Below, in pieces: positions 1 through 50,562 of a DNA stretch of 50,562 nucleotides. The notes under the pieces were generated by a model that was not told the origin of the DNA, did not search any database, and saw only the letters and a list, made by a program, of their open reading frames with translations. This DNA comes from Candidatus Sericytochromatia bacterium (GTDB lineage Bacteria > Cyanobacteriota > Sericytochromatia > S15B-MN24 > JAQBPE01). Where the stretch lies: NCBI GenBank assembly GCA_040400605.1, contig JBBAPZ010000009.1, positions 66,607 through 117,168 of the forward strand, read 5' to 3'. The translations under genes and the position numbers were made by a program. Numbering within the stretch: position 1 is the first letter of the stretch; each line of letters begins with the position of its first letter.

Positions 1-44
1 GCCAGTGATGAGGTTATTGTCGATTATGACAAGGAGGAATGACC

Positions 45-755
45 ATGTGGACCATACGACAGGCGCAAGCGCGTGGTCATGCACAGCATGGGTGGCTGAC
101 GAGCTGGCACAGTTTTTCGTTTGCTGATTATCTGGATCCGGCGCACATGCATTTTTCGGCACTGCGGGTGATCAATGAAGACATCGTGGCGCCTGGCAGC
201 GGCTTTGGCATGCATCCACACCGGGATATGGAAATCATCACGGTCATCTTGTCTGGCGTGTTGGAACACCAGGACAGCATGGGCAACAAGGCCCAGATTC
301 GTCCTGGCTTGGTGCAGTATATGAGTGCTGGCACGGGGGTCTTGCATAGCGAGTACAATCCCTCTAAAACAGAGCCGGTACACCTGTTGCAAATCTGGCT
401 GATGCCGAATCGCACTGGGCTGCCTCCGGCCTATGAAGAGCGGCGTTTTGATGACGCCACGCGGCGCGGGCAATTGCAGGTGGTGGCTTCGGCAGATGGT
501 CGAGCGGGCTCGTTCACGATCCGGCAGGATGCAAGCTTGATGGTTGGGCAGTTTGGCAGTGGCGATCGCCTCAGCGTGACGCCAGAGCCCGGACGAAGCA
601 TCTACATCCATTTGGCGACGGGTGAAGCCGAGGTTGCCGCTCACGCCTTGCAAGCGGGCGATGCGCTCATGGCGCATGATGCGCCGGGTTTTGAGATCGT
701 GGGTCTGGCTGAGACTTCAACCGTTCTGGTCTTCGATTTGCCGCCTGTGGGGTGA
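45..755 (+). CDS. Pirin family protein (YhhW-like, bicupin)
   Basis: Pirin motifs HGWLTSWHSFSFADY, LRVINED, GFGMHPHRDMEI, MSAGTGVLHSEYN. SD AAGGAGG at 31-37 favours ATG 45 over ATG 39. Confidence 0.93.
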   Translation: MWTIRQAQARGHAQHGWLTSWHSFSFADYLDPAHMHFSALRVINEDIVAPGSGFGMHPHRDMEIITVILSGVLEHQDSMGNKAQIRPGLVQYMSAGTGVLHSEYNPSKTEPVHLLQIWLMPNRTGLPPAYEERRFDDATRRGQLQVVASADGRAGSFTIRQDASLMVGQFGSGDRLSVTPEPGRSIYIHLATGEAEVAAHALQAGDALMAHDAPGFEIVGLAETSTVLVFDLPPVG

Positions 756-996
756 GCGTGGTTGCAGGATTGAATGCCCGTCAACACTTGTTCAACAATC
801 AAAGCGTTTCGGTATATCTCACCACAACCAGTCATTCAAGACTAAGTGACGTGCCCCACGCGCCTCAATAAGACTTGAATATTCATTCGCGATCATCTAG
901 CATCTCGACTGGGTCAAAAAGAACGGGTGCCAAAAGGATGCTCAAAACGGCAAAAATTGGTGATAAGGAATCCTCTTGGGGGCGTCATATCGATCT

Positions 997-2238
997 TCAC
1001 TTGCCCCACAGACTGGCGATCGGTGCAGCCCAAAGCCTGTCGCCCAGGGGCAGTAGCACGTCACCGTCATACATCAGAATCCCCATTTTGAACTGTTCAC
1101 CCGCCAGATGGGCGAGTTTTTTCAAACCACGCAGATCATTCGCCCTGACGGTAGCCGACGCCTTGACCTCCACACCGACTATCTCACCACGTGGGTTTTC
1201 AATCACCAAATCAACCTCAAACTGTTCGGTGTCCCGATAGCCCATTACCTGATAATCCCCGAGCGCCACCGTTGCGTGTTTGAGCAACTCACCGTACACA
1301 AACGTTTCCAGCACGTTGCCAAAGCGTGTGCGTTCCAACTGAACACCCTCAGCGGTCATGCCAAGCAACACGGCTAGTAAACCGGAATCGATAAACTGCA
1401 ACTTTGGTGTCTTGACAAGCCGTTTCAGCCGATTTCGTGCCCAGACCTCCACACGCCTGAGCAAATACATCTGCTCCAGAATCCCGATGTAACGCGCAAC
1501 GGTCTTTCCGTCAAGCCCAACCTGTCCACCCAGTTCCGTAAACCGGCACAACTGACCCGCCCCTTGGGCCAAGGCACGCAAAAAACGAGGCAAGTGATCC
1601 CGTTTTTCGATACTGGCAATATAGCGAACATCACGCTGAATGATCGCATCCAGATACTGTCTCGCCCAAATGTTCCGACGCTTGACACTACTTCGCGCGC
1701 AAGCCTCCGGATAGCCCCCACGCAACACGCGTTCAACCAACACATCGCCATGGACTGCCACCCGCGGTAAAGGAATGCGTCCCTCAAAGACACAATCAAG
1801 CCAGTTGGTCGAGTGTCCCTCGATTTCACCCTGCGCCAAAGGCAGCAGTGTCAAAGTCTCCATCCTACCTGCCAACGAATCTGCCACTGTTGGCAACAAT
1901 ATGACATTCGCCGAGCCTGTGAGCAAAAAGCGTCCCGGCCGACGATCCTCATCCACAACCTTCTTGATGGCGAGCAGCAACTCGGGCGCACGCTGAACTT
2001 CATCAATCACTGCCCTATCCAAACTCCGGATGAAGCCCACCGGATCCTCACGGGCAGACAAACGCGTCAACTCATCATCCAAGGTCAAATAACGTGCGCC
2101 ACCCTCCGCCATTTGACGCACCAAGGTGGTCTTGCCCGCCTGACGCGGCCCAACCAGCAACACGACCGGCGTGTCTGCCATGGCCTCAACCAAAGGACCT
2201 TCTACCCAGCGTTTATAAAAAGTTGGCACACTCATCAT
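997..2238 (-). CDS. AAA_14 ATPase with DUF4143 domain (ATPase, HTH-like segment, PD-(D/E)XK-like C-terminus)
   Basis: Walker A GPRQAGKTT, Walker B AVIDEVQ, LTGSA, ESLAGR-like DSLAGR, GGYPEA, HTH-like FTELGGQVGLDGKTVARYIGILE, C-terminal EVDLVIE...GVEVK. Confidence 0.92.
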   Translation of the reverse strand: MMSVPTFYKRWVEGPLVEAMADTPVVLLVGPRQAGKTTLVRQMAEGGARYLTLDDELTRLSAREDPVGFIRSLDRAVIDEVQRAPELLLAIKKVVDEDRRPGRFLLTGSANVILLPTVADSLAGRMETLTLLPLAQGEIEGHSTNWLDCVFEGRIPLPRVAVHGDVLVERVLRGGYPEACARSSVKRRNIWARQYLDAIIQRDVRYIASIEKRDHLPRFLRALAQGAGQLCRFTELGGQVGLDGKTVARYIGILEQMYLLRRVEVWARNRLKRLVKTPKLQFIDSGLLAVLLGMTAEGVQLERTRFGNVLETFVYGELLKHATVALGDYQVMGYRDTEQFEVDLVIENPRGEIVGVEVKASATVRANDLRGLKKLAHLAGEQFKMGILMYDGDVLLPLGDRLWAAPIASLWGK

Positions 2239-2251
2239 CGATCCATGCTAC

Positions 2252-2317
2252 CGTAAATTCCGGAATCTATTGATGTAAAATCCGGAATCAGTCGACGTAA
2301 TTTCCGGAATCAGTGAA
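2252..2317. repeat. Three tandem 22-bp repeats with palindromic TCCGGA core; probable operator of the DUF4143 ATPase gene
   Basis: Units cgtaaattccggaatctattga / tgtaaaatccggaatcagtcga / cgtaatttccggaatcagtgaa. They abut a minus-strand -10-like TAGCAT (2245-2250) that lies 6 nt from the ATG. Confidence 0.85.
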
Positions 2318-2487
2318 CCTGTTACCAGGAATAACGATGGCACAACGTGCAAGGTGCAGCGCACTTTAAAGCATCGATACCCATGGTTTGATTCAGACTT
2401 ATCGACACACAAACACCGATGCGGCCGCGTTTTTGATGACCATACTCGACGGTCATATTGCGCCGGTGCACGCAGGATGACGCTGAG

Positions 2488-3021
2488 TCACACGTGTCTC
2501 GCCATGACGATGACCTGATTATCCTGGGTACCCACGACCGTGTGCGTGGTTGCAATCGGCTGATATCCCAACCGGGACCAAAAGCGCCCGGCCGCCCAAT
2601 TACGCTCCACAACCCCTAACCGTAGGGTTTGTGCGCCCAATGCCCGGACCCAGCCAAGCAAGGCCTCATGAACCCTCGCACCCAAACCCTGAGAACGCCA
2701 GGTCGGTCGCAGCAGGAACAGACCCAGATACCACCTGCCCGTATCCGGAAAGTCCCGGATGAGGTCAATCACCCCGTGAAGACATCCGGCGTCATCAAAG
2801 AGTCCGAGCAAAAACTTGTCGTCAAGGGTCTTGCCCGGTGGCAATTCGACATACATTTCATCAGCCGCATTGGGTGTGGGTGGGCCGCCGGTTCCCAGTA
2901 AATAGTAATCAGGACAGGCTTCAAACAGTGCCTGCAAGGCAGATGCATCGGCAACATTCAGGTAGCGGGCGGTCAAGGCATCGCCTTCAAAAAATGACTC
3001 TGCCCCCGGCCCTACAACCAT
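2488..3021 (-). CDS. GNAT family N-acetyltransferase
   Basis: WYLGLFLLRPTWRSQGLG acetyl-CoA motif A; N-x-x-A-x-x-FW-x-x-LGY motif B. Confidence 0.88.
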   Translation of the reverse strand: MVVGPGAESFFEGDALTARYLNVADASALQALFEACPDYYLLGTGGPPTPNAADEMYVELPPGKTLDDKFLLGLFDDAGCLHGVIDLIRDFPDTGRWYLGLFLLRPTWRSQGLGARVHEALLGWVRALGAQTLRLGVVERNWAAGRFWSRLGYQPIATTHTVVGTQDNQVIVMARHV

Positions 3022-3233
3022 CTCACCAACCTTCGAACCGCCAGGAACCGAATCCCGACCTTGCCCAAGGCACGATCGGCTTTCATTGTACTACAGGTGC
3101 GCCACGCTTCGCTATCGACCCTTGCTACCGTGAACACCGGAATCTACAACCGTGAATTCGGGTGTTCAGTCACCCTAAAATTTCAGAACCAAACGGTTTG
3201 AGACACCAGTTAGCGTGAGTCATCGTGAGGATA

Positions 3234-3375
3234 GACAAACGCCAGCAGGCGTTCGCGCTTGACGGCACAGACCGGGCAGGCGTATGGTCGTTTTTGGCAG
3301 GTGCGCCGTCCCCGACAGCCGGCGCCTGCCCGGGAACTGAGAGGTGCGTCTCGCCCGGCGAACGGTTTGTTAGCT
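3234..3375 (+). other. Long imperfect hairpin ending in GTTAGCT; degenerate attC-like element
   Basis: Perfect 11-bp stem CCGGGCAGGCG (3272-3282) / CGCCTGCCCGG (3322-3332). Outer pairing CGTTCGC/GCGAACG and ACAAAC/GTTTGT. GTTAGCT (3369-3375) resembles the attC core GTTRRRY (one mismatch) and is followed directly by the RBS of the next gene. Confidence 0.35.
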
Positions 3376-3388
3376 GAAGGAGCCCACG

Positions 3389-3682
3389 GTGAATCCATCC
3401 AGGGTTGATCGCGCTAATTTGAAACGCCTGACAGACTTGCCCAATGTCGGCGGGGCAACAGCCAGAGATTTGCGACTTCTCGGTTACCTGAAACCCGATG
3501 ACATTGCTGGACACTGTCCGCTTGATATGTATGAACGCCTTTGTAAAATCACGGGTGAACAACATGACCCGTGCGTCATTGACGTATTCGCATCAATCAC
3601 CGAGTTTCTGGATGGCAAACCACCACGTCCGTGGTGGGAGTTCACGCCTAACAGAAAGAACCAGAACATGAAAGACTCGTGA
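3389..3682 (+). CDS. Cdd1-family helix-hairpin-helix protein (often annotated mitomycin resistance protein)
   Basis: LTDLPNVGGATARDLRLLG HhH motif, MYERLC, HDPCVIDVF, PWWEFT. SD AAGGAG before GTG. Confidence 0.85.
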   Translation: MNPSRVDRANLKRLTDLPNVGGATARDLRLLGYLKPDDIAGHCPLDMYERLCKITGEQHDPCVIDVFASITEFLDGKPPRPWWEFTPNRKNQNMKDS

Positions 3683-3683
3683 A

Positions 3684-4076
3684 ATGAAATTTGGCTATAC
3701 GATCATCTACGTGAATTCCGTACCTGAAACGCTGACTTTCTATGAAAAAGCCTTCGGATTCAAGTCCCGATTTCTGCACGAATCAGGTACGTACGGGGAA
3801 CTGGATACCGGCACAACGTCACTTGCTTTCGCATCATTTGAACTGGCACAGGCCAACTTTGGGGATAACTATGCCCGTGTAAGCCCAAAAGAATCGCCAC
3901 CGGGGATTGAACTGGCATTTGTCACCGAAAATGTGTCGTTGGCTTATCAAAGGGCGGTTGACTGTGGCGCGTACCCCATTCAGGCGCCTGTAGAAAAACC
4001 GTGGGGGCAGCGCGTCGCTTATGTACGCGCCTTGGAGGGGACATTGATTGAACTCTGCTCCCCCATGAATGTTTAG
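3684..4076 (+). CDS. VOC/glyoxalase family protein
   Basis: YTIIYV...FYEKAFG, YGELDTG, KPWGQRVAYVR...LIELC. Confidence 0.92.
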   Translation: MKFGYTIIYVNSVPETLTFYEKAFGFKSRFLHESGTYGELDTGTTSLAFASFELAQANFGDNYARVSPKESPPGIELAFVTENVSLAYQRAVDCGAYPIQAPVEKPWGQRVAYVRALEGTLIELCSPMNV

Positions 4077-4197
4077 AAAATGTCGCTGGCGGGCTGGGTT
4101 ATGCGTTATGACAGGATCGATGCCCGTTGCGCGCACCCGAATGGACCTGCAAACGCAAAAAGCGGTTGACAGCACACTCGCTTTGAAAGGATAGCCT

Positions 4198-5493
4198 GTG
4201 AAAAAACTCGGGTGGGTGGTACTGGTGGCCGCCGTTTGGGTCCCTTGCGCAATGGCTCCGGTGAGGGCGGTCAGCACGCAAGCCCCGCAAGCGCGATTGC
4301 TTGGGCGGGCGATCGTCCCTGCGGGAACCTTCTTGCCGGGACCCACCAGTGGTCAATTTTTGGGGTCTGCGCCCATCAACGGGGTGTTGCCGCCTTTTCG
4401 CAACAAACAGCCCGTTCAGGGATTTTCTGCGATGGTTTCGGATGGTAAAACCGGCGTGTGGGTACTGGGAGACAATGGCTTTGGCAAGGCCGGCAATTCG
4501 GCCGATGCGCGCTTGCGGGTGTATCACCTGAAACCGGACTGGTCGGGTCGCGCGCGGCCAGGGGCAGTTGCTGTGCTTGAAACCTTCGATTTGCGGGATC
4601 CGGATCGGTTTTTGCCCTATCCGCTGGCCAATCCTGAGGACCCGGATCGTTATCTGAGCGGGGCTGATCTCGACACGGAATCGTTTCAACGCATGACAGA
4701 TGGCACGTGGTGGATCGGGGATGAACTCGGGCCGTTTCTGGTGCATGTGGATGCCAAAGGCGTTGTGCTGGCGCCACCCGTTCGCTTGCCGCTGGATGGT
4801 CTGGCAGGGCCCGAGGTGCGATCGCCCGACTCACCCTTCGAACGGTATCCTGTGTCAACCAGCGGTACCGTTCGGGCATCGGTCCAGCCAGGCACATCAA
4901 GAATTCCGACGGTGACGATACGTACCCAGTTTTCTGGTGGATTCGAGGGAATGGCACTCTCACCGGATGGTCACACCCTGTATCCGATGCTCGAAAAGCC
5001 ATTACCCGATGCCAAGAATCGCCTGCTGCCAATCTATCGCTTTGATGTGCGCCAGTCGCGTTACACCGGCATTTGGGCTTTTTACCCGATGGAGGCGTCA
5101 ACCACTTCGGTCGCGGATTTTGTTCTGGTGTCCGCGACGCGGGGACTGGTCATCGAAAGGGATGATCGCGAAGGGGATCTTGGCGCCATCAAACGGGTGT
5201 ACCGCCTGGACTGGCAGGGGGAGGGCAAAGCAGTCAAAAAAACCCTGCTGGCAGACCTGATGGCGATCGCCGACCCCCAAAAGCTTGCGGGCGCACCTCG
5301 CCCCGGCGATATTGGCATACAAAATCCCTTCGCGTTACCATTTTTCACGATTGAAGGTCTTTTACCTCTGGGGACACAGGAACTGGGCGTGGTAACGGAT
5401 AATAACTACCCATTCAGTGCAGGCCGACACCCCAAACCACCGCGCCCGGATGACACGGAGTTTGTACGCATCCGGCTTGGCTCGTCGTTTTGA
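4198..5493 (+). CDS. Secreted phytase-like (esterase-like activity of phytase) protein, copy 1
   Basis: Signal peptide; QPVQGFS, DNGFG, DLDTES, WIGDELGP, GFEGMA, IEG, DNNYP motifs. Confidence 0.85.
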   Translation: MKKLGWVVLVAAVWVPCAMAPVRAVSTQAPQARLLGRAIVPAGTFLPGPTSGQFLGSAPINGVLPPFRNKQPVQGFSAMVSDGKTGVWVLGDNGFGKAGNSADARLRVYHLKPDWSGRARPGAVAVLETFDLRDPDRFLPYPLANPEDPDRYLSGADLDTESFQRMTDGTWWIGDELGPFLVHVDAKGVVLAPPVRLPLDGLAGPEVRSPDSPFERYPVSTSGTVRASVQPGTSRIPTVTIRTQFSGGFEGMALSPDGHTLYPMLEKPLPDAKNRLLPIYRFDVRQSRYTGIWAFYPMEASTTSVADFVLVSATRGLVIERDDREGDLGAIKRVYRLDWQGEGKAVKKTLLADLMAIADPQKLAGAPRPGDIGIQNPFALPFFTIEGLLPLGTQELGVVTDNNYPFSAGRHPKPPRPDDTEFVRIRLGSSF

Positions 5494-5509
5494 ACAGCAT
5501 CAAAACGAC
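5484..5509 (+). terminator. Stem-loop overlapping the stop codon of phytase-like copy 1
   Basis: GTCGTTTTGA-acagca-TCAAAACGAC, perfect 10-bp stem. A homologous stem follows copy 2 at about 10174-10195. No U-tract. Confidence 0.4.
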
Positions 5510-5759
5510 AGAAATCATCAGTGACCCACATGGCTTGAGCGCAAGGTGGCAAGCAGAAAAATAATTAAGACGACTCATTGGTTACGCCATCCATCAATTT
5601 TCCTGATTGTTTGTTAACTTTTAGTAACATTCTGCGGCCGCTGGCGGCATCGTTGGTTCATTTTCCCATTCGGTGCTGTCGCTGTACGCTGGTCTAATCA
5701 GCCAAACTGATGATTCACTGGTTCCGTTCCAGGTTTAGGTACAACACAAGTCGGTTAAT

Positions 5760-5787
5760 TTAAGGTTGGGCGCTTGTCTTTCGAAAC
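5760..5787 (+). promoter_or_regulatory. Sigma28-like promoter candidate
   Basis: TTAAGGTT-N12-TTCGAAAC versus the FliA/SigD consensus TAAAGTTT-N11/12-GCCGATAA. Confidence 0.35.
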
Positions 5788-5815
5788 ATTCTGATCAACC
5801 CGCAAGGAGACGGCA

Positions 5816-7072
5816 ATGGGTGACAAGTTCAAAACCCCGAGCAGCCAACCCAAAAATATGCTACTCGGGCCGCGGTCATCCCCTAGCCCGAAAGCCAGGC
5901 CGGATTCTAACGGGAAAACCATCGACGCCAAACCAGCCGGTCAAAAACCCCGAAAAATCAATGTAGACGTGGTGCATATGAGAACGGGTGCACAACGGTC
6001 TCACATGAAACTCGGTCCTTTAGAGGAATACAAGAACGCAACTGCCATCCAGTTAGCGCCGAACGCGGGAAGTGATCATGTTGTTGAGAGAACCGCGGCC
6101 AATCCTCTGGGCCCGTCTTCGGACCAGACGTCGAAACGCAATGCGGCGGTACGCAAAAATATCGCAGCCGTCAACCCGCGTATCGAAAAACTTGCCAATG
6201 AAGCACTCGACAGGATGGCCCCTGCTGACAGAAAGAAAGCGGAGGCAGTGCGCCGGGCGATTGCGGGAGATGATGGTCCGGCAAAAACGGCGCTCAATAC
6301 GCTTCTTGCCGAGGGCAAGCTGACGACGGGGGAGTCGAACAAAAATGGTCGCAAACTGCTTGATGCGTTGCATGATGTGCAGCAACGTTCCAATCGACCG
6401 CCGTATTTTTTGGGCGATGTGATCCAGGAGGTGGTCGACCCGACTTCAATCGGGCAAGAATCCAGAGGCACGTGCGCCGCAGCGACGGCCCAGACCTTAC
6501 TGGCGCGCAGCAATCCTGCGGAATACGTGCGGTTGGTGGGTGATCTGGTGACTCAGGGCAAAACCAGTCTGATGGATGGGACGACTGTCAAGGCTGCCCC
6601 GGGGATTCTTCCTGTCCCGAGCAAGTCTGCTAATAGCAGCAATCGTACAGACTCGTCGGTTGCATTTCAGGACTCGATGACCTTGCATTTCAGCAAGGGA
6701 GAACGACTGGAAGGCCTGAAGGGCGGCGAATTTGATGCCATGCTGGAAGCTGTGACAGGCCGGAAATGGGATAAGTCAAAACCGGAAGGGCTAGGATTGA
6801 CGTTTCAGAAAGCCGTTCAGTGGACCGTCAACCGACATTTTGGGGATGACATGGTCGGGCCTTTGACGCGCGCCTATGAAAAAGGTGCTCGAAACATACC
6901 GTTTTCATTCCTTAAAGACAATGTCAAGCACGCGGTTTTGCTTACTGAAATACGGAAAAGCCCCAGCGGAGAACGAAATTTCGTTTTTATCGATCCACAA
7001 GGCCAGCAGAGTTCTCTCAAAGAGTCTCAACTTCGGCAAAACATCACAGCTGTTCATACGCCGGGATCCTAG
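5816..7072 (+). CDS. Hypothetical protein with putative papain-fold cysteine peptidase domain
   Basis: 418-aa ORF with SD AAGGAG. Disordered P/S/K-rich N-terminus. Q-x5-C (GQESRGTCAAA), HAVLL and FIDPQG occur in papain catalytic order. Confidence 0.7.
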   Translation: MGDKFKTPSSQPKNMLLGPRSSPSPKARPDSNGKTIDAKPAGQKPRKINVDVVHMRTGAQRSHMKLGPLEEYKNATAIQLAPNAGSDHVVERTAANPLGPSSDQTSKRNAAVRKNIAAVNPRIEKLANEALDRMAPADRKKAEAVRRAIAGDDGPAKTALNTLLAEGKLTTGESNKNGRKLLDALHDVQQRSNRPPYFLGDVIQEVVDPTSIGQESRGTCAAATAQTLLARSNPAEYVRLVGDLVTQGKTSLMDGTTVKAAPGILPVPSKSANSSNRTDSSVAFQDSMTLHFSKGERLEGLKGGEFDAMLEAVTGRKWDKSKPEGLGLTFQKAVQWTVNRHFGDDMVGPLTRAYEKGARNIPFSFLKDNVKHAVLLTEIRKSPSGERNFVFIDPQGQQSSLKESQLRQNITAVHTPGS

Positions 7073-7073
7073 C

Positions 7074-7217
7074 ACCCCATTCCTCAGAAGGTCAGCTCGC
7101 TCTCCGGCAAGCAAGATCCGGAGGGTCAAAACAGCCACAAGAGACTGTCATCATCAACAGTTTCCGACATAGAGCCGTTACAACCGCCAGGCAAGTTGCA
7201 AATGTCAGGAATGGGGT
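7074..7217. repeat. 144-bp segment bounded by 11-bp perfect inverted repeats (MITE-like)
   Basis: ACCCCATTCCT (7074-7084) and AGGAATGGGGT (7207-7217). No clear target-site duplication. Confidence 0.35.
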
Positions 7218-7392
7218 CGGCGTCCCAAAACCCGAGGGCCACGGCGTCGTGAGGAGCGCATTAACCTGAAAGCAAACCCCAAAAAAACAGACCGAGGTTG
7301 AATTCGGCGGGATCACCCGACGGTGCTCCCACCGGCTCTGCTACAATGACGCGCATCAACAACGGCTCGCGCGCGTCATGAAAGAGGGTGTG

Positions 7393-8889
7393 ATGCAAGA
7401 CTGTATTCTGGCCATCGATCAAGGCACCACTGGTTCTACCGTCATACTCTTTGACACAGATGGCCGTGTCGTGGGACGGGGCTATCAAGAATTTCCGCAG
7501 CACTTCCCGCAACCGGGCTGGGTCGAGCATGACGCCAACGAAATTCTGGAGGCAACCCTTAACGCGCTTGCCACCTGTATGGAATCGGTGGCAACATCGG
7601 TTACCATCATAGGCATTGGGATCACCAATCAGCGGGAGACCTGCCTGTTGTGGGATCGCGCGACCGGCCGGCCTGTGCACAAGGCGATCGTCTGGCAGTG
7701 CCGCCGTACGGCATCACGCTGCGCCGAACTGGTGGCAAGCGGATTGGAAACAATCGTTCGCGAGAAAACGGGTCTCGTTCTGGACGCCTATTTTTCTGGC
7801 ACCAAACTGCAGTGGCTGCTCGAATCCGACCCCGACATCCGGGCACGCGCCGAACGCAACGAACTGGCCTTTGGAACCATTGATACGTGGTTGCTGTGGC
7901 ATCTCACGGGTGGCACGGTGCACGCGACCGATGTGACCAATGCCAGTCGCACGATGCTCTTCAACCTGCATCGTCTCAATTGGGATGAAGAGTTGTTGCA
8001 CACATTGGGGATTCCTGCGTGCATCTTGCCCGAGGTCAAACCCAGTGGCGGTTTGTTCGGGCATACGGTTGCCATCGGGGGGTTACAGGCGGGTATTCCT
8101 GTCTTGGCGGTGGCTGGGGATCAACACGCGGCCTTGTTTGGACAGGGGTGTTTTACACCGGGGCAAGCCAAAAACACCTATGGCACCGGTTGCTTCATGC
8201 TCATGAATACGGGAACGGAAGTGGTTGTCAGCCAGAATCGGCTGCTGACCACCTTGGGGTGGCAACTGGCGGGTCAGGCACCTGTGTATGCGCTCGAAGG
8301 CAGCGTGTTTATGGCGGGTGCCGTGATTCAGTGGTTACGGGATGGCTTGGGGCTCATTCAAGATGCTGCCGAAAGTGAAAGTCTGGCAGCCCAGGTCGCT
8401 GATAACGGTGGGGTGGTCGTGGTCCCAGCCTTCGTGGGCTTGGGTGCGCCCTATTGGGATGGCTTTGCGCGCGCGGCGATCTTGGGGCTGACGCGTGGGG
8501 CGACCAAGGCTCACATTGCGCGGGCGAGCCTGGAGGCGATCGCCTACCAGAGCCGCGACCTCCTCGATGCCATGGTCCGCGACAGTGGCGTGACACTCGC
8601 AGAACTCAAAGTCGACGGCGGCGCCACGGCCAACCACTTGCTGATGCAGTTTCAGGCCGATATCCTCGGGGTACCTGTCGTGCGTGACGCGATGGTCGAA
8701 GCCACCGCCTGGGGGGTTGCCGCAATGGCAGGTGTTATGCAGGGGCGCTGGCGCCTCGATGACCTTGCCCACCTGAAACAGGGCGTGATACGTTTCACGC
8801 CAGCCATGCGCGAGACCGAGCGCAGCCGCCTTTACGCGACTTGGCAAAAGGCTATCAACCGCACACTTGGCTGGGAGCAAAGCCTGTGA
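7393..8889 (+). CDS. glpK: Glycerol kinase
   Basis: AIDQGTTG, GWVEHD, GITNQRET, IVWQCRRT, YFSGTK, TDVTNASRT, GDQ, KNTYGTG, LGAPYWD, VDGG. Confidence 0.97.
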   Translation: MQDCILAIDQGTTGSTVILFDTDGRVVGRGYQEFPQHFPQPGWVEHDANEILEATLNALATCMESVATSVTIIGIGITNQRETCLLWDRATGRPVHKAIVWQCRRTASRCAELVASGLETIVREKTGLVLDAYFSGTKLQWLLESDPDIRARAERNELAFGTIDTWLLWHLTGGTVHATDVTNASRTMLFNLHRLNWDEELLHTLGIPACILPEVKPSGGLFGHTVAIGGLQAGIPVLAVAGDQHAALFGQGCFTPGQAKNTYGTGCFMLMNTGTEVVVSQNRLLTTLGWQLAGQAPVYALEGSVFMAGAVIQWLRDGLGLIQDAAESESLAAQVADNGGVVVVPAFVGLGAPYWDGFARAAILGLTRGATKAHIARASLEAIAYQSRDLLDAMVRDSGVTLAELKVDGGATANHLLMQFQADILGVPVVRDAMVEATAWGVAAMAGVMQGRWRLDDLAHLKQGVIRFTPAMRETERSRLYATWQKAINRTLGWEQSL

Positions 8890-10181
8890 CAAGACTCTGG
8901 TGGATGGCACTGGCAGCCGCGATCGGGGCGCCCTGCACGGTGTTGGCGAAAGAGGTCACCAAGGTGTCAGCCCCACAAGCCACTTTGCTTGGACGGGCGA
9001 TCGTTCCTGCGAGCACCTTTTTGCCAGGGCCAACCAGTGGTCAATTTTTGGGTTCGAAGCCCATCAACGGGGTGTTGCCGCCTTTTCGCAACAAACAGCC
9101 CGTTCAGGGATTTTCTGCGATGGTTTCGGATGGTAAAACCGGCGTGTGGGTACTGGGAGACAATGGCTTTGGCAAGGCCGGCAATTCGGCCGATGCGCGC
9201 TTGCGGGTGTATCACCTCCAGCCTGATTGGTCCGGACGCGGACGGCCCGGCCGGGTGGCGGTGCTTGAAACCTTCGATCTGCGGGACCCGCAACGGCAAT
9301 TACCCTATCCACTCGCCAATCCTGACGACCCCGAGCGTTATCTGAGCGGCGCGGATCTCGACACAGAATCGTTTCAGCGCATGCCCGACGGCTCCTGGTG
9401 GATCGGCGATGAACTCGGACCCTTTCTGGTGCACGTGGATGCCAAAGGCGTTGTACTGGCGCCACCCGTTCGCTTGCCGCTGGATGGTCTGGCAGGGCCC
9501 GAGGTGCGATCGCCCGACTCACCCTTCGAACGGTATCCTGTGTCAACCAGCGGTACCGTTCGGGCATCGGTCCAGCCAGGCACATCAAGAATTCCGACGG
9601 TGACGATACGTACCCAGTTTTCTGGTGGATTCGAGGGAATGGCACTCTCACCGGATGGTCACACCCTGTATCCGATGCTCGAAAAGCCATTACCCGATGC
9701 CAAGAATCGCCTGCTGCCAATCTATCGCTTTGATGTGCGCCAGTCGCGTTACACCGGCATTTGGGCTTTTTACCCGATGGAGGCGTCAACCACATCCGTC
9801 GCTGATTTCGTGTTGGTGTCAGCCACGCGGGGCCTGGTCATCGAACGAGATGATCGCGAAGGGGATCTTGGCGCAATCAAGCGGGTATACCGCTTGGACT
9901 GGCAAGGGATCGGCAAACCGGTCAAGAAAACCCTCGTGGCCGACTTGATGGCGATTGCCGACCCCCAACATCTGGCAGGCTCGCCTCGCCCTGGCGACAT
10001 TGGCATCACATCTCGCTTCGCGTTGCCATTTTTTACCATTGAGGGCCTTTTGCCCTTGGGACAACACGAACTGGGTATCGTAACGGATAACAACTATCCA
10101 TTCAGCACAGGACGACACCCCAAACCGCCCCGTCCCGATGACACGGAGTTTGTTCGCATTGGGCTCAGCTCGCCGTTTTGA
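8886..10181 (+). CDS. Secreted phytase-like protein, copy 2
   Basis: Paralog of 4198-5493. The GTG at 8886 overlaps the glpK TGA (GTGA) and is followed by a signal-peptide-like stretch. Confidence 0.85.
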   Translation: MTRLWWMALAAAIGAPCTVLAKEVTKVSAPQATLLGRAIVPASTFLPGPTSGQFLGSKPINGVLPPFRNKQPVQGFSAMVSDGKTGVWVLGDNGFGKAGNSADARLRVYHLQPDWSGRGRPGRVAVLETFDLRDPQRQLPYPLANPDDPERYLSGADLDTESFQRMPDGSWWIGDELGPFLVHVDAKGVVLAPPVRLPLDGLAGPEVRSPDSPFERYPVSTSGTVRASVQPGTSRIPTVTIRTQFSGGFEGMALSPDGHTLYPMLEKPLPDAKNRLLPIYRFDVRQSRYTGIWAFYPMEASTTSVADFVLVSATRGLVIERDDREGDLGAIKRVYRLDWQGIGKPVKKTLVADLMAIADPQHLAGSPRPGDIGITSRFALPFFTIEGLLPLGQHELGIVTDNNYPFSTGRHPKPPRPDDTEFVRIGLSSPF

Positions 10182-10246
10182 GCGTTATCAAAACGACTCT
10201 GAGCGTTGGTGACGCCGATGACTGAAACGCAATGCGTCACGACAAA

Positions 10247-10268
10247 GGCGGCCTCGTGCGAGGCCGCC
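10247..10268. terminator. GC-rich hairpin between convergent genes; probable terminator
   Basis: GGCGGCCTCG-tg-CGAGGCCGCC; short T-run follows on the minus strand. Confidence 0.6.
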
Positions 10269-10292
10269 CACTGTTTGAAAACCGTTGGCTGT

Positions 10293-11033
10293 TTAGAAGA
10301 AACCGACGTGACCGGTTACACTGAGCAAACCGATGTTGGTCGCACCAGCGGGACTGAGCGGAAGCGTCCCCAAACGGAAGTCCACCGCGGTCGTTGCACT
10401 CGGAGACAATCGCAAGCCGGCTGAGCCGTTAACGGTCACAGCGCCCCCAGTCACAGTGTACGTCGGCACAACTTCCGCCAACACACTCCAACCCTTGGCA
10501 ATCGGGGCTTGAACACCCACGGTGCCAGTCACATTCATCCCCGTCGTCACGCCAGCGGCACCGTTCAAGCTTGGCAGGCCCAACGCCGGGCTGAAGCTCA
10601 GCCACGCGCCGCCCAAGGACCACGTCATCGGGAGACCGACCCGGGCACCCAAGCCCACGTTACCGCCGATGCCGCCAACATCCCCACCGACGCTGAGCGC
10701 CATGCCGCGCGCCAGCGGCATCTTGTAGCCCAAGCCCACGCCCGCGCCAAAGGCCGGAGCAATCGCGAAGTTGTTAAGATCAACGTTCAATTGGCCGCCG
10801 GGCAAACCGTAGTTGAACCCGATGCCACGTCTGCCCGCATCATTGCCCGCACTGACGTACTGCAAACCGGGTTGCAGTACGAAGGCTGTGTCCGTGTTCA
10901 GAAACGAAGTGGGCTGTTGCTGGGTCGAACCGCCCGTCAGGTTGGTGGACGTCTGCGCGAACGCAGGCGCAGCGCACATCACCGCGGCGGCGATCGCCAA
11001 GCTGCCCAGTTTTGCTGTGTTATTAAATGCCAT
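10293..11033 (-). CDS. Probable outer-membrane beta-barrel protein, hypothetical
   Basis: Signal peptide ending PAFA/Q; alternating Gly/hydrophobic strands; C-terminal VTGHVGFF with terminal Phe. SD spacing favours ATG 11033. Confidence 0.7.
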   Translation of the reverse strand: MAFNNTAKLGSLAIAAAVMCAAPAFAQTSTNLTGGSTQQQPTSFLNTDTAFVLQPGLQYVSAGNDAGRRGIGFNYGLPGGQLNVDLNNFAIAPAFGAGVGLGYKMPLARGMALSVGGDVGGIGGNVGLGARVGLPMTWSLGGAWLSFSPALGLPSLNGAAGVTTGMNVTGTVGVQAPIAKGWSVLAEVVPTYTVTGGAVTVNGSAGLRLSPSATTAVDFRLGTLPLSPAGATNIGLLSVTGHVGFF

Positions 11034-11226
11034 GACATTCATCCTCTCTCATCATTGGGAATATGGATCAATTGCACTTAGCGTTTGCATTGTCTGAGAT
11101 CCGTACAAACCAGCCAACAATCATGCAACACATACGACTGAATACACAGCGGTACCATATCTTCGCCAGATCGGTGCCGACGGTGTAAACCCATTCATTG
11201 TAACGAACGTTTCAACGAATGGCACG

Positions 11227-11634
11227 TCATCGATTGGCACGCTGTCCTGAACGGGTTGGTGCAGCTTCAAACTGGATGGAAACGTCGTCTCCTTTTAGCC
11301 TTCCGATCTCAGTTCGAATGATGTACCGCCCCGCCTTCGGGATGGACACGTTATCGAAGGCACTTCGAAAGCCGATGCCACCCGTTTTTTCCAGGGTTGC
11401 CGGTTTGTGAGTCAGGGTCATCAGTTCCTTTTTACGATCCTCTGTTAACAACGTGTGCTTGCACGCATGGGACCCGGCGGGCAAATCGTAGGCACTGGTG
11501 AGTACCGAAAAGCTAAACGTGATCGGAAACGGATTCACGACCAGGCACCGATGAATCGGGTGGATGCACAATTGCTTGTTGCTTTGCACATCCACATCGA
11601 TGTCTTCAAAAATGATGGTCTGGATCGCAGGCAT
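11227..11634 (-). CDS. Hypothetical beta-rich protein (possibly DUF6941-like)
   Basis: 135-aa ORF with SD AAGGA; K-x-x-I...PFP and PKAGRYII pattern. Confidence 0.6.
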   Translation of the reverse strand: MPAIQTIIFEDIDVDVQSNKQLCIHPIHRCLVVNPFPITFSFSVLTSAYDLPAGSHACKHTLLTEDRKKELMTLTHKPATLEKTGGIGFRSAFDNVSIPKAGRYIIRTEIGRLKGDDVSIQFEAAPTRSGQRANR

Positions 11635-11743
11635 GCGTTTCCTTCACGTGGGCGCTTGACTCTCGGCTATCGTATACCCTCAAGCCACCAACTGGTTGCG
11701 ATCCCCGACACAAATCACCCAAACTTGTTAAGACGGTGATCAG

Positions 11744-13078
11744 CTATTTGGCCAAACGCAAAAGGCGCGACATCTGACGCCGTTGCTCAGCCGTACTCCC
11801 GCGCCCGCCAAGCGTCTTGCACATCGTCATCAAAATCTGTTTCGGCAATTGTGCGGCATCCGCATCCGAAAGATGACCCGCCAACTCAAGCAACAAACCC
11901 GGTTCATCTGCTGTGAGCAATCCCTGCAAATCCGACAGATGTTTTTGCGGATCCTGTGCCAGGACCGTTGCCGCCACCCGACCCGCCAAACGAGCCGCAT
12001 GTCCCGTTTCATCCTGTCGTTGCCGCAGCACGGCGAGCAATTGCGGCGCATCCGCCAGTGGCAAACGCTTCAGCCACGCCTCATCCGCGATCGCCATCAC
12101 GCTCTCAAAACCCACCGCGTCGCAAGCAACCAGCCACTGCGCATCCATTCGCTCAGGCGCCGTTCGAACCAAAGAAGCAGCCAACTCCGCAATAGCCTCC
12201 CCATTACCAGCGCCTGCCACAACGTCCTCATAACGCTGCAAACGCTCAGCGAAAGGCGTTGCATCCAAAAGCCGTTCACGCGCGCGCCGATCCAGCGGCG
12301 CCTCCTCCGCGCAATCAGAGTCAAGCGTCACGGCAATCGGATGCGACGCAATCAGATTCCCGATCGATTCCGCATCAGGTGGCTCCAGCCCGGTTTCACC
12401 CTGCGTCATCGCCTCATCCGTTATGCGCTGCAACGCTCGTGCCACGAGTCGCTCAAACTCGCGCAATCCCAACGCGAATTCCGCTGCCCCATCATCAACC
12501 GAAACGCCAGCCCGACTACCTGCGTCCAAATCGCGCAGTTCGGTCAAGACATGAATCACCGTATCGTAATCAAAACCGCCGTCATCACGTCTGAGCAAAC
12601 TGCCCCGTCGCAAATGCATGGCCTTTAACGCATCCAGACGCGCATGCCAACTGGCTTGAGGCCCCCATTTGCGCTGGTACTGGGTTTCAAGCTCCGCCAA
12701 ACGCGCCCGCGATACCGCCTTATGGTCATGCACGGCACCCGTCGGCGCCTCCGGAATGAGCGCCAACGCCGCTTTAACCTGTTCCAGGGTTTGCCAATCA
12801 GCCTGCTGGGCGGCCTCTGCCTCATAAGCATTCGTCGGGCGTTGGGCGGGAATGCTCGCCTGCTCGATTTGATGCAATGCATCACGTTCAGCCTGCTTGG
12901 CACGCGTCAAAGCATCCATCTGCCCGTTCTCTACAAGCAACGGCGTTGAAAGGCGACCCGCCCGCACCAGGGCATTGAGTTGCTGCTGTTGCAGCAGGAT
13001 TTCAAGTTCAGGGACCCGGGTGCGCTCGATTAACGCTTGATCCCGCGCACGTTGTTCCGCAAGCGTCTCGTCTGGCAT
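11744..13078 (-). CDS. Hypothetical alpha-helical/coiled-coil protein
   Basis: Long ORF rich in A/L/E/Q/R; strong SD GAGGAGG before ATG 13078. Confidence 0.75.
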   Translation of the reverse strand: MPDETLAEQRARDQALIERTRVPELEILLQQQQLNALVRAGRLSTPLLVENGQMDALTRAKQAERDALHQIEQASIPAQRPTNAYEAEAAQQADWQTLEQVKAALALIPEAPTGAVHDHKAVSRARLAELETQYQRKWGPQASWHARLDALKAMHLRRGSLLRRDDGGFDYDTVIHVLTELRDLDAGSRAGVSVDDGAAEFALGLREFERLVARALQRITDEAMTQGETGLEPPDAESIGNLIASHPIAVTLDSDCAEEAPLDRRARERLLDATPFAERLQRYEDVVAGAGNGEAIAELAASLVRTAPERMDAQWLVACDAVGFESVMAIADEAWLKRLPLADAPQLLAVLRQRQDETGHAARLAGRVAATVLAQDPQKHLSDLQGLLTADEPGLLLELAGHLSDADAAQLPKQILMTMCKTLGGRGSTAEQRRQMSRLLRLAK

Positions 13079-13269
13079 CGCACCCTCCTCGGATAATGAA
13101 ATACCCGCGTCGGTCACGTTTCTACCACAAAAAGGCCCCTCGCAGCCTCAGATTGACGAGTCGAGCAGCCCCTCACCGCCACCCATTCGACCTACGAATC
13201 TTGATGGCGCAGTATTCGATTAATTTTCTCGATCGGTGATCAAAGTTTCCAGATGGCGTCACCCATTCC

Positions 13270-14961
13270 CTATTGCGACACACCTTCATCCGGGGGAATA
13301 AACGGCGTCAACGCGGAGTCATCCCCCGTCCGTTCGAATGATGGCGCCACGGGTTGTGCAAAATCGGCTACCTGAGACTGCGTGGTATCGGGACGCGAAC
13401 GCAGGCGCGGCACCATGGGCTTGGGCAAACTGATTTGAATCACACGCGGCAAGACAGTGACATCCACGCGCCCGGGCAAGCGTGGTTCGAAAGCCAAGCG
13501 AACACGACCGTCTCCTTTGGCTGCCATGCTCCAGCGCGTGAGCACGGGGTCGCGTGGTTCGGCACGACGGGTGCCCGCAAAACTGGTAGATGCCTGACGA
13601 ATGTCCAAATAGGTGCGCCCGCCCGGCAGTCGATGCATGTGGATTGCACCGTCGCGCAGGGTTCCGACATACGGAATCACCAACCGTTTGCTGCCGGCGT
13701 CGAATTGCGCGGCGGACAAGCGGACAGCGGTCTTGACCGCTTCAGGCGTTTTGAAGGCAACTGTGTTCGCGCGAGGCATTGAGGTTCCGGAAAGCGACAC
13801 TTTCGTCCGCGTTGGCGCCTCTGCCCGCGAAACCGTCTTGTTGTCGGTTGTCACAGCGACCCGTGCGGGGGCCCTTGACTCGGTCAGTGGCGACAAAGAA
13901 ATCGTCAAGGCGTTGTCGGATACCGTGACGGTCGGGTCACACGTGACATTGACGGCAAGCACCGCGCGCACGCCTCCTTTGGATTGACTGGCCACGGCCC
14001 AACGTGTCACGTTTTCGAGGTTGGGGCGATCGCCCAGGTTGCCTTTCGTGCCCAGGCGCGCCCCTGCAAGATCCAGATACACCCGACCATCGCGCAAACG
14101 ATTCAAACGCAGCCCTTCCGTGACCCGTCCCGCATACGGCAACACCAATGCCTGGCGGGTGGCATCAAAATGGGCGCCGCTGATTACCAAACTGGCTGTT
14201 GGTAAACCAAGCGGCAACTGTCGCGCGCTCGAACCACCTACAACCCCACGCCGTCGTGCCAGGGGTCGGGACATTGTCACGCTGTCCGCGTCCTGGGGCT
14301 GGAACGCCGTGGCGCTCCGCGATGAAACAATCCGAACTGGCTGGACAACCCTGAAGCCGCCGGCCAATTTGTCGCCCGCATTTAACCCGCCACTCCGAGC
14401 GGGCTTTAACACCAACGGTGTGCCATTGGTACCGGTTTTTGTCGCTGAGCCTGACGCGACGGGCACGCCTTTCGTTGCCACGGGCCCCTTGACGGGTGTC
14501 TGAGCGGTGGCCAGAACCAAAATTGGGCGTCGCAAAATCGCCTGTCGCGCAAGCGCCGCTTGGGCTGCCTTGGGATTCTCAGCCATCAATGGGTCAAACT
14601 CACCGTCCTCAGGCTCAGATGGAAGTGCCGCGATCGCATCAGCAATCGCGGATGCAGGCGAGCCGGAATCGCCATGCAGTGTCGGCACCACAACGCCAGT
14701 CGGCGCCGTCACAATCCCAAGTTCACGCAACTGCTCGGGGGTGAAGCCCTGCGCGGCGGTGTTGCCCGAAAACGCATTCAGAGGCGATGAGTCGGTTGCC
14801 AAACCCAAACCCGTCAGGATTCCTGTCATGATCAGCGCGCCAATACCCACACGGACGGGGTTGTAAGTTGAAGCGGTTGCAACAGGTGCCAAGGGCGCCT
14901 CGGTTTCGGCGGGCGCTGCCGAAGGGCCTTTCAATGCAGGGGTGAGCGGCCAGGATACCAT
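13270..14961 (-). CDS. Membrane-anchored protein with two AMIN-like domains
   Basis: One TM segment (VGIGALIMTGILTGLGL). Two repeats FDA...LVxPY...RxYLD...RW...VRxxx. SD GGAGG before ATG 14961. Confidence 0.7.
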   Translation of the reverse strand: MVSWPLTPALKGPSAAPAETEAPLAPVATASTYNPVRVGIGALIMTGILTGLGLATDSSPLNAFSGNTAAQGFTPEQLRELGIVTAPTGVVVPTLHGDSGSPASAIADAIAALPSEPEDGEFDPLMAENPKAAQAALARQAILRRPILVLATAQTPVKGPVATKGVPVASGSATKTGTNGTPLVLKPARSGGLNAGDKLAGGFRVVQPVRIVSSRSATAFQPQDADSVTMSRPLARRRGVVGGSSARQLPLGLPTASLVISGAHFDATRQALVLPYAGRVTEGLRLNRLRDGRVYLDLAGARLGTKGNLGDRPNLENVTRWAVASQSKGGVRAVLAVNVTCDPTVTVSDNALTISLSPLTESRAPARVAVTTDNKTVSRAEAPTRTKVSLSGTSMPRANTVAFKTPEAVKTAVRLSAAQFDAGSKRLVIPYVGTLRDGAIHMHRLPGGRTYLDIRQASTSFAGTRRAEPRDPVLTRWSMAAKGDGRVRLAFEPRLPGRVDVTVLPRVIQISLPKPMVPRLRSRPDTTQSQVADFAQPVAPSFERTGDDSALTPFIPPDEGVSQ

Positions 14962-15189
14962 CGTGCCTCCAGACGCAAAAACAGTCGTGTCGTCAAAAGT
15001 CGATCGCCCCGAGCGGGAATCGGAGACCGTCACTGGGCGCACGCCAAGAGCGTTTCCAACCTACCTTGAAGGCGGCTTCCTCCAAGAAACAAGTCACATC
15101 AGGGTGAGTACGGTGATCGACTTGTTGGCAAGTTTAACCCTTGCTGGCCCAGGGTTCAGTGACAGCGACCATAACAGGTGTGAGCGACA

Positions 15190-17139
15190 TCACAGGGGAT
15201 GCTGCAGACCCCACTCTTCAAGGAGCACCCACTCCTCGGTTGCGAGATCGAACACTTCCTCATCTCCGGCCACCCCGATGTGGCTTTGCAACGCCAAACC
15301 GTCTCCGCCTGCGCGTTTGAACGCAGCGATGAACCAATCGAAGAAAAACTTGGCACTCAGTTCATAAATATCTTCCACGGATTCGTGCAGAGCGACAAAG
15401 CGCGGGGAGTGCACCACCTCCTCCGGTATGATTGGCCCGTGCCCTTCCAATAGCTCAACACTGCCCGAAAAACCGACCACAGCCTCACCTGAGCGTTCAG
15501 CACAATACAACCAACCATCCGTGCCGAGCGTGTACACCCGCAGACCAACCGCTCCGGCAAGGCCGTAGGGATGCGACAACTCAAACGCCAGTGTCGCAAC
15601 GCCCGGCGCAAAACCTGTCTCAAACAGCGTGCGCAACGCGTTAACCAAAGTCTCGGTCAAGGCGCCAAAACGCCGCGCCAACACATCCAGCCACTGCGCA
15701 CGAACATTAAAAGGGGCGGTCATCGCGCGAACCGGTACGGAAGAAGGTGCGGCAAATCCACCATCCCAATCTCCGGGCGCGCCACTTAAGCGTTCTACCC
15801 GAGCGTGCAGGTACGGAACGATGTCGCGGTGCTCCGGTTTCATCAAACAGCTTCGCAACACGGTCAACTCGGGCTGATCCCATACAAGGTCCGGATGCAA
15901 CGCCCCCACGACAGCCTGCGGGAGCTTTAACTTCGCCAAATAGATCGGCTCACATGCATCACCCATCAACGCCTGAAAGACCGCATCACTCTCATAGGAG
16001 ATGGCACTCACATTCAAACCGGCACCAACCGGAAAAAAACAGACAATATCCAACTCAGGCGGCATCAACAAGCGCAAGCGCTGGCTGCGTAACAGACGCT
16101 CAGCCCAATCGAGCGCCGCCAGCCGACACGCACGCAAAACAGGCCCGAAACCTGCATCCACTTGCAGTGGCAACGCTTCGAACGTCGCCCACAAAGCAGC
16201 GGCTGCCGCACCGGGACGCGAACATTCGAGACTGATTTCACCCAAATGCAATTCAGCATTCGTGAAATAGGTATAAGGCGAATCGTGGCGATACAAACGT
16301 CCCACCTCAGGGTCCGCAAACAGCACGCAACCGCAACCGTAAGGTTGTAACCCGTGTTTGTGGGGGTCGATGACGACACTGTCCACCTGTGCGATTGCCT
16401 CCCAATCGGAACGCGACAGCCCAAGTGACGAATCTTGGGCAAGGAGAGCATAAAATCCACCGTAGGCGGCATCTACGTGGACCCGCACCCCGTTGGTCCG
16501 CGCCCATTCAACGATCGCAGACAGCGGATCCACAGCCCCTACGCCCGTGGTCCCCATCGTCGCAACCACCGTGCCGATCGGCGACTCCCGATGCGCGGCA
16601 TCCAAAGCAGCCACACTCAAGCGTCCCATTTCATCCGTTGCGATCGCCACGGTTTGCAATCCCACCACCTCGCCAATACGCCCGTGCGTATAATGCGCCT
16701 GCTCGCTATGCGCCAAACGACGGTGAGGATGCAAGCGCCTCGACACCCACAAGGCCTCCAAATTGGCAATGGTCCCCGATGCGCACAAATGACCCAAATG
16801 CCTCGGCAACCCAAGCATCCCAGCCAGTTTTTCCACCACCTCACGCTCCAGACGCGCTGTGGCCGGGCCGCCATCCGCCGCGTGGTTGTTGGGGTTAATC
16901 AACATGGTCATCGCATAAGCCATCATCGCCACCGGATGCGGCGGCTTCAGCATCTGCCCCGCGTACACGGGATGATGAAACGGATAATTGTCTTGCAACC
17001 GCTCAGCCAAACGCAACAACACCCGATCCAGAACATCAGGCGCCACAGCAAGCTCAGCCGCCACCGGAAACGCTTCCCAACCACATTGCCAACGCGTGAC
17101 ATGCTCGAGGCCCTTCACCAAGCTTTGCCACTGCGACAC
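15190..17139 (-). CDS. Group II PLP-dependent decarboxylase with an extra C-terminal domain
   Basis: SGTIANLEALW, HVDAAYGG, PLP lysine in DPHKHG, SLECSR; about 190 extra residues after the catalytic domain. Confidence 0.88.
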   Translation of the reverse strand: MSQWQSLVKGLEHVTRWQCGWEAFPVAAELAVAPDVLDRVLLRLAERLQDNYPFHHPVYAGQMLKPPHPVAMMAYAMTMLINPNNHAADGGPATARLEREVVEKLAGMLGLPRHLGHLCASGTIANLEALWVSRRLHPHRRLAHSEQAHYTHGRIGEVVGLQTVAIATDEMGRLSVAALDAAHRESPIGTVVATMGTTGVGAVDPLSAIVEWARTNGVRVHVDAAYGGFYALLAQDSSLGLSRSDWEAIAQVDSVVIDPHKHGLQPYGCGCVLFADPEVGRLYRHDSPYTYFTNAELHLGEISLECSRPGAAAAALWATFEALPLQVDAGFGPVLRACRLAALDWAERLLRSQRLRLLMPPELDIVCFFPVGAGLNVSAISYESDAVFQALMGDACEPIYLAKLKLPQAVVGALHPDLVWDQPELTVLRSCLMKPEHRDIVPYLHARVERLSGAPGDWDGGFAAPSSVPVRAMTAPFNVRAQWLDVLARRFGALTETLVNALRTLFETGFAPGVATLAFELSHPYGLAGAVGLRVYTLGTDGWLYCAERSGEAVVGFSGSVELLEGHGPIIPEEVVHSPRFVALHESVEDIYELSAKFFFDWFIAAFKRAGGDGLALQSHIGVAGDEEVFDLATEEWVLLEEWGLQHPL

Positions 17140-17772
17140 CCTTCACCCCCTTTAAGTCAACCACGGCCATCAACAAGACAGCCCACAACAGCGCCCTGCT
17201 TCGCGATGCCAGACGCACCGCCAATCACCTCTGTCTCCCATCTACCCACGCCACAGCACTTTTGACCCATACACCAAGCTATGGCTACCTTTTTTGTCAG
17301 TCCCGCCCCTTCTGGCATACCCACAAGACGCCTACACTCTTCTTCGACAAACCGGGTATTCGATACCCAGACTCTGGCCATCCACGCCAATTCCCCCTTG
17401 TTCCACCCGCCCCGACCGTATCAACCCCCCATACAGGCAACACCAGACACGCCCAATTGGACCCACTATTAAACCTGTCCCGTTTCAGCCCACGGAGTTC
17501 GATGCCTCATTCTGTCCACATCACGTTGACGTGTTTGGCCCACCGATTTGGAAAACGGACTGACATGCAGGGACCACAGCCAGCCTTGTCCCGTTCAAGA
17601 CCTGAGCCGATGCAACCGTTGCCCGATTACCAATTCCTGAATGGCCAGCAACACGACACGACATCTATCACACCAAGTGGTCCTGATAGGCCTCATCCGT
17701 GAGCGCCGTTTGGTCAAGAACCCCGTTGAAAACCCAAGACTCGCGCAAAACGCGTTTAGTAAGGAGGGACTC

Positions 17773-18195
17773 ATGTTTCACACCCAAGAAGTGCCCGGCG
17801 CCACCTGGGATGCCTGTCTGCTCGCCTTAAGCGGTCAGATGTGGGGGCGTCCTGTTCGTGTGTGGGTGGAGCATCCCGATTTGGGCCATCAGTTGCTGGT
17901 CGATCACATGCCGCTCTACGGGATGTCCCTCATTAAAAAGGGAGCCGAAAAACGTGCCATTGAATTGAGTTTCAACGAAGCGCAATCCCAGAGCCACCAT
18001 CTCACCCATCTTATCACCGCCCCAGCAAGAATCTACCTGCAAGAGTCAGACACGGCGCAACCCATCTGTTTATGGATCGACAGCCAAGACGGCAGCAACA
18101 CCTTGATCGGCTTCGACCTGAGTTGGGCCCCCAAACCCGGCGTACGCGCCCTGGGACCCGCCACCGAAACACCCCCGTCGGCACAAGGACGCTAG
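17773..18195 (+). CDS. DUF5335-like protein
   Basis: SD AAGGAGG; W...LS...GRPVRV, DLGHQ, MPLYG, LTHLITAPARI pattern. Confidence 0.7.
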   Translation: MFHTQEVPGATWDACLLALSGQMWGRPVRVWVEHPDLGHQLLVDHMPLYGMSLIKKGAEKRAIELSFNEAQSQSHHLTHLITAPARIYLQESDTAQPICLWIDSQDGSNTLIGFDLSWAPKPGVRALGPATETPPSAQGR

Positions 18196-18255
18196 CACAC
18201 CAACCCCAAATTGTCTTCGACCGCCCAGTCATCAGCCCTCAAGCGGCCCACCCAT

Positions 18256-21200
18256 TCAAAAATACGTTCCGAATTCCGTATAAAAAATGGGGGCTTGCCA
18301 AAGCCATTCTTGGTTGCCATTCAGCAACGGCAAGACCCCTTGCGCGACACCCAGGCGAAACACGCCGCTCGAATCCCCGAAAGACTGCAAAGCAGGCCAT
18401 ACCGTGCGCGCAATAATCGATAGCGGCACGGTGTTCAAGGGATTGTTGGCAATACGAAAATTCAAGCGCAGCTCGGAACCAATCCCAATCCGGCAATCCT
18501 GTAGCCCGGGCAGCAGCTTGGCCCCCGTTCGCGCACCGGATTCAGCGTTGTCCAGAAAATTTGGCAACCAAGTGTTGGTGTAACACGTGGCGGCATCGCA
18601 AAACAGGGTGCCGTACAAACGCTCGGCAAAAAATGGGAGCACACCGGGCCCGCGTTGAATCTCAAGCAACGGCAGACGATACTCGGTCGAGACAAGGCCC
18701 AAGGTGTTACCAACTGCGGAAGCGAACGGGTAACCGCGCAACGACACCACGACATCATCCGGATCCGATGCCACCCGAATATCCGGTGTACCGGCTTGGG
18801 ACACCGCGCGTGTCCCCCCCATGTAAAAATCACCCACGGGCTTGCCCATATTCAAACCAGCCATGCCACGCACGGCCAGTACGTGATGCTGCCAGGGCAT
18901 GGCAAAAAAACGGCGGGTGTCCCCAAACATCCGGAAATAGGCAAACTCTGAGCCGAGCCACTGGTGAGCAAACTCTGTGCCCCAACTGGACAAAGACCCA
19001 TACTCCGGCGATATGGAGTAGCCGAATCGCCCGTTGTCGCTGATTCGGCCGGATAAACTGACACTGTGCGCACGGCCCGGTGGCGGGATCAAGCGCGCAT
19101 CCACCGCCACCTTGTTTTCACGCGCAGGTGTCAAATCCTGGATCAAACGCACGTTGAAAGCCGCATTCCACACATCGCCCACCTGATAACTGGCGTTGGT
19201 GAGCGGGGATGGCAAATTGTTGCGGCCAAAGCCAAAGCCCACCCCGGAAGTGCGCTGATAAAGGTCGACCGTTACACCGTTCGGTAGCGGGATGCCGTAA
19301 CGTTGCGGCCCCATACTGGCGTAAATGTTCCAGTTGATATCATATTGGGTGTTCGCATACACAAGATTCATGGTCCACAAATCCTGAGGGCCAAGCACCG
19401 TGGCCCGGCCGGTCGTCGGATCCGGTGGCAAAGTGCCCGGCGAGCCCAACGTGTAACCTGCCAACCCAAACACGGTGTTGGTTAGCAAGACGTCATACCC
19501 GATCGAAAAAGCGCCCACCAATGCCGGCACCGTCGTAAAGATGGGACTCCAAAACTTTGGCGCAAGGGTGGTGAGTGGACTGTATAGCGAAATTGGATAG
19601 CGCTCACGAATTTTCACCGCCGATGGCGTGATGGCGGTATCCAAAACCGGTTGCGCAGCCGGTTCCCAGGTTTGAGGCTGAAACGCCATCGTGTGAATGT
19701 CATAACCGACCCCGCGGCAATAACTCATGGCAATTGTTTTTCCATCCGGACTGATGGCGGGCTCGCACACGCCGGTCAGCACGTTGGTGACCCGAAACAC
19801 GCGCTCATCCCCCATCCGATAGGCAAACAGATTGAACACACCGCCATCGCGATCACTCGCAAACACAATGTAACGGCCATCCGGACTCCAGACTGGCCCC
19901 ACATCCACAGCGGCATCCTTCCACAACTGATGCATGTTCCAAGTCGTCGTATCCAACAACACCAAGTCACGCGAGCCCTCCCGCCACGCACTCATCACCA
20001 CCCAACGCCCATCCGGACTCCAACGTGGTGCCGTGAACTGGCTGTTGTCCCCAAGCGCGGTCAAACGCCGCAACACCTTGCCCGTCGTATCCAGCAAAAC
20101 CAGATTGTTAGTGCCTTTGCCGTTTTGGACACACACCATTTTGGTGCCATCGGGACTGACGCCTGGATTCGACAAACGCGCGAAACGCGTCAACTGCTCG
20201 GTGTGTCCTTCGCGCAAATCGAGGCGAAACACGTCATCATACGACCAATAGTTATTTGGCCCCTGCGCATTCTGAAAATAAAAGTACCGCCCATCGCGTG
20301 AGACGTCATAACCCCCATAATGGCTTTTCCTGAGCAAAGGCGTCAGTTGCAGCGTCCCATCTTTCAACTTGTCCACCACTTTGACGGCGGTCGGGCTGTG
20401 TCGCAACCCTTCAATAAATGTCAAACGGCCATCGGGCAGGTAGACCGGATGACGGTGGTTCATGCCGGTTTCCGTGACAGGTGTGGTGGCAGTGACCGGG
20501 CGCTGACGAATGCGCGCAATCTGTGCCTCGGCGCGTTTGACCAGCCACAGGCGCATGTCGTCCCAGACACCTTGAACGGTTTGACCCGGAATCAACGTGC
20601 CGAGGGCGTGATCCACGCCCAGCCAGGGGGCTGCGGAGTAGACATGGGCGAGGCGTGCGGGGAGGTCCGATCCGTAGCGCTTCGCCAGATACTTGTAAAA
20701 AAAGGTGCCGTAAACATAGGGGGCGTCGCCACCAGGAAAATCTGTCAGGTAATACCCACTTGCCTGATCGATGCTCAATTGCCGGTTGGCCAACACATCC
20801 GCGCGCAGATACATATCAAAGTAACCATCGTGACCACGCCCACCTTTGCCACCCGCCGTGAACAACGACTCCGTCGTCACAGCCAAGCCCTCAATCAAAA
20901 ACGTGGGCTGAAAAAGATTCGGAAACAGCAACCGGCCAAACACCCGATTCAGTAAACCAGGCAAGCCATCCACCGTCTCAAAGTGCATGATGTGGGTGAA
21001 CTCATGGGTAATGACCAGCTTCAACCAATCGTCATAACGCCCCCACAACAAATCACTGTCCGGGTTGGTCAAATACACGTACATCGCGTTGTTGACATAC
21101 GGCAAAGCCAAACCATTAACCGTGTCTTCTTGATCAAACAGGATCAACTCGGTCTTCTCTGACGGCCACGTTTTAAAATAACCACACACATTCGTGTACG

Positions 21201-21486
21201 CCTCTTCCGCATACACGGCCGACTTCTCGGCAACCGACTCGTAACCCTGTGGAAAATTGATGCGAAAATGCGGGGTCTCCATCGTCCGCATGACCACGCT
21301 GGGGTCCAAAACAGCCGCGCAAGCGGGCTCGCACCAAAAAGCCAGCCACGCGAGCATGAGCGTGCCCAAAACACGCCAAGCCCCACTCACAGACCCCAAC
21401 CGCTCCAAACCCGCTTCCAAACCACATCCATCCGCAAAACCCAAGTCCCCCACTTTAGATGCCCCAGACGGCCCCCGTCCTAACAC
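18256..21486 (-). CDS. Gluzincin-like peptidase + PD40/TolB propeller + Omp85-type barrel protein, paralog 1 (true start may be ATG 21357)
   Basis: ETPHFRI, HEFTH...EGLA, repeated PxWSPDG, LRGY loop motif, C-terminal EFGTYF. Confidence 0.85.
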   Translation of the reverse strand: MLGRGPSGASKVGDLGFADGCGLEAGLERLGSVSGAWRVLGTLMLAWLAFWCEPACAAVLDPSVVMRTMETPHFRINFPQGYESVAEKSAVYAEEAYTNVCGYFKTWPSEKTELILFDQEDTVNGLALPYVNNAMYVYLTNPDSDLLWGRYDDWLKLVITHEFTHIMHFETVDGLPGLLNRVFGRLLFPNLFQPTFLIEGLAVTTESLFTAGGKGGRGHDGYFDMYLRADVLANRQLSIDQASGYYLTDFPGGDAPYVYGTFFYKYLAKRYGSDLPARLAHVYSAAPWLGVDHALGTLIPGQTVQGVWDDMRLWLVKRAEAQIARIRQRPVTATTPVTETGMNHRHPVYLPDGRLTFIEGLRHSPTAVKVVDKLKDGTLQLTPLLRKSHYGGYDVSRDGRYFYFQNAQGPNNYWSYDDVFRLDLREGHTEQLTRFARLSNPGVSPDGTKMVCVQNGKGTNNLVLLDTTGKVLRRLTALGDNSQFTAPRWSPDGRWVVMSAWREGSRDLVLLDTTTWNMHQLWKDAAVDVGPVWSPDGRYIVFASDRDGGVFNLFAYRMGDERVFRVTNVLTGVCEPAISPDGKTIAMSYCRGVGYDIHTMAFQPQTWEPAAQPVLDTAITPSAVKIRERYPISLYSPLTTLAPKFWSPIFTTVPALVGAFSIGYDVLLTNTVFGLAGYTLGSPGTLPPDPTTGRATVLGPQDLWTMNLVYANTQYDINWNIYASMGPQRYGIPLPNGVTVDLYQRTSGVGFGFGRNNLPSPLTNASYQVGDVWNAAFNVRLIQDLTPARENKVAVDARLIPPPGRAHSVSLSGRISDNGRFGYSISPEYGSLSSWGTEFAHQWLGSEFAYFRMFGDTRRFFAMPWQHHVLAVRGMAGLNMGKPVGDFYMGGTRAVSQAGTPDIRVASDPDDVVVSLRGYPFASAVGNTLGLVSTEYRLPLLEIQRGPGVLPFFAERLYGTLFCDAATCYTNTWLPNFLDNAESGARTGAKLLPGLQDCRIGIGSELRLNFRIANNPLNTVPLSIIARTVWPALQSFGDSSGVFRLGVAQGVLPLLNGNQEWLWQAPIFYTEFGTYF

Positions 21487-21836
21487 GCTGTAGGGGAATC
21501 ACGCGTGAGCAGGCACATCCTGACAGAAGCAGCCCAAAGCCGCCGCCCAATTGTCAGGCGGCAGCGGTTGAAAAGGCTGTACGATGCGATGGTACATCCA
21601 TCAGACTCACTGATTGTCTGTTGAGACCATGCAGGTAACAATGGAGCAACAAGCACGACACATGGGCTAGCAAACCAGAATACAATGTCACGTCCCTTGT
21701 TGTTTGCAATTGGAACCGTGCGTGGCGCTTGATGCGATCCGCTTAACAATGCAGGTCGTAACACTCGGAAGCGGTGTTGTTATCCTTGCGTCCGGGTCTG
21801 GTGGCTACCGTCTGATCAGCGTATCTGATGATTTCC

Positions 21837-22382
21837 CTACGGCAAACGCAACACCGTGCCTGGCAACAGGTAGTTGGGATTCGAACCGATCGCTTTCCGG
21901 TTCAGCGCATACAACTCACGCCAGCGACTCCCATCACCCAATTCACGTGCGGCGATCGTCCACAAACTGTCATCCTGACGCACAGCCACCTGCGTGGGCT
22001 TGGGCGATCGCCCGTGGGGCAGGCGCAACACGGTACCCGGCAACAAATAACTCGGATCGGAACCAACCGCCTTGCGATTCAACGCATACAACTCACGCCA
22101 ACGCGACGCATCACCCAGTTCACGCGCAGCAATCGTCCACAAACTGTCATCCCGGCGAACCACATACTGCGCGGCCCCACTGGAGCCCCCCGGCATCCCC
22201 AAACGCATCCCCGGCACGATGTGATCCGGATTGGCACCAATCACCCGACGATTCACCCGGTACACATCCTGCCAACGGGTCGCATCCGTCAGGTGGTCTT
22301 GGGCGATCGACCAAAGACTCTCCCCACGACGCACCACGTGTACGTGCGCAACCGACCTCGTCCGTTCCATTCCTGCCACCAT
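21837..22382 (-). CDS. Protein made of three LysM domains
   Basis: Three repeats of VRxxDSLWxIA...RWxxxYxLN...PxxxxPGxxLxLP. Repeats 2 and 3 are near-identical at DNA level (177-bp offset). No signal peptide. Confidence 0.9.
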   Translation of the reverse strand: MVAGMERTRSVAHVHVVRRGESLWSIAQDHLTDATRWQDVYRVNRRVIGANPDHIVPGMRLGMPGGSSGAAQYVVRRDDSLWTIAARELGDASRWRELYALNRKAVGSDPSYLLPGTVLRLPHGRSPKPTQVAVRQDDSLWTIAARELGDGSRWRELYALNRKAIGSNPNYLLPGTVLRLP

Positions 22383-22447
22383 CTTGCCATTCCTCTCAAG
22401 TTAGTTATTATGCTTGTGTAAAAAACTTTAAGCTTTACTTAACTTAC

Positions 22448-22475
22448 TTATCGGGGCGGCGCCAAAAAAACTTGC
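22448..22475 (-). promoter_or_regulatory. Sigma28-like promoter of the LysM gene
   Basis: Minus strand GCAAGTTT-N12-CCCGATAA, close to the FliA/SigD consensus. Confidence 0.55.
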
Positions 22476-22604
22476 GTCACTTTTTAATAAAAGATTAATT
22501 TTTTCTTAATTTATTGTGGTTACGTGATCGTCACGCGTTCGTCCCGGATGTCGGGCGATGATCCGTGATTGTCAGAACGGAACGTGGGGGTGGCAATCAA
22601 CCGC

Positions 22605-25544
22605 TTAGAAATAGGATCCGATGTCCACAAACACGTTGGGCCACCGGTTGCGATCACCCACATCGACTGCCGGTTGGCCGATCCCCAAGCGCACTTCCGT
22701 GGGTGCCTGCATGACGTGGGTTTGGGCGCGGAGTTCCGCTCCCACCCCGACAAGGGGGCCTCGGAGTTGTGTATCGCCCCAAATCGTGCCACCATCCACG
22801 AAGAACGCACCGTGCAACTGTCGCAAGAAGAAAGGCAAAATGCCATAACCTTGTTGCAGGGCCACCAACGGGAAGCGGTATTCCGCTGAGAGTGTTGCGC
22901 CACGAGGACCGCTGGCCACGCCGAAGGGGTAGCCGCGCAGGGGCAATTGTCGGGCGCCAATGCCGCTGGCTGTGCGGAGATCGACATTGGCCAGCAAGGT
23001 GGCCGAATCGAAGCCACCCAGTTGGTACACACCGTCCGTCTCACCCCAGGTGGCGCCGCCTGACAGGCGCAAGGCCAGCACGTGGTGCAGCCACGGCAAG
23101 GGGACATAACGACGCCAATCCGCCCACACGCGCTGAAACTGGTGCTCGGACCCAAGGGCTTGAAACGCCTGTTCGTACGCCAGTGTCACGAGATTCCCGC
23201 CCTCAGGGCTGATGGAGCGTGCGAACTTGTAATTGTCGCCAAACCGATAGGTCACAGACACAGTGTTAGTCTGGCCATAATTGGGTTTTTTGGCTTGGGG
23301 CAGAACCTGTGGCGGTGTTTCAAGCGGCGTCAGGCGGGCAAAATTGAGGCCCACGCCGAGCGTGTCACCCGTGACCCAGGAGTTTTGCAAAAATGCGCTC
23401 GGGAGGCCCGGCCAGGTGATACCCAACCCTTGATACAAGCCTTGAGTGACCAGCCGATGCCCCACGCCTTCGAATACCGGATTGGTCACCAAGGTGGTTT
23501 CCGAGGCAAAGGCGCTCAGACTGGGGTGCCACTCATCATTGACATAGCTGAGTGAGTAAAAGGGACGTCCGGAAAAGACCCCCCACCCCACGGCGCCGAA
23601 GACAAGGTGTTTGACAAGGCTGTCTTGCCCGTAGGTGGTTGAGCCCAGTACAGGGCCGCGGTCATCCATGAACGCGAACGGCGCCCACACTTTGGGGCGC
23701 AAGCTGGGCCAGGGGTTGTAGGACGCCAGTTTGAAGGTCTTTCCATCATGAACGGGGGCAACAGCGCGCGGTTCAGGACCGTTCGGACGTGACACAGGGA
23801 CCCACTGATCCGGATTCCAGGGGAGGGTCACGATGTCGTAGCCTTTGGCACTGTAGGAACTGGCCGCGATGGTTTTGCCGTCGGCACTGATGGCGGGGTC
23901 AAGCAAACCGCCCAAGACGTTGGTCATTCTAAACAGGCGTTCACTGGTCAGCTCGTACGCGTACAGGTTAAACACGCCATCGCGATCCGAACTGAAAACC
24001 AGATAGCGACCATCCGGGCTCCAGCATGGCGCGAGGTCGTTGTCACGATCCCGCCACAATGCCTTGAGTCGGCCCGTGTCCGTATCAACGAGGTAGAGAT
24101 CGCGCGCCCCGTCACGCCAGGCGGACACAGCGACCATGGGTTGGGTTGGGTGCCAGGTCGGCGCAGAAAACTGTGTCTGGTCCTGAAGGGTAGTCAACGG
24201 CTTCCAGCGCTTGCCATCCTTGAAGGCAAACTTGACCAGATTGCTTTGCCCTGCGCCATTTTGCACCGCCACGACCCAGCGACCATCCGGACTCATGGTC
24301 GGCTCATCCACGCGTTGGCGCACACTTAAGCGCACGAGGCGCCGTTGCTTGACGTCGAAACGAAACACATCGTTGTAACCGGTGAAACGGTTCTCATCCC
24401 ACTGGCGTCCGTGGAGAATCTGGGTGCCGTCGCGGCTGACTTCGAAGCGACCATACGGGCTTTTGCCAATCACCGCAGCGGGGCGATCGCCCGGTTTCAC
24501 CCGCCAAACACGCGCAAAATCGTGGCCATCCCAAGCGGCATACCCCAAGCTGCCGTCAGTCCACCAGTGCGGGTGTCGATGCAACATGCCATCATCCGTC
24601 ACCGACTTTAGCGGCGTGAGTGGACCCTGGGCCGCAATGGCTTGTGCTTCCGTTATGGCCTCCACCTTCAGTTCCTGACACATCGTGTCCCACAGTTGCC
24701 GCGTGTTACGTCCGGTGAGCGTTTTTAAAACATCATCCGTACCGTACAGGCCAAAAAACGGATAATGACTGTACCGGTTCGCGAGCTCAACCGGCACCTG
24801 CTCACCAAAATGGCGCTGCAAATGGCGGTAGAACGCCGAGCCATAAATGTAGGGAATTTCGCCGCCGGGGTGATCGATGGTGTAATAACCGCTGGCCTGA
24901 TCCAACCGTGCGAGGCGGTCGGATAACGCAGCCATCCGCAGCACCGTGCGATAGGCGGTATCGCGACCACGTCCCCCGTTGCTGAACCGCGTTTCCGTCA
25001 TGACGGCGAGGCCTTCAATCAAAAAAATCGGCTGCAGGACATTGGGGAAGTAGGTTCGTCCCAGGAACCGATTGAGCCAGGCCGGAAGACCCGCCGTCTT
25101 TTCCATGTGCAGAACGTGGGTGTATTCGTGCAGGATGAGATCGCGCAACCAGTGGTCGTAGCGCCCCATCAGCATCTCGGCGTTCGGACTGGTTGCGTAA
25201 ATGTACATCTGATTGTTGGGATACGGAAAACCAAACCCGTTCACCGTGTCTTCATTGTCCAGAATGGTCACTTCGGTGAGTTGTTCGGGCACACTGTCCA
25301 AGTATGGCGCAAGCAGGGTGTGTGCGTCTTCCGCGTAACGCGCGGCAAGCTTGGCGAGTGCCTCGCAACCATCCGGGTAATTGACCCGGAAGTGGGGGGT
25401 GGTAATGGTGAACCAGCGGGTGTTGGGATCGAACAACGTGGCGGCATCAACGGGTGAAGCCCACGTCACCATGAGCCCGAGTACCCCTGTCATCGGGAAG
25501 CGGCGCCACATGCGCAGGTACCGCCTAAGGTTTCTCGATGTCAC
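22605..25544 (-). CDS. Gluzincin-like peptidase + PD40/TolB propeller + Omp85-type barrel protein, paralog 2
   Basis: TTPHFRV, HEYTH...EGLA, SPDG repeats, LRGYP, C-terminal DIGSYF. Overlaps the upstream phosphatase gene by 20 bp. Confidence 0.87.
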   Translation of the reverse strand: MTSRNLRRYLRMWRRFPMTGVLGLMVTWASPVDAATLFDPNTRWFTITTPHFRVNYPDGCEALAKLAARYAEDAHTLLAPYLDSVPEQLTEVTILDNEDTVNGFGFPYPNNQMYIYATSPNAEMLMGRYDHWLRDLILHEYTHVLHMEKTAGLPAWLNRFLGRTYFPNVLQPIFLIEGLAVMTETRFSNGGRGRDTAYRTVLRMAALSDRLARLDQASGYYTIDHPGGEIPYIYGSAFYRHLQRHFGEQVPVELANRYSHYPFFGLYGTDDVLKTLTGRNTRQLWDTMCQELKVEAITEAQAIAAQGPLTPLKSVTDDGMLHRHPHWWTDGSLGYAAWDGHDFARVWRVKPGDRPAAVIGKSPYGRFEVSRDGTQILHGRQWDENRFTGYNDVFRFDVKQRRLVRLSVRQRVDEPTMSPDGRWVVAVQNGAGQSNLVKFAFKDGKRWKPLTTLQDQTQFSAPTWHPTQPMVAVSAWRDGARDLYLVDTDTGRLKALWRDRDNDLAPCWSPDGRYLVFSSDRDGVFNLYAYELTSERLFRMTNVLGGLLDPAISADGKTIAASSYSAKGYDIVTLPWNPDQWVPVSRPNGPEPRAVAPVHDGKTFKLASYNPWPSLRPKVWAPFAFMDDRGPVLGSTTYGQDSLVKHLVFGAVGWGVFSGRPFYSLSYVNDEWHPSLSAFASETTLVTNPVFEGVGHRLVTQGLYQGLGITWPGLPSAFLQNSWVTGDTLGVGLNFARLTPLETPPQVLPQAKKPNYGQTNTVSVTYRFGDNYKFARSISPEGGNLVTLAYEQAFQALGSEHQFQRVWADWRRYVPLPWLHHVLALRLSGGATWGETDGVYQLGGFDSATLLANVDLRTASGIGARQLPLRGYPFGVASGPRGATLSAEYRFPLVALQQGYGILPFFLRQLHGAFFVDGGTIWGDTQLRGPLVGVGAELRAQTHVMQAPTEVRLGIGQPAVDVGDRNRWPNVFVDIGSYF

Positions 25545-27216
25545 GGCGCGTGAAGACCTCGGTGAAGAAGGTCTTGTTTTGAAGTTTGAACTGCTTCAGG
25601 TAGGCCTTGATGGCATCGGGTGTCACGCGATTGGCAGCCAACTCCTGCTTGTTGAGGTAGACTTGGGTGCTGGTAATGGTTTGCGCCAGCGGTACCTGAT
25701 TTTGCAGGCGATCGAACTGCGCATTGATGGCTGCGAGGAGGGTTTCATCGGACAGGCGCGCGCCGCCTGTCAGTTCGACGAGTGGCCCGCCCCCGTGGTC
25801 TGCCGTAAACACGGTCAGCAGATTCTGCGCCCCGACTTTGCGCTCGAGTTCGGCAATGATGCGACGGGCCTGCTGATCCTGAAACTGCAGGGCCTCGCGC
25901 GCTTGCAGACTTTCCTGTCCGTAGCGGTGTGACACATAGTCGGTCGCTTTGAGACTCCACCAGATCAAGTCTGGCACATCATCCGCGCCGAGGGGTTCCT
26001 GGGTGACAATCCGGAACATGGCATCGCCGTCGAATTGTGCCGCAGCACTTGAGAATTTGAAATCAAAGGGGTTGTTGATCGGATTGCCCATCCACAGGCC
26101 GCTCGGCCCGGCCAAGGCCTCCCAATGGGGCGTGATCGCCGCTGGTTGAAGGTAGCCAGGGCTCACGTAGCAACGTTCATTGGTTTCCCAGATGCCTTGT
26201 TTGTCGTCAAAGTAATTGACGATGGGCTTCTTGTTGCCTGCGAAGCGCGCACCGTGGCCCACCATGCCGATGGCGGCGCGATCCGCGAGCGATTGCGCAA
26301 CAACGATTGCCTGATTGCTGGTATGACGCAGCCAAACATCCGACAAAGTCGGACTCTCCAACGACGCCGGGCCAGGGCCCTGCTCGTTCAGAACCGCCGG
26401 CCGGGTCTGACCCGCTTGCCGAATCCACGGCCGGTTGGCCGAAATGCCCGTCAAGTTGGGATAGGCACCTGTACCAATGGCTGCGTGGCCCACAATGGTT
26501 TCTGGGTCAATGTGCGTCACGCGTGCCTGCGTGAAGCGCGAGGCATCCTTGAAATACTCATTAAGAAACGGTGTCGCGTCAGGGTGGGCATCCAGCAGGC
26601 TGAGCCCACCTTGATCAAACACCAATACCAGGACCACTCGCGGCAATCGGGTAGCGGGCCTGAGTGCCTCCTGCAGCACACGGCCACGCGCATCCTCTGG
26701 TGGTTGGACCCCAAGGATGCCGGAGACAGTCGGCACGATATCCTGTTGGGTTGCTGCCTGCTCATATCGCCCCGCCTTGAACCAGTCCGCACCCTTTAAC
26801 CACAGTGGGATCCGCGTGTCGTAGTCCCAGTAAGTGCCATGGTGGTTGCCCAACTGGGGCAAATCGGTCTCTTGGCCGTTCATTACCACCCGGCTCACGT
26901 ACGGTTTGAGAAAAGCGCTGTCCATGACATAGCAGTATTTGCGTGGCAAAACGTAGATATCGCCGCTACGTGGCCCGAGCGATCGCCTGACCGCCTGCTT
27001 GAATGCGTCGACGATGCGGCGCGTCTCTTGCGCTGAAGGCTGGGGGTAGCGACCCGCTGCAACCGTTGCCGGCGTTTTGAGCGCGGCAGGGGCGCTGGAC
27101 GCCTGAGCCCTGCTCGCAGCGGCAGCCAGAGCCTGTTGCGCGCCACTGAAGGCCAAACAGGCCATCGCTCCCACGGCGACACCACGATATAGAATCCCAC
27201 GCTTCGCCACGACCAT
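25525..27216 (-). CDS. Secreted alkaline phosphatase superfamily protein (PafA/PhoK type), circularly permuted
   Basis: Motifs VFDQ, TIVGH, GISAN, SLADR, TDYVSHRYG and TADHG are present. The normally C-terminal RSGDI and HGTYWDYDTRIPL...DIVPT...GRVL block lies N-terminal to them. Confidence 0.85.
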   Translation of the reverse strand: MVVAKRGILYRGVAVGAMACLAFSGAQQALAAAASRAQASSAPAALKTPATVAAGRYPQPSAQETRRIVDAFKQAVRRSLGPRSGDIYVLPRKYCYVMDSAFLKPYVSRVVMNGQETDLPQLGNHHGTYWDYDTRIPLWLKGADWFKAGRYEQAATQQDIVPTVSGILGVQPPEDARGRVLQEALRPATRLPRVVLVLVFDQGGLSLLDAHPDATPFLNEYFKDASRFTQARVTHIDPETIVGHAAIGTGAYPNLTGISANRPWIRQAGQTRPAVLNEQGPGPASLESPTLSDVWLRHTSNQAIVVAQSLADRAAIGMVGHGARFAGNKKPIVNYFDDKQGIWETNERCYVSPGYLQPAAITPHWEALAGPSGLWMGNPINNPFDFKFSSAAAQFDGDAMFRIVTQEPLGADDVPDLIWWSLKATDYVSHRYGQESLQAREALQFQDQQARRIIAELERKVGAQNLLTVFTADHGGGPLVELTGGARLSDETLLAAINAQFDRLQNQVPLAQTITSTQVYLNKQELAANRVTPDAIKAYLKQFKLQNKTFFTEVFTRRDIEKP

Positions 27217-27448
27217 CAACTGACCCCTATCGTCGACCAAACACCAGGCGCTAACCAGCATAGCCAATCAAGCCACCAAAATCCAGCAACCGAGCTGCCC
27301 TCGACACGCGCCGAAACAGGAGACCACAATCGCTGTTCTTGTTGCGATGGGCGATCGAAAATCTTATGATGATGAGCATAAAACAGGTAGGTGCGGGTCA
27401 GACCCGATGTTTGGGGTGTGATTGTCTTGACAGGATGAAGCAAAAACC

Positions 27449-28507
27449 TTGATTCCGAAGCCTGAAATTGACCTGGCGGCACTTAGCCAGATTGTTCGTC
27501 GTTACCCGCAGCTTGGCGATGCAGCGCAAATTTTGCGCAATGGTTTGAGCATCAATACGGCGACGTGCATCTTTGAAACGACCAATGGCCGGTATTTTGC
27601 CAAGCGTTATGATCCACTCAACCGGGACACACCGTCTTTAATGGCTGAACACAGTCTGGTCACGCACTTGCGCGCGGCCAACTTCTGTACGCCATTGCTG
27701 TATGCCAATGATCGGGGAGAGACGCTGACCTGGCTTGCTGAATTCCCTTATGCGCTGTTTGCACTGGCACGCGGTGAGGATCGTTACGGTGAGCGGGGGG
27801 TCTTCGACCCGTTTGATGACCGTGAGGAGGCGCGTGCGGCGGGCGCCATGCTGGCCCGTTTTCACCTCGGGCTCAAGCCTTTGCCGCTGCCTGCGTTCAA
27901 ACCGTTTCGGGGTCTGACGGCTCAGTACCAGATTTTGTTGAGCCCGGATCCCAAGGCTGCGTTGGATGCCTTACTGGCTGAACAACCGGGATTGCAGCAA
28001 TTTTTGGCGCAGCAGACCAGCTATGAGGCAATTATTCAACGGATTTTTCGGCACATGCCGGCGATCGCAGCGTGGCACGCTGACTGGCCGGTGGGCATCA
28101 TCCACGGCGACTGGCTCAAACGCAACCTGTTTTGGCAAGGTACAAGCATCTCCGATGTCATTGACTTTGAACTCTGGAACGTCGCACCCTGGCTTTACGA
28201 CCTTGCGCTGGCCCTGTTGCCTTGCGCCTTTAACTGGCCTGAGCTGTTACACGGCCAAGGGGAGCCCAACCGGCGGGATTGCCAAGCCATGATCGCAGGC
28301 TATCACCACGTACGCCCTTTGCACGCCAACGAGCGTCGCGGCTTGGCGGTGATGCTTGAAACCGCGCGTTTTGAGTTTTACCTGAGTGCCATCGGGCACG
28401 CGCTCACGCACGACGCCGAGCCTCAAGCCCAGCGGTTTTTCGCCTTGCTCGATGACACCACCCGCTGGTTCGACAATCACCCGGATTGGCACAGCATACT
28501 CGCGTGA
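27449..28507 (+). CDS. APH/homoserine kinase type II-like phosphotransferase
   Basis: YFAKRY, LARFH, IIHGDWLKRN, VIDFE, YDLA. Confidence 0.85.
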   Translation: MIPKPEIDLAALSQIVRRYPQLGDAAQILRNGLSINTATCIFETTNGRYFAKRYDPLNRDTPSLMAEHSLVTHLRAANFCTPLLYANDRGETLTWLAEFPYALFALARGEDRYGERGVFDPFDDREEARAAGAMLARFHLGLKPLPLPAFKPFRGLTAQYQILLSPDPKAALDALLAEQPGLQQFLAQQTSYEAIIQRIFRHMPAIAAWHADWPVGIIHGDWLKRNLFWQGTSISDVIDFELWNVAPWLYDLALALLPCAFNWPELLHGQGEPNRRDCQAMIAGYHHVRPLHANERRGLAVMLETARFEFYLSAIGHALTHDAEPQAQRFFALLDDTTRWFDNHPDWHSILA

Positions 28508-28571
28508 GCGTTGATTCGCCGACTACCCGTCTCACGCAAGTTTCAGGGAGCAAAACGCGATACAATCGCAC

Positions 28572-29558
28572 ATGGGTCATTACCGCATCTTGATTAATCC
28601 TCTATCCAGGCGTGGTGGCGACCCGCAACTCGCTCAGGCGATCGCCCGTGCCTTCGCCAATGCGTCGCACGAGGTGGTCACCCCCCGCTCACGCGAGCAG
28701 TTTCTGCAAGCCGCCCACGACGCCCGCGCGGAAGGGGTGGACGTGCTTGTCATCGTCGGCGGCGACGGCTCACTTAACACCGTCTTGCCCGCACTGAGCC
28801 ACAGCACCATGGCCCTCGCTATCATCCCGGCGGGCACAGCCAACGATTTCGCCAGACAGTTGGGCATGCCAACTGACACACACACAGCGTGCGAGGCCAT
28901 TTTGTCCGGGACCGCCGCGTGGCACGACCTCGCACGGGTTGGGGACGCCTTGTTTCTCACCGGGGGGGGGGTCGGAGTCGTCAGTCGCATCGCGCTGGGC
29001 GTGCACGTTCTAAAAACCCGCCAAGACGTGGTGGGGTCTTGTTTTCGTCAACTGGGCGGCTTGGCCTATACCTGCCACTCGGCACTGACCTTGCTGACAG
29101 GCACCCAACTGAGCTGTCGATTGGGGGCTGAATTGGACGGCGAACACCATGCCATCACGCCCACTTTGGCTCTATTCGTGAACAAACAGCCGGCCATCGG
29201 CAGCAACTTGACGGTCTGTCCATCTGCCCGTCCGGATGACGGCCTGTTGTCGATTTGCTGGCTTGAGATGCGCAATCGTTTGAAGAACCTGTGGGTTAAC
29301 TGGTTGCTCTTTCGCGGCGGCCGACACGGGCGTTTGGAGAACGTGCGGATGCTGCAGGGCAAAGCGTTGACCCTGCACAGCCCGGACTGGCTCATTTTTG
29401 CGGGTGACGGCGAACGCCTCGCCGAAGGGCATACGATACAACTTAGCGTCGTGCCGAAAGCCCTGCGCGTGATTCAACCTCGTCTAAACAGGGGTAACGA
29501 TGCCCAAACAACGGACATAGACGCCCGTGCAACCCTGGTAACCCGGGGCGGTCCGTGA
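28572..29558 (+). CDS. Diacylglycerol/lipid kinase family protein (YegS/DgkB-like)
   Basis: INPLS, VGGDGS, IPAGTANDFA, DDGLL, GDGE. Confidence 0.9.
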   Translation: MGHYRILINPLSRRGGDPQLAQAIARAFANASHEVVTPRSREQFLQAAHDARAEGVDVLVIVGGDGSLNTVLPALSHSTMALAIIPAGTANDFARQLGMPTDTHTACEAILSGTAAWHDLARVGDALFLTGGGVGVVSRIALGVHVLKTRQDVVGSCFRQLGGLAYTCHSALTLLTGTQLSCRLGAELDGEHHAITPTLALFVNKQPAIGSNLTVCPSARPDDGLLSICWLEMRNRLKNLWVNWLLFRGGRHGRLENVRMLQGKALTLHSPDWLIFAGDGERLAEGHTIQLSVVPKALRVIQPRLNRGNDAQTTDIDARATLVTRGGP

Positions 29559-29565
29559 GGCACGT

Positions 29566-30600
29566 GTGACGATGACGCAAGAGGCTGTTGCTTGCCCCGT
29601 TAGCATTTTGCCACTCGCTCACGCGAACGCGGCGCGTTTGTGGGCGATCGCATCCGCACCCACACACATTCCCAAAGCGCTCCTTGACAGGTATCTCAGC
29701 GAACAAAGCCTTTTTCTGACATATGGTGAGGCAGCCATCATCTTGGTTGGTCGGCGTGCGGGTTGGATTGTTGCGTGCGATCGAAGACCCGGTCTACCAC
29801 GTGAAGCCGTGTTTGCCTGCCTCACGGTGGCGCCTGATTGCTTGGCATCCGACAGGGCACTTGCCCTCGCCACGTTGTTTGAAGCCACCCGAATTTGGGC
29901 ACAGGCGCGAGACGCCACCCGGTTGGTGGGTCCGATATTTTTTTCGACCTGGTGGCCATACCGGGTGTTGGCGTGCGACCATGGTCCCGTGCCTTGGCCT
30001 TTTTCGGGCGAATGCACGGAGGGAGCCCACCGCTTGGCCGATTATCAGATGATGGGTCTCGCGGTGACGGATCGCTTTGTCAGTCGCCATTTGGATCGGC
30101 GTTGGCCACCGTGGTGGGCCCTAGACCTCCTGGAGCGCTGGTTAAGGCGTAACAGTCCGATCACCATTCGTCGGATCGATGCCACGGAATGCCTGGCCCA
30201 AGCGCACTCAATTTTTGCGATGATATCGGATGTTTTCGCGCACAATGCCCATTACACCCCCTTGGATGAAGACACCTTCAAAAGCGTGTATCTGGCAGGA
30301 TTGCCCGAGCAAGGCATCGTTTTGGGTGCGTTTGAGCCGAACGGCGAGCTGGTTGGGTTTTGTAGCGGCTCGGTAGCGGGGCCTGTGGGGATTTTAAAAA
30401 CGGTTGGTGTCGTGGCGCGCCATCGCGGCACGCGCCTTGGCATGGGACTGACGTATCAGTTTCATCGTGAGTTGATGCGTCACAGTTGCACGCAGGCCGT
30501 TCATGCGATGATGAAGGATGACAATGCGTCAAACCGCCTGAGTGGACGGGTGGCCCGCGTGATGAGGGAGTACGTGCTGCTTGGCTGCTCGCTTGATTGA
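29566..30600 (+). CDS. Tandem GNAT-like protein (YghO-like)
   Basis: LVGP...STWWPYR, F-x-x-N-x-x-YTP, ILKTVGV...HRGTRLG acyl-CoA motif, terminal REYVL. Confidence 0.7.
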   Translation: MTMTQEAVACPVSILPLAHANAARLWAIASAPTHIPKALLDRYLSEQSLFLTYGEAAIILVGRRAGWIVACDRRPGLPREAVFACLTVAPDCLASDRALALATLFEATRIWAQARDATRLVGPIFFSTWWPYRVLACDHGPVPWPFSGECTEGAHRLADYQMMGLAVTDRFVSRHLDRRWPPWWALDLLERWLRRNSPITIRRIDATECLAQAHSIFAMISDVFAHNAHYTPLDEDTFKSVYLAGLPEQGIVLGAFEPNGELVGFCSGSVAGPVGILKTVGVVARHRGTRLGMGLTYQFHRELMRHSCTQAVHAMMKDDNASNRLSGRVARVMREYVLLGCSLD

Positions 30601-32179
30601 AAACAACATCGCGTATCAGACACTGCGGAACCCGAACATCCAGTTGGAAAAGGTGGCGTTGGTCGCGCTGGCTAAAAACCGGCGCGACCACTGTTCCTGG
30701 CGCTACAGTGAGTTAATCGACCAAGCCAACCGTGTGAGCGGATTCCTCAAAAATCGGGGATTGCAGGCCGGTGACGCAGTGGTTGTGCTCGTGCCGATGT
30801 CGCTTGTGTTTTACGCCATCGTGCTGGGTATCACGCAAGCGGGAGGCGTCTGCGTCTTTTTGGACCCCGGTGCGCCACGCGCGCAATTGGACGCGGCTTG
30901 TATCGCGGCTGCACCCCGCTTCTTTTTTGGTATTCCCAAAGCACACGTGTTGCGGATGGTGTCAAAAGCCTTTCGATGCATCCCTTTTGCCATTGTGGTG
31001 GATGAGGGTTGGCTTGGTCGGCGCTTTCGCCAGGAATTGGCGCGAGCGGCACCGGATGCCAGCATCGCGGCAGTCAGACCGGATGAGGCGGCGGCGATCG
31101 CCTACACGACCGGCACAACCGGCACGCCCAAACCCATCAAGCGCTCCCACGGCCACATCGTGCGCATGCTCCAACACCTGGATGCCCGGCGGGGCATGAC
31201 ACGTGATGATGTGCAAATGGCACCGTGGGCCGCCATGCTGTTCGACCCGCTTTGTCACGGACGCAGCGCCGTCATTCCCGCTTTTTCGCCTGGCCGGATT
31301 GCATCGGCCGACCCGGTTGTGTTGCTTGAACAGATGCGCGCAAATGGGGTCACGGTGCTGTCAGGCCCGCCGGTCTTGTTTGAGCGCCTGTGTGAGCACC
31401 TCGAAGCCGTTGGGGAATTCTTGCCTGTGCGCTTCGCATTTATTGGGGGCGCGTGGGTTGCGCACGGGTTGCTGGCGCGCGTGGCGGACCGTATGGATTC
31501 CACGGGTTTGGCTGCGGCCATCTACGGCTCGACCGAAGTGGAACCGGTTGCGGTTCTGACTGCCACAGAGGCCAGAACTGTTGCGTCAGGCCCTGGTTTG
31601 TGCGCGGGTTACTTGCATCCAGCGTTGTCGATCAAGATCATTCGCTGCCACTTTGGCGTCGTCACGCTAGGCGTTGGGGGGTGGGCCGAGTGGGAGTTGC
31701 CAGTGGGCGACTGGGGCGAGGTTGTGGTAGCTGGGCCGCATGTGAATGTCGAAGCGGGAGGGGATCTCGAAGCGTTCTCACTCAGCAAGATTGTGGATCC
31801 CCAAGGGCACCTCTGGCACCGCATGGGTGATACCGGGTATTTGGATGCCGCCGGTCTGCTCTACTTGACGGGGCGTTTGGGTGCGTTGATTGAAACCGAT
31901 AGGGGGCGCTTGTTTCCTTATCCCATCGAGGCGATCGCCCGGTCGATGGAAGGGGTCAAAGATGCCTGCCTGATCAACCTGGACAGTGTTGCAACCGTCG
32001 TCATCGAAACCCTCCCCGGCGTACGGATCGCTCACACCCTGCAAACGGTGCGTGATGCTCTTCATACCCACGGGGTCAATCAGGTACAGTGGTGTCAACA
32101 ACTGCCCCGCGATCACCGACACAATTCCAAAGTGGATCCAGACGCCCTGCGCCGTATCCTTGCCCGGAGACACCCATGA
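30581..32179 (+). CDS. AMP-dependent ligase, OleC-like subgroup
   Basis: P-loop YTTGTTGTPK, YGSTEVEP, WHRMGDTG, C-terminal LPRDHRHNSKVD typical of OleC-like enzymes. Start is TTG 30581 or 30593. Confidence 0.85.
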   Translation: MAARLIENNIAYQTLRNPNIQLEKVALVALAKNRRDHCSWRYSELIDQANRVSGFLKNRGLQAGDAVVVLVPMSLVFYAIVLGITQAGGVCVFLDPGAPRAQLDAACIAAAPRFFFGIPKAHVLRMVSKAFRCIPFAIVVDEGWLGRRFRQELARAAPDASIAAVRPDEAAAIAYTTGTTGTPKPIKRSHGHIVRMLQHLDARRGMTRDDVQMAPWAAMLFDPLCHGRSAVIPAFSPGRIASADPVVLLEQMRANGVTVLSGPPVLFERLCEHLEAVGEFLPVRFAFIGGAWVAHGLLARVADRMDSTGLAAAIYGSTEVEPVAVLTATEARTVASGPGLCAGYLHPALSIKIIRCHFGVVTLGVGGWAEWELPVGDWGEVVVAGPHVNVEAGGDLEAFSLSKIVDPQGHLWHRMGDTGYLDAAGLLYLTGRLGALIETDRGRLFPYPIEAIARSMEGVKDACLINLDSVATVVIETLPGVRIAHTLQTVRDALHTHGVNQVQWCQQLPRDHRHNSKVDPDALRRILARRHP

Positions 32180-33114
32180 CCGTCACCCCTGACTTGCCTG
32201 CTTGGCCACTCCGCTTTTTGGCCTACTTGAACGAACGCTTCAGACCGGGCCTGATGCTCTTTATGACCGCCTTGTTGGTGCTCGCGCATGGACTTGCCGC
32301 CCACGTGAATGCCGGCGTCAAGTTAAACGGACAATCCTGGCAGACGCTGGTTTTGGTCACTGTCGTGCTGTTTTTGATTTTCTTTCACCTGCGGGTGTTT
32401 GATGAGCACAAAGATTGGCATATCGATCGATACGCTTTTCCCGAACGGGTGTTGTCGCGCGGCTGGGTGACCTTAAGGCAACTGACATGGTTGGGCGCGG
32501 GTGCCATCACGCTGGAGCTTGCGATCGCCTGGTGGATTGGTTGGCCTTTCTTTTTGGCAATCGGCGGCTGTTTGCTCTACACCATCGCCATGTTTTTCGA
32601 GTTTGGCATCGGCACGTGGTTACGGCGCAGCATCGTGCTGTATGGCATCACCCACATGCTGGTGCTGCCTGGCATGATTCTTGCCGTCTACTTGAGCGTG
32701 GGGCAACTCTCGCCGCACTATGATGCCTTTGCATGGCCCCTTTTGGCCTACGCGGCAGTGCAATTTGGCATGGCCTTTTCGCTCGAAGTCGCACGCAAGG
32801 TCCGTTTGCCTGCAAATGAAAAGCCAAATGTTGACACCTATTCCGGTCAATTGGGTCTGCGAGGTGCCTTGGCAACCATTTTGGGCTGCCAAGCGGTGGC
32901 CCTGCTGTTGCTCACATTCGTGCAAGACGCGTTGCAACTCGGTATGCGGGCTGTCGTGGCGGGTCTGGTCGCGTGGTTACTGGTCGCGATCGGGTATGCG
33001 GCTTTGGCGAAGCGGTTGCCTGCGCGTTTTGAGCGTCAAGTGGAAGCTTTGGCCGTACTCACGCCGTTTGTGCTGGATATCGCCGTGTTTGTGAGTTGGG
33101 GGCTTTTCGCATGA
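32176..33114 (+). CDS. UbiA prenyltransferase-like integral membrane protein
   Basis: About 8 hydrophobic segments; RVFDEHKDWHID...PERVLSRG first Asp-rich motif; EVARK...DTYS; ATGA overlaps on both sides. Confidence 0.75.
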   Translation: MTVTPDLPAWPLRFLAYLNERFRPGLMLFMTALLVLAHGLAAHVNAGVKLNGQSWQTLVLVTVVLFLIFFHLRVFDEHKDWHIDRYAFPERVLSRGWVTLRQLTWLGAGAITLELAIAWWIGWPFFLAIGGCLLYTIAMFFEFGIGTWLRRSIVLYGITHMLVLPGMILAVYLSVGQLSPHYDAFAWPLLAYAAVQFGMAFSLEVARKVRLPANEKPNVDTYSGQLGLRGALATILGCQAVALLLLTFVQDALQLGMRAVVAGLVAWLLVAIGYAALAKRLPARFERQVEALAVLTPFVLDIAVFVSWGLFA

Positions 33115-35756
33115 CAGCTATTGGGACACCGGCCTTTTTGGCTACGACAGATGTGCGCGCGGCGGGCGGCAAGGGGGCGGCCTTGCACCAACTGGTGGGG
33201 TGGGGCTTTGATGTGCCGCCTTTTTTCGTTGTTTCTTGCGACGTGTTTGGGGCATGTACAGCCGATTTGGCGTTGCAGGGCGAGCCTGGCGCGTGCAGGG
33301 ATGCGATCGCCAGTTTGGCGCACGATGCCGGCGTGAAGCAGCGTTTGCTTGCGATCATCCAACAGGGTCTGGCGACATTGCCCAAGCAGCCCGTCGCTGT
33401 GCGCAGCTCCGCGCGTGATGAGGATGGCGTCAACGCGTCATTGGCGGGCCAGCATGACACGTTTTTGCACGTTTTACCTGAGCCAGAGGCGGTTTTCGAG
33501 GCTGTCATCAAGGCTTGGCAGTCCTTGTATTCAGAGCGCAGCCACAGTTATCGGCGGCAGAAGGGGCTTTCCAACCAAGGGCTTGCAATGGCCGTCGTTG
33601 TGCAGACACTCATTCCGTCTGAGCGGTCGTGGGTGGGTTTCAGTGCCAACGTGTTGAACCGCAACCCGCATGAGATGTTGATCAGCGCGGCGTGGGGCCT
33701 GGGTGAAGGCATCGTCTCCGGTGCGGTCGACGCGGCGGAGTTTGTTCTGGATGGTGCCAACGGCACCATTAAAACGGTGCAGCACGACGGCCAGGACACG
33801 ATGGTTGTCCCGGCTGCGCCTTCGGGTGTTGCGACGGTGCCCGTGCCTGCAGAACAGCATCGTGCCGCCGTGCTCTCTGCGGAGGAGGCGAGCGCCATCG
33901 GGGCTTTGTTGCGGCAAGCGGCCAAGCAGATGGGGGTGCCTGTGGATGTGGAAGGGGCGTTGTATGACAATCGTCTGTATGTCCTGCAGGTTCGGCCCAT
34001 TACCAGTCCGGTGAGCGGTCGCCAGTTGCTCTGGGACAACTCGAACATTGTTGAGAGTTACGCGGGTGTGACAACGCCATTGACCTTTTCGTTTGCAATG
34101 CGCTCGTATCAGATTGTCTACACCCTTTTTGGGCGGATGTTGGGCATTCCGCATCATGTGGGTGAGGAACGGGAGCGCACGGCACAGTCTTACCTGGGTT
34201 TGATTCAGGGTCGGGTGTATTACAACTTGCTGACGTGGTACGAGTCACTGTCGTTGATGCCTGGTTTCAGTTTCAGTCGTGGCGCAATGGAAGGCATGAT
34301 GGGGGTACAGGAATCGTTTGAGTACAAGCGCAAGCCAGTTGCAAGCCAGTGGGAGCGTTGGACCAAGGAGTTTCCGCACGTGGTTGGCATGGTGGTGCGG
34401 ATTCTGTGGTATTTTGCGACGGTCGATCGGCTGGTCGCGCGTTTTGATGCGCACATCGCGCGCAATTTAAGCGAGCGTGCCACCGAGGATTACCGTGGTT
34501 GGGAGTCGGCCAGGCTGGTTGATTTGTTGGAGCATCAGATTAACGACGTGACGCGCCGTTGGCAAGCGCCGATCATGACCGATACGGGCGCGATGATTTG
34601 TTATGCCGTGCTCGCCAAACTTTGCAAGCGGTGGATCAGTACGGACCAGTCCCTGCAAAACGATTTGTTGTCAGGCGAAGGGGGGATTGAAAGCACCGAA
34701 CCCACCCGTCACTTGATGCAATTAGCGGCGCAACTGCAAGCCCATGAGGGCGCGCGCGAAGCAGTGCAGCACTCGCCGGCGGCTTTTTTTGAACGGCTTG
34801 AGTCTGACCCGACGCTGGTGGGTGTTCGGGAGACCCTGAATGACTGGCTGATACGCTATGGCGATCGCTGCATGAACGAACTCAAGCTGGAAGAGCCGTC
34901 GTTGCGTGAAAACCCAGGGTTTGTCGCGGTCATGTTGCGCAACTACGTGCAAATGCCTGAATTGGGTAAGCCCAATCCGATTGAGGCAAGCATCCGGCAA
35001 TCGGCGCAGGGGCGGGTGGATGAGGCGCTCAAGGGCCATCCGTTGAGGCGTTGGGTGTTCGACAAGGTGCTGGGTTGGACGCGCAAGCATGTGCGCAACC
35101 GGGAAAATTTACGGTTTGCGCGTACGCGGATGTTTGGGGTTGCGCGACGTATTTTTCTGGCAATCGGAGAGGATTGGGTGCGCCAAGGGGTGCTGCGCGA
35201 TCGCCAGGATATCTTTTATCTGACAATGGATGAGATCATCGCGTTTGTGGATGGCCGTTCCGTGACGCGCAATCTGCAGGCGTTGAGTGATCTTCGCCGC
35301 GCGGAGTTTGAGGCCTTTCGGGCCAGCGAACCAGACGAGCGCTTCGTGACGTTCGGGTTGCCCCACACGCTCACGCGTTATGTGGGGAAGCCGGCGGGCG
35401 GTCCTGCGAACGTGGCGGATCTTGGGCCTGATGAATTGGCTGGTACGCCGTGCTGTCCGGGTACGGTGGTTAATGTGACACGGTTGATCCGCGAACCCGG
35501 CGATGATTTGCGTCTGGATGGCGAGATTTTGGTGACGCCGCGTACAGACCCCGGCTGGGTGACACTGTTTCCCGCGGTATCCGGGTTGCTGGTTGAAAAA
35601 GGCAGTATCTTGTCACACTCGGCCATCGTGGCGCGCGAATTGGGCTTACCGACAATTGTGGGTGTCAAGGGCTTGTGTGCCAAGGTGAACAAGGGTCAAC
35701 GGGTCAAAATGGATGGTGCCACGGGACGCGTGATCATTTTGGAGGAAACGACTTGA
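33111..35756 (+). CDS. PEP-synthase/rifamycin-phosphotransferase-like dikinase (ATP-grasp, substrate domain, phospho-His swivel)
   Basis: GGKG, AVRSSARDED, SLAGQ, LQVRPIT, TDPGW, phospho-His motif ILSHSAIVARELG. Confidence 0.9.
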   Translation: MTAIGTPAFLATTDVRAAGGKGAALHQLVGWGFDVPPFFVVSCDVFGACTADLALQGEPGACRDAIASLAHDAGVKQRLLAIIQQGLATLPKQPVAVRSSARDEDGVNASLAGQHDTFLHVLPEPEAVFEAVIKAWQSLYSERSHSYRRQKGLSNQGLAMAVVVQTLIPSERSWVGFSANVLNRNPHEMLISAAWGLGEGIVSGAVDAAEFVLDGANGTIKTVQHDGQDTMVVPAAPSGVATVPVPAEQHRAAVLSAEEASAIGALLRQAAKQMGVPVDVEGALYDNRLYVLQVRPITSPVSGRQLLWDNSNIVESYAGVTTPLTFSFAMRSYQIVYTLFGRMLGIPHHVGEERERTAQSYLGLIQGRVYYNLLTWYESLSLMPGFSFSRGAMEGMMGVQESFEYKRKPVASQWERWTKEFPHVVGMVVRILWYFATVDRLVARFDAHIARNLSERATEDYRGWESARLVDLLEHQINDVTRRWQAPIMTDTGAMICYAVLAKLCKRWISTDQSLQNDLLSGEGGIESTEPTRHLMQLAAQLQAHEGAREAVQHSPAAFFERLESDPTLVGVRETLNDWLIRYGDRCMNELKLEEPSLRENPGFVAVMLRNYVQMPELGKPNPIEASIRQSAQGRVDEALKGHPLRRWVFDKVLGWTRKHVRNRENLRFARTRMFGVARRIFLAIGEDWVRQGVLRDRQDIFYLTMDEIIAFVDGRSVTRNLQALSDLRRAEFEAFRASEPDERFVTFGLPHTLTRYVGKPAGGPANVADLGPDELAGTPCCPGTVVNVTRLIREPGDDLRLDGEILVTPRTDPGWVTLFPAVSGLLVEKGSILSHSAIVARELGLPTIVGVKGLCAKVNKGQRVKMDGATGRVIILEETT

Positions 35757-36742
35757 TGGGCAGCCCGCTTGTTAACCCCCGCCAATTGCATGAGCAGGCA
35801 TTGAAACAGGCCTTCAGCCTGGATGCCATTCCTTACGAGCAAGGTGTGTCTGAATCCTTGGCGTGGGCACCATTGGCCTTTGTCCCGCATGCGTATCTGC
35901 CGTCGTATGAGTTGCTGGATGCGGGTGATCGTGCCCTTTGCGCGCAATTTGCGGGTCTTGCGATCGCCGAGCTCTTCATTTACCTGGAAGAGTCCATTTT
36001 GGTACCGGCTGTCGAGCAGGCGTTGGCGAGACGGGGTAGTGCGCTGGGTGCGGATTTGCGTCACTGTTTGCTCGACCTCATCGAAGAGGAGCACAAGCAC
36101 ACCGAGATGTTTTGGCGCCTGCTCGAACGTGCCCGTCCCGATTGGTATCCCAACCGTCAGTTGCGTTTTCAGCGGGGCGGCAAGCGGCTGGCCACACGCT
36201 TGATGACCCGGCATCCGGATACGTTCATTGCGTGGGTGTGGGTGGCGTTGCTGTTTGAGGAGCTGACCATTCATGTGTATCGTCATTATCGTGATGATGC
36301 GGCGGTGGAGCCATTGTTTCGGGAGGTTCACCGCTTTCATATGCTGGATGAAGCCCGGCACTTCCGCATTGAGCAGCATTTGTTGAAGGCCTTTTGGGAT
36401 CCTGCGCCGTTGGCGTTGCGCCAGTTAAACGCGCGTCTGTTTGGACTCATCATGGCGCGATTTGTCTCGCCACGCTTGCCGCTGAAGGCGTTGGATCTCG
36501 TGTTTGAGCGATCGCCGCACCTCAAGGTGCATGCACCCCGCTTCAGGCAAGAGATTCTCGCACTGGCCAACAATGGCGCGTATCAGCAGGCGTATTACAG
36601 CCGTGAGGCGTTACCACTCACCTTTCAAACCTTGGATGCCTACCCGGAAATGCACTTGCTTGAGAAGATTTTACCCGCTTACACACCGCGCACGGGAACC
36701 CCAACGCCGACGGCATCGGCCCCAAACACGGGGGGATTCTAG
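35756..36742 (+). CDS. Ferritin-like diiron oxygenase (AurF-like)
   Basis: FIYLEE, EEEHKH, FEE, HMLDEARH diiron ligand pattern; TGATG coupling to the upstream gene. Confidence 0.8.
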   Translation: MGSPLVNPRQLHEQALKQAFSLDAIPYEQGVSESLAWAPLAFVPHAYLPSYELLDAGDRALCAQFAGLAIAELFIYLEESILVPAVEQALARRGSALGADLRHCLLDLIEEEHKHTEMFWRLLERARPDWYPNRQLRFQRGGKRLATRLMTRHPDTFIAWVWVALLFEELTIHVYRHYRDDAAVEPLFREVHRFHMLDEARHFRIEQHLLKAFWDPAPLALRQLNARLFGLIMARFVSPRLPLKALDLVFERSPHLKVHAPRFRQEILALANNGAYQQAYYSREALPLTFQTLDAYPEMHLLEKILPAYTPRTGTPTPTASAPNTGGF

Positions 36743-36744
36743 CG

Positions 36745-37539
36745 ATGTTCGAACACCCGACTTTGCTGCAAGTGGCCATCGGCTCCTTTCTGTTCCAGCT
36801 CAGTTTTTATCTGATCCTGGGTGTGGGCGGATTTTGGTTGGCACATCGCTCCCGTGTGCCGTTTTTTGTGAGGCGGCGAATGCCGCATCAAGTGGCGGGG
36901 CGTGAGCAGATTGTACGTGAGGTGAAATTGTCGTTTATCACCATGGTCATTATTTCGGTGGTGGGTGTGATTTTTATGATGATGATGGAGCAGGGTTGGA
37001 TCAAGATTTGTTTCGACTTGTCATGCGGCGGGCCCTTGTATGCGATCGCCATGGTGGCGGTCCTCGTTGTGGCCCACGATGCCTATTTTTACTGGACGCA
37101 TCGCATGCTGCACACGCCGTGGTTGTTCAAGCACTTTCACATCGACCACCACCGCTCACTGTTTCCCACCCCCCTGGCCATTCTGGCGCATCACCCGGTG
37201 GACTCGATTCTATCCGTGGGATTCGTGTACGTGATCGTCTTTTTCGTGCCGATTCCACTGGTATCCATCATTGGGTTCCAGATCATCATGTATTGTTTCA
37301 ACCTGTTGGGACACCTCAACCTTGAGCTTTTGCCCGAGCGTTTTTTATACTCCCGTTGGTTTAAAGTCCTGAATACCTCGACCCATCATCAATTGCATCA
37401 CCAGACGACCCAATATAACCACGGCTTTTACTTCAGTTTCTGGGACCGATGGTTCGGCACGGAGCACCCTGAGATCAATCAGGCGTTTTTGGCGAATACA
37501 CGCTGCGGCACGCCCGCCGAGATGTTACCCAACCCCTGA
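36745..37539 (+). CDS. Sterol desaturase / fatty acid hydroxylase family membrane diiron enzyme
   Basis: His boxes HRMLH, HIDHH, HHQLHH; WDRWFGT. Confidence 0.9.
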   Translation: MFEHPTLLQVAIGSFLFQLSFYLILGVGGFWLAHRSRVPFFVRRRMPHQVAGREQIVREVKLSFITMVIISVVGVIFMMMMEQGWIKICFDLSCGGPLYAIAMVAVLVVAHDAYFYWTHRMLHTPWLFKHFHIDHHRSLFPTPLAILAHHPVDSILSVGFVYVIVFFVPIPLVSIIGFQIIMYCFNLLGHLNLELLPERFLYSRWFKVLNTSTHHQLHHQTTQYNHGFYFSFWDRWFGTEHPEINQAFLANTRCGTPAEMLPNP

Positions 37540-37610
37540 GGCTGTTGAATACATATCGGAAATGGCTTGGTCAACACCTGTTCAAGTAAGCGCGGTGGGT
37601 GGCTTGAAAC

Positions 37611-38693
37611 CTATCCAATGGTGGCTACCTCAAAGTGGGCATAAGGAAAGCGGTCCTGTGCGCGCAGGCGTTCAGCCAGGGCACGATCGCCCATGAGCCC
37701 CGCCACCTTTGGTAACGGTCGCGGCATCAAGGTGTTCCAGTAACACAAACGCGCACCATCTGCGGCACGGGACTTTAGCTGTTTCAACGATTCAATCCGT
37801 TGAGCCTCATCCACCCAGTCGTGCAGATTGGACAGGTTGAACGCCTGAAAGTATCCAATCGGGTAATCCTGCAAAACGCTGTCTAACGTGCCTTCCACCA
37901 GTATCACGCGGGAAGTGCGGGCCTGAACGATCGCATGGCCCGCCTCACTCAGGTATGGCGGCAGCACGCCAGGATACCGCCCGAGAAGAATCAAGGACAA
38001 AAAGTAATTCTCAGACATGGCTAACTCGACGAACTGGTGCCGTACCCGTTGCAAGATGGCGCGCCCAAAATTTTCAGTATCCACGAACGCAAAATGACTG
38101 CGATCCTTCGCCCGGCTCATAATGGCCCGGTGAAAGAAAACTTCGAAGCACCAACGCCAGCCGCGGGTATTCCAGATTTGTTCGTAGTAGGTGGCCTGAG
38201 CGCTGATGGCATCCAGATCAAACCAGGCTTCTGTGGCTGCGCGGCCCTTCAACAGGCGTACTAGGGATCCAAAGCGCATCAAGTAGCGATCCGTGCGTCC
38301 CCAACGATACAAGCCGGTTTTGAAGCGTTGGGGTTGGTTGTCCCAGTGGGCGCGATCAGCCACATCCAGTTCTGAACGCAACACCTGATACAGCGCCAAG
38401 CGGTTCGAACAGACTGTCACACCGATAAAAGCCAGCAACTGTTCATAATTCAGACATTGGATCGCAGCCAGTTTTAGTCTGATCAGACGCAACTGGTGCG
38501 GATTGAAATCAACCGCCACCACTTCTGCCGGATCATCAAGCAGCAAGGCAAGCGCGTTGCAGCCCCCAGAGGCGATCGAAAGAACACGATCGCCTCGTTG
38601 GACTCGCAAAGCCTGACGCAGGACTGCGGGGTCCTCCCAGCAAGACGCATAGCCGATGTCCTGAAAAAACGGGCGATCGACCAGTCTGTTCAC
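37611..38693 (-). CDS. DUF3419 / BtaA-like SAM-dependent 3-amino-3-carboxypropyl transferase
   Basis: YASCWEDP, LSIASGGCNAL, AVDFNPHQ, ENYF, PPYL, LSNLHDW. Confidence 0.85.
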   Translation of the reverse strand: MNRLVDRPFFQDIGYASCWEDPAVLRQALRVQRGDRVLSIASGGCNALALLLDDPAEVVAVDFNPHQLRLIRLKLAAIQCLNYEQLLAFIGVTVCSNRLALYQVLRSELDVADRAHWDNQPQRFKTGLYRWGRTDRYLMRFGSLVRLLKGRAATEAWFDLDAISAQATYYEQIWNTRGWRWCFEVFFHRAIMSRAKDRSHFAFVDTENFGRAILQRVRHQFVELAMSENYFLSLILLGRYPGVLPPYLSEAGHAIVQARTSRVILVEGTLDSVLQDYPIGYFQAFNLSNLHDWVDEAQRIESLKQLKSRAADGARLCYWNTLMPRPLPKVAGLMGDRALAERLRAQDRFPYAHFEVATIG

Positions 38694-39260
38694 TCAAACA
38701 TTCCCTTCCTGCGAATTTTCGCTACCCACGCGTATCACTAATCAGATACCCAACACCTGCCCTATCATACGGGGGCTTGAAACTGACGGGCAATCACTGC
38801 AACTTTTCAGTAACACTTTGCACCCCTTGGACATCCGCGTGGCAAACGATCGATTTCGTGTTTCAGTGTCTGGATGTCAGAACAACCATTGACCACCCAT
38901 TACAACACGATAAAGCCATCGATTGATTGGTATCCCGTTTATGGCTGTGACTAAGTTTCACGGTATGCTTTTCGAAGTTTTAGCATTGGCTGCACACGTT
39001 TGGACAAAAACCTGCGCGTGACCTTGTACTCATTAACGCATTGGTATCTGTTCAAAACCTAAATGACAAACTCAAAGTATCAGGCTCTGACTCGCTGTTT
39101 TTGAACCACCACGAAAATTTGATCACCAAGCCACCCGTTTCTGTATCGTCAACGCGTTGGCAATCACGGACAGTATTGAATTCTTGGATAGGCTGCGATA
39201 CAAACGACATTGACGAGGCAATCAGACAATCCGATGAATCGGTCCGCGAATGGAAAAAAA

Positions 39261-41543
39261 ATGCGAAAAACCGCCATACTGGCTGCCAAACTGGGTGCGT
39301 GGGGGCATTGGGTCGTGACACATCATCGTGCGGTGCTGGTTGTCTGGTTATTGATCCTGTTTGCGACCGGTTGGACGGCCCGTGATCTGGTGCCACGTTT
39401 ACAAGGCGGATCCGGACAAATCACTGGCTCCGGTTCAGCAGGCGTTGAAAACCGTCTCGCAGAGGGCTTTGACTCGCCGTATGCGCAGAGCCTTGTGTGG
39501 GTGATTCGTACACCCACCGCCACCATTGATACCCCGGGCTTTCGCAAATGGGTTCAGGATTTGGCATCCACGATGAAAGAGACGCCGCATGTCCGGGCGA
39601 CCTTGGGTTGGGATGACCCCGGGGGTGAACGGTTGCGTGCCGATGATGGGCGTGGCGGCCTGTTACTGGTCGGGCTTGGTCCCGTACCCACCAAAACTGC
39701 GGAACAAATGGTGCCCATTTTGCGAATGCGCGCCGCCACGTTGCGTGCCGAATGGCTCAAGCAAAATCCTGGAGCCGAACTGTGGCTCACCGGTCGTGGT
39801 GCGCTAACGGCGGATCTGAACCGCTTTAACACGGAGGATTCGACCCGTGCTGAAATGCGCAGCCTACCGTTGACGGCCCTTGTACTGGTGTTGGCCTTTG
39901 GTTCCGTCGTGGCGGCCGGCTTGCCTGTCGGCAGTGGTGCACTGGCAGTTGTTGCAGCCTCCGCGTTGATGGTGCCTGTGACCCGCTGGATGGAATTGTC
40001 CACTTTGGCGCAGACAGTCGGTGCGATGCTTGGCCTCGCTCTCGGGATTGATTATGCGTTGCTCATCGTGCAGCGTTTTCGTGAAGCGCTGGCAGACGGG
40101 GATACGGTGTCCGACGCGGTTGCGCGGACGCTGTCGACGGCGGGTGTCGCCGTTTTGATCTCAGGCCTCACGGTTGCCATCGGCCTGTTGGGCCTGGCGG
40201 TCACCCCGATGCTGGACACCCGCTCCATGGGCATCGGCGGGATGTGCGTGACATTGACTTCGCTGCTGGTCAGTTTGACTTTGCTCCCAGCGCTGCTGGC
40301 CCTGTTTGGGACCCGTCTCAATGGGGCGCGTGGGCAGGCCCATCGACGCGCCCAGTCACTCACCGGACATTTCGAGCGCATCATCATCCGTGTGGTGTCC
40401 AAGCCTGCACTGGCAGTTGTTGGCGCAAGCATCATCGCGGGTCTGCTGGTCGCGCCCGTCTTCACATTGAAACCCGGTTTCCCCGATCGCCAGTGGCTAC
40501 CCGAAACAATGGAATACCGGCGAGGATTTGAAGCGATGCAAAAAATGGGCAAGGGTAGTCTAGTCGCGCCGATCGATGTCTTGCTCACCGCACCGGACGC
40601 TGCCTTGGCTCCCAAGCACCTGCCGGCGTTGCTGGCATTTGCCAAGCACCTGCGCAGCGATTCCCGTGTCACGACGGTGATCGGTTCCCCTGATTTTGGC
40701 AAGACCCTCCCACGCGCACAAATGATGATGTTTCTCGCCAATCCAGAGGCGGCCTTGCAACGGTTTCCGGAACTGGCCGCACACTTCGTGAGCCGCGATC
40801 GCCACACCCTGTACTGGCAAGTCCTGCTGCGTGATTCAACCTCGTTTGAGGAGGCCAAGACGTTCACCCGCGAATGGGAGAAACTCCCGCCACCAGGCTT
40901 CACCATCGCCGTCGGCGGACAAGCCGCCTTTTACCGTGACTATGACGATTTCACACCACAGACCGTCAAGCTGACCCTCTGCATCGTGTTGATCGGCACC
41001 CTGGTCTCCCTCAGCATCATCTTTCGCTCCTATTTAATCCCACTCAAAGCGATACTCCTCAACAGCCTGTCCGTCCTCGCAGGTCTGGGCGTCGTCGTAC
41101 TGGTATTCCAACACGGCATCGGCGGCACGCTGGTGGGCCTTGACGCACCGTTAGGGAGCACGCCTGTCCCCATCATTCTGAGCCTCTTTTGCCTCATGTT
41201 CGGCCTGAGCATGGACTACGAGATTTTTATCATCACGCGCATCAAAGAACACTATGACGCAGGCAGCAGCAACCGCGACGCAACCATCCAGGGCCTTAGT
41301 ACCACCGCTGGCGTCGTCACCAGCGCAGGCGCCATCATGCTCTGCGTCTTCGGAGCCTTCACTTTCGCCGAATACGCCGCCATCCAAATGCTCGGACTTG
41401 GACTCGCCGTCGCCATCGCCGTCGATGCCATCCTCATCCGACTCGTACTCCTCCCGGCCACCATGGTCCTGCTCGGCGACTGGAACTGGTACCCAGGCAA
41501 CCGTCCAGACGTAGACGCGAGAGCGATCGCCCGAATTCAATGA
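39261..41543 (+). CDS. MMPL family (RND) lipid transporter
   Basis: GLALGIDYALLIVQRFREAL, SGLTV, FGLSMDYEIFIITRIKE, TSAGAIM, WNWYP. ORF is open from 39210; start uncertain. Confidence 0.92.
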   Translation: MRKTAILAAKLGAWGHWVVTHHRAVLVVWLLILFATGWTARDLVPRLQGGSGQITGSGSAGVENRLAEGFDSPYAQSLVWVIRTPTATIDTPGFRKWVQDLASTMKETPHVRATLGWDDPGGERLRADDGRGGLLLVGLGPVPTKTAEQMVPILRMRAATLRAEWLKQNPGAELWLTGRGALTADLNRFNTEDSTRAEMRSLPLTALVLVLAFGSVVAAGLPVGSGALAVVAASALMVPVTRWMELSTLAQTVGAMLGLALGIDYALLIVQRFREALADGDTVSDAVARTLSTAGVAVLISGLTVAIGLLGLAVTPMLDTRSMGIGGMCVTLTSLLVSLTLLPALLALFGTRLNGARGQAHRRAQSLTGHFERIIIRVVSKPALAVVGASIIAGLLVAPVFTLKPGFPDRQWLPETMEYRRGFEAMQKMGKGSLVAPIDVLLTAPDAALAPKHLPALLAFAKHLRSDSRVTTVIGSPDFGKTLPRAQMMMFLANPEAALQRFPELAAHFVSRDRHTLYWQVLLRDSTSFEEAKTFTREWEKLPPPGFTIAVGGQAAFYRDYDDFTPQTVKLTLCIVLIGTLVSLSIIFRSYLIPLKAILLNSLSVLAGLGVVVLVFQHGIGGTLVGLDAPLGSTPVPIILSLFCLMFGLSMDYEIFIITRIKEHYDAGSSNRDATIQGLSTTAGVVTSAGAIMLCVFGAFTFAEYAAIQMLGLGLAVAIAVDAILIRLVLLPATMVLLGDWNWYPGNRPDVDARAIARIQ

Positions 41544-41560
41544 ATTAACACAAAATTAAC

Positions 41561-41588
41561 GAAAGCAAATCTCGGGTGTCGCCGACAA
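41561..41588 (+). promoter_or_regulatory. Sigma28-like promoter candidate
   Basis: GAAAGCAA-N12-GCCGACAA. Confidence 0.4.
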
Positions 41589-41633
41589 GACGTTAGCGAT
41601 ATCTTCAGAGCCGGGGCTAAAGGGAAACAAGCC

Positions 41634-42026
41634 GTGCCAATACAAAACACCTTCGTGTCAAGCGCAGTGCAAGCAACGCATGGCATCGCCCCCCGTGTTG
41701 AGCGCGATCAGACCGAGACCGACAGCGTGGCGACCTTTGGTCGGGATGCGCGCGTGACAGCACCCAAGAGAGACACCCATGCGACCAGTCAGCCAAGCGG
41801 GCTGTGGCAGACGTTTCGCGCAAAGACAGCACCATTTAGACAATGGGCGAACACAACGAAATCAGGCTTACGATTCCAGGCAGCAATTGTCGCTAGTATT
41901 GGCGTGTTTTTCGCGGTTTTCTCCCGCGGGTTGACGCGCACCGCGCTTGTGGCTTTTTTTGCATATACTGCTGGTAAAGGCTTGCAGGAGAGCAAGCAGT
42001 CATCTCCTAACGCAGCCAATGTCTAA
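41634..42026 (+). CDS. Small hypothetical protein, polar N-terminus with C-terminal hydrophobic helices
   Basis: 130-aa ORF filling the gap between convergent genes; AAGGGA upstream. Confidence 0.55.
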   Translation: MPIQNTFVSSAVQATHGIAPRVERDQTETDSVATFGRDARVTAPKRDTHATSQPSGLWQTFRAKTAPFRQWANTTKSGLRFQAAIVASIGVFFAVFSRGLTRTALVAFFAYTAGKGLQESKQSSPNAANV

Positions 42027-42042
42027 TCTCCGGCCTCGAGTC

Positions 42043-43101
42043 TCAGAGAGTTACCCGTTGCCCGATGTTGGGCCTCACCTGTTCAAGCAAAGCGCTTATA
42101 ACGGCCTTGAAATCACCTGCCACCGCATAATCGGCCAGCTCCATCAAGGCGGTGTCCGGGCGCGTGTTGATGGCCACGATCACGCGGCTCTGGCGCATGG
42201 CATCGAGGTGTGACACGGAGCCCGACACCCCCACCCCGATGTACAGGTCCGGCGCGATGACCGTCCGGCGCGTTGAGACTTCCAGCGACTCATCGAGCAG
42301 GCCTGCGTCAATCACGCTGCGTGTCCCGCCCAGGCTCGCATCGATCGCCTCCGAAAAGCGCCGCACGAGTGCCACGCCTTCCGCATCGGCCACGCCCTTT
42401 CCGACCACGACCACCCGGCTGGCACGATCGAGCGGCACGCTCACCGGTAGGGCCTCATTGCCCACTACACGCACCCGCAAGGGGCCGGCAGCGAGATCCA
42501 CTTTTTCAACGTCGCCCATTCGCCAGGAATCAGGCACCGCCTCCGCAAACACGTTGGGGCACACCGTCGCCAGTTGTGGCCGCTGGTGCGGGATGACGAC
42601 ATCTGCTAGCGATCGCCCCCCAAAAGACGCCCGCGTCACAATGAGCCGCCGCTCCGATTCATCTAGGTCGAGCCCGCTGGCCTGAGCGACGATTCCGGTT
42701 TCAAGGCCGTCGGCCAGTCGCCCCATCCATTCACTCCCGAGGGGCGTCGCACCCGCCAGCACGATTTCAGGCCGGCGTTGCTTCACCCACTCAACCAAAG
42801 GTGCAAGCAGCGCATCAGCGAGTTGAGCAGTGAAATCCGGACCTTCAAACCAGTAAACCTGATCAGCGCCAAGGGCGATCAACTGCTGCGCATCTGATTC
42901 ATCCCCGCCAAACAAGACCGCTTCAAGGCGCACCCCGAGGCGATCGGCCAGTTCACGCCCGCGGCCCAGCATCTGCCGGGTAACGCGCGTGAAACCACCC
43001 GCCGCGCGTTCTGCGAGCACCCATATGTGGCGATAATCAGCCTGGGCTTCCGACGCACCCGCATCACTGCCCAGCAAAAACGCCAGATCATCGAGATCCA
43101 T
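42043..43101 (-). CDS. etfA: Electron transfer flavoprotein alpha subunit
   Basis: IWVLAE, GAD, RPEIVLAGAT, RPQLATV, PDLYIGVGVSG, IVAIN. Confidence 0.9.
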   Translation of the reverse strand: MDLDDLAFLLGSDAGASEAQADYRHIWVLAERAAGGFTRVTRQMLGRGRELADRLGVRLEAVLFGGDESDAQQLIALGADQVYWFEGPDFTAQLADALLAPLVEWVKQRRPEIVLAGATPLGSEWMGRLADGLETGIVAQASGLDLDESERRLIVTRASFGGRSLADVVIPHQRPQLATVCPNVFAEAVPDSWRMGDVEKVDLAAGPLRVRVVGNEALPVSVPLDRASRVVVVGKGVADAEGVALVRRFSEAIDASLGGTRSVIDAGLLDESLEVSTRRTVIAPDLYIGVGVSGSVSHLDAMRQSRVIVAINTRPDTALMELADYAVAGDFKAVISALLEQVRPNIGQRVTL

Positions 43102-43285
43102 CCCGCACCCCCTCCATCTTGCCTGTCACCACCTAACGCACAAACTCCTGATCTATCGTGTCGAGGCGTGTTTGAGTGTGTTTCCCGACAGCAATTGCCA
43201 CACCCCTCTCATCGCGATCGCTTTGGGCATTCAAGACCGGGACTGACCATTCAACATCGCATCATCCTGCATACGCCGAAAGTGG

Positions 43286-44077
43286 CTACACCTCGACCAA
43301 CTGCTTGGCACGCAATCTGGCCAGCAACGCTTGCGCAAGATTCCCCGCCTCTCCTTGCAACAACTCGCCCCGTTCACGCTTCTCTGGCTTGTAACTGCGC
43401 TGCACCACCGTCGCCGATGCATCGCCGCCCGCTTCGTCGCTGGTCAACCCAAGATCAGCGAGTGACCAGACCGTCAAAGGCTTCTTTGCCGCCTTCATGA
43501 CCCCCATCGCGTTCGGAATCCTCGGCTTGGCCGCATCCAGTGACACCGACAGCACCGCGGGACACGTGGCAATCACCCGCTCGCGCACACCTGTTGCATT
43601 GCGCAGGGCGTGCAGTTCCGTGCCAGCAAGCGTCGCCTCCACCACGTTCCCCACCAGCGGGTAGCCTAGGCGCTGGGCCATACGGGCGGGCACAAGCCCC
43701 GTGCCGCCATCCGCGCTCTGCTCACCAAGCAGGATGAGCCCAAGGGCCTCAAAGCGTCCCAGGGCCGCCGCAAGAACGCGGGTAGTGACGCCAGTGTCGG
43801 CGCCTGTCAAAGCAGGGTCAGTGACCAGATAGGCCTCGTCGCACCCGACTGCCAGGGCCTGACGCAAGGCAGCATCGGCCGCTGCAGGGCCCATCGCGAG
43901 TGCGATCACGCGCGCCTGAGTGGCCGCCTTGAGCGCAAGCGCCACTTCGAGCGCATGGCGATCGCCCAGGTTCACCACTCCCTTGGACTCCTCCCGCCGC
44001 ACACGCCCTGTATCGCGGTCAAGGCCCACCATGACGCTCTCTGGCACCTGCTTGATACACACCACAATGTCCATCAC
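43286..44077 (-). CDS. etfB: Electron transfer flavoprotein beta subunit
   Basis: IVVCIKQVP, ALEVAL, AMGP, GADT, GEQSADGGTG, PRIPN. Confidence 0.93.
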   Translation of the reverse strand: MMDIVVCIKQVPESVMVGLDRDTGRVRREESKGVVNLGDRHALEVALALKAATQARVIALAMGPAAADAALRQALAVGCDEAYLVTDPALTGADTGVTTRVLAAALGRFEALGLILLGEQSADGGTGLVPARMAQRLGYPLVGNVVEATLAGTELHALRNATGVRERVIATCPAVLSVSLDAAKPRIPNAMGVMKAAKKPLTVWSLADLGLTSDEAGGDASATVVQRSYKPEKRERGELLQGEAGNLAQALLARLRAKQLVEV

Positions 44078-44224
44078 GGCCCTCCACCCTCATAAACGGT
44101 GCGATCGCCCACGCGGTCATCAATTCACGATTCCACCAGGGACTTTAAAACCACCGTTTTGCCACCTCAAACAAATAAAGGCCGCGCGCCAGCCAGCCCC
44201 AGCGCAAGTGCCATACAAAAATCA

Positions 44225-44257
44225 GCGCGCCCGCGACCATGGCGGAAACGGGCGCGC
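44225..44257 (-). terminator. Probable intrinsic terminator/attenuator after the acyl-CoA dehydrogenase gene
   Basis: 9-bp stem GCGCGCCCG / CGGGCGCGC, followed on the minus strand by TGATTTTT; 8 nt past the stop codon. Confidence 0.55.
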
Positions 44258-44264
44258 GTAAGAC

Positions 44265-45446
44265 CTACACGCGAGCCAGTTCCTTTTTCTTGTCTTTGAG
44301 CAACTCGCGAGCAATGACGACCTTCTGGATCTCATTGGTGCCCTCGAAAATTTCAAAGATGCGTGCGTCACGGAACATGCGCTCGATCGGCAACTCGGAG
44401 CTGTAGCCCATGCCGCCGTGAATCTGCAGCGACTTGTTGATGACCCAACTTGACGCCTCCGTGCAATACAGTTTGATCATCGAACCGGGCACCGTGATGG
44501 ATTCCCCTTGATCCATCAACCAGGCCGCATGGTAAACCATCTGCTCCATCGCATAAATGCGCGTCGCCATTTCCGCCAGGTAAAACTGGATCGCCTGAAA
44601 CTCCGCGATGGGCTTCTTGAACTGCTGCCGTTGCAAAGAATGATTCACCGCCATCTCATAAGCTTCCTTGGCTGCTCCCAACGCGGCGGCTCCCAAAAAC
44701 AGGCGACCCTTGTCCAAGATTTTCATCGCCGTCACGAAACCATGCCCAACCTTGCCCAGCACGTTTGCGTGGGGCACGCGCACGTTCTCGAAGGTCACTG
44801 TCGTGGTACCGGAGCCTGCCAAGCCCATCTTGTGCTCTTTGGGACCCGAAATCACACCCGGCCCGCGCTCAACCAAAAATGCCGTCACACCACCGTGCGC
44901 ACCCAGTGCCGGATCCGTCACAGCAAACACCGTCATCAAATCCGCAATGTCCCCGTTGGTGATCCAGATTTTCTCACCGTTCAGAATCCAGTCATCCCCA
45001 TCACGCACCGCCCGCGTCTTGATGGCCGCCGCATCCGAACCGGCATTGGGCTCCGTCAAGGCAAAACACCCCACCATCTCAAGCGATGCCAACTTCGGAC
45101 AGTACTTCGTTTTCTGTTCCTGTGTCCCATCAAGCACCAAACCGTAAGTTCCGATGCCGCCGTGCGCACCCAACACGACACTGGTTGACGCACAGGCACG
45201 GGTGATTTCTTCAGCCAGTATCACGAAAGACACGCCATCCGCACCCGCACCACCGTATTCTTCGGGAATGGCCATTCCCATGAAACCCATCTCCGCCATC
45301 TTGTCGAGCAGCGATCGCTCAATTTTGGCATTCTTGTCGTGCTTGTTCGCCACCGGCCGAATCTCGGCGTTGACAAATTCCCGCGCCGCCTCGCGGAACA
45401 TGACATGCTCTTCTTTGATGTACGGATTCTTGAAGTCAATGCTCAT
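44265..45446 (-). CDS. Acyl-CoA dehydrogenase
   Basis: FALTEPNAGSD, NGEKIWITN, QIHGGMGY, IFEGTNEIQ. Confidence 0.96.
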   Translation of the reverse strand: MSIDFKNPYIKEEHVMFREAAREFVNAEIRPVANKHDKNAKIERSLLDKMAEMGFMGMAIPEEYGGAGADGVSFVILAEEITRACASTSVVLGAHGGIGTYGLVLDGTQEQKTKYCPKLASLEMVGCFALTEPNAGSDAAAIKTRAVRDGDDWILNGEKIWITNGDIADLMTVFAVTDPALGAHGGVTAFLVERGPGVISGPKEHKMGLAGSGTTTVTFENVRVPHANVLGKVGHGFVTAMKILDKGRLFLGAAALGAAKEAYEMAVNHSLQRQQFKKPIAEFQAIQFYLAEMATRIYAMEQMVYHAAWLMDQGESITVPGSMIKLYCTEASSWVINKSLQIHGGMGYSSELPIERMFRDARIFEIFEGTNEIQKVVIARELLKDKKKELARV

Positions 45447-45470
45447 TTCAACCCTCCTCTGCTTCCAAGC

Positions 45471-46265
45471 CTAGCGGTCACTAAAATTCGGACGGCGCTT
45501 TTCCTTGAACGCTGCGACGCCTTCTTTTTTGTCCTGTGTCTCCGCGACACGACCAAACAACTGCGCTTCGCGATCCAAACTGTCTGCCAAATCGTGCGAA
45601 CGACCATATGCCAACGCTTCCATGATCGCACCAATTGCTTGTGCACCAAAGCCGGTTATCTTCTTGGCCAGTCCCAGTGATTGCTTCACTACGTCCGATT
45701 CCGGCACGACCTTGTTCACAAGCCCGATGCGGAACGCCTCTTGCGCCGTGATGTTATCCGCGGTCAACAATAACTCCGTCGCTTTGGCCCAACCAACAAT
45801 ACGCGGCAAACGCTGCGTCCCACCGAAGCCCGGGATGATGCCCAAATTGATTTCCGGCTGGCCCAGCTTCGCGCGATCGCTCGCGATGCGAATGTGACAG
45901 GCCATGGCCAATTCCAGGCCCCCCCCCAAAGCGACACCATTGATAGCTGCAATCACTGGCTTGGTGAGCGATTCAATCTTGTCAAAGACAGCCTGACCAC
46001 CCTTGACCAGCCGAACCGCCTCGTCGGCGTTCTGAATCGCGGCAATTTCGTTAATGTCCGCACCCGCCACGAAGGCCATGCCGTTGCCAGTGATGATCAC
46101 CGCCTTCACGCGTTCATCCGCCGCCACCTCGTCAATAACCGCGCTCAACTCATTCATGGTGGCTGTATTGAGCGCATTCACCGGTGCGTGATCGATGGTC
46201 ACGATCGCGACCCGATCCTCCAGACGCCACTTCACATACTGTTGGGTTGCCGTTGACATCGTCAT
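45471..46265 (-). CDS. Enoyl-CoA hydratase (crotonase family)
   Basis: FVAGADI, ALGGGLELAMAC, GQPEINLG, GGTQRLPR. Confidence 0.95.
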   Translation of the reverse strand: MTMSTATQQYVKWRLEDRVAIVTIDHAPVNALNTATMNELSAVIDEVAADERVKAVIITGNGMAFVAGADINEIAAIQNADEAVRLVKGGQAVFDKIESLTKPVIAAINGVALGGGLELAMACHIRIASDRAKLGQPEINLGIIPGFGGTQRLPRIVGWAKATELLLTADNITAQEAFRIGLVNKVVPESDVVKQSLGLAKKITGFGAQAIGAIMEALAYGRSHDLADSLDREAQLFGRVAETQDKKEGVAAFKEKRRPNFSDR

Positions 46266-46370
46266 ATTCTCCTTCTCTGGTCACCCGTTCAAACACCAAA
46301 ACACATGTCAAACCCGTGTGGCGAGACAGGCTACACACCTGGCAGGGCCGGCCTAACCCCAAACCCAGTG

Positions 46371-47612
46371 CTACACCGTCTCAAGTGAAGCCGCATACTC
46401 CTTAAAGCCCTTGCCGGTTTTCACACCCAGATGACCCGCCCGGACCTTACGCTTGATCAGGGGCGCCGGTCGGAAGCGCTCACCCAGCACGCGGTGCAGT
46501 CCTTCGAGTTTTGCCAGCACCACGTCAAGGCCCATCTCATCCGCAATCTGCAAGGGCCCCTTCGGCCCACTGGTATCCGCCATCCCGGCACCCGCCATCA
46601 TCGCGATATCAATGTCGTTGGGCGACGCCACCTTTTCTTGCAAGGCATAGGCCGCTTCGTTGATCATCGGCAACAACAGCCGATCAAAACTGAACGGCGT
46701 GCCAGTAATGCCGGTCTCGGCCTGCACCGCAGCAATCTGCTCCGCCACGAAGGTCTCAGACGCATCGTTGTAAACATAAAAACCCGCCCCGTTCTTCTTG
46801 CCGAAGCGCCTGGCCTCAAACAACCGCTCAAGCAAAGTTGCCGGCGCCATCCGCAAGCCATACTCCTCATACAGCACATGCTGCACTTCGCGACAGATAT
46901 CCACACCCAGCATGTCCGCCAGGAAAAACGGCCCCATGGGCATACCCGCGGCCGTCACCGCCGCATCAATCACTTCCATCGACGCCGCACCCTCTTGCGC
47001 CGCATAAACAGCCTCATTGAAAAACGGCATCAGCAAGCGATTGACCAAAAAGCCCGCACATTCCTCCACCCGGATGGGCAATTTGCGCAACGATGTCGTG
47101 AAATCCATAACATCGTTGATGATATCCTCCGACGTTTCAAGGCCCGGGATCACCTCCACCAGCTTCATCACAGGCGCCGGATTAAAAAAGTGCATCCCGA
47201 TGACCTTGTCCGGCCGACCTGTCGAAGCCGCTAACTCCGAAATGGACAACGCGGATGTGTTGGAAGCCAAAATGCACGAACTGGGCGTTACCTTGTCCAA
47301 CTCGGCAAAGACCGCTTTTTTCACATCCATCCGCTCCGTAACCGCCTCGATGACCAGATCGACATCGTCGAAATCGTCGTAGGTTGTCGTTCCGGTGATC
47401 AGCGCCATCTTCTGGTCCATCTCGTGTTGGGTCATCTTGCCCTTTTTAACCCGCGACGCATACACCTCACGCGCCGCCTCAATGCCCTTATCCACAGCGT
47501 CTTGCGAAATATCCTTGATAATGACCGGCAAACCCGAATGCGACACCACCTGCGCGATGCCACCCCCCATGGTGCCCCCACCAATCACGGCCGCCTTATA
47601 GATATAAGCCAC
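46371..47612 (-). CDS. 3-hydroxyacyl-CoA dehydrogenase with duplicated C-terminal domain
   Basis: GGGTMGGGIA, IEAVTE, SNTS, GMHFFNPA, GFLVNR; two copies of the INEA...GP...AD..G segment. SD GAGGAGG before GTG 47612. Confidence 0.94.
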   Translation of the reverse strand: MAYIYKAAVIGGGTMGGGIAQVVSHSGLPVIIKDISQDAVDKGIEAAREVYASRVKKGKMTQHEMDQKMALITGTTTYDDFDDVDLVIEAVTERMDVKKAVFAELDKVTPSSCILASNTSALSISELAASTGRPDKVIGMHFFNPAPVMKLVEVIPGLETSEDIINDVMDFTTSLRKLPIRVEECAGFLVNRLLMPFFNEAVYAAQEGAASMEVIDAAVTAAGMPMGPFFLADMLGVDICREVQHVLYEEYGLRMAPATLLERLFEARRFGKKNGAGFYVYNDASETFVAEQIAAVQAETGITGTPFSFDRLLLPMINEAAYALQEKVASPNDIDIAMMAGAGMADTSGPKGPLQIADEMGLDVVLAKLEGLHRVLGERFRPAPLIKRKVRAGHLGVKTGKGFKEYAASLETV

Positions 47613-47649
47613 GCGCAACCCTCCTCTTCATTCCAACACAACCAAGGCA

Positions 47650-48840
47650 TCAGGCCCGTTCAAACACCAGAGCGGCCCCCATGCCACCCCCAACGCACAA
47701 ACCGACCACCCCACAACGCGCATCCCGACGCTTCAATTCGTACAGCAGGGTCAACGTGAGCCGCACACCAGTCGCCCCGATGGGGTGCCCCAAGGCGATC
47801 GCCCCCCCGTTCACGTTCAGCTTCTCCTTGGGCAAACCATACAGGCGATCGCACGCGATCACCTGCGCCGCAAACGCCTCGTTGATCTCAAACAAATCCA
47901 CCGCATCCTTATCCACACCCGCTTTCTTTAAAGCCTTGGGAATCGCCAGCGCCGGCCCCAACCCCATCCGCTCAGGCTCAAGACCCGCCACCGCATAACC
48001 CTTCAACGTCGCAAGCGGTATCAACCCCAACGCCTCACACTTATCGCGACTCATCATCACAAGCGCTGCCGCCGCATCATTCATAGGACACGAGTTACCC
48101 GGCGTCACCGTCCCACCTTCCTTGAAAATCGTGGGGTACATGGCCAAAGTTTGCGTATTCAACGCCGGATTCACACCCTCATCCTGTGCAAACGCCTCCG
48201 CAGCAACCGCCTTGCCTGCCACCTTCTTCGGCACCTGAACCGTCATCATCTCGTCCTTGAACCGTCCCTCACGCGTCGCCCGGAACGCCTTCTTGTGACT
48301 GTCCGCCGCAAACTTATCTTGATCCTCCCGCGTGATCCCAAACTCCTCCACCAGATTCTCAGCGGTCAAACCCATCATCTGGCCACACACCGGGTCAGTC
48401 AGTCCCTCCCACAACGTGTCAATGAACTGGCTGTGCCGCAAACGCTTGCCAAAACGCATATCCCGATTGACGTATGGCGCTGAACTCATCGACTCACAAC
48501 CAGCCACCATCACCACATCCGCATCCCCCAAGGCGATCGCCTGCGCGGCATTCATAATCGCCTGCACCCCCGACGCACAATTGCGATGCACCGTATAAGC
48601 CGGCACCTCCTTCGGAATCCCCGCATTCAACGCAATTACCCGCGCAATATTCGGTGCATCTGACCCCTGCGACGCACACCCCACAATCACCTCATCGATT
48701 ACCGAAGGATCCACCCCGGTACGCGAAAGCGCTTCAACCAATACCATCCGACCCAACTCCTGAGCCGACAGATCCTTTAACGCCCCACCAAAATTACCGA
48801 CCGGCGTCCGCACCCCACCAACAACCACCACTTCCCGCAT
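47650..48840 (-). CDS. Acetyl-CoA C-acyltransferase (thiolase)
   Basis: RTPVG, NCASG catalytic Cys, EINEAFA, GGAIALGHPIGATG, LCVGGGMG. Confidence 0.96.
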   Translation of the reverse strand: MREVVVVGGVRTPVGNFGGALKDLSAQELGRMVLVEALSRTGVDPSVIDEVIVGCASQGSDAPNIARVIALNAGIPKEVPAYTVHRNCASGVQAIMNAAQAIALGDADVVMVAGCESMSSAPYVNRDMRFGKRLRHSQFIDTLWEGLTDPVCGQMMGLTAENLVEEFGITREDQDKFAADSHKKAFRATREGRFKDEMMTVQVPKKVAGKAVAAEAFAQDEGVNPALNTQTLAMYPTIFKEGGTVTPGNSCPMNDAAAALVMMSRDKCEALGLIPLATLKGYAVAGLEPERMGLGPALAIPKALKKAGVDKDAVDLFEINEAFAAQVIACDRLYGLPKEKLNVNGGAIALGHPIGATGVRLTLTLLYELKRRDARCGVVGLCVGGGMGAALVFERA

Positions 48841-48973
48841 CTCGCCACACTCCCTTTATTACCAACCGTCCCCTATCAACACCCCAACCAATACCCCGGA
48901 CACCCGACCCCTCCGCATTCCAAACCCACTGCAACATCACACGCCCAGAAACGCCCAAAAAGGTAACCGCGCC

Positions 48974-49522
48974 TCAGCGCTCTCCCAAACCCACACCCCC
49001 CTGCGCCTGTCGCTCGTTCGCCAGCAACCCCTCCAAAAACACAATCTCATCACCATTGAGCCGCGTGTGGTAGCCAATCAGCGACAAGCGATACGTATCA
49101 AGCCCCTGTTCCGGCAACTGCGCCATCTCAAGCAAACTCTCCCGGTTCTCGCGTAAAAACTTCAAGCGACGTTCAAGCCACACCACCCGAGCCTCCGGAG
49201 ACAAATAACGAAAAAACACCAGACGAACCGTGAACTTGTGCGGATCCGAAATCTCCGTCAACACACCCATCTCGTTCATCATCCGCGCAAAACTGCGCTC
49301 ACCCGCATCGGTCAACCCGTACACGTGCTTGGCCGGCCCGCGCCGCGCCCGCACCGTCTCGCGCGCCAACTCACCGCGCTTCTCAAGGCGCCGCAGCGCG
49401 GGATACAAGGTGCCATAACTCAACGGCCAAATATGACCCACAATGAACGACAAATAATGCCGCAGCTCATAGCCGTGCATCCGTCGCTCACGCAACACAC
49501 CCAATATCGCCAATTCCAGCAT
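48974..49522 (-). CDS. PadR family transcriptional regulator
   Basis: LELAILGVL...MHGYEL...SYGTLYPALRRLE...YGLTDAG. Confidence 0.93.
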   Translation of the reverse strand: MLELAILGVLRERRMHGYELRHYLSFIVGHIWPLSYGTLYPALRRLEKRGELARETVRARRGPAKHVYGLTDAGERSFARMMNEMGVLTEISDPHKFTVRLVFFRYLSPEARVVWLERRLKFLRENRESLLEMAQLPEQGLDTYRLSLIGYHTRLNGDEIVFLEGLLANERQAQGGVGLGER

Positions 49523-49592
49523 GGGCCACCTCGCCACGGCGAACGCCCTCGTCTCAACCGCTCATCATACTCATACCCACACTGCTGGCGAA

Positions 49593-49630
49593 TATATCGA
49601 AACACCATATTTATATCGAACAAGCATAAT
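49593..49630. promoter_or_regulatory. Tandem 19-bp direct repeat upstream of padR; candidate operator
   Basis: tatatcgaaacaccatatt / tatatcgaacaagcataat (15/19 identical) in an AT-rich patch. Confidence 0.5.
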
Positions 49631-49749
49631 ATATGTAGAATCAATAACAATGACAGGCGATCACGGCTCGGGTGAGCTGAAAACAAAAAAGACCAGAAGG
49701 GCGTAAAAACACAACCCATCCGGCCAATTGATTGTTTCAGAAACGAAAG

Positions 49750-50268
49750 TTATTTTTTAACCTGCGAAAAGGACTTCAAATCCACTGGTCTGACTGCCGC
49801 GACGAAACCGGCCAGAGCCGCCAATCCCAAGCCCACCACAGCCCCTGTTGCCGTAAACTGAAAAAAAACAGACCACGGAAACGGCGCAAGCAACGATGCC
49901 GCGCTCGCAACAACCAATCCAACACCGGCGCCGATGCCAGTGCTCAAAGACGCCATGCCCACAGATGACGGACGATTAAGGCCCTCAAAAAAAGTATTGC
50001 GACGATTGACCACACCACGATTAACCGTGCCAGCCCTCCCGTCCAAGAGTACCGTCCGTCCAGCCTGAACACTTTTAATGTTCAAGCCACGGCCAGCCAG
50101 GACCATCTGATCCCCACCAAGATTGAACGGCACCACATCAGCACCACTGCGCGCTGATATACGAGCAGCCTCAGCCTCTTGCCCCGGCTTGATTGTCACC
50201 ACCCGCGAAGGACCTTGCGCATTCAGTTGCAAATCCTCAATTCTCAGCGGCTGATTCACCGTCGACAT
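49750..50268 (-). CDS. Hypothetical protein with two C-terminal Gly-rich hydrophobic helices
   Basis: 172-aa ORF with SD AAGGAG; no N-terminal signal peptide. Confidence 0.7.
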   Translation of the reverse strand: MSTVNQPLRIEDLQLNAQGPSRVVTIKPGQEAEAARISARSGADVVPFNLGGDQMVLAGRGLNIKSVQAGRTVLLDGRAGTVNRGVVNRRNTFFEGLNRPSSVGMASLSTGIGAGVGLVVASAASLLAPFPWSVFFQFTATGAVVGLGLAALAGFVAAVRPVDLKSFSQVKK

Positions 50269-50308
50269 ATCTTGGAACTCCTTAAACTAAAATACGCTTA
50301 CTTTATAC

Positions 50309-50487
50309 TTATAGATAATTAGTCGCTAACCTTGCGTGTCTACTTAAGCAACGCGTGTCAAAAATCTCCATGTTTCATCGTTGGGTTCTATTGTCCTCAT
50401 GCTGGTTTCCGGGATTGGCTCAGTGATGATTATCTGGAGAAACCCTGAGACGGCTTCTTAAATGATCACACATGAGTCGCTAACCTT
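50309..50487 (-). promoter_or_regulatory. Sigma28-like promoter plus a duplicated 13-bp element upstream of the 172-aa gene
   Basis: Minus strand GCAAGGTT-N11-ATCTATAA (50309-50335). AGTCGCTAACCTT occurs at both 50321-50333 and 50475-50487. Confidence 0.4.
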
Positions 50488-50562
50488 ACTCGCATTAAGG
50501 TTCAAAATTTAGTTAAATCAGAAAAGTCTGGCTACTACTCACCGGCCGTAACCAGGGAGCGG

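Follow-up and report, generated by a model that had tools for sequence, protein, structure and literature searches.

The window, by which we mean the whole stretch of 50,562 nt analysed here, carries 36 exact copies of the octamer HIP1 (GCGATCGC), dispersed from 562 to 48540, 13 of which are extended to the decamer GGCGATCGCC. Over-representation of HIP1 has long been regarded as a hallmark of oxygenic cyanobacteria and is usually credited to a methylase. The count agrees with the original prediction, in which at least 36 copies had been found by hand and 1–2 expected; 100 dinucleotide shuffles of the window gave a mean of 1.77 and a maximum of 7 copies. HIP1 density in the window, 0.71/kb, exceeds the mean of 0.48/kb for the host (1,460 in 3.04 Mb). 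Contigs from another study's run (X3) span 30/30 bins of window positions 28600–48590 and their long pieces differ from it by a handful of letters, so that an assembly artefact is excluded.

By reading context, 17 copies read Ala-Ile-Ala (AIA), nine xDR and seven xRSx, while three lie outside called genes. Decamers in the AIA context occupy 5263..5270, 8536..8543 (inside glpK), 10990..10997, 28638..28645, 31094..31101, 31931..31938, 47795..47802 and 48533..48540 (the last two inside a thiolase gene), and the other AIA copies are located at 12087..12094, 14630..14637, 16640..16647, 28061..28068, 32521..32528, 33303..33310, 35960..35967, 37042..37049 and 41523..41530. The xDR context comprises decamers at 562..569, 14026..14033, 24483..24490 and, inside etfB, 43958..43965 (all GDR), together with copies at 34861..34868 (GDR), 35197..35204 and 40795..40802 (both RDR), 45873..45880 (SDR, inside an enoyl-CoA hydratase gene) and 47845..47852 (CDR, inside a thiolase gene). 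Copies reading xRSx were found at 4818..4825 and 9506..9513 (VRSP), 26979..26986 (RRSL), 36508..36515 (ERSP), 42609..42616 (GRSL, inside etfA) and 45311..45318 (ERSL, inside an acyl-CoA dehydrogenase gene); a further coding decamer lies at 22004..22011. Outside called genes are the copies at 43214..43221 in the etfB/etfA gap, at 44101..44108 in intergenic DNA, and at 29644..29651, which nevertheless falls within an open reading frame (29566–30600) and is probably coding. The contexts assigned earlier at 562 (GDR), 4818 (VRSP) and 5263 (AIA) were all correct, the copies at 43214 and 44101 had rightly been placed between genes, and the reported glpK, ETF and beta-oxidation genes were borne out.

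Genome-wide enrichment and host identity

The host genome (G000) holds 1,554 copies in 3.71 Mb (418/Mb), HIP1 being its commonest 8-mer and its most enriched octamer palindrome. Observed-to-expected ratios (O/E) were 18.0, 11.7, 6.6 and 8.1 for Markov orders 0–3, with the runner-up octamer palindrome reaching 3.1 at order 2. When synonymous codons were shuffled within genes (10 rounds), 1,423 observed coding copies stood against 344.5 expected, a 4.1-fold excess that amounted to 3.1-, 5.7- and 24-fold in the individual reading frames, the last being the rarest frame. The non-coding DNA of 31 host contigs carries 113 copies versus 8.6–18.9 expected, and density is 0.46/kb within genes versus 0.21/kb outside. 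The decamer accounts for 31% of copies. Under the codon-preserving null the synonymous near-matches GCCATCGC and GCGATTGC are depleted (0.61x and 0.65x) and GATC is not enriched (0.95). Nearest-neighbour spacing is random (CV 1.02 over 1,365 gaps; Poisson at ~2 kb). HIP1 thus exceeds expectation in all frames as well as in intergenic DNA and is not a by-product of composition; the earlier judgement that codon bias alone was an unlikely cause held up, as the enrichment persisted under both Markov and codon-preserving nulls.

An artefact, due to GC content, biased codon use or cyanobacterial sequence contaminating the bin, could be suspected from the 805 of 1,423 coding copies that read Ala-Ile-Ala, from the foreign contigs that the bin does contain, and from two genomes in which the excess is gone at Markov order 2 (G014, 1.2; G016, 0.9). 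However, the codon-preserving excess argues against it, all 19 largest contigs carry 0.34–0.59 HIP1/kb, those with rpoBC and recA included, and it is the foreign contigs that have no HIP1. Moreover, order-2 O/E was only 0.6–1.3 at the 80 RecA-match loci listed from other phyla, which served as controls. We regard such an artefact as highly improbable, and for G000, family f3 and G007 it is already refuted. CCGATCGG was used as control octamer, since the reversed HIP1 pattern contains CTAG and is unsuitable.

Judged by its sequences, the host belongs to the class Sericytochromatia, within the cyanobacterial phylum but non-photosynthetic, as the original prediction had guessed, and not an ordinary oxygenic cyanobacterium. 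The nearest named RecA matches are labelled 'Candidatus Sericytochromatia bacterium' (86% and 91%, partial), as are those of MutL and Dam; two further RecA matches carry the label Oscillatoriaceae (85% and 79%), and no close relative appeared among the RecA-scan matches listed; one is represented in the sequencing run X4. RpoC forms one unsplit frame of 1,868 aa, whereas the frame measures only 654 aa in the oxygenic genome compared and 569 aa in G042. The reaction-centre family PF00124 was found in 0/36 genomes of the host class versus 57/151 of the phylum, and no RbcL or PsaA motif was found in the host, whose assembly (94.6% complete) holds no 16S gene.

Flank asymmetry and conservation of HIP1 sites

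HIP1 flanks are G-rich on the 5' side and C-rich on the 3' side, a mirror-image strand bias centred on the site: whichever strand is read, G rises and A and C fall 5' of HIP1, and the effect halves over ~250 bp and is gone by 1–2 kb. In G000 the skew at 10–100 bp was 0.067 (77% of 1,458 sites, z 26), and in the window it was 0.051 (69% of the 36 sites, z 3.4); overlapping sites were taken as independent in all z values. In G000 it reached 0.14 at fourfold sites and, along the coding strand, was present on either side of HIP1 in all three frames. By word, the skew in G000 was 0.087 for the decamer, 0.025 for 7-of-8 matches, 0.000 for unflanked CGATCG and 0 for random positions; GGCGCC gave 0.002. 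Ordinary GATC far from HIP1 showed 0.014 (z 15), a quarter of the HIP1 effect and by far the largest positive value among the 16 tetramer palindromes (next 0.003), and this GATC-wide skew was seen only in G000. As T does not rise 5' of HIP1 at fourfold sites, plain single-strand deamination fits poorly.

The same sign was obtained in 5/5 genomes of oxygenic cyanobacteria (pooled 0.033, n 393, z 7.2), which suggests that a similar process operates there, and in family f3 (0.028, n 299, z 6.7), while 93 chance copies in other phyla showed no skew (0.002). Four other f1 genomes did not share it (pooled −0.011, n 80, z −1.5; G007 alone −0.036, z −2.8), nor did f4 (−0.001, n 30); in the HIP1-poor lineages (g9, f4, f6; G175, G184, G240) the skew rests on few sites.

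HIP1 is kept between congeners beyond protein and codon constraints. In six genome pairs, perfectly aligned site-counts were 174/303 for HIP1 versus 364/1,456 for other palindromes of 75% GC, and with amino acids held identical HIP1 was kept in 90 of 117 directed comparisons versus 50.4 expected, control octamers with at least 24 comparisons lying at 0.7–1.2x of expectation. These values rest on four f3 pairs, sites being too scarce in the two f1 pairs; each conserved site enters the count once per direction, and the three g14 pairs have genomes in common. Conservation was measured in relatives, G000 being without a congener among the genomes compared.

Methylases, repair and uptake genes

Searches for a C5 methylase (DmtC) came up empty both in G000 and in G007, G009, G011, G013 and G015 (95–100% complete), tblastn with four cyanobacterial SPPY-type C5 candidates gave no match in G000, and a CGATCG cytosine methylase of DmtC or m4C type was likewise not found in this 94.6% complete genome. 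Of the 28 C5 loci of the class, the comparison with cyanobacterial C5 enzymes took in the 13 retained by a motif filter, which leaves out the matches of G001, G004 and G021, and distribution alone served to pick the cluster regarded as DmtC. G000 does encode an orphan Dam-family enzyme whose GATC-recognition residues align with those of DpnM and EcoDam, a predicted DmtA-like GATC m6A methylase. Of the two methylase types named in the original prediction, a Dam-like candidate is thus present, whereas no CGATCG-specific C5 enzyme was recovered. Four HIP1-rich cyanobacteria are also without a CGATCG cytosine methylase according to the available portion of Elhai (2015, PMC4390886), so that this enzyme appears usual for HIP1 but not strictly required. 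The Dam-like methylase does not track HIP1, being also present in the HIP1-poor f6, f7 and g9 and not found in G014 and G020, and its tree has an open backbone in which the f1/f3 enzymes are not joined to the oxygenic ones. If methylation matters in the host lineage, m6A at GATC is more likely than m5C at CGATCG.

Several other loci were considered as CGATCG methylases and rejected: the L086 type has a close match only in G008 and distant ones in f3, the Mod-like L087 occurs in f1 and g9 but not f3, an HPPY alpha-type enzyme occurs in f3 and the HIP1-poor g9 and gave no tblastn match in G000, and L085 sits on a phage contig. L148 of G014, tried as a second GATC methylase, scored best to CcrM. 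L428, a degenerate Dam-like gene next to mglA, is similar to clusters that are most frequent in Acidobacteriota, and a metagenome search with it gave a single locus; nothing therefore ties it to HIP1.

G000 carries ComEA-ComEC, DprA, PilB, two PilT, PilC, MutS and MutL. Its MutL is without endonuclease motifs, whereas HIP1-bearing relatives keep a motif-bearing MutL, and no MutH was found in 5/5 genomes. RadC, a top HIP1 correlate in the part of PMC13756078 available, was not detected in G000, nor in six g10 and g14 genomes rich in HIP1, yet it occurs in 15/19 f6/f7 genomes. An AddA/AddB-like pair in G000 was identified by motif match only; since model HIP1-rich cyanobacteria are without recBC or recCD, AddAB cannot be the shared reader.

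Proposed function and origin of HIP1

The over-representation, conservation, decamer extension, random spacing and mirror-image skew together suggest that HIP1 is a cis-acting site, and we lean slightly towards a working site in G000 at which a strand-asymmetric repair or recombination step starts. A candidate protein would recognise the full 8–10-mer and start one-directional DNA processing there, either through a nick followed by 5'->3' strand replacement or through a cut or Chi-like stop after which the strand on the 5' side remains as a tail with a 3' end. The setting would be repair or homologous recombination, probably including the integration of DNA imported by the competence pilus, and preferential repair or recombination of HIP1-bearing DNA would maintain the word. 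This agrees with the available account by Kamoku and Nielsen (10.1101/2024.09.10.611283) that HIP1 raises integration in a homology-dependent and Chi-like manner. On the other side stand the absence of the skew from several relatives, a GATC-wide effect confined to G000, the Dam distribution, the lack of MutH, the presence of ComEC in 43/47 class genomes, HIP1-poor ones included, and the divergence between congeners, which is not lower near shared HIP1 sites as a simple better-repair model predicts.

Not exclusive of a repair or recombination role, a DNA uptake sequence, in which the competence pilus or ComEA prefers HIP1 DNA and molecular drive accumulates the word, has in our view a modest chance of being correct. 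It draws on the full uptake gene set of G000, the random spacing, the ComEC scores of the genus that lost HIP1, which include the class's four weakest, and the co-variation of pilus genes with HIP1 in oxygenic cyanobacteria (PMC13756078, as far as available); class-wide ComEC and the distribution of RadC argue against it, and binding alone gives no account of a strand bias reaching ~1 kb. We consider it somewhat less probable that a neutral ratchet (Elhai 2015), in which methyl-directed mismatch repair turns near-matches into functionless HIP1, is at work. A directional, repair-like skew, an effect graded from GATC to the decamer and the depleted near-matches would all suit it, and biased repair would conserve sites too. 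However, the published model, as given in the accessible text of PMC4390886, needs a CGATCG cytosine methylase, so that in G000, where no C5 methylase was found, GATC methylation would have to drive the ratchet. The model also expects sites to saturate at close to one per kb, at odds with the observed Poisson spacing at ~2 kb. A binding site for chromosome architecture with 10–90 kb periodicity (Xu et al. 2018) agrees with the conservation in coding DNA (PMC5861425, in part), yet it seems quite improbable given the random nearest-neighbour spacing on contigs of up to 273 kb and flanks whose strand asymmetry a structural site does not predict.

Compared with known systems, E. coli Dam/MutH repair shares with G000 a Dam-family enzyme, MutS and a MutL without endonuclease motifs, but G000 is without MutH and its GATC is not enriched. 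The uptake sequences of Neisseria and Pasteurellaceae, non-palindromic words clustered in terminators, occur dispersed in thousands of copies and alter codon choice; HIP1 in G000 is likewise dispersed and shapes codon choice in a genome with competence genes, but is palindromic and denser in genes. Chi is non-palindromic, strand-oriented and read by RecBCD/AddAB, a definition that HIP1 fails as a perfect palindrome, although it may work like Chi nonetheless. Both are short over-represented words in genes with a proposed recombination role (for Chi, PMC5101192, available part). Oxygenic HIP1 is the identical 8-mer, the top octamer with the same flank polarity, and these genomes also share with the host lineage conservation beyond codons, a Dam-like methylase and a competence pilus. 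The density in G000 falls within the oxygenic range of 300–2,700/Mb (PMC4390886, Table 2) and its decamer fraction compares with 27–88% (PMC4390886), whereas its order-0 O/E lies below Elhai's 55–228 and 'weak HIP1' of 24–42 (PMC4390886) and at the bottom of Xu's 15–300 (PMC5861425), the nulls differing in both cases and the ranges being those in the portions available. Unlike oxygenic HIP1 hosts, G000 is non-photosynthetic and of another class, and neither a DmtC-type C5 methylase nor RadC was found in it.

The function and origin of HIP1 have been in question for 30 years, and the surveys, as far as their accessible text goes, sampled oxygenic genomes only (PMC4390886; PMC5861425; Rodriguez-Cruz et al. 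2026, PMC13756078); no report of HIP1 enrichment in Sericytochromatia was found in the literature searched. Among 23 sampled genomes of the host order, HIP1 is enriched in 17, marginal in three and lost in one nested genus. Its density never exceeds 132/Mb in the 13 further members of the class or in 161 genomes belonging to the other non-photosynthetic class. In the latter, G175, G184 and G240 reach 77–132/Mb, with a skew of 0.025 (z 1.6) at 24 G175 sites, an O/E of 0.8 in a G184 region and an order-2 O/E of 2.2 on 8 sites only in G240. G027 (f5) was rejected as HIP1-rich, as 58% of its copies are decamers but the ratio to CCGATCGG is 1.0 and no skew was seen (n 45). In the available parts of the same three surveys, HIP1 is missing in the two earliest oxygenic orders. 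Plain parsimony, taken with the accessible part of PMC13756078, leans towards two independent rises, as a single ancient origin would require at least four losses; the original prediction had raised both options. We nevertheless hold it a serious, if tentative, possibility that the word and a candidate reader date to the common ancestor of the whole phylum, predate oxygenic photosynthesis, never needed DmtC and were lost repeatedly, namely in other Sericytochromatia, the other non-photosynthetic class, Gloeobacterales, Thermostichales and picocyanobacteria. The reader would then be among the few genes common to the host order and crown cyanobacteria and absent from g9 and f6/f7.

A second HIP1-rich clade, with HIP1-poor lineages between and an internal loss of its own, constitutes a natural experiment in which the set of candidate readers can be narrowed to what two very distant groups share. 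It takes photosynthesis, DmtC and RadC off the list of requirements and shows the mirror-image bias of the flanks accompanying HIP1 beyond oxygenic cyanobacteria. In metagenomes, HIP1 is not diagnostic of oxygenic cyanobacteria, while its absence flags foreign contigs in Sericytochromatia bins.

HIP1 enrichment in the host genome and its order

The 36 exact copies of HIP1 (GCGATCGC) originally counted in the window were recovered, versus 1.77 in dinucleotide shuffles, and their reported reading frames and intergenic positions were likewise confirmed. Across the host assembly (G000; 3.71 Mb, 174 contigs, 55.9% GC, 94.6% complete, 4.9% contaminated), HIP1 is the commonest 8-mer, with 1,554 copies (418/Mb). 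The proposed comparison with Markov nulls gave observed/expected ratios (O/E) of 18.0, 11.7, 6.6 and 8.1 at orders 0-3, and the codon-preserving one, in which synonymous codons were permuted gene by gene (3,341 self-called genes), yielded 1,423 observed coding copies versus 344.5 expected, with excesses by frame of 3.1, 5.7 and 24. Under this null the control octamer CCGATCGG, which has the same composition and core, reached 0.65, and the extended decamer GGCGATCGCC, accounting for 477 of the HIP1 copies (31%), lay 9.6-fold above expectation in genes. Non-coding DNA held 113 copies versus 9-19 expected, and spacing was exponential (mean gap 2.0 kb, CV 1.02). A stretch with rpoB, rpoC and fusA (G000:C2:239239-252612) carries one copy in 13 kb of coding DNA, where the genome-wide density in genes would give about 6, a possible sign of depletion in highly expressed genes.

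Photosynthetic reaction centres, present in 57 of 151 genomes of the phylum sample, occur in none of 36 from the host's class; the closest named RecA relatives are 'Candidatus Sericytochromatia bacterium' (86% and 91%), with two records labelled Oscillatoriaceae also near (85% and 79%); and RpoC is unsplit, one 1,868-aa frame like that of class members with a whole gene, unlike the split RpoC of an oxygenic genome and of G042, from the phylum's other non-photosynthetic class. The original suggestion of a non-photosynthetic cyanobacterial relative, for example Sericytochromatia, was therefore right. We presume the host's order to be GTDB S15B-MN24 and the class of G042 to be Vampirovibrionia; we know of no culture of these hosts. 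The host's GC content is lower than that of most sampled relatives in its family (56% vs 65-71%), and its RpoC sits on a long branch.

Distribution was measured as the HIP1/CCGATCGG ratio per genome. All eight genomes of the host's family (f1) are enriched (6.0-21.9), as are the single f2 genome (6.4) and all eight of f3 (7.6-18.7); for f4, the order's remaining family, the ratio was 3.1-4.5 in three genomes but 1.0-1.5 in the three members of its genus g9. In the class's other families, f5-f7 (13 genomes), HIP1 stays at or below 79/Mb, with ratios up to 3. On retrieved stretches, order-2 O/E was 3.3-6.1 in G007, G009, G011, G019, G021 and G025 and 2.7 in G006; low values in G014 (1.2), G016 (0.9), G005 (1.1, 2 sites) and G010 (0.2) make f4 a marginal case and mark certain f1 genomes as weak. 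Across the other non-photosynthetic class (161 genomes), HIP1 density peaks at 132/Mb; 80 loci from other phyla give 3-114/Mb by GC bin (order-2 O/E 0.6-1.3). The enrichment is real, genome-wide and order-wide.

Within the other non-photosynthetic class, G175, G184 and G240 (77-132/Mb) possibly represent weak or decayed HIP1; in G175 (45% GC; L259, L408-L427) HIP1 lies several-fold above zero-order expectation. In G027 (f5; L388-L407; bin 9% contaminated), decamers make up 58% of 421 HIP1 copies, yet CCGATCGG is equally common and flanking skew is absent.

The literature searched contained no report of HIP1 in Sericytochromatia or Vampirovibrionia, nor of 'highly iterated palindrome' with Melainabacteria; Delaye and Moya (2011) may list non-cyanobacterial cases. 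In passages of one paper that names both Sericytochromatia and palindromes, the link is to CRISPR only. Published HIP1 surveys apparently sampled oxygenic genomes only, a point on which their supplementary genome lists could bear. An established element, HIP1 here turns up in a lineage not previously known to carry it, without the methylase usually tied to it, and HIP1-rich Sericytochromatia make the old HIP1 question testable through comparison.

Methylases, site conservation and flanking polarity

The suggested methyltransferase search recovered a Dam-family gene in G000 but no C5 methylase of any kind, and G000 gave no match to cyanobacterial SPPY-type C5 candidates. In the order, C5 methylases are sporadic (any in 9 of 27 genomes) and missing from the best HIP1-rich assemblies; the ones compared all lack close similarity to the conserved cyanobacterial C5 cluster. 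The ratchet model of Elhai 2015 needs a CGATCG C5 methylase (PMC4390886). The orphan Dam-family gene is single-copy throughout f1 and f3, its predicted GATC-contact residues matching DpnM/EcoDam; f6, f7 and g9 possess it just as regularly, and searches of G014, G020 and G027 turned up no copy.

Several further methylases were observed. HIP1-poor g9 (L289, L290) has a different Dam lineage, on a long branch weakly beside oxygenic enzymes. A Mod-like orphan methylase of type III (L087:1324-2796, G000:C19), flanked on either side by an L,D-transpeptidase gene, occurs once in each of five f1 relatives used for comparison (56-62% identity); G005, which has the least HIP1 in f1, gave no match. An alpha-order methylase with HPPY replacing DPPY (L175-L182) is conserved in f3 and g9 but did not turn up in G000. 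A beta-class methylase, 75% identical to a G008 gene, precedes a PDDEXK_11 nuclease (L086:911-2154, G000:C4), the two forming a small, probably mobile, restriction-modification-like pair. A degenerate Dam-like gene (L428:1093-2064) lies in an mglA/mglB cluster of a kind commonest in Acidobacteriota.

Alignments of six congener pairs show 57% of HIP1 site-counts perfectly kept, versus 25% for other 75%-GC palindromes. With amino acids held identical, HIP1 was kept in 90 of 117 site comparisons versus 50.4 expected from each pair's own synonymous retention rates. This signal stems from the four pairs in f3, among which three have genomes in common; control octamers with enough sites gave 0.7-1.2x. 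Divergence between congeners was no lower close to HIP1 sites.

The strand 5' of HIP1 is G-rich in G000, with a G over C skew of 0.067 at 10-100 bp (77% of 1,458 sites), falling to 0.039, 0.022 and 0.010 in successive bins and to nil past 1 kb; random sites show none. The skew doubles at fourfold sites, is graded (decamer > octamer > 7-of-8 > bare CGATCG, 0), and within genes is present upstream and downstream in every frame, with G up by about 0.06 and C and A down. GATC distant from any HIP1 retains a quarter of it, even without a flank match. The sign is the same in f3 and in 5 of 5 oxygenic genomes; other f1 genomes, f4, G027 and chance HIP1 copies in other phyla do not show this skew. On the simplest reading, a tract of one-directional strand processing would begin at HIP1; nick-and-replace, cut-and-resect or a Chi-like stop would each yield the observed polarity equally.

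The competence and pilus gene set is complete in G000. ComEC was found class-wide despite the HIP1 differences, and RadC presence does not follow HIP1; in g9, ComEC is the most diverged and RadC is missing. None of the 5 genomes examined yielded a MutH. MutL of G000 (L363:3037-4701, G000:C12:53037-54704) has lost its C-terminal endonuclease motifs and has no PF08676 match, as has, for the motifs, its 92%-identical cluster mate, near relatives retaining them; speculatively, this loss may explain why the skew is strongest in G000 and extends to plain GATC.

One ancient gain or two

An RpoC tree was built from 30 rows, leaving out f2 and a further 18 genomes of the class for want of usable rows. 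In it, the host's order forms one clade (100/99) with f5-f7 outside (94/94); within this clade, f3 and f4 are sister to f1, and g9 is nested in f4. Together with the HIP1 distribution, this tree argues that HIP1 was probably present in the order's ancestor and then decayed in g9. For the wider phylum, one study describes Gloeobacterales and Thermostichales without HIP1 and seven further losses (PMC13756078).

Parsimony weighs two gains against a single gain followed by four or more additional losses. We lean, with some reserve, towards separate amplification events drawing on machinery in common, or a determinant acquired by transfer. An ancient origin is kept as a serious, if tentative, prospect because HIP1 losses are demonstrably easy, and because the same word, with the same extension and polarity of its flanks, is difficult to arrive at twice without a common cause.

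Foreign contigs and features of the window

HIP1 is missing from 110 contigs of G000 (455 kb). Among them, the phage-like C20 (61.7 kb), C24 (45.0 kb), C27 (36.4 kb) and C36 are probably not host DNA; C20 has 0 GATC versus about 150 expected, and many 6-bp palindromes are avoided in both C20 and C24. Several small HIP1-free contigs appear foreign, e.g. C40 with a type I RM system, and an ORF on another, C57, is by resemblance presumably Cas9-like.

Within the window, 27449-37539 holds co-directional genes for a kinase, a lipid kinase, an OleC-like acyl-CoA ligase, a UbiA-type prenyltransferase and a PigC/Rph-like PEP-utilising enzyme, likely a lipid or small-molecule pathway. In the sequencing runs X3 and X4, depth rises sharply at about 39070-39130 and contigs end loosely there, which hints at a dispersed repeat; further loose ends at 47860-47900 fall within the conserved part of a thiolase.
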